From Candidatus Firestoneibacteriota bacterium (lineage in GTDB: Bacteria; Oederibacteriota; D2-FULL-39-29; JBDRBU01): a stretch of 61,259 nt of DNA. How positions within the stretch are numbered: position 1 is the stretch's first letter; each line of letters starts with the position of its first letter. This document shows positions 1 through 61,259 of this stretch, in pieces. Position numbers and translations under genes: made by a program. The notes below the pieces were generated by a model. It saw only the letters and a list, made by a program, of their open reading frames with translations. It made no database searches and had not been told where the DNA came from. The stretch lies in assembly GCA_043822305.1 (NCBI GenBank), contig JBDRBU010000100.1, forward strand, positions 1 through 61,259, read 5' to 3'.

Positions 1-78
1 GATCCTGAGGAATTCAAAAAAGAATATGGATTGTTACAACAAGTAGAAAAAAACAAATCGGTACAAAAAGGAGAATAA
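1..78 (+). CDS. 3' end of an unidentified CDS cut by the window edge
   Basis: Frame 1 is open from nt 1 to TAA at 76-78 (..DPEEFKKEYGLLQQVEKNKSVQKGE*). No recognisable domain. Confidence 0.3.
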   Translation, partial: DPEEFKKEYGLLQQVEKNKSVQKGE

Positions 79-157
79 AATCTGTGAAACATTATATTCT
101 ATTAGCATTTTTATTCAAAAAACCTTATGGCAAAATTTCAATATAAAAAACAAACTA

Positions 158-186
158 TTGACAAAATAAGAATTTTAGTGTATAAT
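158..186 (+). promoter_or_regulatory. sigma70-type promoter of hup
   Basis: TTGACA (158-163), 17 bp spacer, TATAAT (181-186). AGGAGG RBS and ATG follow about 34 nt downstream. Confidence 0.6.
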
Positions 187-219
187 CTAAAATAAATTAA
201 ATTAAAAGGAGGTGTTTAA

Positions 220-492
220 ATGGCTAAGACAGATATAGTAGTAAAAATTGCTGATATTGCTAAGATCAACAAGGCAGAAGCAGGAAGGGCCCTGGATGGT
301 TTGGTTTCGTATATAATTGCTGAGCTAAGGGCTGGGCAGAAAGTCAAGGTTGCAGGTTTGGGAACATTTGTAGTCAGGGATAGGGCAGCAAGAAAGGCAA
401 GGAATCCGAAGACAGGCGCAATAGTTGATGTTCCTGCAAAGAAAACAGTAAAGCTCAGAGTAAGTAAGTCTTTGAAACAGTCAGTACTGTAA
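220..492 (+). CDS. hup: HU/IHF-family DNA-binding protein
   Basis: 90 aa. HU signature ..GLGTFVVRDRAARKARNPKTGAIVDVPAKK.. (beta-arm RNPKTG). Strong RBS. Confidence 0.92.
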   Translation: MAKTDIVVKIADIAKINKAEAGRALDGLVSYIIAELRAGQKVKVAGLGTFVVRDRAARKARNPKTGAIVDVPAKKTVKLRVSKSLKQSVL

Positions 493-517
493 AAGTTTTT
501 GAAGGATTTTGTTTTAA

Positions 518-546
518 GAAGGCCCCTGACAATGGGGCCTTCTTTC
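518..546 (+). terminator. rho-independent terminator of hup
   Basis: Perfect 9-bp stem gaaggcccc / ggggccttc with a 7-nt loop, followed by TTTC. Confidence 0.75.
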
Positions 547-581
547 TATAGTGGTCACTTAATTTCAGACCACAATATATA

Positions 582-629
582 GGGGTCAGAAACGATTAAA
601 GGAAGTCCCCATGGGACGCCCCCGACTCC
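582..629 (+). repeat. REP family C copy interrupted by a family D hairpin (nested repeat)
   Basis: ggggtcagaaacga + [ttaaaggaagtccccatgggacg] + cccccgactcc. Compare the intact copy ggggtcagagacgaccccgactac at 57138-57160. Confidence 0.6.
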
Positions 630-641
630 ATTTATAAAACA

Positions 642-664
642 CGCAGGCTAAAGCCTGCGACTAC
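642..664 (+). repeat. REP family A copy (cgcaggc-taaa-gcctgcg-ACTAC)
   Basis: 7-bp GC stem hairpin plus CTAC tail. Identical to 12624-12646, near-identical to 40737-40759, and inverted at 12450-12472. Confidence 0.8.
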
Positions 665-676
665 ATAAATACAAAC

Positions 677-2389
677 ATGCGATACAAAAAGCCTTACAAA
701 ACTATAGTTTTATTTTTAATTTTTCTTTTTGGATGTGCATCTATTCAAAAAGTGAATGAAGTAAAGGAAATAAAAGAAGTAAAATGGCCATCATATGAGG
801 CTTTTTTACATTATAGTAAAGGAATACTTTTAAGTAGAAACTGGCTTTTTGATGAAGCCATAGAAGAGTATAAAAAGGCATCGGAATGCGACCCTGATTC
901 GTTAGTCATACAAGAGGTTTTAGCCAAAGAATATTTAAAAATCGGCAAGACAGAAGAAGCAACAAAAACTTATAAAAAGATTGCTGGGGTTAAAGGTGAT
1001 ATTGATCTAAGATTGGATGTCGTTAGATTATACGTTAATCAAGACAGATTGGATGAGGCCATAAAAGAGTGTAACAATATTTTGTCATTATCGCCGAACA
1101 ATATAGACGCATGCTTTTATCTTGGTAATATATACTATAAACAGGGTAAGTACGATGAATCTATTGATTTATATAAAAAAGTAGTATCGGCTGACCCTAA
1201 ATCGGAATCTGCTTATTTTAATTTAGGGTTAGTTTTTAGTAAAAAAGGAAATTATGCTCAGGCCGAAGAATATTACTTAAAATCTATAGAAATTGATCCG
1301 GAATATACTTCACCAATTTATGCTCTTGCCCTTTTATATCAAATTCAAAATAAGCTGGATCTATCTCTAGTTCAATATAACAGATTATTAGAGATAACTC
1401 CAAATGATAGTAGAGTTTATGTTAATCTGGGTTTAATCTATAGTCAACAAAAAAAATATGATAGGGCCATAGAATGTTTTAAAAAAGCAGCTGAATTAGA
1501 ACCATTAGATACAGAGAATCTGTATAGATTATCTTTGATTTATTATCAGGAAAAGAAATTTAAAGAATCAAAAGATCTGATTAATAGATTATTAGAAATA
1601 GAACCAAATAATTATGAGGCTTATCGTCTGAAAGGTATTATTTCCTTAGAAGAGGGGAATTTAAATGATGCAACTTTTTATTTTGAAAAATTGGTTGAAT
1701 TAAACAAAAAAGATGTTTCTGGTTATTTGTATCTTGCATCTATTTGTGGTAAAAAAAAGCAATATGAGGATGTTGTTAAAATATTAGAAAAAGCAGTTTT
1801 AACTTTTACTGATAATAATGAAATTAAACTTTATCTTGGAGAAGCATATTTGGAAGTTAAGAGATACAAAGATGCGGAGAGAGTATACACAGAACTTCTT
1901 AAATCCAATCCGGAAAATGAAAAGGTTTATTATTATCTGGGTGCTCTTTATGAAAGGGAAAGTAAAGTAGAAGAATCTGTTAAATCTTTTAAAAAAGTTA
2001 TTGAGTTAAATCCTAAAAATGCCGATGCGTATAATTATATTGGTTATCTGTACGCTGATAAAAATGTTAATTTAGATGAAGCATTGGAATTAATCAGGAA
2101 GGCACTTGAGTTTGAACCTACCAATGGGGCGTATGTGGATAGTTTAGGGTGGGTATATTTTAGAAAAGGTATGCTTGATGAAGCGCTTAAAGAGTTAGAG
2201 AAGGCCTGCAAATTACTGAAAGATAAAGGAATAGAAGATGCTACGGTATATGAACATCTGGGCGATATTTATATTAAAAAAGGCATGATAGAGAAAGCAA
2301 AAGAGATGTATAATAAGTCGGTTGATTTAAATAAAGAAAACAAAAATGTAAGGGAAAAGATTAATGATATTGAGAAAGTTACTCGTTGA
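677..2389 (+). CDS. TPR-repeat lipoprotein
   Basis: 570 aa. Signal peptide with lipobox LFGC. More than 10 tandem 34-aa TPR-like units (A..Y..A...P.. pattern). Confidence 0.8.
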   Translation: MRYKKPYKTIVLFLIFLFGCASIQKVNEVKEIKEVKWPSYEAFLHYSKGILLSRNWLFDEAIEEYKKASECDPDSLVIQEVLAKEYLKIGKTEEATKTYKKIAGVKGDIDLRLDVVRLYVNQDRLDEAIKECNNILSLSPNNIDACFYLGNIYYKQGKYDESIDLYKKVVSADPKSESAYFNLGLVFSKKGNYAQAEEYYLKSIEIDPEYTSPIYALALLYQIQNKLDLSLVQYNRLLEITPNDSRVYVNLGLIYSQQKKYDRAIECFKKAAELEPLDTENLYRLSLIYYQEKKFKESKDLINRLLEIEPNNYEAYRLKGIISLEEGNLNDATFYFEKLVELNKKDVSGYLYLASICGKKKQYEDVVKILEKAVLTFTDNNEIKLYLGEAYLEVKRYKDAERVYTELLKSNPENEKVYYYLGALYERESKVEESVKSFKKVIELNPKNADAYNYIGYLYADKNVNLDEALELIRKALEFEPTNGAYVDSLGWVYFRKGMLDEALKELEKACKLLKDKGIEDATVYEHLGDIYIKKGMIEKAKEMYNKSVDLNKENKNVREKINDIEKVTR

Positions 2390-2975
2390 AAATTCCGCTC
2401 CACGGAACTCCGTAGGATGGATCTTCACCTTAGGTTGTGTGTTGTTAATAGCAGGTTGTGCTATTAAACCTCGTGGGGAGATAACAGTTTCTTCTCTTAA
2501 ATCAGAAATTTTTATTAATTTTTCGGGCGATAATTATAAATTTAAAAAGAAAGCATTAATAGCTGTTAAGTCCCCAGATAAAATTAGATTTGAAATTAAA
2601 GGATTTTGGAACGAGCCGTTTTTTATATTTGTGTATAATAATAGAAATACTAAGATTTATTTTGTAGGAGAAAATGCTTGTTATGATGGTGAAATTTTTG
2701 AAAAAGATTTTAATCCCGTAGAATTATTTTTTGGTATTAACCTGGAAAATACGGGTATAAAAGTTAATTATTCAAACTATGAAATAATTAGCGGGATAAA
2801 TTTACCGTTAAAAATAGAAGGTGTTTTTAACAATAATAAAATCCAGTTTAAATACATTAACCCACTTCTCAATATAGATATTTCAGATAAAATGTTTGAA
2901 TTTGTTGCACCCGCATCGGCTAAAATAATTTCCAAAGAAGATATGGTTAATATAATAAAGAAATGGTCAAGATAA
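2364..2975 (+). CDS. LolB-like / DUF4292-like outer-membrane lipoprotein (tentative)
   Basis: 203 aa with lipobox LIAGC. Sits directly upstream of ispE, as lolB does in the E. coli lolB-ispE arrangement. No strong motif, so the call rests on context. Confidence 0.4.
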   Translation: MILRKLLVENSAPRNSVGWIFTLGCVLLIAGCAIKPRGEITVSSLKSEIFINFSGDNYKFKKKALIAVKSPDKIRFEIKGFWNEPFFIFVYNNRNTKIYFVGENACYDGEIFEKDFNPVELFFGINLENTGIKVNYSNYEIISGINLPLKIEGVFNNNKIQFKYINPLLNIDISDKMFEFVAPASAKIISKEDMVNIIKKWSR

Positions 2976-3811
2976 TTTTAAAGTCCTTTGCTAAAGTAAA
3001 CTTGTTTTTGGAAGTCCTTAATAAGAGAAATGATGGTTATCATAACATTAGAACTGTTTATCAAACTATAAATTTGGCAGATGATATTTGCCTAGAAAAA
3101 CTCGATAAGAAAATAATTATAAAATGTGATAATGCAAAAGTTCCTTCCGGCAACAAAAACATTGTTTATAAAGCCGTAAGGAAAATTTTAAATTATAAAG
3201 GTATTACCAGCGGTGTAAAGATTGTCATAAGAAAAAGAATTCCAGTTGCTTCTGGTCTGGGAGGAGGCAGTAGTAATGCAGCCGTTGTCTTAAATGGTAT
3301 GAATAAATTATATGGGCTTAATTTATCGTTTCAAGAGCTTTCCAAGATAGCAGAAGCATTGGGTTGCGATGTACCTTTCTTTCTTAAAGGAGGAACAGCA
3401 TTAGGTGAAGGCAGGGGGGAGATACTTACTTATCTTACGCCTATTAAAAATCTTTATTTTGTCTTGGTTAAGGATGGTCATAAGTCATCAACTAAAAAAG
3501 TTTATGAAAATTTTAAAATTAAGTTGACAAAAGGAAATATATTTGATAAAAGAATAAGAAGGTTTTTAAAAGGAGGTGATGTTTTAAAAATTTTACATAA
3601 TGATTTAGAAGATGCTGCCGGTGATATATCTTCTAAAGTTGCTGAGATTAAAAGCAGATTAAGAGGATGTGGTTCATCAGGAAGTTTGATGTCTGGAAGT
3701 GGACCAACAGTTTTTGGCTTAAGCAGCACAAAGCAAGATGCATATAAAATCTATGATAAGATAAAAAATGAATATGACTGGGTGTGTATTTCAAAGTCAA
3801 TAAGGGGGTAA
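2963..3811 (+). CDS. ispE: 4-diphosphocytidyl-2-C-methyl-D-erythritol kinase
   Basis: 282 aa. GHMP kinase motif PVASGLGGGSSNAA. N-terminus KVNLFLEV..R.DGYH is typical of IspE. Confidence 0.9.
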   Translation: MVKIILKSFAKVNLFLEVLNKRNDGYHNIRTVYQTINLADDICLEKLDKKIIIKCDNAKVPSGNKNIVYKAVRKILNYKGITSGVKIVIRKRIPVASGLGGGSSNAAVVLNGMNKLYGLNLSFQELSKIAEALGCDVPFFLKGGTALGEGRGEILTYLTPIKNLYFVLVKDGHKSSTKKVYENFKIKLTKGNIFDKRIRRFLKGGDVLKILHNDLEDAAGDISSKVAEIKSRLRGCGSSGSLMSGSGPTVFGLSSTKQDAYKIYDKIKNEYDWVCISKSIRG

Positions 3812-3817
3812 AATCAG

Positions 3818-4183
3818 ATGGAAATTACAGAGGTTAGAGTACACTTGAGGAATGAAGAAAAACTTAAAGCATATGCTACAATCACTTTTGATAAGTGCTT
3901 TGTCGTTAGAGATTTGAAAATAATTCAGGGTAACAACGGTATGTTTGTGGCTATGCCCAGTAGAAAAAGACCTGATGGAACATATAAAGATATAGCCCAT
4001 CCTTTAGATAATGATACGAGAAAAATGATTGAAAGTAAAATCCTGGAGGCTTATAAAGTAGAATTGGTTAAACTTCAAGATCAAGTTAATAAGGTTGATG
4101 AAGCAACTGTTATTAGGACACAGGATATAAGCGAGAAGTTGTCTGATATCGAAAAATCAATAGAAAATAAAATATCTGGATAG
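3818..4183 (+). CDS. spoVG: septation protein SpoVG with a C-terminal extension
   Basis: MEITEVRVHL..KLKAYATITFD..FVVRDLKII.G..G.FVAMPSRK..DG.YKDIAHP is the SpoVG core. About 35 extra acidic C-terminal residues. Confidence 0.9.
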   Translation: MEITEVRVHLRNEEKLKAYATITFDKCFVVRDLKIIQGNNGMFVAMPSRKRPDGTYKDIAHPLDNDTRKMIESKILEAYKVELVKLQDQVNKVDEATVIRTQDISEKLSDIEKSIENKISG

Positions 4184-4184
4184 A

Positions 4185-5516
4185 TTATCGTCCCATATGA
4201 AATGGGACGCTACTATTCTTTTCTTTAAATAAAATAAATAATAATCCTAAGAAGAGTATGAAATGTCCAATAAACATTCCAGAATAACTTTGTAATTCTT
4301 TGTTTAAACCGGTACAAGTAAATAAGGCCGAGATAACCAAGATATATTTAAGTATTTTTTGATTAGTTTTATCAATACCTTTTGAGAAAATGTAATTTAC
4401 TGAAACATAGTATGCAAATAGCACACTAACATAGTGATTAAGCCAGGAAGATGGTGATATAAATAAAATCAGTAAAAAGACTATAGCAAATTCGAATTTT
4501 AATAGGGTTGGATTCTTTTTAAAACTGTTTGTAAAGGCTAAGGCACATACTGTAAGTAATGAAATTTTTATTATGGTTGAGATGTTCTTAGCTTGATTAA
4601 TTGTTAAAAATGCAGGGTCAATAAAATTATGGAATTTACCAAGTAGTTTATCTGCGTAAGTTATTTTCCCGAAATCAGAGAAATGTCTAACGATGAAACC
4701 ATCTAAAGATTGATTAGAGTGTCCGTAGTATACTGTTTCTCTAATATATATATCATTTTTAAAGAATGGCAAAAACACTTGATGGACAAAGTCTTTTAAA
4801 AATATAAGGTTTTTATCAAGACCATAATAACAGGATGGAATGATTAAGAAGAATAAAATTAAGCCAATAATGGTACCAGGTAATATTTTAAAGTTTCTTT
4901 TATATAGAAAATAAAGTAATAATAATAACGGGGTTACTTTTATTGAAATTGCAAAACTTAAGCATAAACCACTTAAAAAATCGTCCCACGGGGACTTCCT
5001 TCGGTCGTCCTTTTGTATAAAGAAATACAAACTTAAGACGCTAAAGAAGAAAACCAAAATATTGCTTTGGCCTAACCACAGGTTGTCTGAAATGATGACC
5101 AGAGCCACTATGAAAACAGGTATTATAAATTTATTTTCTGAAAAGTTTATATTATTTAGTACATTTATATTGTTTTCTTCTTTATAATTCAGGATTCTTT
5201 TTATTAGTATTACTGTTATGGTTAAAAGGGATATATTAAAAATATCCCAGAGGAGTAAGGCTACTTTACTTGTAAATTGTGCAAAAAAAGACATAACACA
5301 GTAAAAGAAAGGTGGATAAGAGAAAGCTATATATTTATTGTAAAGGTCATCGTTTGCATACAGAATTTTTCTTGTAATCATCCAAAAAGGATAAAAATCA
5401 ACAGAATGTCGGGTTAAGGTGTAGATTAAGATTATTGAAAAGTAAATACCAAAATAAAGTGTACTTTTCTTTTTGAGAAGTTCTTTGAAATCTTTTAGCA
5501 TATATTGATTATACAA
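4185..5516 (-). CDS. GT-C fold membrane glycosyltransferase (DUF2029/GT87-like)
   Basis: 443 aa, more than 10 predicted TM segments, FSYPPFFY motif in the first loop. The only minus-strand gene in the window. Confidence 0.6.
   Translation of the reverse strand: MYNQYMLKDFKELLKKKSTLYFGIYFSIILIYTLTRHSVDFYPFWMITRKILYANDDLYNKYIAFSYPPFFYCVMSFFAQFTSKVALLLWDIFNISLLTITVILIKRILNYKEENNINVLNNINFSENKFIIPVFIVALVIISDNLWLGQSNILVFFFSVLSLYFFIQKDDRRKSPWDDFLSGLCLSFAISIKVTPLLLLLYFLYKRNFKILPGTIIGLILFFLIIPSCYYGLDKNLIFLKDFVHQVFLPFFKNDIYIRETVYYGHSNQSLDGFIVRHFSDFGKITYADKLLGKFHNFIDPAFLTINQAKNISTIIKISLLTVCALAFTNSFKKNPTLLKFEFAIVFLLILFISPSSWLNHYVSVLFAYYVSVNYIFSKGIDKTNQKILKYILVISALFTCTGLNKELQSYSGMFIGHFILFLGLLFILFKEKNSSVPFHMGR
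4189..4213 (+). repeat. REP family B copy (cgtcccat-atgaa-atgggacg-CTAC)
   Basis: 8-bp stem hairpin plus CTAC tail. 24/25 identical to 35960-35984. Overlaps the last codons of the minus-strand GT gene. Confidence 0.8.
4981..5009 (-). repeat. Family D 29-mer inside the GT CDS (translated DDRRKSPWDD)
   Basis: Its reverse complement gacgaccgaaggaagtccccgtgggacga matches the pheT copy near 59531-59560 at 27/29 nt, in the same reading frame. Confidence 0.7.
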
Positions 5517-5529
5517 AAAAATAATTAAC

Positions 5530-5558
5530 TTGACAATAGAAAAAAAATAATATATTAT
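5530..5558 (+). promoter_or_regulatory. candidate promoter of rho
   Basis: TTGACA (5530-5535), 17 bp spacer, TATTAT (5553-5558). About 140-nt leader before the rho ATG. Confidence 0.4.
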
Positions 5559-5702
5559 ATATGTAAATAAAATTCCGTGAAACCTTGAATATATAATGTA
5601 TTAACCATTCCATAAACAAAACAGTCAAAAAATTTCAAGATTTTAAATTCTTAATATTAAAAAATTATTATAAATGAATTTCAGTATCAGGAGGTAAGCA
5701 AG

Positions 5703-6956
5703 ATGGATATAGTAGAATTAAAGAAAAAGAAAATATCGGAATTAGTAGAAATAGCGCATAGTATGAATACGGAAGGAGCCAGAGGGTTGAAAAAACAGGA
5801 TTTGATATTTAAGATACTACAGGTTCAGGCAGAGAAAGAAGGTTTGTCATTTAAGGATGGTGTTTTAGAAATTTTACCAGATGGTTTTGGGTTTTTAAGG
5901 TCATCAAACTATAATTATTTACCAAGCCCAGATGATATTTATGTTTCGCCATCTCAGATAAGAAAATTTGATTTAAAAACAGGTGATGTTGTTTCAGGGC
6001 AGGCCAGGCCGCCAAAAGATGCTGAAAGATATTTTGCATTACTTAAAATAGAGGCAGTTAATTCTGAATCACCTGAAATAGCGAAAACAAGAATACTTTT
6101 TGATAATTTAACTCCACTATATCCAAGTAGAAAAATAAAACTAGAAGGAGACTCTCAGGAAGTTTCTATGAGGATTATGGATTTAATCACTCCTCTTGGA
6201 AAAGGGCAGAGAGGATTAATAGTTTCACCACCTAAAGCAGGCAAAACAATATTACTTCAAAAGATAGCGAATAGCATTATAGCTAATCATCCTGAAATTA
6301 TACTGATAATACTTTTGATTGATGAGCGGCCAGAAGAGGTTACAGACATGCAAAGGTCGGTTAAAGCAGAAGTAATAAGTTCTACATTTGATGAGTCAGC
6401 AGAAAGACATGTTCAGGTATCGGAGATGGTCTTAGAAAAAGCAAAGAGATTAGTCGAGTATAAAAATGATGTTGTTATACTACTTGATAGTATAACAAGA
6501 TTAGGAAGGGCATACAACTCTATTGTTCCTCCAAGCGGTAAGGTATTATCAGGTGGTGTTGATTCAAATGCGTTAAAAGGGCCAAAGAGATTCTTTGGTG
6601 CCGCCAGAGATATTGAAGAAGGTGGTAGTTTGACAATCATTGCTACGGCTTTAATTGAAACAGGTAGTCGTATGGATGAAGTTATATTTGAGGAGTTTAA
6701 GGGTACGGGCAATATGGAAATAGTTCTTGATAGAAGATTGGTGGATAGAAGGATATTTCCGGCTATAGATGTTAACAAATCTGGAACAAGAAAAGAGGAG
6801 TTACTTCTTACTGATGGTGATTTACAGAAAGTTTGGTTATTGAGAAGAGTTTGGAATACTATGTCATCTGAAGAAGCCATGACACGTTTATTAGATAAAC
6901 TTAAAAAGACAAAAGGTAATAAAGAGTTTTTATCGGGTATAAAAGACATAAATTAA
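5703..6956 (+). CDS. rho: transcription termination factor Rho
   Basis: 417 aa. Rho N-terminal domain, RNA-binding OB fold (GFGFLR), Walker A PPKAGKT, RecA-like core. Confidence 0.97.
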
Positions 6957-7006
6957 AAAATGGTTCGCAAGCTCACCAGGCTGAGCGAAATCAGGAGGAG
7001 AACTAT

Positions 7007-7240
7007 ATGAAAGAGAAAATACATCCAGAGTACAAGGAAACTACAATAACCTGTACATGTGGGAATGTGGTTAAAACGAAATCAACAAAGCAAGATATAA
7101 AGGTTGAGATTTGTTCAAAATGTCATCCGTTTTATACTGGCCAGCAGAAACTTGTAGATACTGCCGGAAGAGTAGAAAAGTTTAAAAAGAGATTGAAAGG
7201 AGTGAAGAAAGTAAAAAAAGAAGAAAAAGAAAAAAAGTAA
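7007..7240 (+). CDS. rpmE: 50S ribosomal protein L31 (Zn-ribbon type) with a Lys-rich tail
   Basis: MKEKIHPEY.. with [14 protein letters not shown] motif. Confidence 0.95.
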
Positions 7241-7276
7241 AAAAAGTGTAAAAGTTTACTGAAGTCTGTCAACTAC

Positions 7277-7316
7277 GAGATTGTCATGGTCGCCTCAGTC
7301 GACCTCGCATGATACA
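7277..7316 (+). repeat. Repeat family F copy
   Basis: gagattgtcatggtcgcctcagtcgacctcgcatgataca aligns with 27998-28036 (gagattgccgcggtcgccttaagcgacctcgccatgaca). Central ggtcg(c)/(g)cgacc hairpin. Confidence 0.65.
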
Positions 7317-7333
7317 ATGGGTATAAATAAAAT

Positions 7334-8386
7334 ATGACTGTTATTGAAAAATTGCAGAAGATAGAAGAGAAATATAACAATTTAACAAATCTATTATCTG
7401 ATCCTAATGTTTTAAGTGATAAGACTAATTATCAGAAGATTGTTAGGGAGATTTCATCTTATAGTACTTTGGTCCAGAAATTCTCTGAGTATAAGAAGGT
7501 ATTAGATGATTTAAGGAGTGCTAAAGAACTTTTAAATGGTGATGATTCTGAAATGATTTTGTTAGCCAAAACGGAAATAGAAAACTTAGAACTTAAAAAG
7601 AATAATTTGGTGAAAGAAATTGAAATACTTATGTTACCAAAAGATCCTAACGATGATAAAAATATTATAGTGGAAATACGTGCCGGCACAGGTGGGGAAG
7701 AAGCATCATTATTTGCTGCAGATTTATTTAGAATGTATAGTCGATATGCTGAATCATTAAAATGGAAGGTCGAAATTATCAGTTCAAATCCAACAGGTCT
7801 GGGAGGTTTTAAGGAAATAATATTCTCCATAGAAGGTAAGGGAGCATATAGCAAGTTGAAACATGAGAGTGGAGTACATAGAGTTCAAAGAATTCCTGTT
7901 ACAGAAAGTTCGGGTAGAATTCATACTTCTACTTCCACTGTAGCCGTTTTACCGGAAGCAGAAGATATTGAAGTTGAGATAAAACCTGATGATTTAAAAA
8001 TAGATGTTTTTTGCTCTTCAGGAGCTGGGGGACAAAGTGTAAACACTACATATTCAGCAGTTAGAATTACGCATATCCCAACAGGGATTGTTGTCTCATG
8101 CCAGGATGAAAGGTCCCAGTTTAAAAATAAAGGGAAAGCATTAAAAGTTCTTAAGGCAAAATTACTTAATTTAAGTATTATGGAACAACAAAAAAAAATA
8201 TCTAAAGAGAGAAATATGCAGATTGGTTCAGCAGAAAGAAGTGAAAAAATAAAGACATATAACTTTCCTCAAAACAGGGTAACAGACCATAGAATAGGTT
8301 TATCTTTATACAACTTATCCAATATACTCGATGGAGAATTGGAACCTCTTTTAAAGCAAACAATTACAGATAAAGAGGAGCAATAA
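7334..8386 (+). CDS. prfA: peptide chain release factor 1
   Basis: 350 aa. GGQ motif ([11 protein letters not shown]) and RF1-type PVT tripeptide. Confidence 0.96.
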
Positions 8387-9250
8387 ATGACCCGAATAGA
8401 GTTATTGAATTTTGGAACAAATATACTTAATAGGTTTAAGATCAAAGAATCAAGACTTGACTCAGAATTAATTTTATGTAAAGCCTTAAGTTTAAAAAAA
8501 TTACAGCTATATATGAGTTTTAAAAAGTTAGTAAGTCTATATGAGTTTTTAATTTTTGGTAATTACTTAAGAAGACGAATAAAATTTGAGCCAATTTCTT
8601 ATATTTTAGGATATAAGGAATTTATTGGATACATTTTTAAAGTAGATAAAAGAGCTTTAATACCAAGGCCAGAAACAGAGATATTAGTTGAGAGCTGCCT
8701 AAGTTTAATAAAATCCAATCCTAAGGAGTATAAAATAGTTGATGTGGGAACAGGTTGTGGTAATATGGCCATTAGTCTGGCCAAGAACTTAAATAATGTT
8801 AAGATTTATGCAACTGATATTTCGTTGGAAACATTGGAGTTAGCCAGAGAGAATGCTAAGTTGAATAATGTTAACGAGAAAATAGTTTTTTTATGCGGTA
8901 ATTTATTAGAACCACTTCATAAGAAAGAAAAATTTAATTTTATAATTTCAAATCCTCCCTATATAAAGGCAGAAGAGATAAACAATTTGCCTCGTGAGGT
9001 GAGAAAATTTGAACCAAATATTGCGTTAAATGGAGGGAATGACGGTTTAAAATTTTACAAAGAAATAATAAGAACCGCTTTAAAGTTACTTGAGGATGGA
9101 GGATATTTAGCTTTTGAAATAGGATTTGCTCAAATTGATAAAGTTAAAAAACTGTTTGATAAAAGCGGCCAATTTACAATTATAAATGTTATAAAAGATT
9201 ATTCAGGTATTGATAGAGTTATAATAGCTGAAAGAAAGTGGAGGAAGTAA
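8387..9250 (+). CDS. prmC: release-factor glutamine N5-methyltransferase
   Basis: 287 aa. SAM motif VDVGTGCG, NPPY motif (IISNPPYI). Directly follows prfA. Confidence 0.92.
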   Translation: MTRIELLNFGTNILNRFKIKESRLDSELILCKALSLKKLQLYMSFKKLVSLYEFLIFGNYLRRRIKFEPISYILGYKEFIGYIFKVDKRALIPRPETEILVESCLSLIKSNPKEYKIVDVGTGCGNMAISLAKNLNNVKIYATDISLETLELARENAKLNNVNEKIVFLCGNLLEPLHKKEKFNFIISNPPYIKAEEINNLPREVRKFEPNIALNGGNDGLKFYKEIIRTALKLLEDGGYLAFEIGFAQIDKVKKLFDKSGQFTIINVIKDYSGIDRVIIAERKWRK

Positions 9251-9286
9251 AGAAAGTAAGGAAAGTGAAGTAAGAAAAGAAAAAAT

Positions 9287-10540
9287 ATGGATAAAATAAT
9301 AATTGAAGGTGGGAAAAAGTTAAAAGGGAGTGTTTCAATATCAGGGTCTAAAAATGCAGCCTTACCCATTATTGCCTCTACATTGCTGGTAGATAAGGAA
9401 TGTGTTATAGACAATGTACCATTTTTAAAAGATGTTGGGGTGATGAATAAACTTATAAATATTTTAGGCGGAAAAGTTGAATTTAAAAAAAACAGATTGT
9501 ATGTTAATAACAAAAACATAAATAAGTTTAAAGCGCCATATGAGTTAGTAAAGACTATGAGAGCTGGAGTATATGTGATGGGAGCGCTTCTGGGGAGGTA
9601 TAAAAGATTTGAAGTAGCATTACCTGGCGGATGTGTTATAGGTGAAAGACCAATAAATCTTCATATTAATGGATTTAAAAAATTAGGGGCAAAGATAAGC
9701 GTAGAACATGGTTATGTAAAAGCAATCGCGAAGAAATTACATGGTGCTGAGATTTATTTGGATGTTGTCAGTGTAGGTGCCACTGTTAATATGATGATGG
9801 CCAGTGTTTTAGCCGAAGGAAGAACTGTTATAAAAAATGCTGCGCGCGAACCGCACATAATTGATCTGGGAAATTTTTTAAATAAAATTGGTGCAAGGAT
9901 AGGTGGGCTTGGAACAGGAGAAATAGTAGTTGAAGGTGTAAAAGAATTACATGGTGGAAGATATGAGATTGTTCCAGATTATATAGAAGCCGGTACCTTT
10001 ATGGTTGCCGCGGGTATAACGAATGGCCATATTACATTAAAGAATGCTCCAACCTGTCAATTGGGGGCTATTGAAGATAAGTTAAAAAAGGCTGGTTTGT
10101 TGATAGATAAAAGAGAAAATGAAATTACTATTTGTGGAGGTAATATTCCAAAACCGGTTGATATTGAAACACTTCCTTATCCTGGCTTTCCAACTGATAT
10201 GCAGGCCCAGTGGACGGCATTTATGAGTGTGAGTCATGGAACTAGTGTTATAAAAGAAACTATCTGGCCAAAAAGATTTATGCATGTGTTAGAACTAAAT
10301 AGAATGGGAGCAGATATTTCTATAAAGGGAAATACGGCCATTATTAAAGGTGTGAAAAATTTAAGTGGTGCTCAAGTGATGGTTTCTGATTTAAGAGCAG
10401 GTGCATCATTAATTTTAGCCGGATTAAGAGCAACCGGGAAAACAGAAATTTCAAGGGTTTATCATCTTGATAGAGGATATGAAAAAATAGAAGATAAATT
10501 AGAAAAACTTGGTGCCAGAATTAAAAGGGTGAAGGGTTAA
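9287..10540 (+). CDS. murA: UDP-N-acetylglucosamine 1-carboxyvinyltransferase
   Basis: 417 aa. N-terminus MDKIIIEGGKKLKGSVSISGSKNAALP is typical of MurA/EPSP-fold enzymes. Confidence 0.96.
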   Translation: MDKIIIEGGKKLKGSVSISGSKNAALPIIASTLLVDKECVIDNVPFLKDVGVMNKLINILGGKVEFKKNRLYVNNKNINKFKAPYELVKTMRAGVYVMGALLGRYKRFEVALPGGCVIGERPINLHINGFKKLGAKISVEHGYVKAIAKKLHGAEIYLDVVSVGATVNMMMASVLAEGRTVIKNAAREPHIIDLGNFLNKIGARIGGLGTGEIVVEGVKELHGGRYEIVPDYIEAGTFMVAAGITNGHITLKNAPTCQLGAIEDKLKKAGLLIDKRENEITICGGNIPKPVDIETLPYPGFPTDMQAQWTAFMSVSHGTSVIKETIWPKRFMHVLELNRMGADISIKGNTAIIKGVKNLSGAQVMVSDLRAGASLILAGLRATGKTEISRVYHLDRGYEKIEDKLEKLGARIKRVKG

Positions 10541-10545
10541 AATAT

Positions 10546-11820
10546 ATGAGAATAATAAAATCATGGAGTTCGGAAGGGAAAAAATGTTTAGATAAAATAT
10601 TAAATCAAGAGATTTGTGAAGACAGAAAAGTTTATGAAGGGACGAAAAAAATAATAAATGATGTAGTAAAAAATAAAGACAAAGCAGTTTTTAAATACTG
10701 CGAAATGTTTGATGGTGTTAAGACTAATAAACAAAATGTAAGAGTAAGTAGTCATGAGATAAAAATTGCGAGAACATTAGTCTCGAAAGATTTTTTAAAA
10801 GCATTAAGTGCTGCCAAACAGAATATTACAAAATTTCATGAGAAACAATTAAGAAAACAATATAGCGTAGGTTATCTTAAAGCAAAATATATTCCCATAG
10901 ATTCTGTTGGTATATATGTGCCGGGCGGGAAGGCAGTTTATCCATCTACATTACTGATGACGGGTATACCAGCTAAAATAGCAGGCGTTAAGAGAATTGT
11001 TATATGTACACCTTCACAAAAAGATTTAAGAGTTAATCCCAATGTATTGGTTTCAGCAGATTTAGTGGGTATTAATGAAATATATAAAATCGGTGGTGTT
11101 CAAGCCATCGCCGCCATGGCCTATGGCACAGAAACGGTTAAGCCCGTGGATAAGATTGTAGGACCTGGGAATATATATGTAACGATGGCTAAAAAAATAG
11201 TTTTTGGAAAAGTTGGTATAGAATCTTTAGCCGGACCGTCGGAGATTCTAATTATAGCCGATAAGTATGCAAATGCGGATTTTATAGCAGCCGACTTGCT
11301 TTCACAGGCAGAACACGATGAGAATGCAAGTTGTTTACTTGTAACGGATTCTTTAATTTTGGGATGTAAGGTTTTAAAAAGTGTAGATGAACAAAAAAAG
11401 TATTTAAGAAGAAAAAAAATCATTGGAAAATCCTTATTAAAAAGTTATATAATAGTAGTCAGAGATTTTGATGAAGCAGTTAGAATATGCAATATAAAGG
11501 CACCAGAACATTTGCAAGTAATGGTGAGGAAACCTTCTCTCATCGTAAGTAAAATAAGAAATGCGGGGAGTATATTCATAGGGGAATATTCACCCGTCGT
11601 AACGGGCGATTACATCGCCGGAGTTAATCATGTTTTACCTACTTTAAGGGGAGCAAGATTTAGTTCTTCTCTGGGTGTAGATGATTTTGTTAAAAGAGTA
11701 AATTATGTATATTATTCAAAAGATGCATTAAGTAATGTGTCCAAAGATATTTTAGAGTGGACAAAAGTTGAAGGGTTAGATGCACATGGTAAAAGTGTAA
11801 CGGTTAGGATTAAAAGATGA
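10546..11820 (+). CDS. hisD: histidinol dehydrogenase
   Basis: 424 aa. GIYVPGG.A.YPS and SQAEHDE motifs. Confidence 0.95.
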   Translation: MRIIKSWSSEGKKCLDKILNQEICEDRKVYEGTKKIINDVVKNKDKAVFKYCEMFDGVKTNKQNVRVSSHEIKIARTLVSKDFLKALSAAKQNITKFHEKQLRKQYSVGYLKAKYIPIDSVGIYVPGGKAVYPSTLLMTGIPAKIAGVKRIVICTPSQKDLRVNPNVLVSADLVGINEIYKIGGVQAIAAMAYGTETVKPVDKIVGPGNIYVTMAKKIVFGKVGIESLAGPSEILIIADKYANADFIAADLLSQAEHDENASCLLVTDSLILGCKVLKSVDEQKKYLRRKKIIGKSLLKSYIIVVRDFDEAVRICNIKAPEHLQVMVRKPSLIVSKIRNAGSIFIGEYSPVVTGDYIAGVNHVLPTLRGARFSSSLGVDDFVKRVNYVYYSKDALSNVSKDILEWTKVEGLDAHGKSVTVRIKR

Positions 11821-11853
11821 GTGGTATATGAATCAGGATTATCCTTATGCCCC

Positions 11854-11870
11854 ATAATCGTCGCTGTCCC
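11854..11870 (+). repeat. Repeat family K copy (ataatcgtcgctgtccc)
   Basis: 16/17 identical to 36056-36072. Shares the ctgtccc core with the RAYT inverted repeats. Abuts taatattgaca, as the RAYT left arm does. Confidence 0.55.
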
Positions 11871-11875
11871 TAATA

Positions 11876-11904
11876 TTGACAAACCATAAAAAATGATGTA
11901 TACT
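11876..11904 (+). promoter_or_regulatory. promoter of the hicB-like cassette
   Basis: TTGACA (11876-11881), 17 bp spacer, TATACT (11899-11904). Confidence 0.55.
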
Positions 11905-11945
11905 ACAAATAGTTAATGTTGTAATTATGCAAGGGGAGAAGAAAA

Positions 11946-12155
11946 ATGGGAAAAGAAATAATATTCATAGTCGAGGAATCTCAGGAAGGCGGATATGAGG
12001 CAAGGGCATTAGGATATTCGATATTTACAGAATCTGAAACGATGAATGAATTAAAAGAATCGGTTAAAGATGCCGTAAAATGTCATTTTGAAGAAGCAGA
12101 AACACCAGGTATTATCAGATTACACATGGTAAAAGACGAGGTATTGACAGCGTGA
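11946..12155 (+). CDS. hicB: HicB-like antitoxin (HicB_lk_antitox type)
   Basis: 69 aa. Pattern IIFIVEESQEGGYEARALGYSIFTESETMNELKESVKDAVKCHFEE...P..IRLH is typical of this antitoxin family. Own promoter and RBS. Confidence 0.7.
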   Translation: MGKEIIFIVEESQEGGYEARALGYSIFTESETMNELKESVKDAVKCHFEEAETPGIIRLHMVKDEVLTA

Positions 12156-12284
12156 AGATTCCAAGGGATTTGAGCGCTGATGAACTGATAAAGATTCTTT
12201 GGAACTCTGAATGGTGTTTTGTCTGATATAGCGGTTCATCTTGAAAAAGAAAAACAAGTTTTAATAAAAGAATTATTTGAATAA
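12152..12284 (+). pseudogene. HicA/YcfA-type toxin remnant (internal deletion plus frameshift)
   Basis: The GTG overlapping the hicB stop gives VKIPRDLSADELIKIL, then a stop. The next frame gives GTLNGVLSDIAVHLEKEKQVLIKELFE*. Only the N- and C-terminal ends of a HicA-like toxin remain. Confidence 0.65.
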
Positions 12285-12449
12285 GGGTATTGGTGGTGTC
12301 AAAAGTAATATGAAAGAATTTTTCATAAATACTAATAAATAAAGGCTAAATCTCTTCCATGAGTGGGGAGGGAGCATAGAAAGGGTAAATCTGGAAATAA
12401 TCTAAGCAAAGTAAGAGGTCAATGGTAGTTATTGGTAATCGCATTATTG

Positions 12450-12472
12450 GTAGTCGCAGTCTTTAGCCTGCG
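12450..12472 (-). repeat. REP family A copy, inverted
   Basis: gtagtcgcagtctttagcctgcg is the reverse complement of family A with 1 mismatch. Pairs with 12624-12646. Confidence 0.75.
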
Positions 12473-12623
12473 TTAGTTTTTGTTGTAAACATTGAAATAT
12501 CCATGTATGAAATCAAAGAGAAAAAGCACTGATTATCATTAGATAATTACAGATGAAAAATTTAACAAAGCATATAGCATATATTTTGGAGAACCCGGTG
12601 AGGGAAGGATTGGTAGTAAATAC

Positions 12624-12646
12624 CGCAGGCTAAAGCCTGCGACTAC
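12624..12646 (+). repeat. REP family A copy
   Basis: cgcaggctaaagcctgcgactac, identical to 642-664. Confidence 0.8.
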
Positions 12647-12742
12647 CAAAAAACACTACCAGAAAACATTACCAAAAAACATTATAGAAACATTAATATG
12701 TCAAACTTTTTGACAATACCAAGGTATTTTAGAGGAGAAAAT

Positions 12743-13330
12743 ATGAAAAAAAATAGAAAAATTAAAAACAAAAGAATAACCAAAGAGACAAATGTCTCCA
12801 TAAATCTTAATTTAGATGGTAGGGGTACTTACAAAATAAAAACAGGGATAGATTTTTTTGACCATATACTTTCGCAGGTTGCAAAGCATGGAGCATTGGA
12901 TTTAGAGATTAAAGCCAAAGGTGATAAAATGCCTGATTTACATCATATGGTTGAAGATGTTGGGATAGTATTTGGAGAATCACTTAAAAAAGCATTATCT
13001 AATAAAACAGGCATAAAAAGATTCGGATTTGCGTCAGCTACCATGGATGAATCTTTGGTTAATGTCTCTCTTGATCTTAGTGGAAGATCATATTTGGTAT
13101 TTGATTTACCATTGAACAAGAAAAAAGTAGGGAATTTTGATGAGGATTTAATAGAAGAATTTTTTAGAGCATTTGTGAATAGTTCATCTATAACATTACA
13201 TATACATAAAGTATGTGGAAAAAACCCACATCATTTGATAGAATCAACATTTAAATCATTTGGAGTAGCATTGAAAGATGCTGTCATGATAATTAATAAA
13301 AAAATCCCTTCAACAAAAGGTAGTTTATGA
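12743..13330 (+). CDS. hisB: imidazoleglycerol-phosphate dehydratase
   Basis: IGPD motifs D.HH..E (DLHHMVEDVG) and a second HH. Start moved to the ATG at 12743, preceded by AGAGGAG. The tracked ORF opens at 12698. Confidence 0.9.
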   Translation: MKKNRKIKNKRITKETNVSINLNLDGRGTYKIKTGIDFFDHILSQVAKHGALDLEIKAKGDKMPDLHHMVEDVGIVFGESLKKALSNKTGIKRFGFASATMDESLVNVSLDLSGRSYLVFDLPLNKKKVGNFDEDLIEEFFRAFVNSSSITLHIHKVCGKNPHHLIESTFKSFGVALKDAVMIINKKIPSTKGSL

Positions 13331-13519
13331 AAAAATTAAAAATATATCTTGATACTTCTGTGATAAATTTTTTGTTTGCTGATGATGCGTCAGAAAAAAG
13401 AGATATTACTAATTGTTAAACTGAAAACAAAATGGGGGGTTAATAATATCAATAAGATAGAAGGATATAATGAAATTGAACTTATAAGTCCTGAGGAGGC
13501 GATTGAAAATGAAGATTGA
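13327..13519 (+). pseudogene. PIN-domain (VapC-like) toxin remnant
   Basis: N-terminal MKKLKIYLDTSVINFLFADD.. stops at 13417-13419. Another frame gives ..KWGVNNINKIEGYNEIELISPEEAIENED*, which resembles the C-terminus of the same family. About 100 central codons are missing. Confidence 0.6.
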
Positions 13520-13679
13520 AGAACCAAAAGCAATGGCAGAAATACACGAAATTAGGAAGAATATTTATGAGGAAACAAAAAATATGACCGCCAGAGAAAA
13601 ATTGGAATGGGTTCATAAAGAATCTGAAAAGGCTAAGAATAAATATGGAATCCGGTTGTCAGAAATGGGCAAATATTAA
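13509..13679 (+). CDS. small intact ORF partnered with the PIN remnant (56 aa)
   Basis: MKIEEPKAMAEIHEIRKNIYEETKNMTAREKLEWVHKESEKAKNKYGIRLSEMGKY. GAGGAGG RBS upstream. Overlaps the PIN remnant stop. Below the 60-aa ORF-track cutoff. Confidence 0.45.
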   Translation: MKIEEPKAMAEIHEIRKNIYEETKNMTAREKLEWVHKESEKAKNKYGIRLSEMGKY

Positions 13680-13737
13680 CATTCCAGCGGGGTTATATAA
13701 AAAAATAGTAGTTTTTCTGTTCAACAAAAGGAAGTTT

Positions 13738-14367
13738 ATGAAAAATGACTTTATGGCTATAGTTGATTATGGTCTGGGAAATTTAATGAGTGTCAGTAAA
13801 GCATTTGCAAGGTTTTATAAAAATGTGCATATTACCAGCAGTAAGAAAAAAATTTTAGAGGCAAAAGCAATAGTTCTGCCTGGTGTAGGATCTTTTAGAG
13901 ATGCTATTAGAAATATTGAGAAGTTAGGGTTAATAAAGCCAATTATTTCCTCAATAAATTCGGGTAAACCTTTTTTTGGAATATGTCTGGGTTTACAACT
14001 TCTTTTTAGTCAAAGTGAAGAAAATGGCACATCATATGGTTTAAATATAATAAAAGGAGTGGTAAGAAAATTTCCAGCAAAGATTAATTTAAAGATTCCG
14101 CATATTGGCTGGAATAGAATAAATATGAAAAAGTCAAATTCTCTTTTTAATAACATTCCTAACGGTTCATATGTGTATTTTGTTCATTCGTATTATGGGG
14201 ACCCAGATATAAAAGATTTGGTAGCATCGGATACATTATATGGAATTAGATTTCCATCCACTCTAATTAAAGACAATATTTTTGCCATGCAGTTTCATCC
14301 AGAGAAAAGCCAAAAGGTAGGATTGACTATTATAAAAAATTTCTTGAATATAATAAATAAATGCTAA
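13738..14367 (+). CDS. hisH: imidazole glycerol phosphate synthase, glutaminase subunit
   Basis: GICLGLQLL (catalytic Cys), HSY, QFHPEKS. Start set at the ATG at 13738 after AAGGAAG. The tracked ORF opens at 13645. Confidence 0.92.
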   Translation: MKNDFMAIVDYGLGNLMSVSKAFARFYKNVHITSSKKKILEAKAIVLPGVGSFRDAIRNIEKLGLIKPIISSINSGKPFFGICLGLQLLFSQSEENGTSYGLNIIKGVVRKFPAKINLKIPHIGWNRINMKKSNSLFNNIPNGSYVYFVHSYYGDPDIKDLVASDTLYGIRFPSTLIKDNIFAMQFHPEKSQKVGLTIIKNFLNIINKC

Positions 14368-15149
14368 TAATCCCTGCAATCGACATAAGAAAAAGAAGAT
14401 GCATAAGATTAGCCCAAGGTAATTTAAGAGATGAGACTGTTTTTTCTGAACAGCCAATTTCTGTTGCAAAGCTATGGCAGTTGAAAGGAGCAAAATGGAT
14501 TCATATTGTTGATATAGACGGAGCCATAACAGGAATTCCTAAAAATTTAGATATAGTATTTAAAATTGTTAAAACTTTAAAGATTCCGGTGCAATTTGGT
14601 GGGGGAGTTAGAGATTTGGATATTTTAGATAAAATATTAGATGGTGGAGTAGAAAGAGTTGTTCTCAGTACCTCAGTAGTTTCATCTTTAGATTTTCTAA
14701 AAGAAGCATATGGAAAGTATAAAAACAAAATCATAGTAGGAATAGATTCAAGGAAAGGTATGGTGGCCATAAAAGGCTGGAAAGAAACGACAAATAAAAA
14801 GGCATTAACTTTAGCAAAAGAAGTAGAAGATATAGGCATAAAGACTGTAATGTTTACTGATATTGAAAAAGATGGAATGCTTTCTGGTCCGAATTTTAAA
14901 AGTATAAAAGAAATCGCAAAGTCAGTAAACATTGGAGTTATTGCTGCCGGTGGAATTTCAACCATGGCCGATGTTGAAAATCTCCTGGCCATGGAAAAAT
15001 ACGGTGTTACTGGAATGATTATTGGAAAAGCTTTATATACAGGGAAGTTAGAACTTGAAAAGGTGATTAAATTAGCAAAAGATTACTCACCGGAAAATAG
15101 AAGATTAAAGAAGAAGAGAAAGAAATCAAAGAGAAAGAAATCAAAGTGA
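14361..15149 (+). CDS. hisA: ProFAR isomerase with a Lys/Arg-rich C-terminal tail
   Basis: [15 protein letters not shown].. N-terminus and (beta/alpha)8 motifs. The tail ..[16 protein letters not shown] is made by a 15-nt tandem duplication. Confidence 0.93.
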
Positions 15150-15922
15150 AGAAAAAAACAAGTTTTTTAGCAAAAAGGATTATTCCGTGTCTTGATGTTA
15201 AAGATGGAATGGTTGTTAAAGGTATTAAGTTTTTAAACTTAAGAAAAGCAGGAAATCCTGTTAAGGCTGCTTATATTTACGACAAACAAGGTGCAGATGA
15301 ATTGGTCTTTCTTGATATTACCGCTTCTCATGAGGAAAGAAACATAATTATTAATGTAGTTAAAAAGACTGCAGAAAAATTATTTATTCCCTTAACTGTT
15401 GGTGGTGGGATTAGAAATTTAAAAGATATTAGAGATTTGCTTAAGGCTGGTGCCGATAAAATATCAATTAATACAGCAGCCGTAAAAAATCCGGATTTGA
15501 TAAAAAGAGCATCAAAATTATTTGGTAGTCAATGTATAGTTGTGGCTTTAGATGCTAAAAGAATTAGTAAAAGGAAATGGGAAGTTTACATCAATGGAGG
15601 CAGGACAAGAACAGGAATTGATGCCGTTAAATGGGCTAATAAGGTTGAAAGACTTGGTGCCGGAGAAATTTTGCTTACAAGTATGGATGCGGACGGTACT
15701 AAGTCGGGTTATGATCTTGAATTAACAAGATCTATTTCTGATGCGTCTCATATTCCAGTTATAGCCTCAGGTGGTGCAGGGAGTTTAAGACATCTTTACG
15801 ATGTGTTAACCAAGGGTAAAGCAGATGCTGTTTTAGCGGCATCTATCTTCCATTATAAAAAATATTCTATTAAAAAAGTTAAAAATTATTTAAAAAAGAG
15901 AGGAATAGTCGTCAGAATATGA
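15146..15922 (+). CDS. hisF: imidazole glycerol phosphate synthase, cyclase subunit
   Basis: [28 protein letters not shown] motifs. The GTG start overlaps the hisA stop. Confidence 0.95.
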
Positions 15923-16293
15923 TTAAAATAAAATTTGATAAAAATGGGCTTATCTCGGTTATTATTCAAGATTACAAAAATAAAGATGTTCTAATGCTGG
16001 CTTATATGAATAAGAAGGCATTTGATTTAACATTAAAAACAAGGAAAGTTCATTTTTACAGTCGTCGTAGAAAGAAAATATGGCTTAAGGGAGAGATCTC
16101 AAAACATTTTCAGGTTGTGAAGGGTATATATTTTGATTGTGATGCTGATGCTATTTTAATTATGGTGAGACAAGAGGGAGAAGCTGCATGTCACACTGGT
16201 TATAGAAGTTGTTTTTATAGAAAGATTGGAAATAATAAAAAAATAGTAATTATCGTCCAAAAAGTTTTTAACCCCAGAGAGGTTTATAAGTGA
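15919..16293 (+). CDS. hisI: phosphoribosyl-AMP cyclohydrolase (monofunctional)
   Basis: 124 aa. DCD.DA.L..V.Q.G.ACHTG.RSCF motif. No HisE domain. Confidence 0.9.
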
Positions 16294-16841
16294 ACATACG
16301 GCCATCTTTTCAAGAGTTTAAAAAATATTCAAACCGTAATAATCTAATCCCTGTTTATACTGAAATATTTGCTGATATGGAAACACCAGTTTCAGCATAT
16401 AAAAAATTAGAAGATGAATTTTCTTTTTTATTAGAGAGTGTTGAAGGTGGTGAGAGGATTGCCAGATATTCTTTTCTGGGAACAAAGCCCTCGTTTTTAT
16501 TTAAAGCAAAAGGAAAAAAAGTAGAAATTATAAAAGATGGCTTGATAGAGAATTATATTTCAAAAGATAACCCTCTTGAAGTTTTAAAAGATGTGATGCG
16601 AAGATATAAAACTGTTAAATTAAGTGGATTGCCCCCATTTATTGGCGGTGCCGTTGGTTATATGAGTTATGATCTGGTAAGATTTTTTGAAAAGTTACCC
16701 TCAAAAAATAAGGACGATTTAAACATTCCGGATATTTTTTTATTATTTACAGATACAATACTAATATTTGACCATGTTAAACATACTATTAAAATTATTT
16801 CGAATGTGAGTGTTCAAAAGGATATAAAAAAAAAGTTATGA
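16290..16841 (+). CDS. trpE: anthranilate synthase component I, N-terminal fragment (frameshifted)
   Basis: [15 protein letters not shown] motif. The ORF stops just after an A9 run (16826-16834). The GTG start overlaps the hisI stop. Confidence 0.9.
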
Positions 16842-16866
16842 AAATGCAATAAGAAAAATAAAAGAA

Positions 16867-17766
16867 GTGGTGACTAAACTAAAAAAACCGGTGAACCTAA
16901 TTAGAGAATTTTCCGAAGACAAATATCCTGTAAAATTAAAATCAAATCTTACTAAATCTGATTTTAAAAAAATGGTATTAAACGCAAAAGAATACATAAA
17001 GGCGGGTGATATTATACAAACCGTTCTATCACAGAGATTGTCATTAAAGTCAAATCTTGATGCTTTTAATATCTATCGTGCTTTAAGGGTTGTAAATCCC
17101 TCTCCTTATATGTATTATCTGAAATTCGGGGATTTAAAAATCATAGGAGCATCCCCCGAGTTATTTGTAAGAGTTGAGGATGATCTGGCCACAATTAGAC
17201 CAATTGCCGGGACCAGAAAAAGGGGTAAAGATCAAAATGAAGATGAAAAATTAGCGAAAGATTTGTTGAATGACCCAAAGGAAAGGGCAGAACATATAAT
17301 GTTAGTTGATTTAGCCAGAAATGATTTAGGCCGGGTTTGTAAATTCGGAACAGTAACGGTTAATGAATTAATGGCCATAGAAAAGTATTCACATGTTATG
17401 CATATCGTCTCAGATGTTTCAGGAAAACTTTTAAACGGAGTAGATATTTTCGATGTGATCAGGGCATCTTTTCCAGCAGGAACAGTTAGTGGTGCTCCTA
17501 AAATAAGAGCCATGGAAATTATTGAAGAATTAGAGAATGTTAGAAGAGGACCATATGCAGGGCTAATTGGATATTTTAGTTTTTCGGGTAATTTGGATTC
17601 TTGTATAACTATAAGGACAATTATTGCCAATAAAAATAATATATATATTCAAGCCGGTGCCGGTATAGTTGCAGACTCTAAACCAGAGAAGGAATATTAT
17701 GAAACTTTAAACAAAGCAAAAGCATTAATATCCGCTATAGAATTGGCCAAGAGAGGTTTTAAATGA
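16867..17766 (+). CDS. trpE: anthranilate synthase component I, C-terminal fragment
   Basis: Chorismate-binding domain ([27 protein letters not shown]). This frame is open back to 16828 and reads ..[12 protein letters not shown].., continuing the N-terminal fragment after a 1-nt shift. Confidence 0.9.
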
Positions 17767-18320
17767 TACTTGTTATAGATAATTATGATTCTTTTACATA
17801 TAATTTAGTTCAGTATCTGGGTGAATTGGGCGAGAAATTATGTGTGTTTAGAAATGATAGAATAACACCGAATGAGATTAAAAAGTTAAAACCCGATAAA
17901 ATAGTTATATCGCCTGGTCCCAAAACCCCAAAAGAAGCAGGAATTTCTAATGATATTATTTCTGAATTTGCAGGAAAAATTCCAATACTAGGAGTTTGTT
18001 TGGGACATCAGTGCCTAGGCTATGTTTTTGGAGGCAGGGTAGTTAGAGCAAAGAAACTTATGCATGGTAAGACTTCTATGATTTATCATGATGGTAAAAC
18101 AATCTTCACAAATTTGCCAAATCCATTTTCTGCAACAAGATATCATTCATTAATAGTTGAGAAAAAATCATTACCTTCTATTTTGGAAATCAGTGCCTGG
18201 ACGAAAGAAGGCGAGATAATGGGGCTAAGACATAAAAAATTTAAAGTAGAAGGAGTTCAATTCCACCCAGAATCAATTTTAACAAAAGTTGGAAAGGATT
18301 TATTGAAAAATTTTTTGTAA
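17763..18320 (+). CDS. trpG: anthranilate synthase component II (glutamine amidotransferase)
   Basis: 185 aa. GVCLGHQ catalytic Cys, QFHPES. Confidence 0.95.
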
Positions 18321-18342
18321 AAAAGGGGTCAGAGTTAGTAAA

Positions 18343-18363
18343 TTCTTACTGAAGACCGTTAGG
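18343..18363 (+). repeat. Repeat family L copy
   Basis: ttcttactgaagaccgttagg versus tccttactgaataccgttatgg at 27921-27942. Preceded by ggggtcagag, which matches the family C 5' half. Confidence 0.55.
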
Positions 18364-18374
18364 AGAGCATAATA

Positions 18375-19409
18375 ATGGTTGACAAAAAAGAATATATTCA
18401 GTTTTTGAATGATTTAAAAAGCAAAATAAGGCAAGCTCAATATCAGGCATATAGAGCAGTTAATAAAGAACTTATCAGTCTTTACTGTGATATAGGTAAG
18501 TCTATTGTTGAAAAGCAGGAGAAATTAGGCTGGGGACAAAAAATAATCCAGCAACTTGCTGAAGATTTACAAAAAGAGTTTCCTGAACAAAAAGGATTCT
18601 CGGCTCCGAATCTATGGTTTATGAGAAAAATCTATCTTATTTATAGGAACAATGCAAAACTCTTACAACTTGTTAGAGAAATACCGTGGGGTCAGAATAT
18701 AGCCATTCTCACAAAAGCAAAGAATGATTATGATCGAGAATATTATTTGCGGATGACTGTTAGAAATTCCTGGAGTAGAAGTATTTTAATTCATCAAATA
18801 GAAACAAAATCCTTTGAACGATTTTTGACAGACAAGAAAAGTTATAATTTTGATAAGACATTGCCGGTTAAGATGCTGAATAAAGTAGAACCTGTCATAA
18901 AAGATACCTATATGCTTGATTTTCTTGAAATATCTGAAGATATTAAAGAAAAGGAATTAGAGAGGAAACTTTTAGAAAATATTAAAAGTTTCCTATTAGA
19001 ACTTGGTATTGGATTCACTTTTATTGGTAACCAACATAAAATTGTGCTTGGCGAAAATGAATATTTCATTGATTTACTATTTTATCATCGTCACTTGAGA
19101 TGCTTGATTGCTATTGATTTAAAAATAGGCAAATTTATTCCAGAATATGCAGGGAAGATGAATTTTTATCTCAATCTTCTTGATGATAAAGTTAAATTGC
19201 AAGATGAGAATCCATCTATAGGACTTATTTTGTGCAAAGAGAAAGATAATATTGTAGTTGAATATGTCTTAAGAAATATAAAAAAACCTGTAGGTGTGGT
19301 AAAGTATTATTTAACAAGAAAGTTACCTGCTAAATTATTAAAACAATTACCATCTCCATCTGCCATAGAAGATAAACTTAAAGAATTAAAGGAGTTGCAT
19401 TATGATTAA
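18375..19409 (+). CDS. YhcG/DUF1016-type PD-(D/E)XK nuclease-domain protein
   Basis: 344 aa. C-terminal core ..YFIDLLFYHRHLRCLIAIDLKIGKFIPEYAGKMNFYLN.. matches the DUF1016 PDDEXK signature. Inserted between trpG and trpD. Confidence 0.75.
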   Translation: MVDKKEYIQFLNDLKSKIRQAQYQAYRAVNKELISLYCDIGKSIVEKQEKLGWGQKIIQQLAEDLQKEFPEQKGFSAPNLWFMRKIYLIYRNNAKLLQLVREIPWGQNIAILTKAKNDYDREYYLRMTVRNSWSRSILIHQIETKSFERFLTDKKSYNFDKTLPVKMLNKVEPVIKDTYMLDFLEISEDIKEKELERKLLENIKSFLLELGIGFTFIGNQHKIVLGENEYFIDLLFYHRHLRCLIAIDLKIGKFIPEYAGKMNFYLNLLDDKVKLQDENPSIGLILCKEKDNIVVEYVLRNIKKPVGVVKYYLTRKLPAKLLKQLPSPSAIEDKLKELKELHYD

Positions 19410-20412
19410 AGAAGCCATAGCAAAACTTGTTGAAAGAAAAAATTTAAGTATAGAAGAAGCAAAGTCTGTTATGAAAGAAATAATGAGCGGGGAAACTACA
19501 CCTGCTTTAATATCAGCCTACTTAGTTAGTTTAAGGATGAAAGGAGAAACAGTAGAGGAAATAACTGGTTCAGCAGAAGTGATGAGAGAAAATGCAACTT
19601 TAATTCAGACCAAACATAGTTTAATTGTTGATACCTGTGGAACAGGTGGGGATAAGAGTGATACATTTAATGTATCTACTGTCTCTGCTTTTGTTGTTGC
19701 TGGAGCAGGAATACCCATAGCCAAGCATGGTAATAGAGCCGTGTCAAGTAAATGTGGGAGTGCTGATCTTGTCGAAGCATTAGGTGTAAAGTTGGAAATA
19801 CCCGTTGAGAAAATAGAAAAATGTCTTAATGAGATTGGCCTATCATACTTGTTTGCTCCATTACTACATTCCTCAATGAAATATGCTACTCCTATTAGAA
19901 GGGAAATAGGTATTAGGACTATATTTAATATATTAGGTCCACTTGCAAATCCAGCAAAAGTTAAGGCACAGGTTATAGGGGTTTATGCTCCACATTTAGT
20001 TGAACTAATAATAAATGTTCTAAAAAATTTAGGGCATAGCCACGCTTTTGTAGTTCATGGAGCAGATGGATTAGATGAAATATCAATCACTGGAGATACT
20101 AAAGTTGCTGAGTTAAAAGAAGGTAAGATTTTAGTTTACTACATTCAACCAGAAGATTTTGGTATAAAGTCGAGAAAACTTGACGAGATAAAAGGCGGGA
20201 CGAAAGAAGACAATGTAAAGATTGCCTTAGATGTGTTAAATGGAGAAAAAGGAGCATGCCGGGATATGGTGGTTTTGAACTCTTCGGCCGGGATTGTAGC
20301 CGGGGGTAAGGCAAATACTTTATGGGAAGGGATAAAGTTAGCCGAAGAATCAATTGATTCAAAATCCGCATTAAAAAAATTGGAATTATTAAGAGAGTAT
20401 ACTCATAGTTAA
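19402..20412 (+). CDS. trpD: anthranilate phosphoribosyltransferase
   Basis: 336 aa. CGTGGD..TFN.ST and KHGNR motifs. Confidence 0.95.
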   Translation: MIKEAIAKLVERKNLSIEEAKSVMKEIMSGETTPALISAYLVSLRMKGETVEEITGSAEVMRENATLIQTKHSLIVDTCGTGGDKSDTFNVSTVSAFVVAGAGIPIAKHGNRAVSSKCGSADLVEALGVKLEIPVEKIEKCLNEIGLSYLFAPLLHSSMKYATPIRREIGIRTIFNILGPLANPAKVKAQVIGVYAPHLVELIINVLKNLGHSHAFVVHGADGLDEISITGDTKVAELKEGKILVYYIQPEDFGIKSRKLDEIKGGTKEDNVKIALDVLNGEKGACRDMVVLNSSAGIVAGGKANTLWEGIKLAEESIDSKSALKKLELLREYTHS

Positions 20413-21197
20413 TGAAAGACATTTTAAATAAAATAATTGAAAACAAAAAAAAAGAAGTTGCAAAGAGCAAGAAAAGTCTTTGTATCAAAATACTAAAAGA
20501 AAAAGTATATACCTTGCCACCATCTAAATTTAAAAAATCTTTATCTTCTCACTTCTCAATAATCGCAGAAGTTAAAAAAGCATCTCCATCAAAAGGTATA
20601 ATGAGGAAAGATTTTAATCCTGTCCAGATTGCAAAGATTTACGAGAAAGGCAAAGCAGATGCTATTTCTGTATTAACTGATAACAAGTATTTTAAGGGGA
20701 ATTTATCATATTTAAAAAGGATAAAAAATATGGTGTCTGTCCCTATTTTAAGGAAAGATTTTATTATAGATGAATATCAGATATACGAGTCCAGATATTA
20801 TGGTGCAGATGCCGTATTACTTATAGTCTCTATTTTAACAGAAAATAAATTAAGGTATTTTATTAAATTAGCCAAAAAAATAAATATGGATTGTTTGGTT
20901 GAAGTCCATAGTCAGAAGGAAATAAAAACAGCACTTAAATGTAATGCTGATATTATTGGAATTAATAATAGGGATTTAAGAACATTTAAAACGGATTTAA
21001 AAACAACAGAGAGATTAATAAGGTATATGCCGGATAATAAAATAGTTATAAGTGAGAGTGGAATTAAAACAAAAGAGGATATAAAATATTTGAAAAGTTT
21101 GGGTGTGGATGGAGTACTTATTGGTGAAACATTCATGAGAAGTAAAAATATAACAAGTACTTTAAAAAAATTCTCAATAGAAAGGAAAAATATATGA
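20412..21197 (+). CDS. trpC: indole-3-glycerol phosphate synthase
   Basis: 261 aa. E.KKASPSKG, PILRKDFI.D.YQI, VEVH, INNRDL motifs. Confidence 0.95.
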   Translation: MKDILNKIIENKKKEVAKSKKSLCIKILKEKVYTLPPSKFKKSLSSHFSIIAEVKKASPSKGIMRKDFNPVQIAKIYEKGKADAISVLTDNKYFKGNLSYLKRIKNMVSVPILRKDFIIDEYQIYESRYYGADAVLLIVSILTENKLRYFIKLAKKINMDCLVEVHSQKEIKTALKCNADIIGINNRDLRTFKTDLKTTERLIRYMPDNKIVISESGIKTKEDIKYLKSLGVDGVLIGETFMRSKNITSTLKKFSIERKNI

Positions 21198-22012
21198 TTA
21201 AATATGGTCTATGTAGCGAGATATTTAAAGAATGGGAGTGGGAGAAAACCTGTAAATATGTATCAAAAATTGGTTATCATGGAATTGAAATAGCTCCATT
21301 TGTATTTGCAGAGTCAGTTACTCAAATAGACTCTAAAAAGCGGAAAGAAATAAAAGATATATCTAAGAAATATAATTTGGAAATAACTGGATTACATTGG
21401 CTACTTACTAGTCCTAAAGGATTATATATAACTACAATAGATTCTGATTTAAGAGAAAAGACAAAAAATTATTTTTTTGAATTAATAAAGTTTTGTAGTG
21501 ATTTAGGTGGAAGAATAATGGTTATAGGTTCACCCAAGCAAAGAAATATACCAGAAGATATGACATATGAGGAAGCATGGAAAATCTCAAAAGATTTCTT
21601 TAACGATTGCTCTAAGATAGCAAAAAAAGAAAGTGTTTATCTTTGTCTTGAACCTTTACCGATTGATGAGACAAACATATTCACTACAGTTGAAGAGGTT
21701 GTTAAGTTTGTAAAAGAGATAAATCATCCTAATTTTAAAATGATAGTTGATGTGAAGTCAATGTCTGCTGAAGGTAAGCCGATATCTGCTTTGATAAAAT
21801 CCGCAAAAGATTTTGTTTTACATATTCATGCTAATGATTCGAATAGAAGAGGCCCAGGTTTTGGGAATACTGATTTTATACCTATAGCCAAGGCATTAAA
21901 AGACATTAATTACAATGGTTATTTATCAGTAGAAGTTTTTGATTTTACACCTAACCCCGAGACAATTGCTGAAAAAAGTTTAGAATATTTGAAAAGTATA
22001 TGGAAAAAGTAG
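21194..22012 (+). CDS. sugar-phosphate isomerase/epimerase (xylose-isomerase-like TIM barrel)
   Basis: 272 aa. Pattern Y.GIEI, then LEP, then H..D, typical of the AP_endonuc_2 fold. Not a trp gene. Confidence 0.65.
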   Translation: MIKYGLCSEIFKEWEWEKTCKYVSKIGYHGIEIAPFVFAESVTQIDSKKRKEIKDISKKYNLEITGLHWLLTSPKGLYITTIDSDLREKTKNYFFELIKFCSDLGGRIMVIGSPKQRNIPEDMTYEEAWKISKDFFNDCSKIAKKESVYLCLEPLPIDETNIFTTVEEVVKFVKEINHPNFKMIVDVKSMSAEGKPISALIKSAKDFVLHIHANDSNRRGPGFGNTDFIPIAKALKDINYNGYLSVEVFDFTPNPETIAEKSLEYLKSIWKK

Positions 22013-22016
22013 ATAT

Positions 22017-22517
22017 ATGTTTTTAAAAGATACCTATATAAAAATCATTATTATAGTAACAGTTTTTGTTATTTTGATAATGGGCGGTATCCATCTTTAT
22101 CTAAGGAATAACCCAACATTACCTCTTAGTAGCAGGCCTTATTTGATTAAAAAGGTTATTGATGGAGATACGCTAATCATTGAAAATGGTGAGAGAATAA
22201 GACTAATTGGAATTGATGCACCTGAAACGCATCATCCAGTGATTTCAGCACAGAGATTTGGACAGGAATCAGCAGATTTTTTAAAAAAGATGGTAGAAAA
22301 CCATAAATGTATGTTAGAGTATGAACCAGATAGAGTAAGAGATTCTTATGAAAGAATTCTTGCTTATGTGTATGTAAATGGAAATTTAATAAATGCCGAG
22401 ATGATAAAAATGGGATATGCATATGTATACACAAGGTTTCCATTTAAAAAGATGGAAGAATTTATAGTTTTAGAGAAACAAGCAAGAGATAAGAAAATAG
22501 GATTATGGGAAAAATAA
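22017..22517 (+). CDS. membrane-anchored thermonuclease (SNase-like)
   Basis: 166 aa. N-terminal TM helix. V.DGDT..I..G..IRL.GIDAPE and ER.LAYV motifs of staphylococcal-nuclease homologs. Confidence 0.85.
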   Translation: MFLKDTYIKIIIIVTVFVILIMGGIHLYLRNNPTLPLSSRPYLIKKVIDGDTLIIENGERIRLIGIDAPETHHPVISAQRFGQESADFLKKMVENHKCMLEYEPDRVRDSYERILAYVYVNGNLINAEMIKMGYAYVYTRFPFKKMEEFIVLEKQARDKKIGLWEK

Positions 22518-22963
22518 TGGATTTAGATGAGGGAGCGAAACTTAAAAGGTTTATAATAAGAGTAGTGGTTACCACTTTAGCCATACTTATAATTCTATTT
22601 TTTGTTAAGATTTGGTTTTTTAATAATAAAGCTAAAACTCCTGATTTCAAGCAACAGGCACCAATATCTATTTCTCTTAATGATGTTACTAAATATTATG
22701 GTAAATATGTAATAGTAGAAGGAAAGATTACCAAAACATATAATTCTGGAAAAGCATGTTTTCTTAATTTTAATGTAAATTATAGGCGATATTTAACAGC
22801 AGTGATTTTTGCTTCATCTTTTTCGCAATTTCCTCCTAATCCAGAGAATTATTATTTAAATAAAACAGTTAAAGTTGTTGGTACCATAAAAGAGTATCAA
22901 GGAAGTCCCGAGATAATTTTAAATAATAAAGAGCAAATTGAAGAGGGACAGACACCATATTAA
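22505..22963 (+). CDS. membrane-anchored OB-fold-like protein
   Basis: 152 aa. One TM helix, then Y.GK.V.VEGKI....NSGKACFLNF....V.V.G.I.EYQG.PEI, which resembles an OB-fold. Overlaps the SNase stop by 13 nt. Confidence 0.5.
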   Translation: MGKIMDLDEGAKLKRFIIRVVVTTLAILIILFFVKIWFFNNKAKTPDFKQQAPISISLNDVTKYYGKYVIVEGKITKTYNSGKACFLNFNVNYRRYLTAVIFASSFSQFPPNPENYYLNKTVKVVGTIKEYQGSPEIILNNKEQIEEGQTPY

Positions 22964-22965
22964 TA

Positions 22966-22994
22966 TTGACATAAAGATGAAGGGATGATAAAAT
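22966..22994 (+). promoter_or_regulatory. promoter of the RAYT gene (transcript probably leaderless)
   Basis: TTGACA (22966-22971), 17 bp spacer, TGaTAAAAT (-10 at 22989-22994). The ATG lies 6 nt downstream with no SD. Confidence 0.55.
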
Positions 22995-22999
22995 AACAT

Positions 23000-23671
23000 A
23001 TGCCAAGAATAGCGAGAGTAGTAGGAGAAGGATTACCACACCATATAACCCAACGTGGAAATTACAGGCAAAAAGTATTAGAAAAGAGGGAGGATTTTGA
23101 AAAATATTTGTCACTTCTGGAAGAACAAAGCAGAAAATATGAAACCAGGATTATTTCATATTGCATAATGAATAATCATGTGCATTTTATAGCAATACCT
23201 GAAAAATCAGATTCGTTAGCGAACACATTCAAATATGTGCATATGAAGTATTCGCAGTATGTGAATAAGAAAAAAGGAATGTCAGGGCATTTATGGCAGA
23301 GCAGGTTTTTTTCGAGCGTAATTGACAAAGATTATCTATCGGTGGCCATGAGATATGTAGAAAGGAACCCGGTAAGAGCAAAAATGGTAAAGAGAGCCGT
23401 AGAGTGGGAGTGGTCAAGTGCTATCCAACATTGTGGATACAAAAGCAAAAGCATGATGGTTGAAAATATAACAAGTTTAACAGGGATGAGAGAAACAGAG
23501 TGGGAGAAATATCTCGAAGAGAAAGAAGATTCTGAAGTATTGGAAAAGCTAAGGAAAAATACAAGTACAGGACGGCCAATAGGAAATGAGGGATTTGTGG
23601 ATATGCTAGAGAAGAAGTTAAAACGAGTATTAAAGATAAAGCCTGCCGGCAGGCTGTTAAAGAAGAGATAA
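23000..23671 (+). CDS. REP-associated tyrosine transposase (IS200/IS605-like Y1/HUH)
   Basis: 223 aa. HUH in NNHVHFIAIP. Catalytic-Tyr helix AMRYVERNPVRAKMV. N-terminal HH.TQRGN. Layout is typical of RAYT/TnpA-REP. Confidence 0.8.
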   Translation: MPRIARVVGEGLPHHITQRGNYRQKVLEKREDFEKYLSLLEEQSRKYETRIISYCIMNNHVHFIAIPEKSDSLANTFKYVHMKYSQYVNKKKGMSGHLWQSRFFSSVIDKDYLSVAMRYVERNPVRAKMVKRAVEWEWSSAIQHCGYKSKSMMVENITSLTGMRETEWEKYLEEKEDSEVLEKLRKNTSTGRPIGNEGFVDMLEKKLKRVLKIKPAGRLLKKR

Positions 23672-23676
23672 TTAAT

Positions 23677-24312
23677 ATGGTGTCTGTCCCCTTAATTAAA
23701 ATATGTGGAATAACCAATATAGATGATGCTCTTATTTCGGTTGATTATGGGGCAGATGTTTTGGGTTTTATCTTTGCGAAAAGTTTAAGACAGATCACTC
23801 CTCAAAATGCAAGAAAGATAATAAAAAAATTACCACCATTTATTGGAAAAGTGGGAGTTTTTGTAAATGAATCCCCTCATTATATTCGAAAAATTGTCCA
23901 GGAATGCGGATTAACCGAAGTTCAGTTACATGGTGAAGAGATACCAGAATTATGTGGAGAGTTGTGTCCTTTAACCGTAATAAAAGCAATAAGAGTAAAA
24001 GATGAAAATGATATAAAAATACTAAGTGCTTATACTTCAGTTTCTGCTTTTCTTTTAGATTCGTTTGTTTTTGATAAAAAAGGTGGAACCGGAAAGAAAT
24101 TTGATTGGAAATTAGCAATATCTGCAAAGAAATATGGTAAGCCAATAATACTTTCAGGTGGTTTAACCCCCGACAATGTTCTTACGGCCATTAAACTTGT
24201 CCAACCATATGCAGTAGATGTTTGTAGTGGTGTTGAGACAAAAGCAGGTAAAAAAGATAAGAAAAAAATAAAGGAGTTTATAAATAAAGCGAGAAAATAT
24301 GCTACCAAATAA
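23677..24312 (+). CDS. trpF: phosphoribosylanthranilate isomerase
   Basis: 211 aa. ..IKICGIT.. N-terminus. The first 5 codons (MVSVP) lie inside the RAYT right inverted repeat. Confidence 0.92.
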
Positions 24313-25408
24313 AAAAGGTTATTTTGGAAAATATGGCGGGATTTTTGTTCCCGAGACACTTATCCCAGCCTTAAAAGAATTGGAATATGAGTATCTTAAG
24401 GCCAAGAGAGATAAAAAGTTTCAGAAAGAGTTTAAATACTATCTTACTCATTATGCTGGTCGTCCAACTCCTTTATACTTTGCGGAAAAGTTAACAAAAA
24501 AATTAGGCGGAGTGAAAATTTATCTTAAAAGAGAAGATTTGCTTCATACGGGTGCTCATAAGATAAATAATACTATTGGCCAAATTTTACTCGCTATAAG
24601 AATGGGCAAGAAAAGAGTTATAGCCGAAACCGGTGCAGGACAGCATGGTGTGGCTACGGCGACTGTGGCGGCTAAATTTGGACTTAAGTGTGATATTTAT
24701 ATGGGGGAAGAAGATTGTAAGAGGCAGTCTTTAAATGTTTACAGGATGAAATTACTTGGTGCAAAAGTTATACCGGTTAGTTCGGGTACCAAAACATTAA
24801 AAGATGCTTTAAATGAGGCCTTAAGAGACTGGGTGACAAATGTAAAAACCACATATTATCTTCTGGGTAGTGTAGCCGGACCACATCCTTATCCAATGAT
24901 TGTCCGAGATTTTCAGTCAATAATTGGCAAAGAAGCATTAAAACAGATATTAAGTTTAGAAGGTAAACTTCCAAATTATTTAATTGCATGTGTTGGCGGA
25001 GGAAGTAATTCAATAGGTTTATTCTATGTATTTTATAAATATAAAAAAGTTAAATTTATTGGTGTCGAAGGTGGAGGATTGGGTATTCACACAAAAAAAC
25101 ATGCGGCAACTTTAACAGCAGGTAGCCCCGGTATCTTACATGGTTCATTTTCATATTTATTGCAAGATAAATATGGGCAGGTTTCTTCTACTCATTCTGT
25201 TGCTGCTGGTTTGGATTATCCTGGTGTTGGTCCTGAGCATAGTTTTTATAAAGATACTGGTCGGGCTATTTATTTATCTACTACAGATAAAGAAGCATTG
25301 GACGCATTTCATTTACTTTCAGAAATTGAAGGAATCATTCCCGCCTTAGAGTCCGCCCATGCTTTAGCCTATTTAATAAAACATAAAAATAAATTCAAAA
25401 AAAAATGA
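24299..25408 (+). CDS. trpB: tryptophan synthase beta chain (3' end frameshifted)
   Basis: [12 protein letters not shown]-lysine motif and GGGSN. The ORF stops right after an A9 run (25397-25405). The conserved C-terminus [16 protein letters not shown].. continues in the +1 frame to 25469. Confidence 0.92.
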
Positions 25409-25446
25409 TATAGTTATTGTTAATTTATCCGGCAGAGGAGACAAAG

Positions 25447-26256
25447 ATGTTGGGGGATTATTGTCGTAAATCAGGTAAAAAAGTATTTATCGTTTATATA
25501 ACCTGTGGTTATCCTGATTTAAAAACAACAGAAAATCTAATTTTAGAGTTCTCGAAAATAGGTGTTGATGTTATTGAACTTGGAATACCTTTCTCTGACC
25601 CTATAGCCGATGGGCCAACTATTCAAAAAGCTGGCAATATAGCCTTAAGTAATAATGTTAACTTATATAAAGTATTTAAAATGGTAAAAAGAATTAGGAG
25701 TAGAGTTAAATCGGGTCTGGCTATTATGAGTTATTACAATATTATATACCAATATGGATTAAAAAGATTTGTTATTGATTGTAAAAAGTATGGTGTTGAT
25801 GGTATAATTGTACCAGATTTGATACCGGAAGAAGGTAAATATTTAATAAAATTAAGCAAAGAGTATAATGTTAATTTAGTATTTTTATTAGCACCAACAA
25901 GTAGTTTAAATAGGATAAAGTTAGTCTCAAAACATAGTAGTGGATTTATATACTGTGTTTCATTAACAGGTGTTACGGGAGAAAGAAGTAGAATTCCTGA
26001 TATTAAAGATTATATTAATAAAATAAAAAGATATACTCATAAACCTATTGCCGTTGGATTTGGTATTTCTAAAAGTTCTCAAATCAGAGAGATTTTAAAG
26101 TCCGCTGATGGTGTAATAATAGGCAGTGCCATAATTAAAAAAATGTCAGAAAATATTAAGAGTAAAAATTTGGTTAAAAATGTAGTTAAGTTTGTTAATA
26201 AATTAAAAAAGGAGAGTGTCAAATGTCAAGTGCTGACCCCGAAAGTAAAGAATTAA
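25447..26256 (+). CDS. trpA: tryptophan synthase alpha chain
   Basis: YITCGYPD, ELGIPFSDP.ADGP.IQ, GFGIS motifs. Start placed at the ATG at 25447. The tracked ORF opens at 25417. Confidence 0.9.
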   Translation: MLGDYCRKSGKKVFIVYITCGYPDLKTTENLILEFSKIGVDVIELGIPFSDPIADGPTIQKAGNIALSNNVNLYKVFKMVKRIRSRVKSGLAIMSYYNIIYQYGLKRFVIDCKKYGVDGIIVPDLIPEEGKYLIKLSKEYNVNLVFLLAPTSSLNRIKLVSKHSSGFIYCVSLTGVTGERSRIPDIKDYINKIKRYTHKPIAVGFGISKSSQIREILKSADGVIIGSAIIKKMSENIKSKNLVKNVVKFVNKLKKESVKCQVLTPKVKN

Positions 26257-27911
26257 AAGAAACTGTTTCAATGTTGCAAAATTTCATTAGTATCATGGAT
26301 TTGAAATTAAATATTTTTCAATTTATAGGTAAAATATCAACTTCTTCATTTGATTTAGATAAGATGTTGGATTCTATTATGGATATGATCATGGCTACTA
26401 TGAAAGTTGATGCAGGTTCTTTATTACTTTTGAACGAAGACACAGATTTATTAGAATTCAAAGTTGCTAAAGGGGAAAAAGGAGAAGATGTAAAAAAGTA
26501 TAAATTTGCTTTGGGAGAGGGTGTCGTAGGCTGGGTTACTCAAACGGGGAAATCACAAGTAGTTCCTGATGTCTTAAAAGATGATCATTTTAAAAGAGAT
26601 GTGGCTGAAGAAATAAAGTTCCCCATAGAAAACATTTTATGTGTCCCTTTAAAAATTCAGGAAAAAGTAATAGGTGTTATTGAAATAATGAACAAGTTTA
26701 ACAAAAAAAGATTTATAAAAGAAGATTTGGATTTACTTGAGTCTCTGGCCGGACAAATCTCTCTTATTATTCAGAATGCTAAATTGTTCCATGATTCTCA
26801 GCGAAAGATAGAAGTGCTTTCTACATTAATAAAAGTAAGCGCAATAATTAATTCCACTTTAAACCTTAATAAATTGTTAAATGAGGTTATGGAATCTGCC
26901 ACCCAACTACTTTTCGCTGAGACAAGTTCAATATTTCTAATTGACCAGGAGAAACAAGAATTGTATTTTGAAGTTGTAACCGGCAAAACAAAAGAAAGGG
27001 TTTCTCAAATTAGAATACCAATTTCAGAAGGGGTAGCCGGTTGGGTGGCAAGAACAGGCAAATCAATTTTAGTTCCAGATGTAACAAAAGATACCAGATT
27101 TTATAATAAAGTAGATGAAAAATCTAGTTTTAAGACAAAATCAATAATTGCTGTTCCCTTAAAAGTTAAAGAGAAAATTATAGGCGTTATTGAAGTTTTA
27201 AACAAAAAGGATGGTTCTCTCTTTTATCCATATGAATTAGAACTACTTGAATCTTTATCTGACCAATCTGCAGTAGCCATAGATAACGCTATGGTCCATA
27301 AAGAGTTGCAAGAGTTATTTTTAAACACAATTACCTCCTTAGCCAGAGCCATAGAATCCAAGGATGCGTATACAGGTGGTCATATAGATAGAATAGAAAA
27401 CTTTAGTCTGGCTATTGCTAATGAGTTAGATTTAACGATAGATGATAAAGAGAGAATAAGATGGGCCGCCCTATTTCATGATTTAGGTAAAATAGGTATA
27501 GATGAAGCAATTTTAAGAAAACCAGGAAAACTAACTAATGAGGAATATGAAGAGATAAAGAAACATCCACAACTTGGTGCGGATATTTTGAAACCAATAA
27601 AACAATTTAGCCATATTATCCCGGGTATTTTACATCATCAGGAAAGATGGGATGGTAAAGGATATCCTAATGGATTTAAAGGAGAAGCAATATCAATAGA
27701 TGGAAGAATTATTGCCGTAGCAGATACTTTTGATGCGATGACATCTGACAGACCTTATAGAAAAGGATTACCAAAAGAAATGGCTATAGGAGAAATAAAA
27801 AAATGTGCAGGAACTCAGTTCGACCCAAAAGTTGTTGAATCGTTTTTGAAATGTTGTGAAAAAAGAACAGTAGTTACAGAAAATGAGATGAAAGAAAAAC
27901 AAGATAAGTAA
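26223..27911 (+). CDS. GAF-GAF-HD-GYP protein (putative c-di-GMP phosphodiesterase)
   Basis: 562 aa. Two GAF-like units (..EGV.GWV..TG...V.DV..D..F..). HD-GYP motifs HDLGKIGI and HHQERWDGKGYP. Confidence 0.85.
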   Translation: MSSADPESKELKETVSMLQNFISIMDLKLNIFQFIGKISTSSFDLDKMLDSIMDMIMATMKVDAGSLLLLNEDTDLLEFKVAKGEKGEDVKKYKFALGEGVVGWVTQTGKSQVVPDVLKDDHFKRDVAEEIKFPIENILCVPLKIQEKVIGVIEIMNKFNKKRFIKEDLDLLESLAGQISLIIQNAKLFHDSQRKIEVLSTLIKVSAIINSTLNLNKLLNEVMESATQLLFAETSSIFLIDQEKQELYFEVVTGKTKERVSQIRIPISEGVAGWVARTGKSILVPDVTKDTRFYNKVDEKSSFKTKSIIAVPLKVKEKIIGVIEVLNKKDGSLFYPYELELLESLSDQSAVAIDNAMVHKELQELFLNTITSLARAIESKDAYTGGHIDRIENFSLAIANELDLTIDDKERIRWAALFHDLGKIGIDEAILRKPGKLTNEEYEEIKKHPQLGADILKPIKQFSHIIPGILHHQERWDGKGYPNGFKGEAISIDGRIIAVADTFDAMTSDRPYRKGLPKEMAIGEIKKCAGTQFDPKVVESFLKCCEKRTVVTENEMKEKQDK

Positions 27912-27920
27912 TATGTTGAA

Positions 27921-27942
27921 TCCTTACTGAATACCGTTATGG
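27921..27942 (+). repeat. Repeat family L copy
   Basis: tccttactgaataccgttatgg. See 18343-18363. Confidence 0.55.
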
Positions 27943-27997
27943 TGATTTGTCATTACGAAAGCAATAATGTAATACCATCGAGGTATTTTGAAGGGAT

Positions 27998-28036
27998 GAG
28001 ATTGCCGCGGTCGCCTTAAGCGACCTCGCCATGACA
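27998..28036 (+). repeat. Repeat family F copy
   Basis: gagattgccgcggtcgccttaagcgacctcgccatgaca. Hairpin ggtcgc-cttaa-gcgacc. See 7277-7316. Confidence 0.65.
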
Positions 28037-28084
28037 AATGACAAAGCAATGACAAAATAAAAGTTATTCCAACCAAAATAGTCA

Positions 28085-31000
28085 ATGAAACATACAGAAT
28101 TTGTTCACTTACATAACCATACTGAATACAGTTTGTTAGATGGTGCCTCAATGTTAAAGCCATTGATGGAGGCTGCAAGTAAATTAAGAATGCCGGCCTT
28201 AGCCATTACTGACCACGGTAATATGTTTGGTGTTATTGAGTTTTATAATCTTGCTTTAAAATATGGAATAAAACCAATAATAGGATGTGAGGTTTATATT
28301 GCTCCCTCTTCAAGGTTTGAAAAATCATCAGCTCACGGTATAGGGGAAGCTTCTTTTCATTTAGTGTTATTATGCAAGGATGAAATTGGATATAGAAATT
28401 TAATTAAGTTAGTCAGTCTGGGCTATATAGAAGGATTTTACTATAGACCTCGAATTGATAAAGAAATACTGTCTCAATATTCAGAAGGTTTGATAGGTAT
28501 GAGTTCTTGTTTGAAAGGAGAAATCCCCCAGCTAATCTTAAAAGGTAAATATGATGAGGCAAAAGAAGTTATATACAAGTTTAAAAATATTTTTGGTGAA
28601 GGTAATTTTTACTTAGAACTTGAGGATCATAATATACCAGACCAATATAAAGTTAATGAAAAGTTGGTAGAATATTCTAAAGAATTAAATGTTCCTGTCG
28701 TGGCAACCAATGACTGTCACTATATAAATAAAAATGACGCAAAAATTCATGATATTTTACTTTGTGTTCAAACTAAAAAGACATTAAATGATGCAGATAG
28801 AATGAGGTTTTCAACAGACGAGTTTTATTTAAAATCCGAAGAAGAGATGCAGAAAATATTCGGATTTGTTCCGGAATCAATTAAAAACACAATGGAGATT
28901 GCATCGAAATGTAATTTAATGTTGAAATTTGATAATCTTATTTTGCCTGATTACAAGATTCCAGATGGTGATCATGATTTAAATGAGTACTTAAACAAAC
29001 TTACACAGCATGGGGTGAAAAGTCGTTTTGGAGAGAGTCCGGAACAGGAAGTTATTGATAGAGTAAAACATGAATTAGATATAATAAAAAAATTAAATTT
29101 TGCTGGATATTTTTTAATAGTCTGGGATATTATTAAATATGCTAAGGAGAAGAATATAATGGTTGGTTGTGGAAGAGGTTCTGTTGCTGGAAGTATGGTA
29201 GCCTATTGTCTGGGGATAACAGAGATAAATTCTTTAAATTATGGTTTATTTTTTGAAAGATTTTTAAATCCAGATAGAATTAGTCCTCCGGATATAGATG
29301 TTGATTTTGAAGATGGCCGAAGAGATGAGATTATAGAATATGTTACTTCTAAGTATGGTAAAGACAATGTGGCACAGATAATTACATTTGGAACATTAAA
29401 AAGGAAAGCAGCCGTTAAGGCGGTTGGTAGAGTGTTAGGAATGAATTTTCAGGATGTTAATAAACTTACAAAGATGATACCTAATAGAATACAAAGTGAC
29501 GAGGATGAAGAGGATAAATTAACATTAAAAGAAGTTGTAAAAAAAATTAAAGAATTAAATAATTTTGTTAATAAGGACGAGTCCATTAAAACTTTAATTG
29601 ATTATGCTGCTAATTTAGAAGGAATAAAAAGTAATGTATCAACTCATGCCGCCGGTGTGGTTATAGCCAGAGATTCTTTAATCAACCATCTTCCACTTTA
29701 TAAAGAGTCAAAAGAACATTCGGTTGTTATTACTCAGTTTGAAAAAGATTGTATAGAAAAGATTGGATTACTTAAAATGGATTTTCTTGCCTTAAAAACG
29801 CTTACGGTTATGAAAGAAACGATGGAGAATATTTTAAGGAGTTACAATATAAAGATAGAGATAAATAAAATACCCATTGATGATGAAAAGACTTATAATT
29901 TATTATGCGAAGCAAAGTCCGACGGGGTTTTTCAATTAGAAAGTGAGGGAATGAAAGATTTGCTCAGGAAATTTAAACCTAAATCCGTAAAAGATATAAT
30001 GGCTGTAATTGCACTCTACAGGCCTGGTCCTATGCATTTTTTAGATGAATTTGTAAAGAGGAGACACGGGTTAATTCCTATTAAGTATGAGCATTCTGAT
30101 TTAGAGGAGATATTAAAAGAAACATATGGAATTATGCTCTATCAAGAACAAGTTATGCAAATTGCAGTCCGACTTGCAGGATTCTCTATGTCTCAAGCAG
30201 ATGTTTTAAGAAAAGCTATGTCAAAAAAGAATCCAGAAGTTATGGAAAAACAAAGACTCTCATTTTTAAAAGGTACAAGAGAAAAAGGAATTTCTTCTTT
30301 GAAAGCAGAGAAAATTTTTGATGATATGGCCAGATTTGCTGGTTACGGATTTAATAAATCTCATTCAGCTTCTTACGCCTTACTTGCTTATCAGACTGCT
30401 TATTTAAAGGCACATTTTCCCTTAGAGTATTATGCGGCACTTTTAACTTCGGGAATTGGAGATAATGAAAAAATATCTTCTTATATAAAAGAATGCAGAA
30501 AAGCAGGAATAGAAATTCATCCTCCAGATGTAAATAAATGTTTTACTAGTTTTACAGTTATTGATAAAAAAATTTATTTCGGGTTATCGGCCATAAAAAA
30601 TATTGGAAAATCCGCCAGTGATTCTATTGTAGAAGGTAGAGAAAAAGGAGAATATTCTTCTTTATTGGATTTTTGTGATAAAGTTGATTTAAGATTGGTC
30701 AATAAGGAAGTTGTAGAGAGTTTAATAAAATGCGGAGCATTCGATTCCTTGAAGATTAAAAGGTTACAACTTACGAGTATAATTGATGAAACTATTGAGA
30801 AAGCACAGAAAATTCAGGAGATGAAATTATCTGGACAGGAATTTCTTTTTGATAATTTATTAGAGGCGGAAAAGAAAAATTTTAGTGATGAAGAATATCT
30901 CGAAGACAAGTTACTTGGTTTTGAAAAAGAACTTTTGGGAGTTTATTTATCAGGGCATCCTTTAGTTAAATACGAAGAGCAAATAAAACGATTTACAACA

Positions 31001-31564
31001 GTTGATAGTTTAAATATAAGAAATTTAAGTGATGGAAGTGAAGTGACCATAGGCGGTATTATAAATAAAGTTAATCGTAAAACAACAAAAAAAAATGAAG
31101 GGATGGCCATAGTATCTTTGGAAGATTTAATGGGCGTGGTCGAGGTTATAATCTTTCCAACGCTCTATAAGGATATTGGAAATAAGATATTTGAAGAATC
31201 TATGGTGATTATAAAAGGTAAGGTTGATTTTGAAGAAACAATAGGAGATGAAACAGAAACCAATAAAATTAAGATTAGAGCAGAAGAAGTAATATTTTTA
31301 GAAGAAGCAGATGAAAAATTAAGCAAGAAAGTTCATATAAAACTCTTTATACCTGGTTTAGAAGAATCAGCATTGGTAGAGTTAAAGCAGAATTTGTTGA
31401 AATTTAAAAATAATGGGACCTGCCAGGTTTTTTTACATTTTTTTAAGTCAGCAGATGAGGAAGTTTCTATAGTTGAAACACAGATTAAAGTTTTACCTTC
31501 AAAGGAACTGTCTAATTATGTGGAAAGCACTTTTGGAGAAGGTAGTATTTGGTTTGGTGAGTGA
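28085..31564 (+). CDS. dnaE: DNA polymerase III alpha subunit
   Basis: 1159 aa. PHP domain HLHNHTEYSLLDGA, polymerase core, OB fold near the C-terminus. Confidence 0.97.
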   Translation: MKHTEFVHLHNHTEYSLLDGASMLKPLMEAASKLRMPALAITDHGNMFGVIEFYNLALKYGIKPIIGCEVYIAPSSRFEKSSAHGIGEASFHLVLLCKDEIGYRNLIKLVSLGYIEGFYYRPRIDKEILSQYSEGLIGMSSCLKGEIPQLILKGKYDEAKEVIYKFKNIFGEGNFYLELEDHNIPDQYKVNEKLVEYSKELNVPVVATNDCHYINKNDAKIHDILLCVQTKKTLNDADRMRFSTDEFYLKSEEEMQKIFGFVPESIKNTMEIASKCNLMLKFDNLILPDYKIPDGDHDLNEYLNKLTQHGVKSRFGESPEQEVIDRVKHELDIIKKLNFAGYFLIVWDIIKYAKEKNIMVGCGRGSVAGSMVAYCLGITEINSLNYGLFFERFLNPDRISPPDIDVDFEDGRRDEIIEYVTSKYGKDNVAQIITFGTLKRKAAVKAVGRVLGMNFQDVNKLTKMIPNRIQSDEDEEDKLTLKEVVKKIKELNNFVNKDESIKTLIDYAANLEGIKSNVSTHAAGVVIARDSLINHLPLYKESKEHSVVITQFEKDCIEKIGLLKMDFLALKTLTVMKETMENILRSYNIKIEINKIPIDDEKTYNLLCEAKSDGVFQLESEGMKDLLRKFKPKSVKDIMAVIALYRPGPMHFLDEFVKRRHGLIPIKYEHSDLEEILKETYGIMLYQEQVMQIAVRLAGFSMSQADVLRKAMSKKNPEVMEKQRLSFLKGTREKGISSLKAEKIFDDMARFAGYGFNKSHSASYALLAYQTAYLKAHFPLEYYAALLTSGIGDNEKISSYIKECRKAGIEIHPPDVNKCFTSFTVIDKKIYFGLSAIKNIGKSASDSIVEGREKGEYSSLLDFCDKVDLRLVNKEVVESLIKCGAFDSLKIKRLQLTSIIDETIEKAQKIQEMKLSGQEFLFDNLLEAEKKNFSDEEYLEDKLLGFEKELLGVYLSGHPLVKYEEQIKRFTTVDSLNIRNLSDGSEVTIGGIINKVNRKTTKKNEGMAIVSLEDLMGVVEVIIFPTLYKDIGNKIFEESMVIIKGKVDFEETIGDETETNKIKIRAEEVIFLEEADEKLSKKVHIKLFIPGLEESALVELKQNLLKFKNNGTCQVFLHFFKSADEEVSIVETQIKVLPSKELSNYVESTFGEGSIWFGE

Positions 31565-31567
31565 AAA

Positions 31568-32347
31568 ATGGAAAATAAAAAACAAAAAGTTATAACAGAG
31601 ATATTTAGAATTTGTAAAGAAAAAAACCATTTTGTCTTTCATAATGATTTAGTAAAAAAGGTAAGCAAGAAATATAAATTTGGGAATCCTTTTGATGTTA
31701 CAAAACTTGATACATTAGATAAATTCCCTGAAATTTTGATTAAAAACAACTACTTTATTCTTCATCAAGGTAAAGGAGAACATAAATTTATTAAAGGTAT
31801 TGAAAAAGCATTCCATAAGTTTGAAAAAATACCAGCAGAGAATATAATTAATAAAGAATATAAAAAAAGTATTTTAAATGAATATGACACTAGTGAATCA
31901 AATATGCTTTCCGTTGGAAGTAATTTAAAAATATTTCATCAGTTTTTATATGAATCTGATGAAATAATACCAAAAATTTATTTTCCAAGAAGAACAAAAA
32001 CAAGTTTTGAATATTATTTTGATAAAGAAAAAGTTGTAATGAAAAATATACAGATGGAAATAGATTTGACTATGGAATATAATGGTATGGTTACTGTTTT
32101 TGAAGGTAAAAATGGATTACCAGAAAATTTTGCTATTTATCAATTATTTCATCCTTTTAAATATTTTTCTAATATAAAAAAAGAAAATAAATTACCAATA
32201 GAAAACATTACAGCTTGTTATGTTTTACGATTCAAAGAAAACAATAATTCTATTTTGAAACTTTATAATTATACATTTGAAGATGAAAATAATATTTGTT
32301 CAATAAAATTATTAAAAAAAGTCCAATATAATCTCATTGGTAGGTAA
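31568..32347 (+). CDS. putative type II restriction endonuclease (PD-(D/E)XK-like)
   Basis: 259 aa with no recognised family. Candidate catalytic stretch ..MEIDLTMEYNGMVTVFEGKN.. (D..E.K). Starts 3 nt after the dnaE stop and sits just upstream of a methyltransferase. Confidence 0.5.
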   Translation: MENKKQKVITEIFRICKEKNHFVFHNDLVKKVSKKYKFGNPFDVTKLDTLDKFPEILIKNNYFILHQGKGEHKFIKGIEKAFHKFEKIPAENIINKEYKKSILNEYDTSESNMLSVGSNLKIFHQFLYESDEIIPKIYFPRRTKTSFEYYFDKEKVVMKNIQMEIDLTMEYNGMVTVFEGKNGLPENFAIYQLFHPFKYFSNIKKENKLPIENITACYVLRFKENNNSILKLYNYTFEDENNICSIKLLKKVQYNLIGR

Positions 32348-32351
32348 TAAA

Positions 32352-33209
32352 ATGATGAAATTTCTAAATAAAGTATTTTTAATGGATATAATGAAACTTT
32401 TGAAGGAATTACCAGATAAAAGTGTTGATATGGTTTATGGAGATCCTGATTATAATGTTGGGATAAAATATGGTGATAAATCGTATACCAAAAATTTTGA
32501 CGAATATATTGAATGGTATATTGAATTGGCAAGAGAATCTTTAAGGGTTTTAAAAGATACAGGAAATATGTTTTTAATTAATTATCCTAAACAGAACGCA
32601 TATCTAAGAGTTAAATTTTTAGATGAAATATGTTATGAGGTTTTGGATTATGCTTGGGTGTACAATACTAATGTGGGGCATAGTCCCAATAGATTTACAA
32701 CTGCACATAGAAGTATTTTGCATTGTCGTAAGACAAAAAATAACAATTTCTATAAAAACAATGTAGCAGTTCCATATCAAAATCCAACAGATAAAAGAAT
32801 ATTAGGGAACATAACTAATGGTTCAAAAGGAAGAATGCCTTACGATTGGTTTTATTTTAATCTAGTAAAAAATGTAAGTCAAGAAAAAACATTTCATGCT
32901 TGTCAAATACCTCAAAAACTTTCTGAAATGTTGATAAAAAGTTGTACTATAAAAGATGATGTAGTTTTAATTCTTTTTGGTGGTAGTGGTTCAGAAGTTG
33001 AAGTATGTAAAATATTAAAAAGGCAATATATATCTTCTGAGATTGATGAAAAGTATTACAAAATGATATTAGATAGATTAAATAATGGTAGGATAAATGA
33101 AACATATAAACTAAAGTTTAAAAAATATGATACAAAGAATATGTCAGCACAACTTGCATTATTAGAAAAACAAAATGTTTACCTTTCAAATAATAAAAGG
33201 TCCAAATAA
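32352..33209 (+). CDS. beta-class N4-cytosine/N6-adenine DNA methyltransferase
   Basis: Motif IV DPDY (GDPDYNVG) lies N-terminal and SAM motif I FGGSGSE lies C-terminal. HACQIPQKL is an HPTQKP-like motif. The ATG at 32352 is 5 nt after the REase stop. The tracked ORF opens at TTG 32337. Confidence 0.8.
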   Translation: MMKFLNKVFLMDIMKLLKELPDKSVDMVYGDPDYNVGIKYGDKSYTKNFDEYIEWYIELARESLRVLKDTGNMFLINYPKQNAYLRVKFLDEICYEVLDYAWVYNTNVGHSPNRFTTAHRSILHCRKTKNNNFYKNNVAVPYQNPTDKRILGNITNGSKGRMPYDWFYFNLVKNVSQEKTFHACQIPQKLSEMLIKSCTIKDDVVLILFGGSGSEVEVCKILKRQYISSEIDEKYYKMILDRLNNGRINETYKLKFKKYDTKNMSAQLALLEKQNVYLSNNKRSK

Positions 33210-33228
33210 ATTGTTAAGGAGTTTTATT

Positions 33229-33681
33229 ATGATAGAAAAAGCAAAAGTAAAAGATGGATTGGAGATTCAGAAATTAATAAATATTTATGCTAAAGAAGGC
33301 AAGATGTTAGAACGTGCAATTTTAGAGATTTACGAGAGTATAAGAGATTTTTTTGTTTATAAAAAATCGGGCAAGATAATAGGTGTTGCTGCCTTAACTA
33401 TATGCTGGTCGGATTTAGCGGAAATCAGGTCATTAGCCGTTGTAAAATCTGAATCAAATAAAGGTCTAGGAGAAAAATTAGTTAAAGAATGTCTGAATGA
33501 GGCAAAAAAATTAGGCATCAAAAAAGTTTTTGTTTTAACTTACATACCTGAATATTTTTATGAATTTGGGTTTAAAAAAGTTGACCGGAATGATTTACCT
33601 CATAAAATTTGGAAGGACTGTGTTAAATGTTCTAAGTTTCCGGATTGTGGCGAAGTTCCAATGGTTAAGGAGATTAGATGA
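33229..33681 (+). CDS. GNAT N-acetyltransferase (short ArgA-like)
   Basis: About 150 aa. The acetyl-CoA motif region reads ..EIRSLAV....NKGLGEKLV.. Cys-rich tail CVKCSKFPDC. Start set at the ATG at 33229. Confidence 0.7.
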   Translation: MIEKAKVKDGLEIQKLINIYAKEGKMLERAILEIYESIRDFFVYKKSGKIIGVAALTICWSDLAEIRSLAVVKSESNKGLGEKLVKECLNEAKKLGIKKVFVLTYIPEYFYEFGFKKVDRNDLPHKIWKDCVKCSKFPDCGEVPMVKEIR

Positions 33682-34946
33682 AAATTCTAATTGTTGGAAG
33701 TGGAGGAAGAGAGCATGCTCTAGTTTATAAATTGAGCAAAAGTCCAAAGACAAAAAAAATTTATTGTGCACCTGGTAATGCAGGAATTTCCGAGATGGCA
33801 GAATGTGTCCATATTAAAGTAGACGATATAAATGGATTGGTTAAATTTGCAGAAGAAAATAAGATTGATTTAACAGTAGTGGGTCCAGAACTTCCACTTT
33901 CATTAGGGATAGTAGATGTTTTTGAAAAAGAAGGTTTATTGATATTTGGTCCATCACGAGAAGCATCTCTTTTAGAATCTTCTAAATCATTTGCTAAAGA
34001 TTTTATGAAAAGATTTAGTATTCCCACAGGTAGTTATGAAATATTTTATGAAAAAGATGAAGCAATTGATTATATTAAAAAAGGCAAGTTTCCAGTTGTA
34101 ATAAAAGCAGATGGTCTCGCTTCTGGCAAAGGTGTTATTATTGTAAAAACTATTGAAGAAGCAAATCAAGCCCTAGAAGAAATTTTAGTTAAAAAGGTTT
34201 TTGGTAATGCCGGCCATAAAATTGTAATAGAAGAATTTTTAGAAGGTGAAGAGGTTACATTTTTAGCATTTGTTGATGGGAAAACATTTATACCCATGGT
34301 ATCTTCTCAGGACCATAAAAGAGTATTTGATAATGATGAAGGTCCAAATACAGGAGGCATGGGAGCATATTCACCAGTATCTGTCTTGAAAAAACAGATA
34401 GAAGATGATATAATAAATAAAATACTTTATCAGACTGTTTTTGGTATGAGCAGTCTGGGTAAAGAATACAAAGGCGTTTTATATCTGGGTTTAATGTTAA
34501 CTAAAGAAGGTCCTAAACTATTGGAGTATAACTGTCGGTTTGGTGACCCTGAAACTCAGGTTGTTTTACCAAGGTTAAAGTCTGATTTAGTTGATGTAAT
34601 TATGGCTACTTCTACATGTAAGTTAAATGAGATAAATGTAATATGGGATGAAAAACCTGCTGTATGTGTTGTTCTTGCTTCAGGTGGATATCCGGGTAAA
34701 TATGAAAATGGTAAGGAAATAAAAGGTTTGGATGAAGTTAAAAAACTAAAAGATATTTTTGTATTTCATTCTGGCACGGCAAGAAAAGATGGCAAGATAG
34801 TAACTAACGGAGGCAGAGTTTTAGGTGTAACTGGTATAGGTGATAATTTAAGGCAGACAGTGGATAAAGTATATTCTGCCATTGATAAAATCCATTTTGA
34901 CGGAAGGCATTATAGAAAAGATATAGCCAAAAAAGCGTTTAGGTAA
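33678..34946 (+). CDS. purD: phosphoribosylamine-glycine ligase
   Basis: 422 aa. MKILIVGSGGREHAL N-terminus and ATP-grasp core. Confidence 0.96.
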   Translation: MKILIVGSGGREHALVYKLSKSPKTKKIYCAPGNAGISEMAECVHIKVDDINGLVKFAEENKIDLTVVGPELPLSLGIVDVFEKEGLLIFGPSREASLLESSKSFAKDFMKRFSIPTGSYEIFYEKDEAIDYIKKGKFPVVIKADGLASGKGVIIVKTIEEANQALEEILVKKVFGNAGHKIVIEEFLEGEEVTFLAFVDGKTFIPMVSSQDHKRVFDNDEGPNTGGMGAYSPVSVLKKQIEDDIINKILYQTVFGMSSLGKEYKGVLYLGLMLTKEGPKLLEYNCRFGDPETQVVLPRLKSDLVDVIMATSTCKLNEINVIWDEKPAVCVVLASGGYPGKYENGKEIKGLDEVKKLKDIFVFHSGTARKDGKIVTNGGRVLGVTGIGDNLRQTVDKVYSAIDKIHFDGRHYRKDIAKKAFR

Positions 34947-35002
34947 AACAGCTACTATTTTTATGAATGTCAAATATCAAGGGCTGACCCCAACAAGGAG
35001 GG

Positions 35003-35971
35003 ATGATGACTATAGAGTACAAATTAACAAGAGAAGCAATGGGTGAAACACTTGTTAAGTTAGGAAAAATAAATAAAAATATTGTAGTTTTAGATGCAGA
35101 TTTATCAAAATCTACAATGACCAATAAATTTGCAAAAGAATTTCCTGATAGATTTTTTGATATGGGTATAGCCGAACAGGATATGATAACAACCTCAGCC
35201 GGTTTAGCCTTAACAGGAAAAATCCCATTTTGTGCTACATATGGAGTATTTTTACCAGGTAGATGCTGGGATCAGGTAAGAATATCTGTCTGTTATTCAA
35301 ATTTAAATGTAAAATTATGTTGCGCCCATGGTGGTGTATCTGTTGGGGCTGATGGTGCCACTCACCAGGCGTTGGAAGATGTAGCCTTGCTGAGGTGCTT
35401 ACCAAATATGGTAATTATTATGCCTGCGGATGCAATTGAAATGGTAAAATGTGTTGAAGCAGTAGCAAAGTATGTAGGCCCAGTAGCCATAAGATTTGGA
35501 CGAGAAAAAGTTCCAATAATTACTAAGCCAGAGGATGTATTTGAAATTGGCAAGGCAAATCTTATAAGAGAGGGTTCTGATGTAACTATAATTGGTTCAG
35601 GAGGATTAATTCTTTATGAGTGTCTGTTAGCCGCAGAAGAGCTTGCCAAAAAGAAAATATCAGTTAGAATAATAAATATGCATACTATAAAGCCTATAGA
35701 TGAAAGTGCAATTATTAAAGCAGCAAAGGAAACAGGAGCAATCGTTACCGCAGAAGAACATCAGGTTATGGGAGGATTAGGTTCTGCTATAGCCGAAGTA
35801 GTTGTTAAAAATACGACGGTGCCTATGGAGTTTATCGGGATTCAGGATAGATTTGGCGAGTCTGGAACTCCCAGAGAGCTATTTGATGAGTTTGAACTAA
35901 GTGCGAAGTTTATACAGCAAGCGGTGGAAAAAGTATTAAAGAGGAAAAATAGAAATGATCGTCCCATATAA
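35003..35971 (+). CDS. transketolase, C-terminal (pyrimidine-binding) subunit
   Basis: 322 aa. ..FFDMGIAEQ.M...AGLA..G..PF..TY.VF.. pattern. No N-terminal subunit gene is adjacent. Confidence 0.85.
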   Translation: MMTIEYKLTREAMGETLVKLGKINKNIVVLDADLSKSTMTNKFAKEFPDRFFDMGIAEQDMITTSAGLALTGKIPFCATYGVFLPGRCWDQVRISVCYSNLNVKLCCAHGGVSVGADGATHQALEDVALLRCLPNMVIIMPADAIEMVKCVEAVAKYVGPVAIRFGREKVPIITKPEDVFEIGKANLIREGSDVTIIGSGGLILYECLLAAEELAKKKISVRIINMHTIKPIDESAIIKAAKETGAIVTAEEHQVMGGLGSAIAEVVVKNTTVPMEFIGIQDRFGESGTPRELFDEFELSAKFIQQAVEKVLKRKNRNDRPI

Positions 35972-35984
35972 AATGGGACGCTAC
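35960..35984 (+). repeat. REP family B copy
   Basis: cgtcccatataaaatgggacgctac. Supplies the last codons (RPI) and the TAA stop of the transketolase ORF. Confidence 0.8.
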
Positions 35985-36001
35985 AAAAAATTAAGGAGAA
36001 T

Positions 36002-37615
36002 ATGAAAAGAGTACTTATTGTGATATGTTTTATACAGGTATTTTTAACTTTTAAAATAATAGTCGCTGTCCCCTTTTTTGCTAGTCCACCGGCACCTGGA
36101 GTAAAAGTTGATAAAATACCAAAAGATGGTGTGCATAAATTACCTGATGTATCTTATTTAAGAGCAATGGGTACTCCGGCAAGTGAAATAGCAAAGGCAA
36201 TTGGGACAACTGGGACAAAAACACTTGTGGTAATATTTGTTAATTTTTCAGGTACGACATTTGGAGGAGAGGAGATAGCAAGTTATACAACTCTCTCAAC
36301 TGGTTATTTAGATAGATTAAAAGCATATATTACCGAAATATCATATGGAACATTAACGCTAATTATTACAGTAAAAGATAATAGTGGTGCAGGATATAGT
36401 CTTTCAAATTCAATGTTATACTATGGTTCAAATAATGAAGCAAAAACTGCTGATGGAACATTATTTAACGATGCATTAGTTGCCGCAGGTGTTAATGGTG
36501 GCTATGATGCGGTTATGGTCGTTCATGCTGGTACCGGTCAAGAATCAGAAGATGTAAATAGTAATATCTGGTCAATGTTTGTTGATTGGGGTTCTTTGAA
36601 ACGAGGGTTTAGGGAAGGAACTACAGTTCCAGCTAAAGAATTAGGTTCATTAAAACCTTATGGAGTTTTATGCCATGAATTTGGTCATCAGTTAGGGCTT
36701 CCAGACTTGTATAACACAGACACAGGTTCATCAAATGTGGGCAAATGGGATTTAATGGATTATGGGGCGTGGGTAAATAATGGGGATTCACCACCACATC
36801 CGTCTACCTGGTGTAAAGCATTTTTAAGTTGGGTTAGTCCAACATTAGTTAATAAGGCGTCAGATTTAAATATAAATTATTTTGAAGGAAATTCTCCTTC
36901 TACATTTAAGATTCCAATTCTTGGAAGTTCTACTGAGTATTTTCTAATTGAATATAGAAAACAGACAGGCTTTGATACTAATTTACCTGGTCAAGGTGTT
37001 TTAATCTGGCATATCGATGACACAGTAGGAGATATTGCACTAAATAATATTAATAATGATTCCAATCATTTAAGAGTAGCATTAAAAGAAGCAGATATGG
37101 ATAAGGATGCTGGAAGCAATAAAGGAGAGGGGACAGACACATATCCAACAGGTTCTAATATTTTTACTAATCCTTATAGTAATGGTTATTCTAATATATC
37201 AAGCAGTATAACTATATTTGATTTTTCTGGATTAGGTTCTGATACAATGACAGCAAAACTCTCTATGATATCTGCCACTACTAATTTAGTGTTAAAAAAT
37301 GCGCTTAATTTTCCTAATCCGGTAAAAAATGTTGCAAGGACTACAATAAGAGTTAGTTTTAGTAGACCCTTCACTACGGGTAATTTGAAGTTGTATAATT
37401 TGGCTGGTGAGTTGATATTAGATAATTCTTTAACCAGTTCAGAATTTAATACCCAGGCCTCACAAGATAATAGTGAATGGATATATGATTATGTATGGGA
37501 TTTGAAAAACTCTAATGGAAGTTTAGTCGGAAGTGGTTTATATTTTTATGTGGTAACAGCAGAGATTGGAAGTGAAAAGCAGGTTAAAACAGGAAAGTTG
37601 GCGATAATAAGATGA
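36002..37615 (+). CDS. secreted M6-like (immune inhibitor A-type) metalloprotease with a T9SS-type C-terminal sorting domain
   Basis: 537 aa. Signal peptide. Zn motif HEFGHQLGLPDLY. C-terminal ~80 aa ..LNFPNPVKN...I.... ..GLYFY.V......... is like a Por/T9SS CTD. Confidence 0.75.
   Translation: MKRVLIVICFIQVFLTFKIIVAVPFFASPPAPGVKVDKIPKDGVHKLPDVSYLRAMGTPASEIAKAIGTTGTKTLVVIFVNFSGTTFGGEEIASYTTLSTGYLDRLKAYITEISYGTLTLIITVKDNSGAGYSLSNSMLYYGSNNEAKTADGTLFNDALVAAGVNGGYDAVMVVHAGTGQESEDVNSNIWSMFVDWGSLKRGFREGTTVPAKELGSLKPYGVLCHEFGHQLGLPDLYNTDTGSSNVGKWDLMDYGAWVNNGDSPPHPSTWCKAFLSWVSPTLVNKASDLNINYFEGNSPSTFKIPILGSSTEYFLIEYRKQTGFDTNLPGQGVLIWHIDDTVGDIALNNINNDSNHLRVALKEADMDKDAGSNKGEGTDTYPTGSNIFTNPYSNGYSNISSSITIFDFSGLGSDTMTAKLSMISATTNLVLKNALNFPNPVKNVARTTIRVSFSRPFTTGNLKLYNLAGELILDNSLTSSEFNTQASQDNSEWIYDYVWDLKNSNGSLVGSGLYFYVVTAEIGSEKQVKTGKLAIIR
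36056..36072 (+). repeat. Repeat family K copy inside the protease signal peptide
   Basis: ataatagtcgctgtccc (encodes IIVAVP). 16/17 identical to 11854-11870. Confidence 0.5.
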
Positions 37616-38874
37616 TATATAAAGCGGTTAGAGGAACTAAAGATATTCTGCCTGATGATACAGGAAAATGGCAATATATAATTAAAATTGCCAGAGAAAC
37701 ATTTGATAGGTATGGTTATTCTGAAATAATAATACCTACTTTTGAATCTACTGAGTTATTTACAAGAGGTATAGGAGGGACTACAGATATTGTTACAAAA
37801 GAGATGTATAGTTTTACTGATAAGAAAGGTAGAAGTATTACTTTAAGACCAGAAGGAACTGCTGGTGTGATTAGAGCATATTTAGAGAATGGACTTTGTA
37901 CTAAATCTTCTCTAATAAAACTTTATTATATAGGTCCAATGTTTAGATATGAGCGTCCACAATCAGGAAGATACAGGGAACACTGGCAGATTGGTGTTGA
38001 AGCAATTGGCTCGGATAACCCTGCTTTAGATGGAGAAGTAATAAATTATGTGATTGATTTGTTGAAAAAATTAGGTATTACTGATTTAAAAACCCAGTTG
38101 AATTCAATAGGATGTTTAGAATGCAGACCAAAATATATTCATATTTTAAAGGAGTTTCTTAAAGGGAAAATAAGTGGTTTATGTGAAGTGTGTGTAGAAA
38201 GGATTGAAAAAAATCCATTAAGAATACTTGATTGCAAAGGAGAGACTTGCAAAAGTATTTTTAAAGATAAAGAAGCACCAAAAGTATTGGATTTTTTATG
38301 TGAACCTTGTAATGTCCACTTTAATCTGGTTAAAGAATATTTGGAATTATTACACATAAAATATGAAATAAATAACTATCTTGTTAGAGGTTTTGATTAT
38401 TATACAAAGACAGTTTTTGAGATTGTTTCAGATAAATTAGGCGCACAAAATTCGATAGTTGGTGGAGGAAGATATAATAATTTAGTAGAAGAACTTGGCG
38501 GTAGCCCAACTCCAGCCGTTGGTTTTGCTCTGGGTATTGAAAGGTTATTGTTAAGTTTAGATTCTCTGGGAGTGAATATTCCTTGCGAACATAAATTGGA
38601 TATATTTATAGTGTATTTGGGGAAAGAAGCATTAAAAAAATCTTTAGAGATTTCTTCTATTCTAAGAAATGCAGGTTATAAAGTAATTAGTGTATTTGAA
38701 GATAAAAGTTTAAAGAGTCAGTTAAAAATAGCCAATCAGTATAATGCGGAAAAAGTAATAATTGTAGGAGATAATGAATTAAAACAAGGTATTGTTATTT
38801 TAAAGAATATGAAAGATGGTAGTCAAAAAAATATTAAAATAGAAAATATATTAGAAGGAGTTAAAAGTATATGA
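37612..38874 (+). CDS. hisS: histidyl-tRNA synthetase
   Basis: 420 aa. Class II motifs, RPEGT and YY.GP.FRYERPQ.GR.R. Confidence 0.96.
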   Translation: MIYKAVRGTKDILPDDTGKWQYIIKIARETFDRYGYSEIIIPTFESTELFTRGIGGTTDIVTKEMYSFTDKKGRSITLRPEGTAGVIRAYLENGLCTKSSLIKLYYIGPMFRYERPQSGRYREHWQIGVEAIGSDNPALDGEVINYVIDLLKKLGITDLKTQLNSIGCLECRPKYIHILKEFLKGKISGLCEVCVERIEKNPLRILDCKGETCKSIFKDKEAPKVLDFLCEPCNVHFNLVKEYLELLHIKYEINNYLVRGFDYYTKTVFEIVSDKLGAQNSIVGGGRYNNLVEELGGSPTPAVGFALGIERLLLSLDSLGVNIPCEHKLDIFIVYLGKEALKKSLEISSILRNAGYKVISVFEDKSLKSQLKIANQYNAEKVIIVGDNELKQGIVILKNMKDGSQKNIKIENILEGVKSI

Positions 38875-40649
38875 TGAGAACACATTACTGTGCAGAACCA
38901 AATTTAGAATTTTTAGATAAAGAAGTAGTGCTATGTGGCTGGGTTAATTCAAGAAGGGACCACGGTAGTTTAATTTTTATTGATTTAAGGGATAGAACAG
39001 GCGTAATTCAAATTGTTGTTAATCCAGAGATAAGTGAAGCATCTCATAAAATTGCACAGGATATAAAAGACGAGTATGTTTTACTTGTAAAAGGTAAAGT
39101 TTCGAAGAGACCATCCGGGACTGAAAACGAAAATTTAAAAACAGGAGATATTGAAATAATAATTACTGAAATTGAAATACTAAATTCGTCTAAGGTTCTT
39201 CCTTTCCAGATTAAAGATGATATAGATGTAGCAGAAGAGATTAGATTTAAATATAGATATTTAGACTTAAGAAGGCCAAAGATTTTTAATATTTTTTCAA
39301 TGAGGAATAAAATTTCTTTTTTAATCAGGGAATTTTTTGATAAACATGGATTTTTAGAAGTAGAAACGCCTTTATTGATTAAAAGTACCCCAGAAGGAGC
39401 AAGGGATTATTTAGTTCCAAGCAGAATAAACATTGGAGAGTTTTACGCATTACCACAGTCACCTCAGATGTTAAAGCAAGTCTTAATGGTTTCTGGTTTT
39501 GATAGGTATTTTCAATTAGCAAAATGTTTTAGAGATGAGGATTTAAGAGCGGAAAGACAACCTGAGTTTACTCAAATAGATATTGAAATGTCATTTATTG
39601 ATGAGACAGATATTTTAAAATTGATAGAAGAGATGATAGTTCATGTATTTAAAATCTCTTTAAATATTGATATTAAAATACCGTTTCCAAAAATAACTTA
39701 TAATGAAGCAATGTTAACATATGGCTCTGATAAGCCGGATTTAAGGTACAAAATGGAATTAGTGGATATAACTGAAAAAGTATCTACCACAGAATACAAG
39801 ATATTTGCAAATGTTATAAAAAATGGTGGAGTAATAAGAGGTTTAAATGTTAAGAATTGCAGTAATTTTTCAAGACAGGAAATTGATGAATTAATTAATT
39901 TTGTGAAAAATTTTGGTGCAAAAGGAATTACCTGGTTTAAAGTTGTTAGTGATGAATTAGAATCCCCTGTGGCTAAGTTTTTTGATAATGAAGATTTAAA
40001 AAATATTAAGGATGCATTTTCCGCAGTAAATGATGATTTAATCTTAATCATAGGCGATTCCTTGCAAATTGTGACCCAGAGTCTTGATTTTTTAAGAAGA
40101 CATCTTGCTAATAAATTAAATTTAATACCCAAGGATACTTTTGTTTTTGAATGGCTAATTGATTTTCCACTTTTTAAATGGAATGAAGAAGAAAAGAGGT
40201 TTGAACCAGAACATCATCCATTTACTTCGCCAAAATTCACTGATATTGAATATTTAGATAAAGACCTTTCAAAAGTTAAAGCAAGAGCATATGATTTAGT
40301 CTTAAATGGAGTTGAAATTGGTGGTGGAAGTATAAGAATTCATAAAAGAGATATTCAGGAAAAGATTTTTAAAGCGATTGGAATAAGTAAGGATGAAGCA
40401 AAAGAGAAATTTGGATTTTTATTGGAGGCCTTTGAGTATGGAACACCACCTCATGGCGGGATAGCCTTAGGATTGGATAGACTAATTAAATTAATGTTAA
40501 ATGAAGATTCAATTAGAGATGTTATTATTTTCCCTAAAACTCAAAAAGCGCAGTGTTTATTAACTTCCGCACCATCAAAGGTTGATGAAAAACAACTAAG
40601 AGAACTTCACCTAAAAGTTAATTTACCACCAAAAGATATTGCAAAATGA
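38871..40649 (+). CDS. aspS: aspartyl-tRNA synthetase
   Basis: 592 aa. OB anticodon-binding N-terminus, QSPQ, FRDEDLRA.RQPEFTQ, GGGSIR motifs. Confidence 0.96.
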   Translation: MMRTHYCAEPNLEFLDKEVVLCGWVNSRRDHGSLIFIDLRDRTGVIQIVVNPEISEASHKIAQDIKDEYVLLVKGKVSKRPSGTENENLKTGDIEIIITEIEILNSSKVLPFQIKDDIDVAEEIRFKYRYLDLRRPKIFNIFSMRNKISFLIREFFDKHGFLEVETPLLIKSTPEGARDYLVPSRINIGEFYALPQSPQMLKQVLMVSGFDRYFQLAKCFRDEDLRAERQPEFTQIDIEMSFIDETDILKLIEEMIVHVFKISLNIDIKIPFPKITYNEAMLTYGSDKPDLRYKMELVDITEKVSTTEYKIFANVIKNGGVIRGLNVKNCSNFSRQEIDELINFVKNFGAKGITWFKVVSDELESPVAKFFDNEDLKNIKDAFSAVNDDLILIIGDSLQIVTQSLDFLRRHLANKLNLIPKDTFVFEWLIDFPLFKWNEEEKRFEPEHHPFTSPKFTDIEYLDKDLSKVKARAYDLVLNGVEIGGGSIRIHKRDIQEKIFKAIGISKDEAKEKFGFLLEAFEYGTPPHGGIALGLDRLIKLMLNEDSIRDVIIFPKTQKAQCLLTSAPSKVDEKQLRELHLKVNLPPKDIAK

Positions 40650-40736
40650 GGCAATAATTTATAGATTTTTACATAAAAAAATGGTATGATTTCATAAAGG
40701 AGGTGATTAAATATTAAATATGTGGAAAGTAAATAC

Positions 40737-40759
40737 CGCAGGCTAAATCTTGCGACTAC
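40737..40759 (+). repeat. REP family A copy (degenerate stem)
   Basis: cgcaggctaaatcttgcgactac, 21/23 to consensus. Shares an extended left flank (gtaaatac) with 12616-12646. Confidence 0.7.
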
Positions 40760-40789
40760 CCAGACCAAAATAAAAGGAGGATATTTATT

Positions 40790-41518
40790 ATGAGATACAT
40801 TAAATTTATTTTATGTATAGTTTTAGTGGTATTTTTCTGTTCAAAGGCAATAGCCGTTTCATTTTCAGAGTTTCAAAATTATCTCTCTGAGACATATCTA
40901 AAGCCGTTCTCTAAGGATTTAGGGGCAATACTTGGTGGCGGTTTTTATACAGGTTCAAACTGTGGATTTCCCGGATTTGATGTAAGTGCCAAATTTATTC
41001 TGATAGATAAACCTATAGCCGAAGATAGAATTTTACCTCAAAATCAGTCTTTTGGTTTACCATATATTCAAGCAGAAGTTGGATTGCCATTGGGTCTGGG
41101 TGTCATGGCCAGAGGTTTTTCGTTTAGTGTTGATGCCAAGAGTTTTTCAGTTATTGGAGCTGGTTTAAAATATAAATTTTTAGAAGATGTAGTGGCTATA
41201 CCAGCCGTCTCAGGATTTGTGACATATAATTTTGTGGCAGGGTTTCCAGACTTTGATGCAAGTACCTTTAGTCTGAATGTTTTAGTAAGTAAAGGTTTTT
41301 CACCATTACCGCTATCAGTTTATGCTGTAGGTGGTTTAGATTTTACTAATATTACTTCTAAGATTGCTGGTTTTTTAGATGTAAAAGGTTCTGACAGTGG
41401 ATACAGAATAAATACAGGAGTAAGGTTTAGTCCATTCCCATTATTTTATGTTGTTGGAGATATAGGGTTTGTAAATGGTTCTACTAATTATAATGCAGGA
41501 GCAGGTATTAGTTTTTGA
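40790..41518 (+). CDS. putative outer-membrane beta-barrel protein
   Basis: 242 aa. Signal peptide, alternating-hydrophobic Gly/aromatic-rich strands, C-terminal ..AGAGISF with a terminal Phe. Confidence 0.55.
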   Translation: MRYIKFILCIVLVVFFCSKAIAVSFSEFQNYLSETYLKPFSKDLGAILGGGFYTGSNCGFPGFDVSAKFILIDKPIAEDRILPQNQSFGLPYIQAEVGLPLGLGVMARGFSFSVDAKSFSVIGAGLKYKFLEDVVAIPAVSGFVTYNFVAGFPDFDASTFSLNVLVSKGFSPLPLSVYAVGGLDFTNITSKIAGFLDVKGSDSGYRINTGVRFSPFPLFYVVGDIGFVNGSTNYNAGAGISF

Positions 41519-41519
41519 T

Positions 41520-42503
41520 ATGAAGCATTTTAATAAGATAACTTTTGATGATAAAAAAGAAATAATAAACATCTTTGGAAATAATGATGAACATTTAAGA
41601 GTGATCGAGGAAGAATTTCCCATAAAACTTATGGCCAGAGGAGACACTCTTAGTCTAAATGGGCAGAAAAAAGATGTTAAGGTAGTTCTAAAAATATTTA
41701 ATGATTTAAAAGCATTAGCTCGTAAGAGTGAGCACATTCAAAGCGAAGATGTCCGAAGATTGGTATCTTTATATAAAGAAAACAGTGGCGATGGCAGTGG
41801 TTTAGACAGCATGATATCTGATGAATATACTATACCGATTCCTTCTAAGAAAAGATTCATTTATCCCAAGACAATCGGACAAAAAGAATATATTCATTCT
41901 ATAAAAAATTATAATATGGTCTTGGCCATAGGTCCTGCTGGCACAGGGAAAACTTACCTGGCTGTGGCCATGGCTATTGCCAGTTATGAGAGTGGAGAAG
42001 TTAGTAGAATAATTTTAACAAGACCAGCCGTAGAAGCAGGTGAAAAGTTAGGATTTTTACCAGGAACCTTTCAGGAGAAGGTTCATCCATATTTAAGACC
42101 ATTGTATGATGCTATTTATGATATGATGGAAATAGATAGATTTCAAGAGTTGTTATCAAAAGATGTTATTGAAGTTGCTCCACTGGCCTATATGAGAGGA
42201 AGAACTTTAAACGATGCTTTTATGATCTTAGATGAAGCACAGAATACTACACCCGAGCAAATTAAAATGTTTTTGACGAGATTGGGATTTGGTTCAAGAG
42301 TAATAATAACAGGTGATATAACCCAGATTGATTTACCTAAGGAGAAGATATCTGGTTTAGTGCATGTCCAATCAGTCTTAAAAGATGTAAAGGGTATAAA
42401 ATTTGTATATTTAACTAAAAAAGATGCAGTCCGACATGAATTAGTCACAAGAATTATAGGGGCATATGAAAAAGAGGAAAATCGTAATAAAAAAAAGGGG
42501 TAA
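41520..42503 (+). CDS. phoH: PhoH-like ATPase
   Basis: Walker A GPAGTGKTYLAVA, ILDEAQN. Start at the ATG at 41520 (MKHFNK..). The tracked ORF opens at 41475 inside the OMP gene. Confidence 0.92.
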   Translation: MKHFNKITFDDKKEIINIFGNNDEHLRVIEEEFPIKLMARGDTLSLNGQKKDVKVVLKIFNDLKALARKSEHIQSEDVRRLVSLYKENSGDGSGLDSMISDEYTIPIPSKKRFIYPKTIGQKEYIHSIKNYNMVLAIGPAGTGKTYLAVAMAIASYESGEVSRIILTRPAVEAGEKLGFLPGTFQEKVHPYLRPLYDAIYDMMEIDRFQELLSKDVIEVAPLAYMRGRTLNDAFMILDEAQNTTPEQIKMFLTRLGFGSRVIITGDITQIDLPKEKISGLVHVQSVLKDVKGIKFVYLTKKDAVRHELVTRIIGAYEKEENRNKKKG

Positions 42504-42942
42504 TAACTTAATAACAGTAAAGTATGTTAATATCTCTTCTTTGAAAATTTGTGCGAAATGGATTAAAAAATTAGTTGAAACAATTTTAAAAAAAGAAAAT
42601 AAAAATAATTTAGAAATCAATGTTATTATAACTAATGATAAGTATATAAAGAAAATTAATAAAGAATATAGATATAAAAATCAGTCGACTGATGTGATCT
42701 CGTTTTCTTATAATAGTTTTTTTCCTGGTAGAAAATTAATCTTGTTTGGTGATATAATAATTTCGTTAGATACGGCGAAGAAACAAGCATTAGAATATGG
42801 ACATAGTTTAGAAAAAGAAACTGCTATTTTGCTTATACATGGGTTGTATCATCTGATGGGATATAACCATTATAGAAAGAAAGAGTATAGATTAATGAAA
42901 CAGAAAGAAGAAAATGCGATTAAAATGTCAAAAATTTGTTAG
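42466..42942 (+). CDS. ybeY: rRNA maturation endoribonuclease YbeY
   Basis: 158 aa. Zn motif HGLYHLMGYNH. Confidence 0.9.
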   Translation: MKKRKIVIKKRGNNLITVKYVNISSLKICAKWIKKLVETILKKENKNNLEINVIITNDKYIKKINKEYRYKNQSTDVISFSYNSFFPGRKLILFGDIIISLDTAKKQALEYGHSLEKETAILLIHGLYHLMGYNHYRKKEYRLMKQKEENAIKMSKIC

Positions 42943-42957
42943 GAGGAGGTGATAAAA

Positions 42958-43218
42958 ATGGAAGAAAAAGAAATTGGTCGTATAACGCATTACTTCAAAA
43001 ATATTGGTGTGTCAGCAATTGAAATCACAAAAGATGGTTTGTCGGTAGGTGATGAGATTAAGATTAAAGGGACTACTACTGATTTTATACAAAAAGTTGA
43101 AGCAATGCAAATTGAACATAATATAATACAGTCTGCAAAAAAAGGCGATGTTATAGGAATAAAAGTTAAAGACAGAGTTAGACCGCATGATAAGGTTTAT
43201 AAGATAATTCAAAATTGA
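42958..43218 (+). CDS. small EF-Tu-domain-2-like beta-barrel protein
   Basis: About 86 aa. ..IGRITHYF.NIGV.AIEI....L.VGD.I.I.G.TTDF.Q.V..MQIEH......A.KGD.IGIKV. ATG at 42958 after AGGAGGAGG. Confidence 0.55.
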   Translation: MEEKEIGRITHYFKNIGVSAIEITKDGLSVGDEIKIKGTTTDFIQKVEAMQIEHNIIQSAKKGDVIGIKVKDRVRPHDKVYKIIQN

Positions 43219-43240
43219 ATAAGCTGGCTCCATTAGATGA

Positions 43241-43274
43241 CAACCCCCTAACCCCCTTTATTAAGGGGGAATTA
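43241..43274 (+). repeat. Repeat family E copy (caaccccctaa-ccccctttattaaggggg-aatta)
   Basis: C5/G5 7-bp stem hairpin with conserved flanks. Other copies at 54028-54062, 57065-57099 and a rearranged one at 56954-56990. Confidence 0.8.
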
Positions 43275-43281
43275 TTTTTTT
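43252..43281 (+). terminator. intrinsic terminator formed by the family E hairpin plus a T-run
   Basis: cccccttTATTaaggggg followed by aattaTTTTTTT, immediately after the 86-aa ORF. Confidence 0.6.
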
Positions 43282-43292
43282 AAAAGGAGATA

Positions 43293-44318
43293 ATGAACAT
43301 ATTTACATTGGTCGTTCAAATTTTTGTTTTAATTCTTTTGTTTTTTCTGGGAGCTTTTTTTTCAGGAGTTGAAACTGCATTAATTGCTATTAGTAGAACG
43401 AAAACAAAAATTCTCATCACCAAATATCCAAACAAGGAAAGATTTTTAAAAATTTGGTTTGAAACCCCGAACGAAGTTTTAACTACTTTATTAGTTGGTG
43501 TAAATACTGTGGCCGTAGCTGCAGCAACTTTAAGTGCTAGTATGGCAAATAGTTTCGCAGAATATTTTACTACTAGTAAAATTATACTAACATTTATAAG
43601 TGGATTTGTGGTTGCAATGGTAATTATTTTTTTTGGAGAAGTAGCACCTAAGATTTTTGCAATGCATAATGTTGAGAAAACAGTTTTGTATACTATAAAA
43701 CCCTTGTATTATTTAAACAAGATTATTATTCCTTTTACGAATTTTTTTACAAAACTTGCTGTTTTTGTTATTAAACTTTTTGGTGGAAAATTTTTAGAAC
43801 CTTCTCCACTAATAACCCGTGAAGAGATAAAATCAATGATAAAATTAGGTGGTGAGGTAGGGGCAATAAAAGATGATGAAGGTACTTTACTTCATAATGT
43901 TTTTAAATTTAATGAAAAATTTGTTAGAGATGAAATGATACCGTTAGATAAGGTCTCGTGTATTAACATTGACGATAGCGTTAATAATATTTTAAGATTA
44001 GCCACAGAAGAAGATTATACAAGAATGCCAGTATACAAGGGGAGTAAAAGTAATATTATAGGCATAATTCATACTAAAGAACTTTTAAATATTTTGGCTA
44101 ACAAGAAGTTGTTTATTTTGATAGATTTGTTAAGGACACCTTATTTTGTTAGTGAAGATAAAAAGATATCCGAATTATTGTCTGAATTAAAAGAAAAAAG
44201 ATTGCATATGGCTATTGTAAAAAACAAGGATAATCAGGTTGTAGGGCTGATAACCTTAGAAGATTTGATTCAAGAGATAGTAGGATATATTGGAGATGAG
44301 TATGGCAGTAGAAATTAA
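43293..44318 (+). CDS. CNNM/DUF21 + CBS-pair membrane protein (CorC/HlyC family, lacks the C-terminal CorC_HlyC domain)
   Basis: 341 aa. 4 TM helices in a DUF21 N-terminus, then two CBS units. Completes the conserved phoH-ybeY-corC order. Confidence 0.8.
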   Translation: MNIFTLVVQIFVLILLFFLGAFFSGVETALIAISRTKTKILITKYPNKERFLKIWFETPNEVLTTLLVGVNTVAVAAATLSASMANSFAEYFTTSKIILTFISGFVVAMVIIFFGEVAPKIFAMHNVEKTVLYTIKPLYYLNKIIIPFTNFFTKLAVFVIKLFGGKFLEPSPLITREEIKSMIKLGGEVGAIKDDEGTLLHNVFKFNEKFVRDEMIPLDKVSCINIDDSVNNILRLATEEDYTRMPVYKGSKSNIIGIIHTKELLNILANKKLFILIDLLRTPYFVSEDKKISELLSELKEKRLHMAIVKNKDNQVVGLITLEDLIQEIVGYIGDEYGSRN

Positions 44319-45201
44319 TGGTCTGACAAAGTTAACGGGAGTTTTTGGATATCCAATTAGTCATAGTTTATCTCCTCAAATGCATAATGCAGCATTTGAA
44401 TATAAGAGATTAAATTATGTTTATGTGCCATTTGAAGTACACCCAAAGAATTTGAAAAATGTTTTAAAAAATTTGAGTAGTTCAGGAATAGTTGGAATTA
44501 ATCTTACGATTCCTCATAAAGAGATTGCGTATTCTTGTGTGGATGTTCTTTCAAAAGAAGCGAAACTAACTAAAGCAGTAAATACAATAAGTGTCAGGAG
44601 AAATAAACTATATGGTTTTAATACAGATGTCGAAGGTTTTTTGAAGAGTTTGAAATTAGATGGCCATATTAATCCAAAAGGCAAAAATGTTTTAATTCTG
44701 GGTGCTGGTGGAGCAGCAAAAGGAGTAGCGTTTTCGCTTTTATCTGCTGGGATAAGGTCATTAATTATTGCAAACAGAACTTATAAAAGAGCAGAAAATT
44801 TAGTAAAGGAGATAAATAATCTCTCAAGAATTGATTCACTTGCAATTCCTTTAAAAGAAGATTACATAAAAGAAATTATAGGTGATATAGATATACTTAT
44901 TAATACCACTTCGGTTGGACTATATAAAAATGATAAATCTTTACCCACGCACCACCAGAGGGTGCGGGGTTTACTTTCTCATAAATCCTTGCATTCTAAA
45001 TTGTTAGTTTATGACTTGATTTATAATCCAGTTGAGACTCCTTTAATGAAAGAAGCAAAGATAGTGGGAGCAAAAACTTTAAATGGTTTAGGTATGTTGC
45101 TTTATCAAGGTGCTTTGTCCTGGGAGATCTGGACAGGAAAATCCGCACCAGTTGAAATAATGAAGGATGCTTTATTAAAAGCAATTAAAAATGTTAAATA
45201 A
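44290..45201 (+). CDS. aroE: shikimate 5-dehydrogenase
   Basis: G..GYPI.HS.SP..HN, N.T.PHK, NTD..GF, GAGGA.K, YDLIYNP motifs. An alternative start at 44302 (MAVEING..) is possible. Confidence 0.92.
   Translation: MEMSMAVEINGLTKLTGVFGYPISHSLSPQMHNAAFEYKRLNYVYVPFEVHPKNLKNVLKNLSSSGIVGINLTIPHKEIAYSCVDVLSKEAKLTKAVNTISVRRNKLYGFNTDVEGFLKSLKLDGHINPKGKNVLILGAGGAAKGVAFSLLSAGIRSLIIANRTYKRAENLVKEINNLSRIDSLAIPLKEDYIKEIIGDIDILINTTSVGLYKNDKSLPTHHQRVRGLLSHKSLHSKLLVYDLIYNPVETPLMKEAKIVGAKTLNGLGMLLYQGALSWEIWTGKSAPVEIMKDALLKAIKNVK
44943..44970 (+). repeat. Repeat family I hairpin inserted in frame in aroE
   Basis: acccacgcacc-accagag-ggtgcggggt, encoding ..PTHHQRVRG... Related hairpin cgcacc-ttct-ggtgcg at 49628-49643. 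Confidence 0.6.
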
Positions 45202-46135
45202 AAAATTGAATAGAAAAGAGTTTATAAAAAAGACCTTAAAAATTGCCACTCTTTTATATGTTGAGGGTATATTTCACGACAAATTAAGCGTTAATAAATT
45301 ATTTGCGGAGGAAAAACCATTTGATTTAGCTGTGGTTAGAAATTCTAATCCCGAAAGTTTAGTTAATGAAGCAATTAAAACGCTGGGAGGTATAGAAAGA
45401 TTTGTTAAAAAAGGTGATATTGTTTTAGTCAAGCCGAATATTGGTTGGAATAAAGCACCAAAATATGCTGCTACTACCAATCCAGATGTAGTTAGTACAG
45501 TGATAAAATTATGTTATAAGGCAGGCGCTAAAAAAGTTAAAGTCTTTGATAGAACTTGTGATAATGCAAAAATGTGTTATAAAAATAGTGGAATAGAAAA
45601 AGCAACTAGAGATGCGGGTGGAGAAATACTATTTGTGGAAGAAAGAAATAAAAAAAAATGGTCAAAGATAAAATTAGATGGGATTGATTTAAAAAATTGG
45701 CCAGTTTATGATGAATTACTTAACTCAGATTCAATCATAAATGTTCCTATAGCCAAACATCATGGTTCTTCAACACTAACATTGGGTATGAAAAACTGGA
45801 TGGGTGTTGTAGGAGGGAATCGTGGTGCTTTTCATTTAAATTTACATCAGCGTATAGCGGATATTTCTACTTTTATAAAACCAAAACTTATTATTGTTGA
45901 TGCCGTAAGGATTTTAACAGCCCATGGCCCAAAAGGTGGTAATTTAGCCGATGTTAAAAATATGGATACGATCATGGCCGGGGTAGATCAAGTGGCCGTA
46001 GATTCTTGTGCCAGCACTTTGTTCGGAATGAAAGGGGAAGATATCGATCATATCAAAATTGCATATGAAATGAAAATAGGAGAAATAAACTTATCTAAGC
46101 TGAAGATTAAAGAAATGGATTTGGCCTGGAGATGA
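45191..46135 (+). CDS. DUF362-domain protein with a degenerate Tat-like signal
   Basis: 314 aa. ..KGD.VLVKPN......P....TNP.VV..V......GA.KV.V.D and ..AKHH......LGMKNWMG.. are typical of DUF362. N-terminal NRKEFIKKTLKIATLL. Confidence 0.7.
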   Translation: MLNKKLNRKEFIKKTLKIATLLYVEGIFHDKLSVNKLFAEEKPFDLAVVRNSNPESLVNEAIKTLGGIERFVKKGDIVLVKPNIGWNKAPKYAATTNPDVVSTVIKLCYKAGAKKVKVFDRTCDNAKMCYKNSGIEKATRDAGGEILFVEERNKKKWSKIKLDGIDLKNWPVYDELLNSDSIINVPIAKHHGSSTLTLGMKNWMGVVGGNRGAFHLNLHQRIADISTFIKPKLIIVDAVRILTAHGPKGGNLADVKNMDTIMAGVDQVAVDSCASTLFGMKGEDIDHIKIAYEMKIGEINLSKLKIKEMDLAWR

Positions 46136-47571
46136 CAATAAGAAAAATTTCGCAAATAATTTTTTTACTAATATATATAATTTTATTTTTATTAACAGAT
46201 TTTATTTCCTCAAATACCATAAAATATCCTGTAAATATCTTTCTAAGAATAGACCCATTAATAGCCATAACTGAATTTTTTTTATTTAAAACAGTTATTG
46301 GTTTATTGATCCCAGCATTTGTCACAATTCTTTTAACAATAATTCTTGGCAGATTTTTCTGTGGCTGGGTTTGTCCTTTAGGAACAATCTTTGATATAAC
46401 TGGAGTTTCAAGAAATATCTTTTTTAAAAAAGACATTTTGAAACTTGATTTATATAGTGAGAGATTAGGAAATATATTTAAAAAAAGTCTTAAGTACTAC
46501 TTTTTAGTTCTACTATTAATAGCTGCTATCTTTTCAGTTCAACTTATTGGTTTTTTTGACCCGATATCTCTTTTAACAAGAACATTAACTATAAGCATAT
46601 ATCCTACCCTTAAATTTTTTAGACTAAATTTTATTACCTTTTTAATCTTTCTTTTAATTATTGGACTTTCAATTATTAAGACAAGATTGTGGTGCGTTAG
46701 TTTATGTCCACTGGGAGCATTACTTGGCGTTATTTCTAAGTTTGCATTATTAAAAAGAAATGTAAATAAAAAATGCGTAAGCTGTAAAAAATGTCAGAAG
46801 GTATGCGGTCTGGAAACTATTGACGAAAAGTTTAAAAGTAAAAAATCCGAGTGTAATTTTTGCTTAAATTGTTCTAATGTTTGTTCAAAAGAGGCTATAG
46901 AATTTAATTTTAATATACCAAAACCTTTTATAGAGGATGAAGATTTAAATTTATCAAGAAGATATTTCATAACAAGTGTTATGGGTGGAATAATTTTATC
47001 TCCTTTAATTAAATTGAACTATAATTCGAAATCTAATTATGATAAACTACTCAGGCCACCAGGAGCATTACCGGAGGAAGAATTTTTGGATAGATGCGTC
47101 CGATGCGGTCAATGTCTGAAGGTTTGTCCTACAAATATAATACAACCAGCTTTTCTTGAAGTTGGTCTTGAAAGTTTTTATTCGCCAATAATGGCTCCCA
47201 GAATCGGATATTGTGATTATGAATGTAGTTTGTGTGGCCAGGTTTGTCCAACCGGTGCCATTCCTAATATTCCCTTAGAAGAAAAACAAAGAAAGGTAAT
47301 GGGTACAGCAGTTTTTAATAAAAACAGATGTTTGCCCTGGTATAAGAATGTTAACTGCCTTGTGTGTGAGGAACATTGTCCAATTCCAAGTAAAGCCATC
47401 AGGTTTAATGAAAAAGAGGTGATGGATTTTGATGGTCAGAGGAAATTAATTAAGTTTCCATATGTGGTAGAATATTTATGTCTGGGTTGTGGTCTGTGTG
47501 AATATAAATGTCCAGTATCAGGGGATGCTGGAATTACTGTTAGGAAGGCCAAAATGGATATCTGGGAGTAA
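46132..47571 (+). CDS. membrane polyferredoxin (NapH/MauN-like N-terminus plus multiple 4Fe-4S motifs)
   Basis: 479 aa. TM region with FCGWVCPLG and WCVSLCPLGA. Then CVSCKKCQKVC, CNFCLNCSNVC, CVRCGQCLKVCP, CSLCGQVCP, CLVCEEHCP, CLGCGLCEYKCP. Confidence 0.8.
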   Translation: MTIRKISQIIFLLIYIILFLLTDFISSNTIKYPVNIFLRIDPLIAITEFFLFKTVIGLLIPAFVTILLTIILGRFFCGWVCPLGTIFDITGVSRNIFFKKDILKLDLYSERLGNIFKKSLKYYFLVLLLIAAIFSVQLIGFFDPISLLTRTLTISIYPTLKFFRLNFITFLIFLLIIGLSIIKTRLWCVSLCPLGALLGVISKFALLKRNVNKKCVSCKKCQKVCGLETIDEKFKSKKSECNFCLNCSNVCSKEAIEFNFNIPKPFIEDEDLNLSRRYFITSVMGGIILSPLIKLNYNSKSNYDKLLRPPGALPEEEFLDRCVRCGQCLKVCPTNIIQPAFLEVGLESFYSPIMAPRIGYCDYECSLCGQVCPTGAIPNIPLEEKQRKVMGTAVFNKNRCLPWYKNVNCLVCEEHCPIPSKAIRFNEKEVMDFDGQRKLIKFPYVVEYLCLGCGLCEYKCPVSGDAGITVRKAKMDIWE

Positions 47572-47575
47572 GGTT

Positions 47576-48562
47576 ATGAAAGAAGCATTGTACTACGAGA
47601 AATTAGAAGATAAAAAAGTTTATTGTTCCCTCTGCCCAAAGGAATGTAAAATTTTAGAGGGTAAAACTGGTTTTTGTCAGGTCCGATTAAACAAAGATGG
47701 AGATTTATATTCTACCATCTATGAAGAAGTAACATCTCTTGGGGTTGACCCTGTTGAAAAAAAACCATTATACCATTTTTATCCTGGGTCATATATATTG
47801 TCAGTAGGAACTAATGGTTGCAATCTGGGATGTGATTTTTGTCAGAATTGGGAAATATCCCAGGTTAGTAATTCGGGTAGAGAAAAAATAACTTCTGATC
47901 AATTGTTAGAAATGGCAGAAAAAGAAAACTCAATAGGAATTGCTTATACTTACAATGAACCGTTTATATGGTTTGAGTTCGTGCTTGAAACGGCTATAAA
48001 AATAAAAAACAAAGGATTAAAAAATGTTCTTGTTACAAATGGTTTTGTGAATGAAAAGCCGTTACTTGAAATTCTTCCTTATATAGATGCAATGAATATA
48101 GATCTTAAGTCTTTTAACGGAGATTTTTATAAAAAAATATGCAAGGGAGATTTAGAGAAAGTTAAAAGAACAATAGAAATTTCAGCAAAAAAGTGCCATA
48201 TTGAACTTACAAATCTTATTGTCCCGACTTTAAATGATTCCAAGGAGGAAATCACTAATTTAGTAGATTGGATAGCCGGTCTAAGTCCGGATATACCTTT
48301 GCACTTTTCTAAGTATTCTCCAAGGTATAAGATGGATATACCAGAGACACCAGTAAATACTTTAAATGGAGCATATGAAATAGCGAAAAAAAAGTTAAAA
48401 TATGTTTATCTGGGTAATATTTATTCAATAGAAGGAAATATAACATACTGCCCTGATTGTAAAAAAGATATTATAGTTCGAAGAGGGTATAATATTGCAA
48501 AATGTGAAATAAACAACGGCAAATGTAGATTTTGTAATACGGACATAAGGGGAGTGTTTTAA
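47576..48562 (+). CDS. AmmeMemoRadiSam-system-type radical SAM enzyme
   Basis: N-terminus MKEALYYEKLEDKKV.C.LCP..C.I.EGK.G.C.VR.N..G.LY...Y and the CNLGCDFCQNWEIS radical-SAM CxxxCxxC are characteristic. Start at the ATG at 47576. Confidence 0.8.
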   Translation: MKEALYYEKLEDKKVYCSLCPKECKILEGKTGFCQVRLNKDGDLYSTIYEEVTSLGVDPVEKKPLYHFYPGSYILSVGTNGCNLGCDFCQNWEISQVSNSGREKITSDQLLEMAEKENSIGIAYTYNEPFIWFEFVLETAIKIKNKGLKNVLVTNGFVNEKPLLEILPYIDAMNIDLKSFNGDFYKKICKGDLEKVKRTIEISAKKCHIELTNLIVPTLNDSKEEITNLVDWIAGLSPDIPLHFSKYSPRYKMDIPETPVNTLNGAYEIAKKKLKYVYLGNIYSIEGNITYCPDCKKDIIVRRGYNIAKCEINNGKCRFCNTDIRGVF

Positions 48563-48611
48563 GTCATTTATTTGGTTGATTATTTATATAATTTTTGGTA
48601 TTCTATTATAA

Positions 48612-48686
48612 GGCGGCATAGCCAAGTGGTAAGGCAGCGGTCTGCAAAACCGTTATTCCTCGGTTCAAGTCCGAGTGCCGCCTCCA
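48612..48686 (+). tRNA. tRNA-Cys (GCA), CCA encoded
   Basis: Cloverleaf folded by hand. Acceptor ggcggca/tgccgcc, anticodon loop cuGCAaa, T-arm ctcgg-ttcaagt-ccgag, discriminator U73 (typical for Cys), 3' CCA. Confidence 0.9.
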
Positions 48687-48742
48687 AAAAAGTAAAGAAA
48701 GTAGAAAAAGTGAAAAAAGTAAAAATTTTAAGGAGGATAAAA

Positions 48743-49234
48743 GTGAAAAAAATTGTAATAATTATAGTTTCTTTGTTTATGTTTAATTTTTCATACGGAG
48801 AGATAATAGTTAAAAAAGGAGAATCTGCACCAAATTTTTCATTGTTTCCTTTAAAAGGTAAAAAAATATCTCTTAAGGAATTTAAGGATAAAAAAGTTGT
48901 TTTAATAAATGTGTTTTCAATAACTTGTCTACCCTGTAAAGAAGAATTACCTGGTCTTATTAAAGCAAGTAGTGAATATAAGGAAAATCTTCAAATAATA
49001 GGAATTACTTTGGACAAAAAAAAGGATGAAGTAGAACGATTTGCAAAAGAAAACAAAATAAATTTTCCTGTATGTTTAGATTACACCAAGGAATTTTTAA
49101 ATAAATATTTAAAAGGAAAATTTGATATTCCAATCAGTATTTTTGTTGGATTGGATGGTAATATTACAGAAATTCACCAATATGTAAACGAAAAAACATT
49201 AAGAAAAATTTTAGAAGATTTGATAAAAAAATGA
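48743..49234 (+). CDS. TlpA/redoxin-family thiol-disulfide oxidoreductase (membrane-anchored)
   Basis: CxxC = CLPC in ..VLINVFSITCLPCKEELP... GTG at 48743 after AAGGAGG. The tracked ORF start (48572) runs through the tRNA and is rejected. Confidence 0.75.
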   Translation: MKKIVIIIVSLFMFNFSYGEIIVKKGESAPNFSLFPLKGKKISLKEFKDKKVVLINVFSITCLPCKEELPGLIKASSEYKENLQIIGITLDKKKDEVERFAKENKINFPVCLDYTKEFLNKYLKGKFDIPISIFVGLDGNITEIHQYVNEKTLRKILEDLIKK

Positions 49235-49623
49235 CGAAAAAAAGTAAAAATAATAGTTTTTTGATGGTATTGTGTGTTATTTTGATTACGGGAATTATCT
49301 TATTGCTTATTGAATTACAAAGGAAAGATAAACAGATGGTTTATCTGGCCAGTGAGATAAACGAACTTAAAAATAGTGTGACTAATGTAAGTAAGTTAGA
49401 TATGAATAAAATCAAAAAGACAGTAGAAGGAAATTTGGATAAAATTGTTGATAAAAAGCCTGCTAATGGTTGTAACTGGTTTTTAGATGAAGTAAAATTT
49501 ATTGAAAATGATACAGTTAAGATAAAATATGAAGATGGACATACTTTGAATAGTGAAACTTTTAAAATAACGAATCCAGATGATTATAAAACATGGATTA
49601 AAGTTGATAATTTAGGGAAGTAA
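49231..49623 (+). CDS. membrane-anchored hypothetical protein
   Basis: 130 aa. One TM helix, a coiled-coil stretch, no recognised motif. The ATGA overlaps the upstream gene. Confidence 0.5.
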   Translation: MTKKSKNNSFLMVLCVILITGIILLLIELQRKDKQMVYLASEINELKNSVTNVSKLDMNKIKKTVEGNLDKIVDKKPANGCNWFLDEVKFIENDTVKIKYEDGHTLNSETFKITNPDDYKTWIKVDNLGK

Positions 49624-49643
49624 CCCTCGCACCTTCTGGTGCG
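49624..49643 (+). repeat. Repeat family I copy
   Basis: ccct-cgcacc-ttct-ggtgcg. Same stem as the aroE-internal copy. Confidence 0.5.
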
Positions 49644-49657
49644 TGAAAGGAAAAATT

Positions 49658-51232
49658 ATGGATATGTCCCAAAGCAATAAAAAGATCAGGGTCATAGGTA
49701 ATATAGAATCGGTACTACAAGAAGCGATTAAGGATTTAAATGCAGAGAGTGGCTCACTTATGATCGTAGATAGTAGGTCAGACGAATTATTTATAAAAGC
49801 ATATTATTCGCAAATACCTGACAAGGGGCTTACTTCCGATATAGTTAATAAGACAAGAATTAAAATTGGACAAAGTATCTCTGGATTTGTAGCGAAAACA
49901 CAAAAACCTTTACTTATAAATGATATAAAAGATATTTTATCTCTTCATCCAAATATTAGTAAAAATACTAATTCAAGGAAATACAGGACATCTATAGTGA
50001 TTCCGGTCATAAATAAGAATAATAGAACAACGGCGGTCTTAAATATAAATAATAAATTAAATTCTCAACTTTTTTCTCAAAAGGATTTTAATTTCGCAAT
50101 TTTACTTGCTGAGTATTGTGGGGCCGTACTTAAATTAGAAAGAAAGAATATAGAGTTGATGACTGTAAATGAAATTATAAGGGAAATAAATAAAACAAAT
50201 GATTTAAATATTATATTTAAAATGATAGTGAATAAGGGCAAAGAATTGCTTTTCTGTAGAAATGTTTCTATAATGATAATTGAGAATGATTTTCTTATTG
50301 TTAAAGAAAGCACAAATAAGAGGATTATTGGACAGAAAAGAAAATTTGGTGTTGGAGTTTCAGGCTGGGTTTGGAAGACAGGAGAACCAATATTTATTAA
50401 AAAGTTAGACGAAAGTAAAAAAGATACAAGATTTCAGTTACTTAATAAGCCAGGTTCATTTATTGTTGCCCCGTTGAATTTAAAATATGAAACTCCTTTT
50501 GCTTTAAATGTTGCCTTGAAAGGTGCGGCCACAATCGGTGTTTTAAATTTTTCTGATAAAATAGACGGTAGTTCGTTTGATGATGAAGATTTAGATGTTG
50601 TAATTAATTATGCAAATCTTACGGCCATAGCCATAGAAAAAGTAAGGTTCTTCGTCGAAACAAAAAAGGCATACTTGTCTACCGTAGAAGCTTTATCATC
50701 AGCGATTGATATTAATGACAAGGATTCATATGAACATTTAAGAAGAGTTGTTAAATATTCGTTATTAATTGCTAAGAGTATAGATTTAAGTGCTATAGAA
50801 AAAGAAAATTTACATTTTGCGGCACTACTTCATGATATAGGCAAGATAGGCATAGCAGAACATATACTAAGTAAATCAAGTGAATTGACTCCAGATGAGT
50901 ATGAAAAGATGAAAAAACATGTAGAAAAAGGCGTGAAGATATTAGCCAATGTTCCGTTTTTATATAATGCTGCTTTAATAGTTAAACATCATCATGAACG
51001 TTTTGATGGAGAAGGTTATCCGGATAGATTAAAGGGAGAAAAGATACCAATAGGGGCAAGGATACTTACAATTACAGATTCTTTTGATGCTATGACTTCT
51101 GATAGAATATATAAATCTAAAAAGACAAGAAAAGAAGCTATCAAGGAGTTAAGGAGATGTGCCGGGAGTCAATTTGACCCTAAGTTGACTAAAATATTTT
51201 TAGAAATATTAGAAAAACAGGGACAAACATAG
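49658..51232 (+). CDS. GAF-GAF-HD-GYP protein, second paralog
   Basis: HD-GYP motifs HDIGKIGI and HHHERFDGEGYP. Two GAF-like units. ATG at 49658 preferred over GTG at 49643. Confidence 0.85.
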   Translation: MDMSQSNKKIRVIGNIESVLQEAIKDLNAESGSLMIVDSRSDELFIKAYYSQIPDKGLTSDIVNKTRIKIGQSISGFVAKTQKPLLINDIKDILSLHPNISKNTNSRKYRTSIVIPVINKNNRTTAVLNINNKLNSQLFSQKDFNFAILLAEYCGAVLKLERKNIELMTVNEIIREINKTNDLNIIFKMIVNKGKELLFCRNVSIMIIENDFLIVKESTNKRIIGQKRKFGVGVSGWVWKTGEPIFIKKLDESKKDTRFQLLNKPGSFIVAPLNLKYETPFALNVALKGAATIGVLNFSDKIDGSSFDDEDLDVVINYANLTAIAIEKVRFFVETKKAYLSTVEALSSAIDINDKDSYEHLRRVVKYSLLIAKSIDLSAIEKENLHFAALLHDIGKIGIAEHILSKSSELTPDEYEKMKKHVEKGVKILANVPFLYNAALIVKHHHERFDGEGYPDRLKGEKIPIGARILTITDSFDAMTSDRIYKSKKTRKEAIKELRRCAGSQFDPKLTKIFLEILEKQGQT

Positions 51233-51234
51233 GA

Positions 51235-51264
51235 TTGACAATATGTTTTGTATTTTGGTATAAT
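51235..51264 (+). promoter_or_regulatory. promoter of infC-rpmI-rplT
   Basis: TTGACA (51235-51240), 18 bp spacer, TGgTATAAT (extended -10, 51256-51264). Confidence 0.6.
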
Positions 51265-51290
51265 TAAGTTAAAAGAGGAGGTGGTTTAAA

Positions 51291-51806
51291 ATCGAAAAAC
51301 GGTATAGAATAAATAATCAGATAAGAGCAAACGAAGTGAGAGTACTTGGCCCAAATGGTGAGCAAATAGGGGTAATCTCATTATCTTCTGCGGTGAATAT
51401 GGCCAGGGCTCAAAAGTTGGATTTAGTTGAAATATCTCCTCAGGTAAATCCACCGGTATGCAAGATAATGAACTTTGGTAAGTTCAGGTATGAACAAGAG
51501 AAGAAACTAAAACTTGCAAAAAAGAAACAAAAGGTGGTTGTTTTAAAAGAGATAAAGATCAGGCCCAAAATAGATATTCATGATTTTCAAACTAAAAAAG
51601 CTCATATTGAGAGATTCTTAAAAGAAGGGGATAAAGTTAAAGTAACTATAATGTTCAGGGGTAGAGAGATGCTACACAAAGAAAGGGGAAGAGATATATT
51701 GAATAATGTTATTCAGGAGTTTAAAGATTTATCAGAGATTGAACAACAGACTAAATTAGAAGGTTATAATATGACCATTGTTTTAAATCCAAAGAAAGGA
51801 AAATAA
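51291..51806 (+). CDS. infC: translation initiation factor IF-3 (non-canonical ATC start proposed)
   Basis: Conserved IF3 N-terminus ..RINNQIRANEVRVLGPNGEQIGV.. lies upstream of the tracked GTG (51336). The frame is open back to 51273. ATC at 51291 sits 9 nt after GAGGAGG. Confidence 0.85.
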   Translation: MEKRYRINNQIRANEVRVLGPNGEQIGVISLSSAVNMARAQKLDLVEISPQVNPPVCKIMNFGKFRYEQEKKLKLAKKKQKVVVLKEIKIRPKIDIHDFQTKKAHIERFLKEGDKVKVTIMFRGREMLHKERGRDILNNVIQEFKDLSEIEQQTKLEGYNMTIVLNPKKGK

Positions 51807-51807
51807 A

Positions 51808-52005
51808 ATGCCAAAATTAAAAAGCAATAGCGGGGCTAAGAAAAGATTTAAGATTACAAAAAGAGGCAAAGTTTTAAAAAAGAGAGCCTTTGCCAGACAC
51901 AAATTAGAAAAAAAACAAAAAAGTAGAAAGATGCATTTAAGAAAGGCTGCCGTTTTAAATAAGGTAGATGCAAATGCAATAAAAAGGATGTTGCCGTATT
52001 CTTAA
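51808..52005 (+). CDS. rpmI: 50S ribosomal protein L35
   Basis: 65 aa. MPKLKSNSGAKKRFK.T..GK. Confidence 0.95.
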   Translation: MPKLKSNSGAKKRFKITKRGKVLKKRAFARHKLEKKQKSRKMHLRKAAVLNKVDANAIKRMLPYS

Positions 52006-52019
52006 GTTAAGTTTGTTTG

Positions 52020-52057
52020 TAGTCTGTTCGCCTTGGCGAACAACTATTCCTAATATT
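52020..52057 (+). repeat. Repeat family G copy
   Basis: tagtctgttcgccttggcgaacaactattcctaatatt (hairpin gttcgcc-tt-ggcgaac). Inverted copy at 55975-56011. Confidence 0.75.
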
Positions 52058-52114
52058 ATTTATTCACATTATGGAAAGTCATAATTTGTGATTTGTAACT
52101 AAAGGAGGTTTTAA

Positions 52115-52465
52115 ATGTCTCGGATAAAGGGTGGGGTGACAACAAGACGCAGGAAGAAAAAAATTTTCAAAGCAACAAAAGGGTTCTGGGGCAAAAAGAA
52201 GAATTGTTACAGATTTGCAACAGAAGCATATGATAGAGCCGGTCAGTATGCGTACAGGGATAGACGTGCAAAAAAACGAAGTTTTAGATCTTTATGGATT
52301 ACTCGTATTTCGGCAATAGTAAAACAAAACGGTTTATCTTATAGTAAGTTTATTTGTGGGTTAAAGAAAGCCAAGATAGATATTGACAGGAAATCTTTAG
52401 CAGAAATAGCAGCGAGGGACCCGAATTCCTTCCTGAAATTAATACAACTTACCAAATCAAATTAA
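52115..52465 (+). CDS. rplT: 50S ribosomal protein L20
   Basis: 116 aa. MSRIKGGV..RRR.KK......G..G and ..AY.DRR.KKR.FR.LWI.RI. Confidence 0.95.
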   Translation: MSRIKGGVTTRRRKKKIFKATKGFWGKKKNCYRFATEAYDRAGQYAYRDRRAKKRSFRSLWITRISAIVKQNGLSYSKFICGLKKAKIDIDRKSLAEIAARDPNSFLKLIQLTKSN

Positions 52466-54039
52466 TGTCAAAAGATTTGTTTAAATCACAGTCAGGATTA
52501 AGAAGAGATGTTGGTGTCTGGGGCTCCTTTATGTGGGGTTATGCAGATGTAGGAGCTAATGTTTATGTTGCCTTAGGAATTGTTATAGCCGCAGCCCAGG
52601 GAGCAGCCAGTTTAGCCTTTGCTGTTGCTGGATTAGTATACATTTTAATAGGACTGGCCTATACTGAACTTGCTTCTGCTTATCCTATTGCCGGTGGTGG
52701 TCAGTATTTTTCCATGAGAGGGTTAGGTGATATCTGGGGATTCATAAGTGGCTCATCCTTGCTTTTGGATTATACAATTGATATTGCTCTTTTTGCCACT
52801 GCTTCTGCTGGATATATTAACTTTTTCATGCCATATATTTTAGGCCACAGTATTAAAGATTATGTGATTAATATCGGCCCTTTTGCTATAAATTATTTCT
52901 GGTATCTTGAAACTTTAGCCATAATACTTATTCTTGTTTTTATTAATATAAAAGGAGTTAAGGAATCATCTCGTTTAAATGAAATATTTGGAGTTATTGA
53001 GATATTAACTGAATCAGGATTAGTGATACTTGGTTTTGTCTTTGCCTGGAGTCCAGAGAAATTTTTGTATCAGTGGCATACCCAACAGCCAAGTTTAAAT
53101 CAATTTATGTATGGTACATCTCTGGCCATAATATCCTTTATTGGTTTAGAATCTATTTCTCAGGCAGCACAGGAGACTCGAAGGCCGGCAACAATAATAC
53201 CAAGGACATCTATAGCGTTGATTTTTACAGTTTTTCTCACGGCCATATCTTTTTCTACATTAGGATTAGGTGTTTTAGACTGGCAGGTTTTAGCCGAACA
53301 TCAAGCTAACCCTGTGGCAAAATTAGCAGATGCTATTCCATATATAGGAATAATAGCAGGACCTTTTACTGCTGTTATGGGTGCAATCATACTGTTTATA
53401 TCTTCAAATACAGGTGTTATGGGTGCATCTCGTTTAACATTTTGTATGAGTCAGTTTGGTCTAATTAGTAAATGGTTTGATTATGTTCATCCTAAATTTA
53501 AAACACCGGTTAGAACTATACTTGTATTTTCTTTTATTGCAATTGTAGAACTGACAGTTGCTTTTTTAACACCAAAGGCGATAGATACATTAGGTAATTT
53601 ATATGCTTTTGGAGCTACATTAGGATATATATTAGTGTTTTTAGCACTCATTAGATTAAGATACATAGACCCATATTCACCTCGACCATATAAAGTACCT
53701 TTTAATATTAAGGTTAAATATCATGGCCATGAGGTAGAATTTCCGTTGTTTGCTGTCATAGGAACAATTGGAGTAAGTACAATCTTTTTTATGGTTATTT
53801 GGACACATTCTATTGGGAGAATAGCGGGTCCAGCCTGGGTCATTCTATGTTTAATATATTATTTTATATACAGAGCAAAGAATAAACTTCCTTTAGTCGG
53901 AAGTGTTGAAAGGAATTGGGAGAAAGAACAGATAGAAGTTTTAGAATCTGCAGAGGAGTATGATTTGGTTGAGCAATATAAGATTGCCTTGAAAGATAGA
54001 GACAAGAAAGGACAACCACCTAACCTGACAACCCCCTAA
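52465..54039 (+). CDS. APC-superfamily amino acid permease
   Basis: 524 aa with about 12 TM helices. N-terminal GYADVGA..YVALG and ..AY.ELASA.P.AGG.Y pattern. Confidence 0.8.
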   Translation: MSKDLFKSQSGLRRDVGVWGSFMWGYADVGANVYVALGIVIAAAQGAASLAFAVAGLVYILIGLAYTELASAYPIAGGGQYFSMRGLGDIWGFISGSSLLLDYTIDIALFATASAGYINFFMPYILGHSIKDYVINIGPFAINYFWYLETLAIILILVFINIKGVKESSRLNEIFGVIEILTESGLVILGFVFAWSPEKFLYQWHTQQPSLNQFMYGTSLAIISFIGLESISQAAQETRRPATIIPRTSIALIFTVFLTAISFSTLGLGVLDWQVLAEHQANPVAKLADAIPYIGIIAGPFTAVMGAIILFISSNTGVMGASRLTFCMSQFGLISKWFDYVHPKFKTPVRTILVFSFIAIVELTVAFLTPKAIDTLGNLYAFGATLGYILVFLALIRLRYIDPYSPRPYKVPFNIKVKYHGHEVEFPLFAVIGTIGVSTIFFMVIWTHSIGRIAGPAWVILCLIYYFIYRAKNKLPLVGSVERNWEKEQIEVLESAEEYDLVEQYKIALKDRDKKGQPPNLTTP

Positions 54040-54062
54040 CCCCCTTTGTTAAGGGGGAATTA
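54028..54062 (+). repeat. Repeat family E copy overlapping the permease stop codon
   Basis: acaaccccctaaccccctttgttaagggggaatta. The TAA stop (54037-54039) lies inside the repeat. Confidence 0.8.
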
Positions 54063-54075
54063 GAAGGAATTAAAA

Positions 54076-54285
54076 ATGGAAAGATTAAAAGTTAAAGATT
54101 ATATAAAAATAATAAATACTTTATTAATGTTAATAATGGGAACAGTTATTTTGTATAAATCGTTTAGAGATACATTAACATTTAATTTCTATTTAATAGG
54201 GATACTTTTTGTAGGATTTGGTATATATAGAATTAAGTTAATAAAAGATTATTTTAAAAGGGTTAAAAATAATGAAAATCAGTAA
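54076..54285 (+). CDS. small two-TM membrane protein
   Basis: 69 aa. Two hydrophobic helices. GGAAT RBS-like sequence upstream. Confidence 0.45.
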   Translation: MERLKVKDYIKIINTLLMLIMGTVILYKSFRDTLTFNFYLIGILFVGFGIYRIKLIKDYFKRVKNNENQ

Positions 54286-54820
54286 TGTCGGATTAATTTT
54301 AGCTATAATATTTGTACTGTTAAAATCCGGAATAATAATCTGGATGTTTTTAGTGCCGATACAGATTTCACAGGTTGCAGCAAAAGCCAGACGATCAGTT
54401 GGTGCTATCAGGAAAATTTTAGTTCCAACTATTGGTGTTGAATATACGGAGAGAGCTGTTGAACTTGCTTGTAGATTGGGACAGGAACAAAAAGCGGAAA
54501 TAATTCTTACTTATATAATAGAAGTAGTGAGGACTATGCCTTTAGATGCAAATTTACCCAGAGCAGAAGAAAGAGCAAAAGAATATTTAGAAAGAGCAAA
54601 GTCAATAGTAAAGTTAAGAGGTTTAAGAGTGAAATTTCATATAGAACGTGCCAGAGAATCAGCAGAAGGTATTATTAGAGCAGCCAAAGATTTTGGAGTG
54701 GATATAATAGTCTTAGGATTTCAACCAGACTTCTCTGAGGGTTTTTTAAGTAGAACTTTAGAAATTCTATTGAAAAATGCTCCTTGTGAGGTTATAATAG
54801 ACAGGGTAGAAAAACAGTAA
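54272..54820 (+). CDS. membrane-anchored universal stress protein (UspA family)
   Basis: 182 aa. TM helix, then ..KILVP..G...... A.E.A......... and ..D.IVLG... ......CEV.I. Confidence 0.7.
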   Translation: MKISNVGLILAIIFVLLKSGIIIWMFLVPIQISQVAAKARRSVGAIRKILVPTIGVEYTERAVELACRLGQEQKAEIILTYIIEVVRTMPLDANLPRAEERAKEYLERAKSIVKLRGLRVKFHIERARESAEGIIRAAKDFGVDIIVLGFQPDFSEGFLSRTLEILLKNAPCEVIIDRVEKQ

Positions 54821-54859
54821 GTAAAGTAAATAAAGTAAATACAGAGTGAGGATTATTTT

Positions 54860-55276
54860 ATGAAAATAGTTATAGTTGGTTGTAATAGAATAAGTGCTTC
54901 TTTATCTAATGTGTTACTAAAAGATAAGCATAATATCACCATAATTGATAAGAGTGAAAATACTTTTTCAAAATTAGAGGAAAGTTATACTGGTGATAAG
55001 ATTCTGGGTGATGCCACTGATATTGATATATTAAAAAAAGCTGATTTAGATACGGTTGATATGTTTTTAGCACTTACTGATAATGATAATGCTAATATAA
55101 TGATTGCTCAAATAGTGAAAAATAAGTTTAAAACTAAAAGAATAATATGCAAAGTAGATGACCCAATAAGGGCCCAAGCGTATAAAGAATTGGATTTAGA
55201 AACGATTTGTCCTACGACTAATACTATTAATATGCTCAAAAATATTATCAGTTCAGTAAAAAAAATAGTGAAATAA
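54860..55276 (+). CDS. TrkA-N (RCK N-terminal) NAD-binding protein
   Basis: 138 aa. MKIVIVGCNRI.. Rossmann N-terminus. No TrkA-C domain. Confidence 0.7.
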   Translation: MKIVIVGCNRISASLSNVLLKDKHNITIIDKSENTFSKLEESYTGDKILGDATDIDILKKADLDTVDMFLALTDNDNANIMIAQIVKNKFKTKRIICKVDDPIRAQAYKELDLETICPTTNTINMLKNIISSVKKIVK

Positions 55277-55304
55277 TATGTTAATAGAAAAAGGTGAGTG
55301 AGAT

Positions 55305-55955
55305 ATGTATATTATAATTGTAGGTGGTGGTAAAATAGGGTATCATTTAGCCCGTTCATTGCTTTCAAAAGGGCACGAGATATTAATAGTGGAAAAGGAA
55401 AGGTCTCGTTTTCTTGAACTTTCATCAGAATTTGGAGAGAATGTGGTTCTGGGAGATGGGGCAGACTCTAAAATTCTTAAAGAAATAGGATGCAATAGAG
55501 CAGATGTATTAGTAGCCGTAACAGGTGAAGATGAGGATAATTTAGTTATATGTCAGATGGCGAAAATTCTGTATATGACTCCAAAGATAATTGCCAGGGT
55601 TAATAATCCCGAGAACGAGGAAATATTAACAATATTAGGTGTTGATGTGGCCATAAGTGTAACCCGAATAATAAATAATATTATAACTAAAACAGTTGAT
55701 AAAAGTATTCTTTTACCCTTGCTTCCGATTAAAGAAGGTAAAGTAGAGATAGTTCAGACTGAAATTTCATCAAGTTCTAAAATAATTGGTAAGCCAATAA
55801 TGAAAATTAATTTACCAAAGGATTGTATTATAATTTGTGTTATCAGGGGAGATAATGTAATATTCCCAAAGGGTGAGACAATACTCCAGGAGGGAGATAC
55901 AATCATTGCTATTGTCTCGCGTGAATATGAAAAGGAATTAAGAGACATTTTATGA
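55305..55955 (+). CDS. trkA: TrkA/KtrA-type K+ transport regulatory protein (RCK N + C)
   Basis: 216 aa. MYIIIVGGGKIGYHLA glycine motif. C-terminal TrkA-C-like ..L.EGD.I..... Confidence 0.8.
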   Translation: MYIIIVGGGKIGYHLARSLLSKGHEILIVEKERSRFLELSSEFGENVVLGDGADSKILKEIGCNRADVLVAVTGEDEDNLVICQMAKILYMTPKIIARVNNPENEEILTILGVDVAISVTRIINNIITKTVDKSILLPLLPIKEGKVEIVQTEISSSSKIIGKPIMKINLPKDCIIICVIRGDNVIFPKGETILQEGDTIIAIVSREYEKELRDIL

Positions 55956-55974
55956 CTTTCCATAATGTAAATAA

Positions 55975-56011
55975 AATATTAGGAATAGTTGTTCGGCAAA
56001 AGAACAGACTA
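55975..56011 (-). repeat. Repeat family G copy, inverted, stem decayed
   Basis: aatattaggaatagttgttcggcaaaagaacagacta is the reverse complement of 52020-52057 with changes confined to the hairpin centre. Its last base is the A of the next gene's ATG. Confidence 0.7.
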
Positions 56012-56847
56012 TGACTGTGAAATTATTTTCCGGCCTCATTTCATCCAAGGACAATCCAAAAGTTAAACAAGTAATAAACTATAAAACTGATAGCAATTTC
56101 TTTTTTGTCGAAGGAATAAAAATCATAGAAGAAATATTAAAAGAAAATGTTAAAATTAAAACTTTAATATATACAAAAGAAGCTATGACTAACCCGAAGT
56201 TCAACAAACTATTGTCTAATCTCATAGCACAGAAAGAGATTGAATATTTGTATGTGACTACAGATGTATTTAGAAAGATTTCAGATGTGGAAGAACCTCA
56301 AGAGATTGCGGCTATAGTCCATAGGAAAACAAGTAATATTGAAAATTTTTTAAAAAATATTCCCAAAAACTCAATTTTTGTTGCACTTGATAGAATTACT
56401 GACCCTGGCAATTTGGGAACAATAATAAGAACCTGCAAATCTGCAAATGTGACTGGTCTAATAATATCAAAAAACAGTGTTTCACTGTATAATCAAAAGG
56501 TTATCAGGGCTACCATGGGAGCATTTTTGGGAATGTGTGTCATAGATGAAGTTAGCCTTCATCATTTTATAAATGAACTTAAAGAACATAGTGTAACTAT
56601 AATTACAACAGATTTAAAATCGGATAAAAATTATTATGAAATTAATTATAATCTTCCTGTTTGTTTTGTTTTTGGAAATGAATCAACAGGTATATCAAAA
56701 CCAATGTTAAAACAATCTGATTTTAATGTTAAAATTCCTATTCTAAGTAATATTGACTCTTTAAATGTTGCTGTTACATCAGGTATAATAATTTATGAGG
56801 CTATAAGAAGATTTAAGTTATATTTAACTCCTTCAAAATCCTTGTAA
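56011..56847 (+). CDS. TrmH/SpoU-family RNA 2'-O-methyltransferase
   Basis: 278 aa. ..DPGN.G...R.. and ..FGNE..G.S.. SPOUT motifs. Position upstream of pheS parallels B. subtilis ysgA. Confidence 0.85.
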   Translation: MTVKLFSGLISSKDNPKVKQVINYKTDSNFFFVEGIKIIEEILKENVKIKTLIYTKEAMTNPKFNKLLSNLIAQKEIEYLYVTTDVFRKISDVEEPQEIAAIVHRKTSNIENFLKNIPKNSIFVALDRITDPGNLGTIIRTCKSANVTGLIISKNSVSLYNQKVIRATMGAFLGMCVIDEVSLHHFINELKEHSVTIITTDLKSDKNYYEINYNLPVCFVFGNESTGISKPMLKQSDFNVKIPILSNIDSLNVAVTSGIIIYEAIRRFKLYLTPSKSL

Positions 56848-56867
56848 AAACAAAGACATTCTGCCTA

Positions 56868-56896
56868 TTGACAAAAATTGCAATATATGATATAAT
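56868..56896 (+). promoter_or_regulatory. consensus promoter heading a ~310-nt leader before yqzL-like/pheST
   Basis: TTGACA (56868-56873), 17 bp spacer, TGaTATAAT (-10 at 56891-56896). Confidence 0.65.
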
Positions 56897-56953
56897 TATA
56901 TATTATATGTAATGGTAAATAGTCAGTAAAAGCCGTGAGGATTATATTCCCAT

Positions 56954-56990
56954 ATTCCCCCTTTGTTAAGGGGGATCAAGGGGGTTGTTG
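56954..56990 (+). repeat. Repeat family E copy with its flank transposed to the 3' side
   Basis: att-ccccctttgttaaggggg-atcaagggggttgttg. Same hairpin and loop orientation as other copies, but the aaccccc flank appears inverted on the right. Confidence 0.7.
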
Positions 56991-57064
56991 TTATGAATAT
57001 CTATGACAATACGATATGGAATGGTAACGATTATTAGAACTCATAAAATTTAAGCGTTAAAAGA

Positions 57065-57099
57065 ACAACCCCCTAACCCCCTTTATTAAGGGGGAATTA
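57065..57099 (+). repeat. Repeat family E copy
   Basis: acaaccccctaaccccctttattaagggggaatta. Its left flank is an 11-nt perfect inverted repeat of 56979-56989. Confidence 0.8.
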
Positions 57100-57133
57100 A
57101 AAATTAGAGGGCTTTCACTGAATATTGGAATAT

Positions 57134-57160
57134 GTCGGGGTCAGAGACGACCCCGACTAC
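57134..57160 (+). repeat. REP family C, intact copy
   Basis: gtcggggtc-agagac-gaccccgac-TAC. 9-bp perfect stem with CTAC tail. Confidence 0.75.
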
Positions 57161-57211
57161 TATTACGTCTTGTCTATAGTCTGAAGTCTGTATTAAGGAG
57201 GAGGTATTTCT

Positions 57212-57388
57212 ATGAGTAGTATGAATAGTGTTAAAGAGGTCAATAAGGACACTGAATTTTTGTGGGATGTATTTGAAAATACAGGTCTTATTGGCGTATA
57301 TTTAATGTATGAAGAAAAAGATAAAGAAACTTCATATAAGAATTTAGAAAAAAGAACTTTAAAAAATGAAATATGCCCAACAAATTAG
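57212..57388 (+). CDS. YqzL-like small protein (58 aa)
   Basis: ..EFLWDVFENTGLIGVYLMYEE.. resembles the YqzL family core. Very strong RBS AAGGAGGAGG. Overlaps the pheS start by 16 nt. Below the ORF-track cutoff. Confidence 0.55.
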   Translation: MSSMNSVKEVNKDTEFLWDVFENTGLIGVYLMYEEKDKETSYKNLEKRTLKNEICPTN

Positions 57389-58377
57389 AGAATTTGCTTA
57401 AAGACATACAAAATGATATTGAGAACATTATTTCAATTGATGAACTAGAAAAAATAAGAATTAAATATATCGGTAGAAATGGTATATTAACTCAATATTT
57501 TAGTGAGCTAAAGGATTTACCTCTGGAAGAAAGATCCAAAAGAGGTGCGGTTTTAAATACTTTAAAGAAAGACTTAGAAAATAATATAAACATTAAGTTA
57601 AATAAACTTAAAAACAAACAAGAGGAAAAGAGCATTGATGTTACTCTGCCTGGTTATAAATTTCTTAATGGTACCTGCCACCCCTTAACACAAATAATGA
57701 ACGAGATTAAAGAGATATTTAGAAATCTTAATTTTGATCTAGCCGAAGGTCCAGAAATAGAGACAGAATATTATAATTTTGAAGCGTTGAATACTCCAAA
57801 ATATCATCCGGCCCGAGATTCACAGAGCACTTTTTACTTAAGCAAAAATAATCTTCTTAGATCTCAAACTTCTGCTGTGCAAATCAGGTATATGGAAAAA
57901 GAAAAACCACCTATAAGAGTTGTTTCAATAGGGAAATGTTATAGAAGCGATCCATTGGACCCTTCTCACTCGCCTGTGTTTCATCAAGTAGAAGGTCTTA
58001 TGGTCGATGAGAATATTACCTTTGGTGATTTAAAAGGTATTTTAAAAATTTTTTTCGGCAGAATTTTTGGGAAGAAGGTTCAAATAAGACTTAATCCGAG
58101 TTATTTCCCGTTTACCGAACCAAGTGCAGAGGTTTCTGTATCTTGTGTTATGTGTGGAGGAAAAGGATGTAGTGTTTGTAAAAGTACCGGCTGGCTTGAA
58201 ATTTTTGGGGCGGGTATGGTTCATCCAAATGTTTTTAAATCTGTCCATTATGATTCAGAAAAATGGACAGGGTTTGCCTTTGGTGGCGGTATAGAAAGGT
58301 TAGCCATGATAAAGTACAATATTAATGATATAAGACTTTTCTACGAAAACGATATTCGGTTTTTGGAGCAATTTTAA
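57373..58377 (+). CDS. pheS: phenylalanyl-tRNA synthetase alpha subunit
   Basis: 334 aa. Class II motifs, HP.R....TFY, FPFTEPS, GFAFG.G.ERLAM. Confidence 0.96.
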   Translation: MPNKLENLLKDIQNDIENIISIDELEKIRIKYIGRNGILTQYFSELKDLPLEERSKRGAVLNTLKKDLENNINIKLNKLKNKQEEKSIDVTLPGYKFLNGTCHPLTQIMNEIKEIFRNLNFDLAEGPEIETEYYNFEALNTPKYHPARDSQSTFYLSKNNLLRSQTSAVQIRYMEKEKPPIRVVSIGKCYRSDPLDPSHSPVFHQVEGLMVDENITFGDLKGILKIFFGRIFGKKVQIRLNPSYFPFTEPSAEVSVSCVMCGGKGCSVCKSTGWLEIFGAGMVHPNVFKSVHYDSEKWTGFAFGGGIERLAMIKYNINDIRLFYENDIRFLEQF

Positions 58378-58378
58378 T

Positions 58379-60472
58379 ATGAAAATCACATATAATTGGT
58401 TAAGAGATTATGTAGATTTGAATTTATCACCAGAGAAGTTATGTGATAAATTTAATTCAATAGGATTAAATGTGGCTAGTTTTTCTCCTATTGGAAATGA
58501 TGATTTTTATTATGATTTGGAAATTTTACCAAATAGACCAGATTGTTTAAGCATAATTGGCCTAGCCAGAGTTCTTTCAGCTATATTGAATAAATCTTTA
58601 AAACTTCCAAAATTCAAAATAAAGGAAGATAAGAAAACAAAAATAAATGAATATATTAAAGTTCAGATAAAAACTCCAAATTTATGTCTAAGATATTCGG
58701 CCAGAGTAGTTTTTAATCTAAAAATAAAAGAATCTCCCATTTGGATGCAAGTTAGACTTAAAAGTGTAGGTATAAAGTCAATAAACAATGTTGTCGATGT
58801 TACAAATTATGTATTAATGGAAACGGGTCATCCATTGCATGCTTTTGATTATGATTTAATAACAGGTAAAACCATTCTAATTAGAAATGCTAATGAAGAT
58901 GAGGAAATCATAACCTTAGATGGAATTAGTAGAAAATTAAGTCCGGAGATGTTAGTAATTTCAGATAAAAAAAAGGCAATAGCCTTAGCCGGTATAATGG
59001 GGGGCCAAGAAACAGAGATAAGTTCCAATACTTCTAATATATTGCTTGAATGTGCTTATTTTAACCCGATTAATATAAGAAAAACTTCAAAAATGCTAAA
59101 TTTGTCCACTGAATCTTCTTATAGATTTGAAAGAGGTGTTGATTATGAAGGATTAGTTTATGGTCTAAATAGAGCTACTTACTTAATTCAGAAATTAGCC
59201 GAAGGAAATGTAGTTAGTGATTATGTTGATTTATATCCCAAGAAAATAACTCCTATAAAAATAAAAACGAGATATACAAGAGTAAATAAGATCTTAGGCA
59301 GTAACATTAAAAAGCAAGAGATGATATCTTGTTGTCAGAGATTAGGATTTATAGTTTCAAAAAAAACTAATGACTATTTTGCCGTTCAGGTTCCAAGTTT
59401 TAGAACAGAAATTTATAAAGAAATTGATATCATCGAAGAAATTGCTCAAATTTATGGTTATGATAAGATTAAAGAATCTATTCCAAAGATAGAATTAAAA
59501 GTTTTCCCCGGAAAATTAAATAATAAATTAGACGACCAAAGGAAGTCCCCGTGGGAGGATTTTATAAGGGAAAACTTAGTCTCTCAAGGGCTAAATGAGG
59601 CTATTAACTTCTCGTTTATGAGTAAAAATTGGTTTGATAAAATGGGATTGTTAAAAGAAAATCCTTTAGTAAAAGGTTTAATAGGTATAACTAATCCTTT
59701 GAATGAAAATTGGAATACTTTAAGATCTACATTACTTCCGGGATTACTTGGCAATGTTGCTTTAAATGTTGGAAGTTGTGGAAATAAAAATGTTAAAATT
59801 TTCGAGACAGGTAAAGTGTTTTTTCAAAAAGATAACTTTTTAGAAGAGTTTAAATCGTTAGGCATTATCATCACCGGAAATATCCATGAAAAAGGTTGGC
59901 TACAAAAAGATGAAAGTGTGTCTTTTTATTATTTGAAAGGAGTGATAGAATATTTATTTAAAAATTTAAATATTGAATTTAAACTCCAAAATGATTTAAA
60001 TGAAATTTTTCAGTCTAATTGTTCTACTTCTATAGTAGTCAAAGATGAAAAGATAGGTATTTGTGGGGAAATATCAAAAAATATAATTGAAGCATTAGAC
60101 ATGAAAGGCAATGTTTATTATTCTGAAATCAAGTTACCACTAATAGAAGGATATGCAAACTTTAGCAAAACATATTCAGCCTTAGCAAAATTTCCAGGTG
60201 TGAGGAGAGATATTTCTTTTATTATAAATAATAATATTTCTGCCCAAAAAATTAGCGAGCATCTTAAAAGTTTTAAAAATGATCTTGTGGAGAAAATAGA
60301 TATTATTGATGTGTATGAAGGAAAACAAATAGGTGATGGTAAAAAGAGTTTAACCTACTCAATAATATATAGAAGTTTAGATAGAACATTAACAGACAAA
60401 GAAGTTGATTTAATGAATAATAATCTAATAGATTCAGTTTCTAATATATTTAACACTCAAATTAGAAAGTAA
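58379..60472 (+). CDS. pheT: phenylalanyl-tRNA synthetase beta subunit (short form, no B2/tRNA_bind OB domain)
   Basis: 697 aa. MKITYNWLRDYV.. runs almost directly into ..LEILPNRPDCLS... B3/B4, B5 and FDX-ACB regions are present. Confidence 0.93.
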   Translation: MKITYNWLRDYVDLNLSPEKLCDKFNSIGLNVASFSPIGNDDFYYDLEILPNRPDCLSIIGLARVLSAILNKSLKLPKFKIKEDKKTKINEYIKVQIKTPNLCLRYSARVVFNLKIKESPIWMQVRLKSVGIKSINNVVDVTNYVLMETGHPLHAFDYDLITGKTILIRNANEDEEIITLDGISRKLSPEMLVISDKKKAIALAGIMGGQETEISSNTSNILLECAYFNPINIRKTSKMLNLSTESSYRFERGVDYEGLVYGLNRATYLIQKLAEGNVVSDYVDLYPKKITPIKIKTRYTRVNKILGSNIKKQEMISCCQRLGFIVSKKTNDYFAVQVPSFRTEIYKEIDIIEEIAQIYGYDKIKESIPKIELKVFPGKLNNKLDDQRKSPWEDFIRENLVSQGLNEAINFSFMSKNWFDKMGLLKENPLVKGLIGITNPLNENWNTLRSTLLPGLLGNVALNVGSCGNKNVKIFETGKVFFQKDNFLEEFKSLGIIITGNIHEKGWLQKDESVSFYYLKGVIEYLFKNLNIEFKLQNDLNEIFQSNCSTSIVVKDEKIGICGEISKNIIEALDMKGNVYYSEIKLPLIEGYANFSKTYSALAKFPGVRRDISFIINNNISAQKISEHLKSFKNDLVEKIDIIDVYEGKQIGDGKKSLTYSIIYRSLDRTLTDKEVDLMNNNLIDSVSNIFNTQIRK
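59531..59560 (+). repeat. Family D 29-mer inside pheT (translated DDQRKSPWED)
   Basis: gacgaccaaaggaagtccccgtgggagga, 27/29 identical to the minus-strand copy at 4981-5009. Core aaggaagtcccc[a/g]tggga also occurs at 598-616. Coordinates are +/-1 nt. Confidence 0.7.
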
Positions 60473-60483
60473 GGAAGGTCTTT

Positions 60484-60702
60484 ATGGATAAGATAACTAT
60501 TTTAGAAGAGAAAATTAAAAAGGCGATAGAACTAATCAATCAGTTAAAAAAAGAGAATGAGGAATTAAAATATAAAATGAAAGATTTAGAGTTATTCAAG
60601 AGCGAACTTGAAAAGTTAAAGGAAAAAAGAGACAGGGCAAAATCACAAGTAGGTGAAATATTAGAGGCGATAGACAGGATTCAATTAGACTTAAAATTGT
60701 GA
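60484..60702 (+). CDS. zapB: ZapB-like coiled-coil cell-division protein
   Basis: 72 aa, all heptad coiled coil. L.EKI..A.E.I..L..EN.EL. Directly upstream of zapA. Confidence 0.65.
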   Translation: MDKITILEEKIKKAIELINQLKKENEELKYKMKDLELFKSELEKLKEKRDRAKSQVGEILEAIDRIQLDLKL

Positions 60703-60753
60703 AGCCACAGAGAGCACAGAGAAGTTCTTTGTGTGTGTTAGGGGGGATAAATT

Positions 60754-61041
60754 ATGGAAGAAGGCAAGAAGGGTGTTTGTGTTGATATTTTTGGAAATGA
60801 GTATGTGATCAAAGGAGAAGGCGATGCTTTGCATATAAAAGATGTGGCTAAATATGTAGATGATAAAATGAGGATGATTTCTCTTTCTACTTCTAATGTT
60901 TCCTCATCAAAAGTGGCTATTTTAACTGCATTGAATTTAACAGATGAAATATTTAAGTTAAAAAAAGAAGTGGCATTATATGAAAAGAATTTTGGAAAAG
61001 TCGACGAGCTAATAAAAACAATGGAAAATCAAGGGTTGTGA
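60754..61041 (+). CDS. zapA: cell division protein ZapA
   Basis: 95 aa. V.IFG.EY.IKG.......... A.YVD.KM... .....KVAIL.ALN..DE. Confidence 0.85.
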   Translation: MEEGKKGVCVDIFGNEYVIKGEGDALHIKDVAKYVDDKMRMISLSTSNVSSSKVAILTALNLTDEIFKLKKEVALYEKNFGKVDELIKTMENQGL

Positions 61042-61055
61042 ATTTTTTATTTGTA

Positions 61056-61083
61056 TTGACAAAATCTAAAAATATGGTAAAAT
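61056..61083 (+). promoter_or_regulatory. strong promoter downstream of zapA
   Basis: TTGACA (61056-61061), 16 bp spacer, TGgTAAAAT (-10 at 61078-61083). Confidence 0.55.
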
Positions 61084-61218
61084 ATAATTAAGAATTAAAA
61101 ATTATGGAGTGATTTAAGCGAAACTTCCTCAAGTTTAATGCAGAGAAATGATGTAAGTCTAAATATATGAGAGAGTTTTTTGAATTTGACTCGTTTAAGG
61201 CTATTTTGGGGATAAGTA

Positions 61219-61259
61219 ATGAATAATTTGATAGAGTTTGAGATGATCAAGTCTGCCTT
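61219..61259 (+). CDS. possible 5' end of a CDS running off the window
   Basis: ATG at 61219 about 7 nt after GGGGA. Reads MNNLIEFEMIKSA.. to the window edge. Too short to identify. Confidence 0.25.
   Translation, partial: MNNLIEFEMIKSA

Follow-up and report, generated by a model that had tools for sequence, protein, structure and literature searches.

The question raised by this contig, analysed here over its whole length of 61,259 nt (the window), is whether the three families of GC-rich hairpins that it carries (A, B and C), all with the same tail, are REPs and, if so, which RAYT moved them. The reading that we prefer, with a probability of about 0.8, is that all three are GTAG-tagged REPs moved by RAYTs, and that family A belongs to a clade of ~161-aa RayT proteins of which a dead REPtron is present here. 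On this reading the window adds one more instance of a type of element already known and not a new system.

The hairpins that the preliminary description had quoted for the three families were all found, with the same sequences and at the same coordinates (Table 1), and their common tail reads CTAC on the plus strand and GTAG on the opposite one. A search for the family A pattern that tolerated up to 3 mismatches returned 642-664 and 12624-12646 as exact copies, 40737-40759 with 2 mismatches and the inverted 12450-12472 with 1 mismatch, and there were zero matches across 100 dinucleotide-preserving shuffles; the family B pattern matched 4189-4213 exactly and 35960-35984 apart from 1 loop position, and likewise had no match in shuffles. 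In family C, 57134-57160 is the sole intact copy in the window, and in 582-629 the arms GGGGTC and CCCCGAC are parted by ~24 nt of a family F repeat, the tail ends in TCC instead of TAC and the folding is no better than that of shuffles. The tag is separated from the stem by 1 nt in A and by 0 in B, and overlaps it by 1 nt in C. Copy numbers in the 61 kb of this contig, whose proteins are not on record elsewhere, are small: four copies of A, two of B and two of C, all of them intergenic or at gene ends. In 7/8 the GTAG is on the minus strand, which GC skew marks as the leading-strand template, contrary to what analogy with IS608 would lead one to expect for the GTAG strand. At least four further GC-rich repeat families, which have no GTAG tag, are present in the window.

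Table 1. Hairpin copies and RAYT-related genes in the window
Feature	Position	Strand	Remarks
REP family C, disrupted copy	582..629	-	Arms split by family-F element; tail mutated to TCC
REP family A, copy A1	642..664	-	GTAG-T-CGCAGGC-TTTA-GCCTGCG; perfect stem
REP family B, copy B1	4189..4213	-	GTAG-CGTCCCAT-TTCAT-ATGGGACG
REP family A, 5′ REP of decayed REPtron	12450..12472	+	GTAGTCGCAGTCTTTAGCCTGCG; one stem mismatch
RAYT pseudogene, internally deleted	12491..12633	+	~18 N-terminal codons, then C-terminal motif
REP family A, copy A2, inverted REP at 3′ end of decayed REPtron	12624..12646	-	Stem perfect
Y1 HUH transposase-like gene, intact, 223 aa	23000..23671	+	Inside trp operon
REP family B, copy B2	35960..35984	-	Stop codon of transketolase C-terminal subunit gene (35003-35971) in loop
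REP family A, copy A3, decayed	40737..40759	-	Spacer between aspS and DUF6588 gene; two stem mismatches
REP family C, copy C1, intact	57134..57160	-	GTA-GTCGGGGTC-GTCTCT-GACCCCGAC; upstream of pheS

When the GTAG strand was folded as single-stranded DNA, A1, A2, B1, B2 and C1 gave stable hairpins (−8.5 to −11.3 kcal/mol, z-scores −4.6 to −6.2), and in the centroid structures of A and B an unpaired GTAG adjoins the stem on its 5′ side, while in C the last G of the tag forms the first stem base; the stems of A3 and of the inverted A copy are broken (z −0.2 and −2.1). The tail common to the three families exceeds chance expectation. (A)CTAC follows 5/9 of the perfect GC-rich hairpins in the window (stem at least 7 bp), and, as estimated from the window's base composition, CTAC would occur by chance at any of three offsets with a probability of ~0.005. 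In a scan of all 256 tetramers as possible tags, eight GC-rich hairpins carried GTAG, where the average tetramer had 1.5, and the only tetramers that outscored it are AT-only ones that are common in this genome.

These five hairpins are short (20-40 nt) GC-rich palindromes that form a hairpin in a single strand, and all three families carry the GTAG (or GTGG) that REPs have within 0-2 nt of the 5′ foot of the stem, in C with the overlap of 1 nt. The architecture is that of published GTAG-tagged REPs, as had been claimed (PMC3733652, PMC8266576), in which TnpA-REP depends on GTAG and the hairpin for recognition and for the site of its cut (PMC8266576, PMC3479197). As to the multi-family REP system suggested for a lineage where none has been characterised, several GTAG families per genome and GTAG REPs outside the Proteobacteria have already been published (Di Nocera et al., 2013; PMC3733652). 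The super-family described there shares with the window's hairpins a GTAG at one end of the stem-loop, several families per genome, occurrence in several phyla and copies that lie mainly downstream of coding regions, with some intragenic; the exact stems of A, B and C are not found in the main text of that paper. E. coli REP/BIME elements and their TnpA-REP (group 2, 4er8) are similar in that an HUH-Y1 enzyme recognises GTAG and hairpin as single-stranded DNA, although the E. coli REPs are longer and imperfect, with a required bulge, and form BIME arrays, whereas the window's hairpins are short, perfect singlets.

The segment 12450-12646 has the order REP, internally deleted RAYT, inverted REP, with the two REPs 151 nt apart. 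The N-terminal part of the RAYT remnant reads MYEIKEKKH*LSLDNYR* and its C-terminal motif is NLTKHIAYILENPVREGLVVNTAG*, the TAA stop of which is inside the loop of the 3′ REP. When the window was searched in six frames with a profile built from 120 RayT proteins, the C-terminal piece matched profile positions 117-139 (E=1.8e-5) and the N-terminal piece matched weakly (9.2 bits) at positions 2-23, in the correct order, and identity to members of the RayT family reaches 14/24; the short remnant alone is not recognised in a search of Pfam and solved structures. A REPtron is characterized by a RAYT that stands between a REP and an inverted REP; of the three families only A has this arrangement, with a pseudogene in the place of the RAYT. 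We conclude that this segment is a decayed REPtron with a dead family-A RAYT. No other inverted doublets of the REPIN or BIME type occur in the window, the remaining copies all being singlets.

Family A is tied to RAYT both by this deleted gene and by near-identical hairpins that flank intact RayT genes at the four MAG loci examined (L086, L123, L124 and L125/L126), and it is likely to be the cognate REP of the ~161-aa clade. In the first three the RayT gene is flanked 5′ by GTAGCCGCAGGCTT(T/C)AGCCTGCG and 3′ by CGCAGGCT(A/G)AAGCCTGCGGCTAC; L125/L126 has near-identical hairpins on both sides, yet both are in the CTAC orientation, and the L125 RayT stop codon is within the REP loop, as it is in the window's remnant. 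The proteins, which JGI names 'REP element-mobilizing transposase RayT', have the motifs DHQH, WQ and YILDNP, and that of L086 passes the NF047646 cut-off of 80 with 82.0 bits. REPtrons of TnpA-REP group 3 / subclass 2.5 (Pseudomonas, Stenotrophomonas, Marinomonas Mb) similarly have a short perfect GC-rich palindrome after GTAG, an enzyme of ~150-160 aa with DHxH, WQ and YI..NP, and a bracket of REP and inverted REP (PMC8266576, PMC6006769), and the RayT of hairpin A may belong to subclass 2.5, an assignment made from motifs and not from a tree. They differ in that the window has an internally deleted remnant and no REPIN doublets, and the hosts are not Xanthomonads or Pseudomonads but a 31 % G+C lineage and numerous uncultured phyla.

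The 18-mer of hairpin A together with NCTAC is present at no fewer than 119 MAG loci, labelled as at least 15 phyla and ranging in G+C content from 30 to 71 %. At these loci NCTAC follows 115/142 copies of the 18-mer, and GTAG is also found on 39/96 hairpins whose stems have changed in a compensatory way. The tag, the TTTA loop and the CGCA/TGCG base of the stem do not vary, and the middle of the stem covaries. Inverted doublets do occur in other genomes, both of hairpin A and of B-like hairpins, the latter on metagenome contigs with GTAG/GTAA tags that face outward. No RAYT adjoins B or C in the window, and the RayT profile has no match in three metagenome loci that carry B. Across the window and the fetched loci, the co-occurrence with a RAYT that the preliminary description had proposed to test for each family is seen for A, and B and C have no partner; these two may be assigned to the GTAG-REP mechanism by their architecture.

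Copies conserved in position among relatives would have pointed to functional sites and not to mobile repeats. The available comparison is with the syntenic relatives L120 and L130, including a 20 kb read that aligns to window positions ~680-22000, to which range the insertion test is limited; identity is 82 % in the GT87 gene and 73 % in hisD, and among the hisD matches listed this is the closest, the next best with an identity being at 64 % and then about 53 %. The relatives have tight spacers and none of the motifs of families A, B, C, D and F. Only 24 nt separate hisD from hisB in the relative, and 877 nt do so in the window, where the decayed REPtron sits in the insertion; at the site of B1 the relative has an ordinary hairpin between convergent genes, whereas in the window B1 encodes the final 9 codons of GT87 on the minus strand and replaces the C-terminus. 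Since the closest available relative lacks the repeats at its orthologous sites, they behave, within ~680-22000, as insertions and not as conserved functional sites.

In the mechanism that we envisage, a RAYT / TnpA-REP (an HUH-Y1 enzyme) would bind the folded single strand, as demonstrated elsewhere, and GTAG and the hairpin would position its cut, after which the element would be copied or moved. A family-A REPtron would have reached the hisD-hisB spacer, where it is now a dead copy, and copies of A, B and C would afterwards have inserted between genes and at the 3′ ends of genes, two of these insertions altering genes by rewriting a C-terminus or supplying a stop codon.

The intact gene at 23000-23671, the only one of its type in the window, bears on whether such movement continues. 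Its product matches Pfam Y1_Tnp (5.8e-16), has E. coli TnpAREP 4er8 as its best solved-structure match (E=8e-4) and scores 71.2 bits against the cut-off of 80 for NCBIfam REP_Tyr_transpos (NF047646), with HVH and YVERNP present. By its motifs (NHVH, WQ, YVERNP and a WSS tail) and its length it would fit TnpA-Y1 subclass 2.1 / Bertels RAYT group 1 ('TIRYT'-like), which it also resembles in its single occurrence in the window and in having no adjacent REP, REPs not being found beside genes of that group (PMC6006769 Table 1); it departs from the group in that no terminal inverted repeats are seen around it and in its location within the trp operon. No REPs were found in its flanks or in those of its closest homologue found (48 % identity). 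The lack of flanking REPs and the motif match to subclass 2.1 make it a poor RAYT candidate, and it is probably not the partner of families A-C.

It was also proposed that the system is active or recently active, that is, that a working RAYT moves A, B and C today, whether this 223-aa gene in trans or a RAYT elsewhere in the genome. A1 and A2 are indeed identical over 23 nt, B1 and B2 differ in the loop only, the 223-aa gene is intact with its HUH and Y---NP motifs, and the family-F element nested in the C copy at 582-629, with the absence of the repeats from the relative, indicates insertions after the lineages split. We nevertheless regard continuing activity as rather unlikely, for the RAYT to which family A corresponds is defunct here, the stems have decayed in 2/4 A copies, the 223-aa gene has the shortcomings given above, and elements so short cannot be dated.

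A role in RNA is still less probable. The hairpins would then be stabilisers, processing sites or terminators with a CUAC read by an RNA-binding factor, and their likeness to REPs would be convergent; 7/8 copies are in one orientation relative to transcription, all are at gene 3′ ends or between cistrons, the ordinary hairpin of the relative at the B1 site is in keeping with this, and REPs elsewhere influence mRNA stability and termination (PMC6006769). However, a T-run is absent after A, C and B2, the relatives' orthologous sites have no such elements, the same hairpin flanks RayT genes in inverted orientation, and the 142 copies show no preference for CUAC in the transcript (~39 follow a same-strand gene, and ~66 adjoin the 3′ end of a gene on the opposite strand, in a rough ORF count that is noisy in GC-rich loci). 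It is very improbable that the hairpins are what remains of IS200/IS605-type insertion sequences (IS608, ISDra2) or other miniature transposons, or mark their ends, with CTAC as a target-site motif, for although those elements have a related Y1 catalytic core, single-strand chemistry and subterminal hairpins with a 5′ guide tetranucleotide (PMC8266576), the window has no complete element, its copies besides the RAYT-flanking pair are single hairpins of 23-27 nt that stand alone with neither paired ends nor a transposase between them, and the intact counterparts in other MAGs show the REP / RayT / inverted-REP layout and proteins that fit the REP-transposase model far better than the IS200 model.

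With families A, B and C read as RAYT-moved REPs, the range of GTAG-tagged REPs and of the RayT clade is extended to a deep, AT-rich and barely sampled bacterial lineage. The his locus shows a REPtron caught in decay, its transposase gutted and its REPs surviving as orphans, which bears on how REPs persist or fossilise once the enzyme is lost, and the occurrence of one REP with its RayT in many phyla provides a natural data set for what the enzyme reads. We suggest tentatively, and with some doubt, that hairpin A and the ~161-aa RayT constitute one REPtron lineage, in which the 23-nt REP hardly varies across MAGs labelled as at least 15 phyla and of which one cycle of arrival, spread and decay is recorded here. 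It would then be among the most widely spread REP families, pointing to repeated horizontal transfer of whole REPtrons or to an unusually rigid protein-DNA recognition code; the window would record arrival in the his operon, spread of REPs and decay of the transposase, and at least seven GC-rich repeat families, that of the REPtron among them, would have invaded this AT-rich, poorly sampled lineage. Annotators should expect such repeats to create or rewrite gene ends, as in the GT87 and transketolase genes, and to break assemblies. In-frame insertion into proteins is seen for another of the repeat families, F, an element of which parts the arms of the disrupted C copy.

All sequences and coordinates that the preliminary description assigned to families A, B and C, short GC-rich hairpins ending in CTAC (GTAG on the other strand), were confirmed in place when the sequence was read, including a disrupted C copy whose arms are separated by another repeat and whose tail is mutated. 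Shuffled sequence yielded none of the three patterns. In single-stranded form the perfect copies make hairpins of -8.5 to -11.3 kcal/mol (z -4.6 to -6.2) that have GTAG at their 5' foot, and the mutated copies fold poorly. The window holds nine perfect GC-rich hairpins whose stem is at least 7 bp long, five of them directly followed by (A)CTAC, and GTAG is the sole tetramer not made of A and T only that tags eight GC-rich hairpins, the mean per tetramer being 1.5. The window is a bacterial chromosomal contig of 61,259 nt with 31 % GC, a strongly positive GC skew and genes nearly all on the plus strand, among them housekeeping genes (hupA-like HU, ispE, spoVG, rho, rpmE, prfA, aroA, dnaE, purD, hisS, aspS, infC-rpmI-rplT, pheST and the his and trp operons); among the matches listed, its hisD is 73 % identical to the closest, 64 % to the second and about 53 % or lower to the others. 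Exact searches with three of its proteins matched no recorded protein.

Repeats and other features of the window, with their positions
Feature	Position (strand)	Description	Basis
Family A	642-664, 12624-12646	exact copies	pattern search
Family A	40737-40759	two stem mismatches	pattern search
Family A	12450-12472	inverted copy, one mismatch	pattern search
Family B	4189-4213, 35960-35984	two copies, difference confined to loop	pattern search
Family C	57134-57160	one intact copy	pattern search
Family C	582-629	disrupted copy	sequence read
Family D	43238-43274, 54026-54062, 57063-57099	95-100 % identical, each at the 3' end of a gene	
Family D	56942-56978	variant	
Family E	7277-7315	rpmE-prfA spacer	
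Family E	27998-28037	spacer upstream of dnaE	
Family F	4972-5009 (+), 59531-59568 (-)	in GT87 and PheT genes	
Family F	592-618 (-)	nested in disrupted C hairpin	
Repeat of ~70 nt	52019-52089 (+), 55945-56010 (-)	inverted, 3.9 kb apart	
Interrupted GC-rich hairpin	6961-6991	between rho and rpmE	
Tag-side tandem repeat	12642-12690	13-nt period	
hisD-hisB spacer	11821-12697	69-aa ORF, HicA-like fragment, REPtron relic	
hisB-hisH spacer	13331-13644	PIN/VapC-like N-terminal fragment, small antitoxin-like ORF	
Interruption of trp operon	21194-23671	four genes between trpC and trpF	
223-aa Y1 gene	23000-23671 (+)	last of these four genes	
Methylase region	31568-33209	directly 3' of dnaE	
tRNA-Cys	48612-48686	within 220-aa ORF	
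220-aa ORF	48572-49234	mechanically called	

Family A belongs to a RAYT, a REP-associated transposase of the HUH-Y1 type. The copies at 12450-12472 and 12624-12646 point towards each other across 151 nt, and between them lie two RAYT pieces, the first of about 18 codons resembling the RayT N-terminus (MYEIKEKKH*LSLDNYR*) and the second, in a different frame, reading NLTKHIAYILENPVREGLVVNTAG*, with its TAA stop inside the loop formed by the 3' hairpin. When species-representative genomes were scanned with the 18-mer CGCAGGCTAAAGCCTGCG, one match was L086, a locus in a Desulfobacca MAG, where an intact 162-aa gene has GTAGCCGCAGGCTTTAGCCTGCG upstream and CGCAGGCTGAAGCCTGCGGCTAC downstream; 861 homologues of its product, each about 161 aa long, match Pfam Y1_Tnp, and many of them are named 'REP element-mobilizing transposase RayT' by JGI. 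When a profile of 120 of these 861 was searched against the window translated in all six frames, the C-terminal remnant matched at E=1.8e-5 (profile positions 117-139) and the N-terminal piece weakly (9.2 bits, positions 2-23), in the correct order. Of 24 residues in the remnant, up to 14 are identical to those of RayT family members. It took this custom profile to find the remnant, since searches of the remnant against Pfam and solved structures gave nothing meaningful; as a protein query it found no protein with three 5-residue words in common. Hairpin A is also present on both flanks of RayT in three further members on long contigs (L123, L124 and L125/L126), with the REP/inverted-REP layout in L123 and L124; in L125 both hairpins read as CTAC and the REP loop contains the stop codon, as in the window. 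Given the RAYT pieces between facing A copies and these intact flanked relatives, 12450-12646 is a REPtron (a RAYT gene bracketed by a REP and an inverted REP) with deletions, from which codons 19-115, approximately, and some 22 codons at the C-terminus are missing.

The hairpin-A 18-mer occurs at 119 or more loci in the species-representative genomes. The matches listed carry the labels Desulfobacterota/Deltaproteobacteria, Nitrospirota, Acidobacteriota, Planctomycetota, Verrucomicrobiota, Ignavibacteria, Chloroflexota, Omnitrophota, Aerophobetes, Cloacimonadota, Firestonebacteria, Armatimonadota, Spirochaetota, Bacillota, Thermodesulfobacteriota and others, these being record titles of MAGs in which binning errors are possible; the spread of GC (30 to 71 % among the matches listed) and of flanking sequence argues for a real diversity of hosts. 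Among the same matches NCTAC follows 115 of 142 copies (GCTAC 92, ACTAC 12, CCTAC 11). GTAG-N-CGCA...TGCG is retained in neighbouring hairpins, as is a loop of TTTA or TTCA, with covariation in the middle three stem pairs (GGC, ACC, GAC, AGC, AAC), and GTAG is found on 39 of the 96 covarying variant stems at the loci listed; from these patterns we infer that the enzyme would recognise tag, stem base and loop together.

GTAG-tagged REPs with several families per genome and intragenic copies were described in several phyla in 2013 (PMC3733652), later work established how GTAG and the hairpin serve recognition and the choice of cleavage site (PMC3479197, PMC8266576), and the RAYT groups with their patchy, partly horizontal distribution have been published (PMC5581495, PMC6006769), so the repeats of the window are a further example of a known element. 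What we did not find described is the near-invariance of the hairpin-A REP, together with its RayT, in so many uncultured phyla, or a decayed REPtron in this lineage; among the papers searched, the string GTAGCCGCAGGC occurred solely in an unrelated DNAzyme biosensor study.

The intact RAYT-like gene of 223 codons is probably not the partner of the REPs. Its product matches the RayT profile (E=8.8e-13) and Pfam Y1_Tnp (5.8e-16), scores 71.2 bits against the NCBIfam 'REP-associated tyrosine transposase' model, the cut-off of which is 80, and has E. coli TnpA-REP (4er8, E=8e-4) as its best solved relative, with a motif that reads NPVRAKMV, not NPV..GL. The gene lies in the order trpC, AP-endonuclease-2 family gene, staphylococcal-type nuclease, OB-fold gene, 223-aa gene, trpF; at this site a syntenic relative keeps the AP-endonuclease-2 family gene, followed by a Macro-domain gene. 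No GTAG hairpin was found in its flanks, nor at its closest family member (48 % identity), which sits among housekeeping genes. The family numbers 433 cluster representatives at E<=1e-30, and a search of viral contigs with the 223-aa protein gave no match. The motifs of this protein (NHVH, WQ, YVERNP and a WSS tail) and its length match subclass 2.1, or Bertels group 1, in which no REPs have been found adjoining the gene (PMC6006769). The proposal that the REP families stand alongside a RAYT gene is accordingly borne out for family A, by the remnant it flanks, and not by this intact gene; for B and C the link to a RAYT would be one of architecture only. A metagenome scan for B returned three matching contigs, all of 40-42 % GC and none of the window's lineage, where B forms half of inverted doublets, GTAG/GTAA-CGTCCCAT...ATGGGACG-NN-CGCCCTAT...ATAGGGCG-TTAC, with compensatory changes in the partner stem. 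Such REPIN-like behaviour favours the reading of B as a REP; the three contigs showed no RAYT near B. Family C was not found outside the window, and the B, C and F patterns had no match in viral contigs.

Mobile repeats, as the preliminary description had it, should not keep their positions across relatives, and in the part compared these do not. The syntenic relatives L120/L121 (13.7 kb) and L130 (20 kb of a contig of 68.6 kb), both of 29 % GC, cover parts of the window at about 680-22000, its first third, with B2 (35960-35984), A3 (40737-40759), C1 (57134-57160) and the 223-aa gene lying outside. GT87 is 82 % and hisD 73 % identical; over these parts motifs A, B, C, D and F are all absent from the relatives, and spacers there are short, at 24 nt against 877 nt in the window for hisD-hisB, 27 against 90 nt for rpmE-prfA and 18 against 50 nt for rho-rpmE. 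Between spoVG and GT87, where the window has the first B copy, the relative has an ordinary AAAGCCCACC...GGTGGGCTTT hairpin, and that copy encodes the last nine GT87 residues (SSVPFHMGR*), replacing the relative's C-terminus; the loop of the second B copy supplies the transketolase stop codon. Judged from these alignments, the REP repeats are insertions.

That the hairpins act chiefly at the RNA level is improbable. Such a role fits the uniform orientation of the copies in the window, but hairpin A also flanks RayT genes in inverted orientation, and its CUAC form is not preferred downstream of genes (about 39 against 66, a rough ORF-based count in other genomes among the matches listed). Most copies, moreover, have no T-run after them, and the Rfam search of the window reported nothing beyond a tRNA, the hairpins matching no known RNA family. 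Canonical terminators were rejected for the lack of T-runs, except possibly at B1 (4189-4213), and both the model scores and the absence of paired ends exclude IS200/IS605 ends.

The GTAG strand is the minus strand in seven of the eight A, B and C copies, which is both the leading-strand template by GC skew and the transcription template strand. By analogy with IS608 the active strand would be expected on the lagging-strand template, the opposite of these seven, although eight copies are too few for a conclusion. Directly after the CTAC tail of the second A copy the tag region is repeated (ACTACCAAAAAAC, ACTACCAGAAAAC, ATTACCAAAAAAC); short tandem repeats occur on the tag side of 6 of 140 hairpin-A copies (also L032, L037 and L039) and on the other side of none; cleavage or strand transfer close to the tag might generate them as a by-product.

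Several other repeats were seen. Family F, of about 38 nt, GC-rich and not a strong hairpin, lies in frame in two unrelated genes in identical orientation to the coding strand and encodes DD(R/Q)RKSPW(D/E)DF in both, as 8 residues absent from the relative in GT87 and as extra residues compared with solved PheT proteins; we take it to resemble the in-frame palindromic elements of Rickettsia. Family D, TGACAACCCCC-TAA-CCCCCTT-TATT-AAGGGGG-AATTA, has no GTAG; its architecture (C-run, T-N-A, C-rich hairpin) is seen again at unrelated loci of MAGs (L007, L009, L017, L038, L066 and L107), and the family is apparently a further widespread repeat. The sequence of family E is GAGATTG..GGTCGCC-(loop)-CGACCTCGC.ATGA. 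The repeats of about 70 nt bracket rplT, an amino-acid permease, a Usp gene and two TrkA genes, and the left copy starts with the tagged hairpin GTAG-TCT-GTTCGC-CTTG-GCGAAC, so the pair may represent a fourth GTAG family or a miniature transposon; GTTCGC is present both in this hairpin (at 52026) and in the interrupted hairpin GGTTCGCAAGCTCACCAGGCTGAGCGAAATC between rho and rpmE.

The 69-aa ORF between hisD and hisB presumably resembles a HicB-type antitoxin, with no match in Pfam or NCBIfam, and the hisB-hisH spacer is 26 nt in the relative. Next to dnaE, a DUF6996/DUF6997 protein is encoded with an N6/N4 DNA methylase that may be solitary or the remnant of a restriction-modification module. 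In the 220-aa ORF that contains tRNA-Cys the AhpC/TSA domain begins at residue 83, which places the true start of the peroxiredoxin gene downstream of the tRNA.

Follow-up and report, generated by a model that had tools for sequence, protein, structure and literature searches.

A probable TIRtron lodged between an OB-fold gene and trpF in the trp operon of a Candidatus Firestoneibacteriota bacterium

The cassette and the genes that it joins

We identified a 748-bp cassette at the junction between an OB-fold gene and trpF in a trp operon of a Candidatus Firestoneibacteriota bacterium (GenBank assembly GCA_043822305.1, contig JBDRBU010000100.1). It occupies positions 22944-23691 of the window, the term used here for the whole stretch of 61,259 nucleotides that was analysed. 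It consists of two inverted repeats, a promoter and a transposase gene (Table 1). GC content is 0.36 in 23001-24000 versus 0.29 over the two kilobases before, and Rfam gave no match at the cassette locus.

Table 1. Coordinates of the cassette, its neighbouring genes and the related repeat in trpC
Feature	Position	Strand	Basis or remark
Solo TIR-like copy AAATATGGTGTCTGTCCCTATTT inside trpC, encoding KNMVSVPIL	20721-20747	-	17-18 nt identical to the arms; orientation as TIR-R
OB-fold gene (membrane-anchored protein), upstream	22505-22963	+	77% identical to L106:378-821 up to ...QIE
TIR-L, (A)GGGACAGACACCATATTAAT	22944-22964	+	Exact 20-nt complement of 23671-23690
Promoter, sigma-70-type, TTGACA-17-(TG)ATAAAAT	22966-22994	+	11/12 matches plus TG; abuts TIR-L
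Probable TIRYT gene, class-2 HUH/Y1 ssDNA transposase, 223 aa	23000-23671	+	Pfam, homologue alignment, fold
GC-rich perfect palindrome, 16 nt, AGCCTGCCGGCAGGCT, in the 3' end of the ORF	23640-23655		Sole GC-rich palindrome of at least 14 nt in the window
TIR-R, ATTAATATGGTGTCTGTCCC(C)	23671-23691	-	First base is the last of the TIRYT stop codon
trpF (PRA isomerase), downstream	23677-24312	+	Pfam PRAI, 170 bits

The two arms, which an earlier note on this DNA had described as a perfect 20-nucleotide inverted repeat, are indeed exact over 22945-22964 and 23671-23690, and shuffled sequences yielded no match to them at up to three mismatches. Their 16-mers are found in three copies in the 61-kb window, or four when one mismatch is allowed. 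The outer end of TIR-R (GGGGACAG) agrees with the motif GGGGWSAS at all eight positions, and that of TIR-L (AGGGACAG) at seven of the eight. Neither arm carries a GTAG tag or an individual hairpin. The consensus arm of the family folds as a hairpin (z -6.5), whereas the arms of the window do not (z 0.8 and -0.5).

The promoter proposed in the earlier note, with its start on the ATG and no SD, stands. Its -10 box ends 5 nucleotides ahead of the ATG, no purine-rich SD precedes that codon, and the same layout is kept across the family. This arrangement implies that the transposase mRNA would be leaderless, with its start on the ATG itself.

Both repeats also serve as coding sequence of the neighbouring genes, as had been read previously. 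The OB-fold gene takes its final five codons (GQTPY) and its TAA stop from TIR-L, and TIR-R supplies the ATG of trpF and its codons MVSVP. In a cassette-free relative, L106, with an OB-fold gene 77% and a TrpF 82% identical to those of the window, the gene order is OB-fold gene, spacer, trpF, trpB, trpA and GAF/HD. The OB-fold protein of L106 ends in VIDDSH* versus EGQTPY* in the window, and the TrpF proteins of relatives begin with MRDVLIKICG, MTKIKICG or MTIVKICG. Homology to L106 ends after 22943 and returns within trpF at about 23692-23695, placing the junctions between 22943 and 22944 and between about 23691 and 23692.

L106 holds 186 bp versus the 748 bp of the window, so the cassette appears to have taken the place of six codons at the end of the OB-fold gene, of the spacer and of four codons at the start of trpF, the latter exchanged for the five from TIR-R; because L106 is only 77-82% identical, the true ancestral junction may differ from its 186 bp. 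Judged from this comparison, the arrival of the cassette is not a clean insertion, in that the ancestral junction was replaced with both gene termini included. The earlier claim that the cassette was fitted in without breaking any ORF is therefore correct for the neighbours, which are intact, but overlooks what was lost between them. L106 has neither the gene, nor the 20-mers, nor an MVSVP start of trpF, and the same core occurs at seven other loci. These results bear out the proposal that the 20-mers are the ends of an element.

The transposase and its homologues

Pfam, PDB profiles and fold matching agree with the earlier assignment of the ORF to the HUH/Y1 transposases. The protein matches PF01797 (Y1_Tnp) over residues 14-123 with 59.2 bits against a cut-off of 23, and so do all 24 aligned homologues. 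NNHVHFIA, AMRYVERNPVRAKMV, HLWQ and YVERNP are present in the ORF. The HUH motif is H60-V-H62 and the Y motif is Y119-x3-N123-P124, with H60, H62, Y119 and N123 invariant among the 24 homologues. Profiles of PDB entries 2EC2 and 4ER8 were matched with the HUH aligned to theirs. When an AF2 model of the protein (pLDDT 88.2) was submitted to Foldseek, the top 29 matches were all Y1 transposases, led by the TnpA-REP structure 4ER8 (E 2e-7; TM 0.70 on target) and followed by the TnpA proteins of IS608 and ISDra2. On its motifs, profile matches and modelled fold, the protein belongs to the HUH/Y1 transposase superfamily, and its cleavage activity is predicted.

A helical C-terminal extension of about 80 residues (~140-223) is conserved among the homologues. 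For this region of 24 family members, Pfam gave no HTH match even at E <= 1, and NCBIfam gave nothing either. An exact look-up of the protein in public assemblies returned no record, viral contigs scanned with the family alignment contained no relatives, and tblastn against the window and 1.29 Mb of trpF loci found no paralogue. Likewise, neither a second copy of the cassette nor another insertion site of this element was found in the window, the fetched trpF loci or a metagenome scan with the 20-mer.

The layout of the cassette is repeated at seven homologous loci in other genomes, where a left repeat with the core GGGACAGACACC abuts TTGACA, followed by 17 nucleotides, a -10 box, 5-6 nucleotides and the ATG. 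The left-arm core is common to L089, L099 and L103, with close variants in L081, L083, L098 and L102, and the homologue arms carry (A/G)GGGACAG. Both repeats, with the core GGGACAG(A)CACC, are present in seven of eight homologue loci, and the promoter layout (TTGACA, TTGACT or TTGTAA, 17 nucleotides, a TAnAAT-like box and 5-6 nucleotides to the ATG) is also found in seven of the eight. Across the window and the seven other loci, the left arm ends 35-42 nucleotides before the ATG and the right arm starts at -6 to +1 relative to the stop codon. As far as these alignments indicate, the family as a whole keeps a promoter that gives a leaderless start. Repeats, promoter and gene recur as a unit beside homologues of 50-60% identity and between unrelated neighbours; because the whole unit keeps its geometry and core in such different surroundings, we infer that the unit, not the gene alone, was inherited or transferred. 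An ancient insertion shared with the closest homologue, L081, was rejected because the gene upstream in L081 is not the OB-fold gene.

The exact 20-mer was found at three metagenomic loci, two of them of the same sequence; all three are without a Y1 gene and do not resemble the window. The window's own contig was not among the matches in this metagenome collection. One (L086) is a hairpin-forming solo copy on an unrelated bacterial contig of 48.5% GC. The 20-mer of L087 and L088, in ORF-poor, AT-rich DNA, may be a product of chance.

A palindrome had also been reported at the 3' end of the ORF. It is present and shares a 10-mer with REP family A, but it spans 16 nucleotides rather than 14. It falls where the GRP motif of the family reads GRL, is terminator-like on the minus strand only, and is absent from the homologues L081, L083 and L085; by this comparison it is lineage-specific. 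The 10-mer, TAAAGCCTGC, occurs in the window only in this palindrome and in two REP-A copies, and the halves of the REP-A stem stand in swapped order, or inside-out, relative to the palindrome.

A third repeat copy inside trpC

The earlier note had reported a third, 17-nucleotide copy of the repeat within trpC that also encodes MVSVP. These 17 nucleotides (20727-20743) are real, but the match to the left arm extends to 18 (AGGGACAGACACCATATT, 20726-20743). The outer side of the trpC copy (CCCTATTT) is nearer to the family consensus than the window's own arms, and the copy matches the consensus right arm, GGTGTCTGTCCCTATTT. TrpC has the same length as in relatives, and none of 47 other TrpC sequences contains MVSVP. 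At the corresponding site, L104 (run ERR3478701; TrpC 80%) has ATGGTATTTGTCCCTATT, which matches the repeat at 14 of 17 positions, roughly what would be expected by chance in 61 kb according to our estimate; cassette-free L105 and L002 each match at 10 of 17.

Pure chance was rejected for the window's own copy, as a 17/17 match lies within 2.2 kb of the cassette and 100 shuffles produced none. The trpC copy is real, and it counts against the TIRtron explanation developed below, which does not account for it. For this copy we can offer only a long shot. A TIR may have overwritten part of trpC as a length-neutral patch, through TIRYT-catalysed strand exchange or template switching between nearby repeats, in which case the three copies within 3 kb would not be independent. 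Alternatively, pairings among the trpC copy, TIR-L and TIR-R in the polycistronic trp mRNA, forming alternative long-range helices of 18-20 bp, might gate the start of trpF. If the patch reading were true, such repeats could spread by overwriting similar sequence and not by insertion.

Class of the cassette and a proposed mechanism

Y1 genes flanked at fixed distance by GGGGWSAS TIRs have been named TIRYTs, and the cassettes TIRtrons (Di Nocera 2013, BMC Genomics 14:522, PMC3733652). Among the TnpAY1 transposases, class 2 is characterized by an HuH with a hydrophobic centre, WQ and Y---NP; its genes occur at low copy number, and direct evidence that they move is lacking (PMC6006769). Subclass 2.1, equivalent to RAYT group 1 (Bertels et al. 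2017, PMC5581495), carries a C-terminal extension; published searches detected no REPs in its vicinity, and according to the authors it "probably corresponds" to TIRYT (PMC6006769).

We consider it very likely that our cassette is a TIRtron, made up of a left TIR, a strong abutting promoter with leaderless start, a TIRYT gene and a right TIR that overlaps the stop codon. This class of cassette was already described in 2013, and ours is a further member. As far as the description in PMC3733652 goes, the two have in common a RAYT-like Y1 gene between TIRs instead of REPs, a fixed distance from repeat to CDS, the 3' overlap, low copy number and the outer motif (8/8 and 7/8 in the window arms); some published repeats are self-complementary. 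In contrast to the published TIRtrons, the cassette sits inside a biosynthetic operon and gives its neighbours a stop and a start codon, its arms have lost the outer hairpin half, and a third repeat copy lies within a coding sequence. From its motifs, extension and repeats, the transposase probably belongs to TnpAY1 subclass 2.1 (Quentin 2018), with which it shares the class-2 motifs, the conserved extension, the lack of REPs nearby, low copy number and patchy taxonomy. In the account given by PMC6006769, however, members are "among the longest", whereas this protein has 223 residues, and it is without Pfam-detectable similarity to Bac_DnaA_C, HTH_23 or HTH_28. In the passages of the TIRtron and subclass 2.1 literature available to us (PMC3733652, PMC6006769), we found no mention of a conserved TIR-abutting promoter with leaderless start. 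The two works found to use the term TIRtron or TIRYT report no biochemical test of a TIRYT.

The gene had originally been read as a REP-associated RAYT and as the mobiliser of the hairpin repeats said to saturate the window. A canonical RAYT in a REPtron, that is, a domesticated mobiliser of GTAG REPs for which the 20-mers would be merely local flanks, now seems improbable. REP_Tyr_transpos (NF047646) is the best NCBIfam match of the protein and is matched by all 24 homologues, but the score of 71.2 bits does not reach the equivalog cut-off (80). TnpA-REP of E. coli (4ER8) is the top structural match, with an HUH and one catalytic Tyr and likewise a single-copy gene between inverted copies of its presumed substrate; the window protein differs in its 80-residue extension, and its candidate substrates are TIRs of 20-29 nucleotides without a GTAG tag versus REP hairpins. 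The window does contain at least seven hairpins with a GTAG tag, which belong to three families, together with a REPIN-like doublet (12444-12652), and 22 kb of the cassette-free L105 and L106 contain none of the window's REPs, as a mobilising role of the gene might suggest. Yet the 61 kb contain 13 hairpin copies, from five families, so that "saturate" was an overstatement, and none lies closer than 10 kb to the gene (those with a GTAG tag come nearest at 12624 and 35960). TIRs and not REPs flank the gene in the seven other loci. The 10-mer is the only tie to the hairpin families, and it lies in a palindrome that is inside-out and not found in homologues. A true RAYT may be elsewhere in the genome, outside the 61 kb. 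By sequence, the GTAG-tagged REP hairpins are unrelated to the cassette repeats.

Somewhat unlikely, in our judgement, is that the transposase is a fully domesticated host gene with a cellular Y1 role such as ssDNA processing, its cassette immobile and its repeats operator or structural sites. The single copy in the window, the occurrence of P0054 in the same context at at least nine places among 24 contigs, the position of the left repeat, next to the -35 box at all loci, the arms without hairpin potential and the published low copy number of class-2 genes would all fit. Against this stand the unit of repeats, promoter and gene between unrelated neighbours in other genomes and its absence from a syntenic relative, which together require that the unit moved at some time. 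We give very little credence to the inverted repeats having arisen locally within the trp operon, for instance by duplication or inversion of the MVSVP segment of trpC, and not as transposon ends. Both arms share 17-18 nucleotides with trpC, and L104, the closest relative in TrpC, carries a partly matching sequence at the site already; but homologous Y1 genes that have unrelated neighbours, and no trpC in the vicinity, are bordered by the core as well, which refutes an origin of the arms from trpC, and the exact 20-mer with full hairpin potential is present in the unrelated L086. An ordinary, autonomous and multi-copy IS200-type insertion sequence is hardly credible either, even though the Pfam family is named "Transposase IS200 like", the TnpA proteins of IS608 and ISDra2 are among the fold matches, and the cassette is a single-gene unit of about 0.7 kb with an HUH/Y1 fold and likely ssDNA hairpin-recognition chemistry. 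The score against NF033573 is 27.4 bits versus a cut-off of 55, the motif is Y---NP instead of Y---Q, the protein has 223 residues with a C-terminal extension, and one copy is found in 61 kb. Elements of the IS200/IS605 type have no TIRs, and their left and right subterminal hairpins are unlike each other, whereas the cassette has TIRs in place of distinct hairpins.

For the TIRtron reading, we propose that horizontal transfer would have brought the cassette into the OB-fold/trpF spacer, with flanks lost at integration or trimmed later until the repeats gave the upstream stop and the trpF start. The enzyme would bind its repeats, for which the family consensus hairpin is AAATAGG-GACAGACA-CCTATTT, and would cut and rejoin ssDNA on the 5' side of GGG, at the outer edge of each repeat. 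When bound to the left one, by the -35 box, it would probably autoregulate the promoter as well. The leaderless design may ensure that the transposase is not translated from read-through trp transcripts, and trpF-trpB-trpA could be served by the cassette's own transcript or by termination-reinitiation 6 nucleotides upstream. Because both arms are without the outer hairpin half, the window copy is probably fixed and not mobile.

The label of the gene is accordingly corrected from RAYT to TIRYT, and its supposed tie to the REP hairpins of the window is broken. Together with seven comparison loci, the window defines a unit with a leaderless mRNA and a conserved repeat of about 20-29 nucleotides with the core described above, whose left copy is fused to the promoter and whose right copy overlaps the stop codon. 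This unit and its matched empty site are concrete substrates for the first biochemistry of a TIRYT. The locus is, moreover, an example of how an essential biosynthetic operon can accommodate such a cassette without polarity, through donated stop and start codons. More than 5,900 homologues were retrieved with the window protein as query, with several phyla among those annotated, which suggests that TIRtrons are very widespread.

Structure and setting of the cassette

The cassette lies in the gene order trpD, trpC, xylose-isomerase-like TIM barrel, SNase, OB-fold, Y1 gene, trpF, trpB, trpA. Its ORF, 20-nt inverted repeat, promoter, and the overlaps of its arms with the neighboring genes can be read in the sequence as an earlier note had stated. 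In 100 shuffles, there were no matches to the inverted repeat even when three or fewer mismatches were allowed, and the promoter is the sole strong promoter-like site on the + strand in a scan of positions 22400-24000. The ATG of the Y1 gene is 5 nt downstream of the end of the -10 box, and no Shine-Dalgarno sequence is present between them.

Features of the cassette and of the repeats in the window
Feature	Position	Strand	Description
Y1 gene	23000-23671	+	223 aa; includes NNHVHFIA and AMRYVERNPVRAKMV
Left arm	22945-22964		20-mer, GGGACAGACACCATATTAAT
Right arm	23671-23690		exact reverse complement of left arm
Promoter	22966-22994	+	TTGACA-17-TAAAAT with TG extension; 11/12 matches
OB-fold ORF	22505-22963	+	last five codons and TAA inside left arm
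trpF	23677-24312	+	ATG and MVSVP codons inside right arm
Third repeat copy	20724-20743		inside trpC; 17 nt exact
REP family A	642-664, 12444-12478, 12618-12652, 40730-40768	-	GTAGTCGCAGGCTTTAGCCTGCG; GTAG-tagged
REP family B	4189-4213, 35960-35984		GTAGCGTCCCA-loop-TGGGACG; two copies, minus-strand GTAG tag
REP family D	57135-57160		GTAGTCGGGGT-loop-ACCCCGA; one copy, minus-strand GTAG tag
CCCCCTAACCCCCTT-tatt-AAGGGGGAATTA family	43238-43274, 54026-54062, 56942-56978, 57063-57099		four copies
27-38-nt repeat with CGTCCCACGGGGACTTCC	592-618, 4972-5009, 59531-59568	both	three copies
tRNA	48612-48683		one in window

The identification of the Y1 protein as an HUH/Y1 transposase is secure because it scores 59.2 bits against Pfam Y1_Tnp (cut-off 23), H60, H62, Y119 and N123 do not vary among 24 aligned homologues, the profile of that alignment matches two solved Y1 transposase structures, 2EC2 and 4ER8 (E. 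coli TnpA-REP), and the top fold match of its AlphaFold model (pLDDT 88) is 4ER8 (E 2e-7), followed by TnpA of IS608, IS200, and ISDra2. The protein scores 71.2 bits against the NCBIfam REP_Tyr_transpos equivalog, which is under the cut-off of 80, and 27.4 bits against the NCBIfam IS200 model (cut-off 55). A database search returned more than 5,900 homologues, of which the best 120 range from about 220 to 250 aa, with full-length identities of 48-60%, and include named sources in Omnitrophota, Scalindua, Thermodesulfobacteriota, and Auribacterota. A C-terminal extension of about 80 residues (GRPxG...F...LE...GRPKK) is conserved across the 24 aligned homologues. Quentin et al. 2018 (PMC6006769) describe a TnpA-REP-like 'class 2' with the motif Y-x3-NP, whereas the IS200 class has Y-x3-Q; the Y-x3-NP of the window protein places it in class 2.

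Several other features of the window were observed. In this lineage the trp operon is interrupted between trpC and trpF by unrelated genes, which in the window (21194-22963) encode a TIM-barrel sugar-isomerase-like protein, a secreted SNase, and a membrane OB-fold protein. This set differs among relatives, with a symporter and a dehydrogenase added in locus L002 (5648-6564) and a Macro-domain gene in locus L105 (8933-10538). In trpB there is an apparent frameshift at a nine-A run (ttcAAAAAAAAAtgat, 25390-25410), where frame 0 ends ...KFKKK* and the conserved TrpB C-terminus (IVNLSGRGDKDVGGLLS) runs on in the +1 frame. As called, TrpB has 369 aa versus 388 aa in relatives, and the break reflects either an assembly error in the homopolymer or a genuine site of frameshift or slippage. 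GC skew is positive in every kilobase (1-61259; 0.08-0.44) and the large ORFs inspected are all on the + strand, which suggests that the whole contig comes from a single replichore and is co-oriented with replication.

Conservation of the cassette and its empty site

DNA around eight homologues was fetched and the flanks were searched for inverted repeats. Seven loci (L081, L083/L084, L089, L098, L099, L102, and L103) carry an inverted repeat at the same position, and L085 has kept the right arm alone. The left arm ends 35-42 nt upstream of the ATG, and the right arm abuts or overlaps the stop codon. The common arm core has the consensus AAATAGGGACAGACACCTATTTA, represented by (A)GGGACAGACACCATATTAAT in the window and AGGGACAGACCCTATTTAAT in L081. 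Directly 3' of the left arm, the homologue loci have TTGACA (or TTGACT, TTGTAA), followed by 17 nt, a TAnAAT-like box, 5-6 nt, and the ATG. Because this layout is conserved, the promoter and predicted leaderless start are conserved components of the unit. The neighboring genes are unlike in every locus (gas-vesicle/bactofilin and PIF1 helicase, glycosyltransferases, radical-SAM, response regulators, and others). The recurring entity is the cassette of repeat, promoter, gene, and repeat, with the repeats a trait of the family rather than of the locus. In L084 (1283-1331), from one sample, the right repeat of one homologue (P0005) is tandemly duplicated, with two copies 29 nt apart, whereas the same gene in L083 has a single copy, which suggests that a repeat can be gained or lost without the gene.

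The consensus arm can pair with itself (AAATAGG-GACAGACA-CCTATTT), with an ssDNA folding energy of -6.4 kcal/mol (z = -6.5). No ssDNA fold is found for the two arms in the window (z = 0.8 and -0.5), in which neighbor-gene sequence stands in place of the outer halves; the AAATA outer part is also missing from L083 and L098. The window copy is probably fixed in place.

The closest genomes are Candidatus Firestonebacteria. The Y1 gene is absent from L002 and L001, where the N-terminus of TrpF is MTIVKICG or MTKIKICG. A nearer relative, L106, was reached via TrpF (82% identity) and has the gene order of the window: OB-fold gene (77% identical), a 127-nt spacer, trpF (MRDVLIKICG), trpB, trpA, and a GAF/HD gene. 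Pairwise alignment with L106 places the breaks after window position 22943 (...GAAG) on the left and at about 23691/23692 on the right. Between them, 748 bp of the window (22944-23691) stand in place of 186 bp in L106: the spacer, flanked by the final six codons and stop codon of the OB-fold gene and by the initial four codons of trpF. The alignment points to an insertion with loss of both gene ends, for which the repeats give substitutes (GQTPY-stop on the left and Met-VSVP on the right). As a description, the statement that the cassette breaks no ORF is thus accurate, to which the comparison adds the lost gene termini. The earlier note had named retention of MVSVP and the 20-mers in relatives lacking the ORF as evidence against element ends. 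L106 shows the opposite: it has neither the cassette, nor either 20-mer, nor MVSVP, which supports the 20-mers being element ends.

Additional copies of the repeat

On the minus strand, the copy within trpC reads AAAATAGGGACAGACACCATATT and is identical to the left arm over 18 nt, and its outer side (AAATA / CCCTATTT) is nearer the family consensus than the window's own arms. The length of TrpC is unchanged at this position. MVSVP is present in 0/47 more distant TrpC sequences, which mostly have x-V-S/G-L-P. At the same site, the cassette-free L105 (AAA GCA GTA TCT CTT CCT) and L002 each match at 10/17 positions. The nearest sequence, L104 (80% TrpC), whose contig stops short of the OB-fold/trpF junction, has AAA ATG GTA TTT GTC CCT (MVFVP). 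Because L104 already matches at 14/17, part of the resemblance predates the window lineage. A 17/17 match 2.2 kb from the element is nevertheless far above chance as judged by shuffles. Of the possible origins of the copy, the most economical would be conversion of a short patch, or template switching, between repeats that lie close together.

In a peptidase-M6-like gene (36002-37615), GGGGACAGACACATATCC at 37127-37146 (coding GEGTDTYP) has 11/12 TIR core positions and the complete GGGGACAG motif. It is the single match besides the three known copies (shuffle mean 0.01), and may be a further patch of TIR-like sequence within a coding region. In a metagenome collection that excludes the window's own genome, the exact 20-mer occurs at three loci (two distinct), none of which has a Y1 gene or resembles the window. 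One is intergenic in an unrelated 48.5%-GC contig (L086, 9284-9324); it retains both hairpin halves (AATATGG...CCATATT; ssDNA fold z = -4.3), has no Y1 gene within about 9.3 kb on one side and 1.1 kb on the other, and could represent a solo TIR from a related element.

Hairpin repeats and the class of the element

The earlier note had called the enzyme a RAYT and the obvious candidate mobilizer of the hairpin repeats in the window, which number 13 copies in five families. In three families (A, B, and D) the minus strand bears a GTAG tag; these are canonical GTAG REPs in the sense described in PMC3733652. The family A sequence GTAGTCGCAGGCTTTAGCCTGCG is at 642, 12450, 12624, and 40737. Two family A copies form an inverted doublet 139 nt apart (12444-12652) that is REPIN-like in appearance. 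The CCCCCTAACCCCCTT-tatt-AAGGGGGAATTA family, in the second half of the window only, is a hairpin after a C-rich direct half-repeat, and the CGTCCCACGGGGACTTCC repeat carries a small CGTC-type hairpin (GTCCC-ACG-GGGAC).

The mobilizer role is unsupported. All of the GTAG REPs are more than 10 kb from the Y1 gene, and the TIR resembles none of them. A palindrome (AGCCTGCCGGCAGGCT) is present at the 3' end of the ORF as reported, but is 16 nt (23640-23655) rather than 14 nt, and its stem halves are arranged the other way round from those of REP A. It is the sole GC-rich palindrome of at least 14 nt in the window, and its 10-mer TAAAGCCTGC is found in the window only there and in two REP-A copies, a suggestive tie. 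The palindrome is absent from homologues, and coincides with the conserved GRP motif, which becomes GRL. The REPs of the window are absent from 22 kb of the cassette-free relative; this co-absence is a weak correlation that leaves the mobilizer reading with a low probability. The window contains no RAYT gene, and a separate one could conceivably reside elsewhere in the genome.

Di Nocera et al. 2013 (PMC3733652) describe RAYT-like genes between long terminal inverted repeats 'unrelated to GTAG repeats', naming the enzymes TIRYT and the units TIRtrons. Compared with the GGGGWSAS motif of TIRtron repeats, the right arm end in the window is GGGGACAG (8/8) and the left arm end is AGGGACAG (7/8). 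As described in PMC6006769, TnpAY1 subclass 2.1 takes in 20/26 TIRYTs and equals RAYT group 1 of Bertels et al. 2017; the Y1 protein would belong to this subclass as judged by its features. In the literature searched, the term TIRYT is used only in these two papers, PMC3733652 and PMC6006769. The observation in the earlier note is confirmed and its interpretation partly supported: the feature is an HUH/Y1 cassette whose terminal repeats are real and whose promoter gives a leaderless start, but it is a TIRtron encoding a TIRYT and not a REP-associated RAYT. The cassette is a further member of a known, poorly studied kind, to which it adds, with modest novelty, a family-wide anatomy in which the promoter is fused to the left repeat and the start is leaderless, the donation of stop and start codons inside an operon with a matched empty site, and a repeat copy within trpC.
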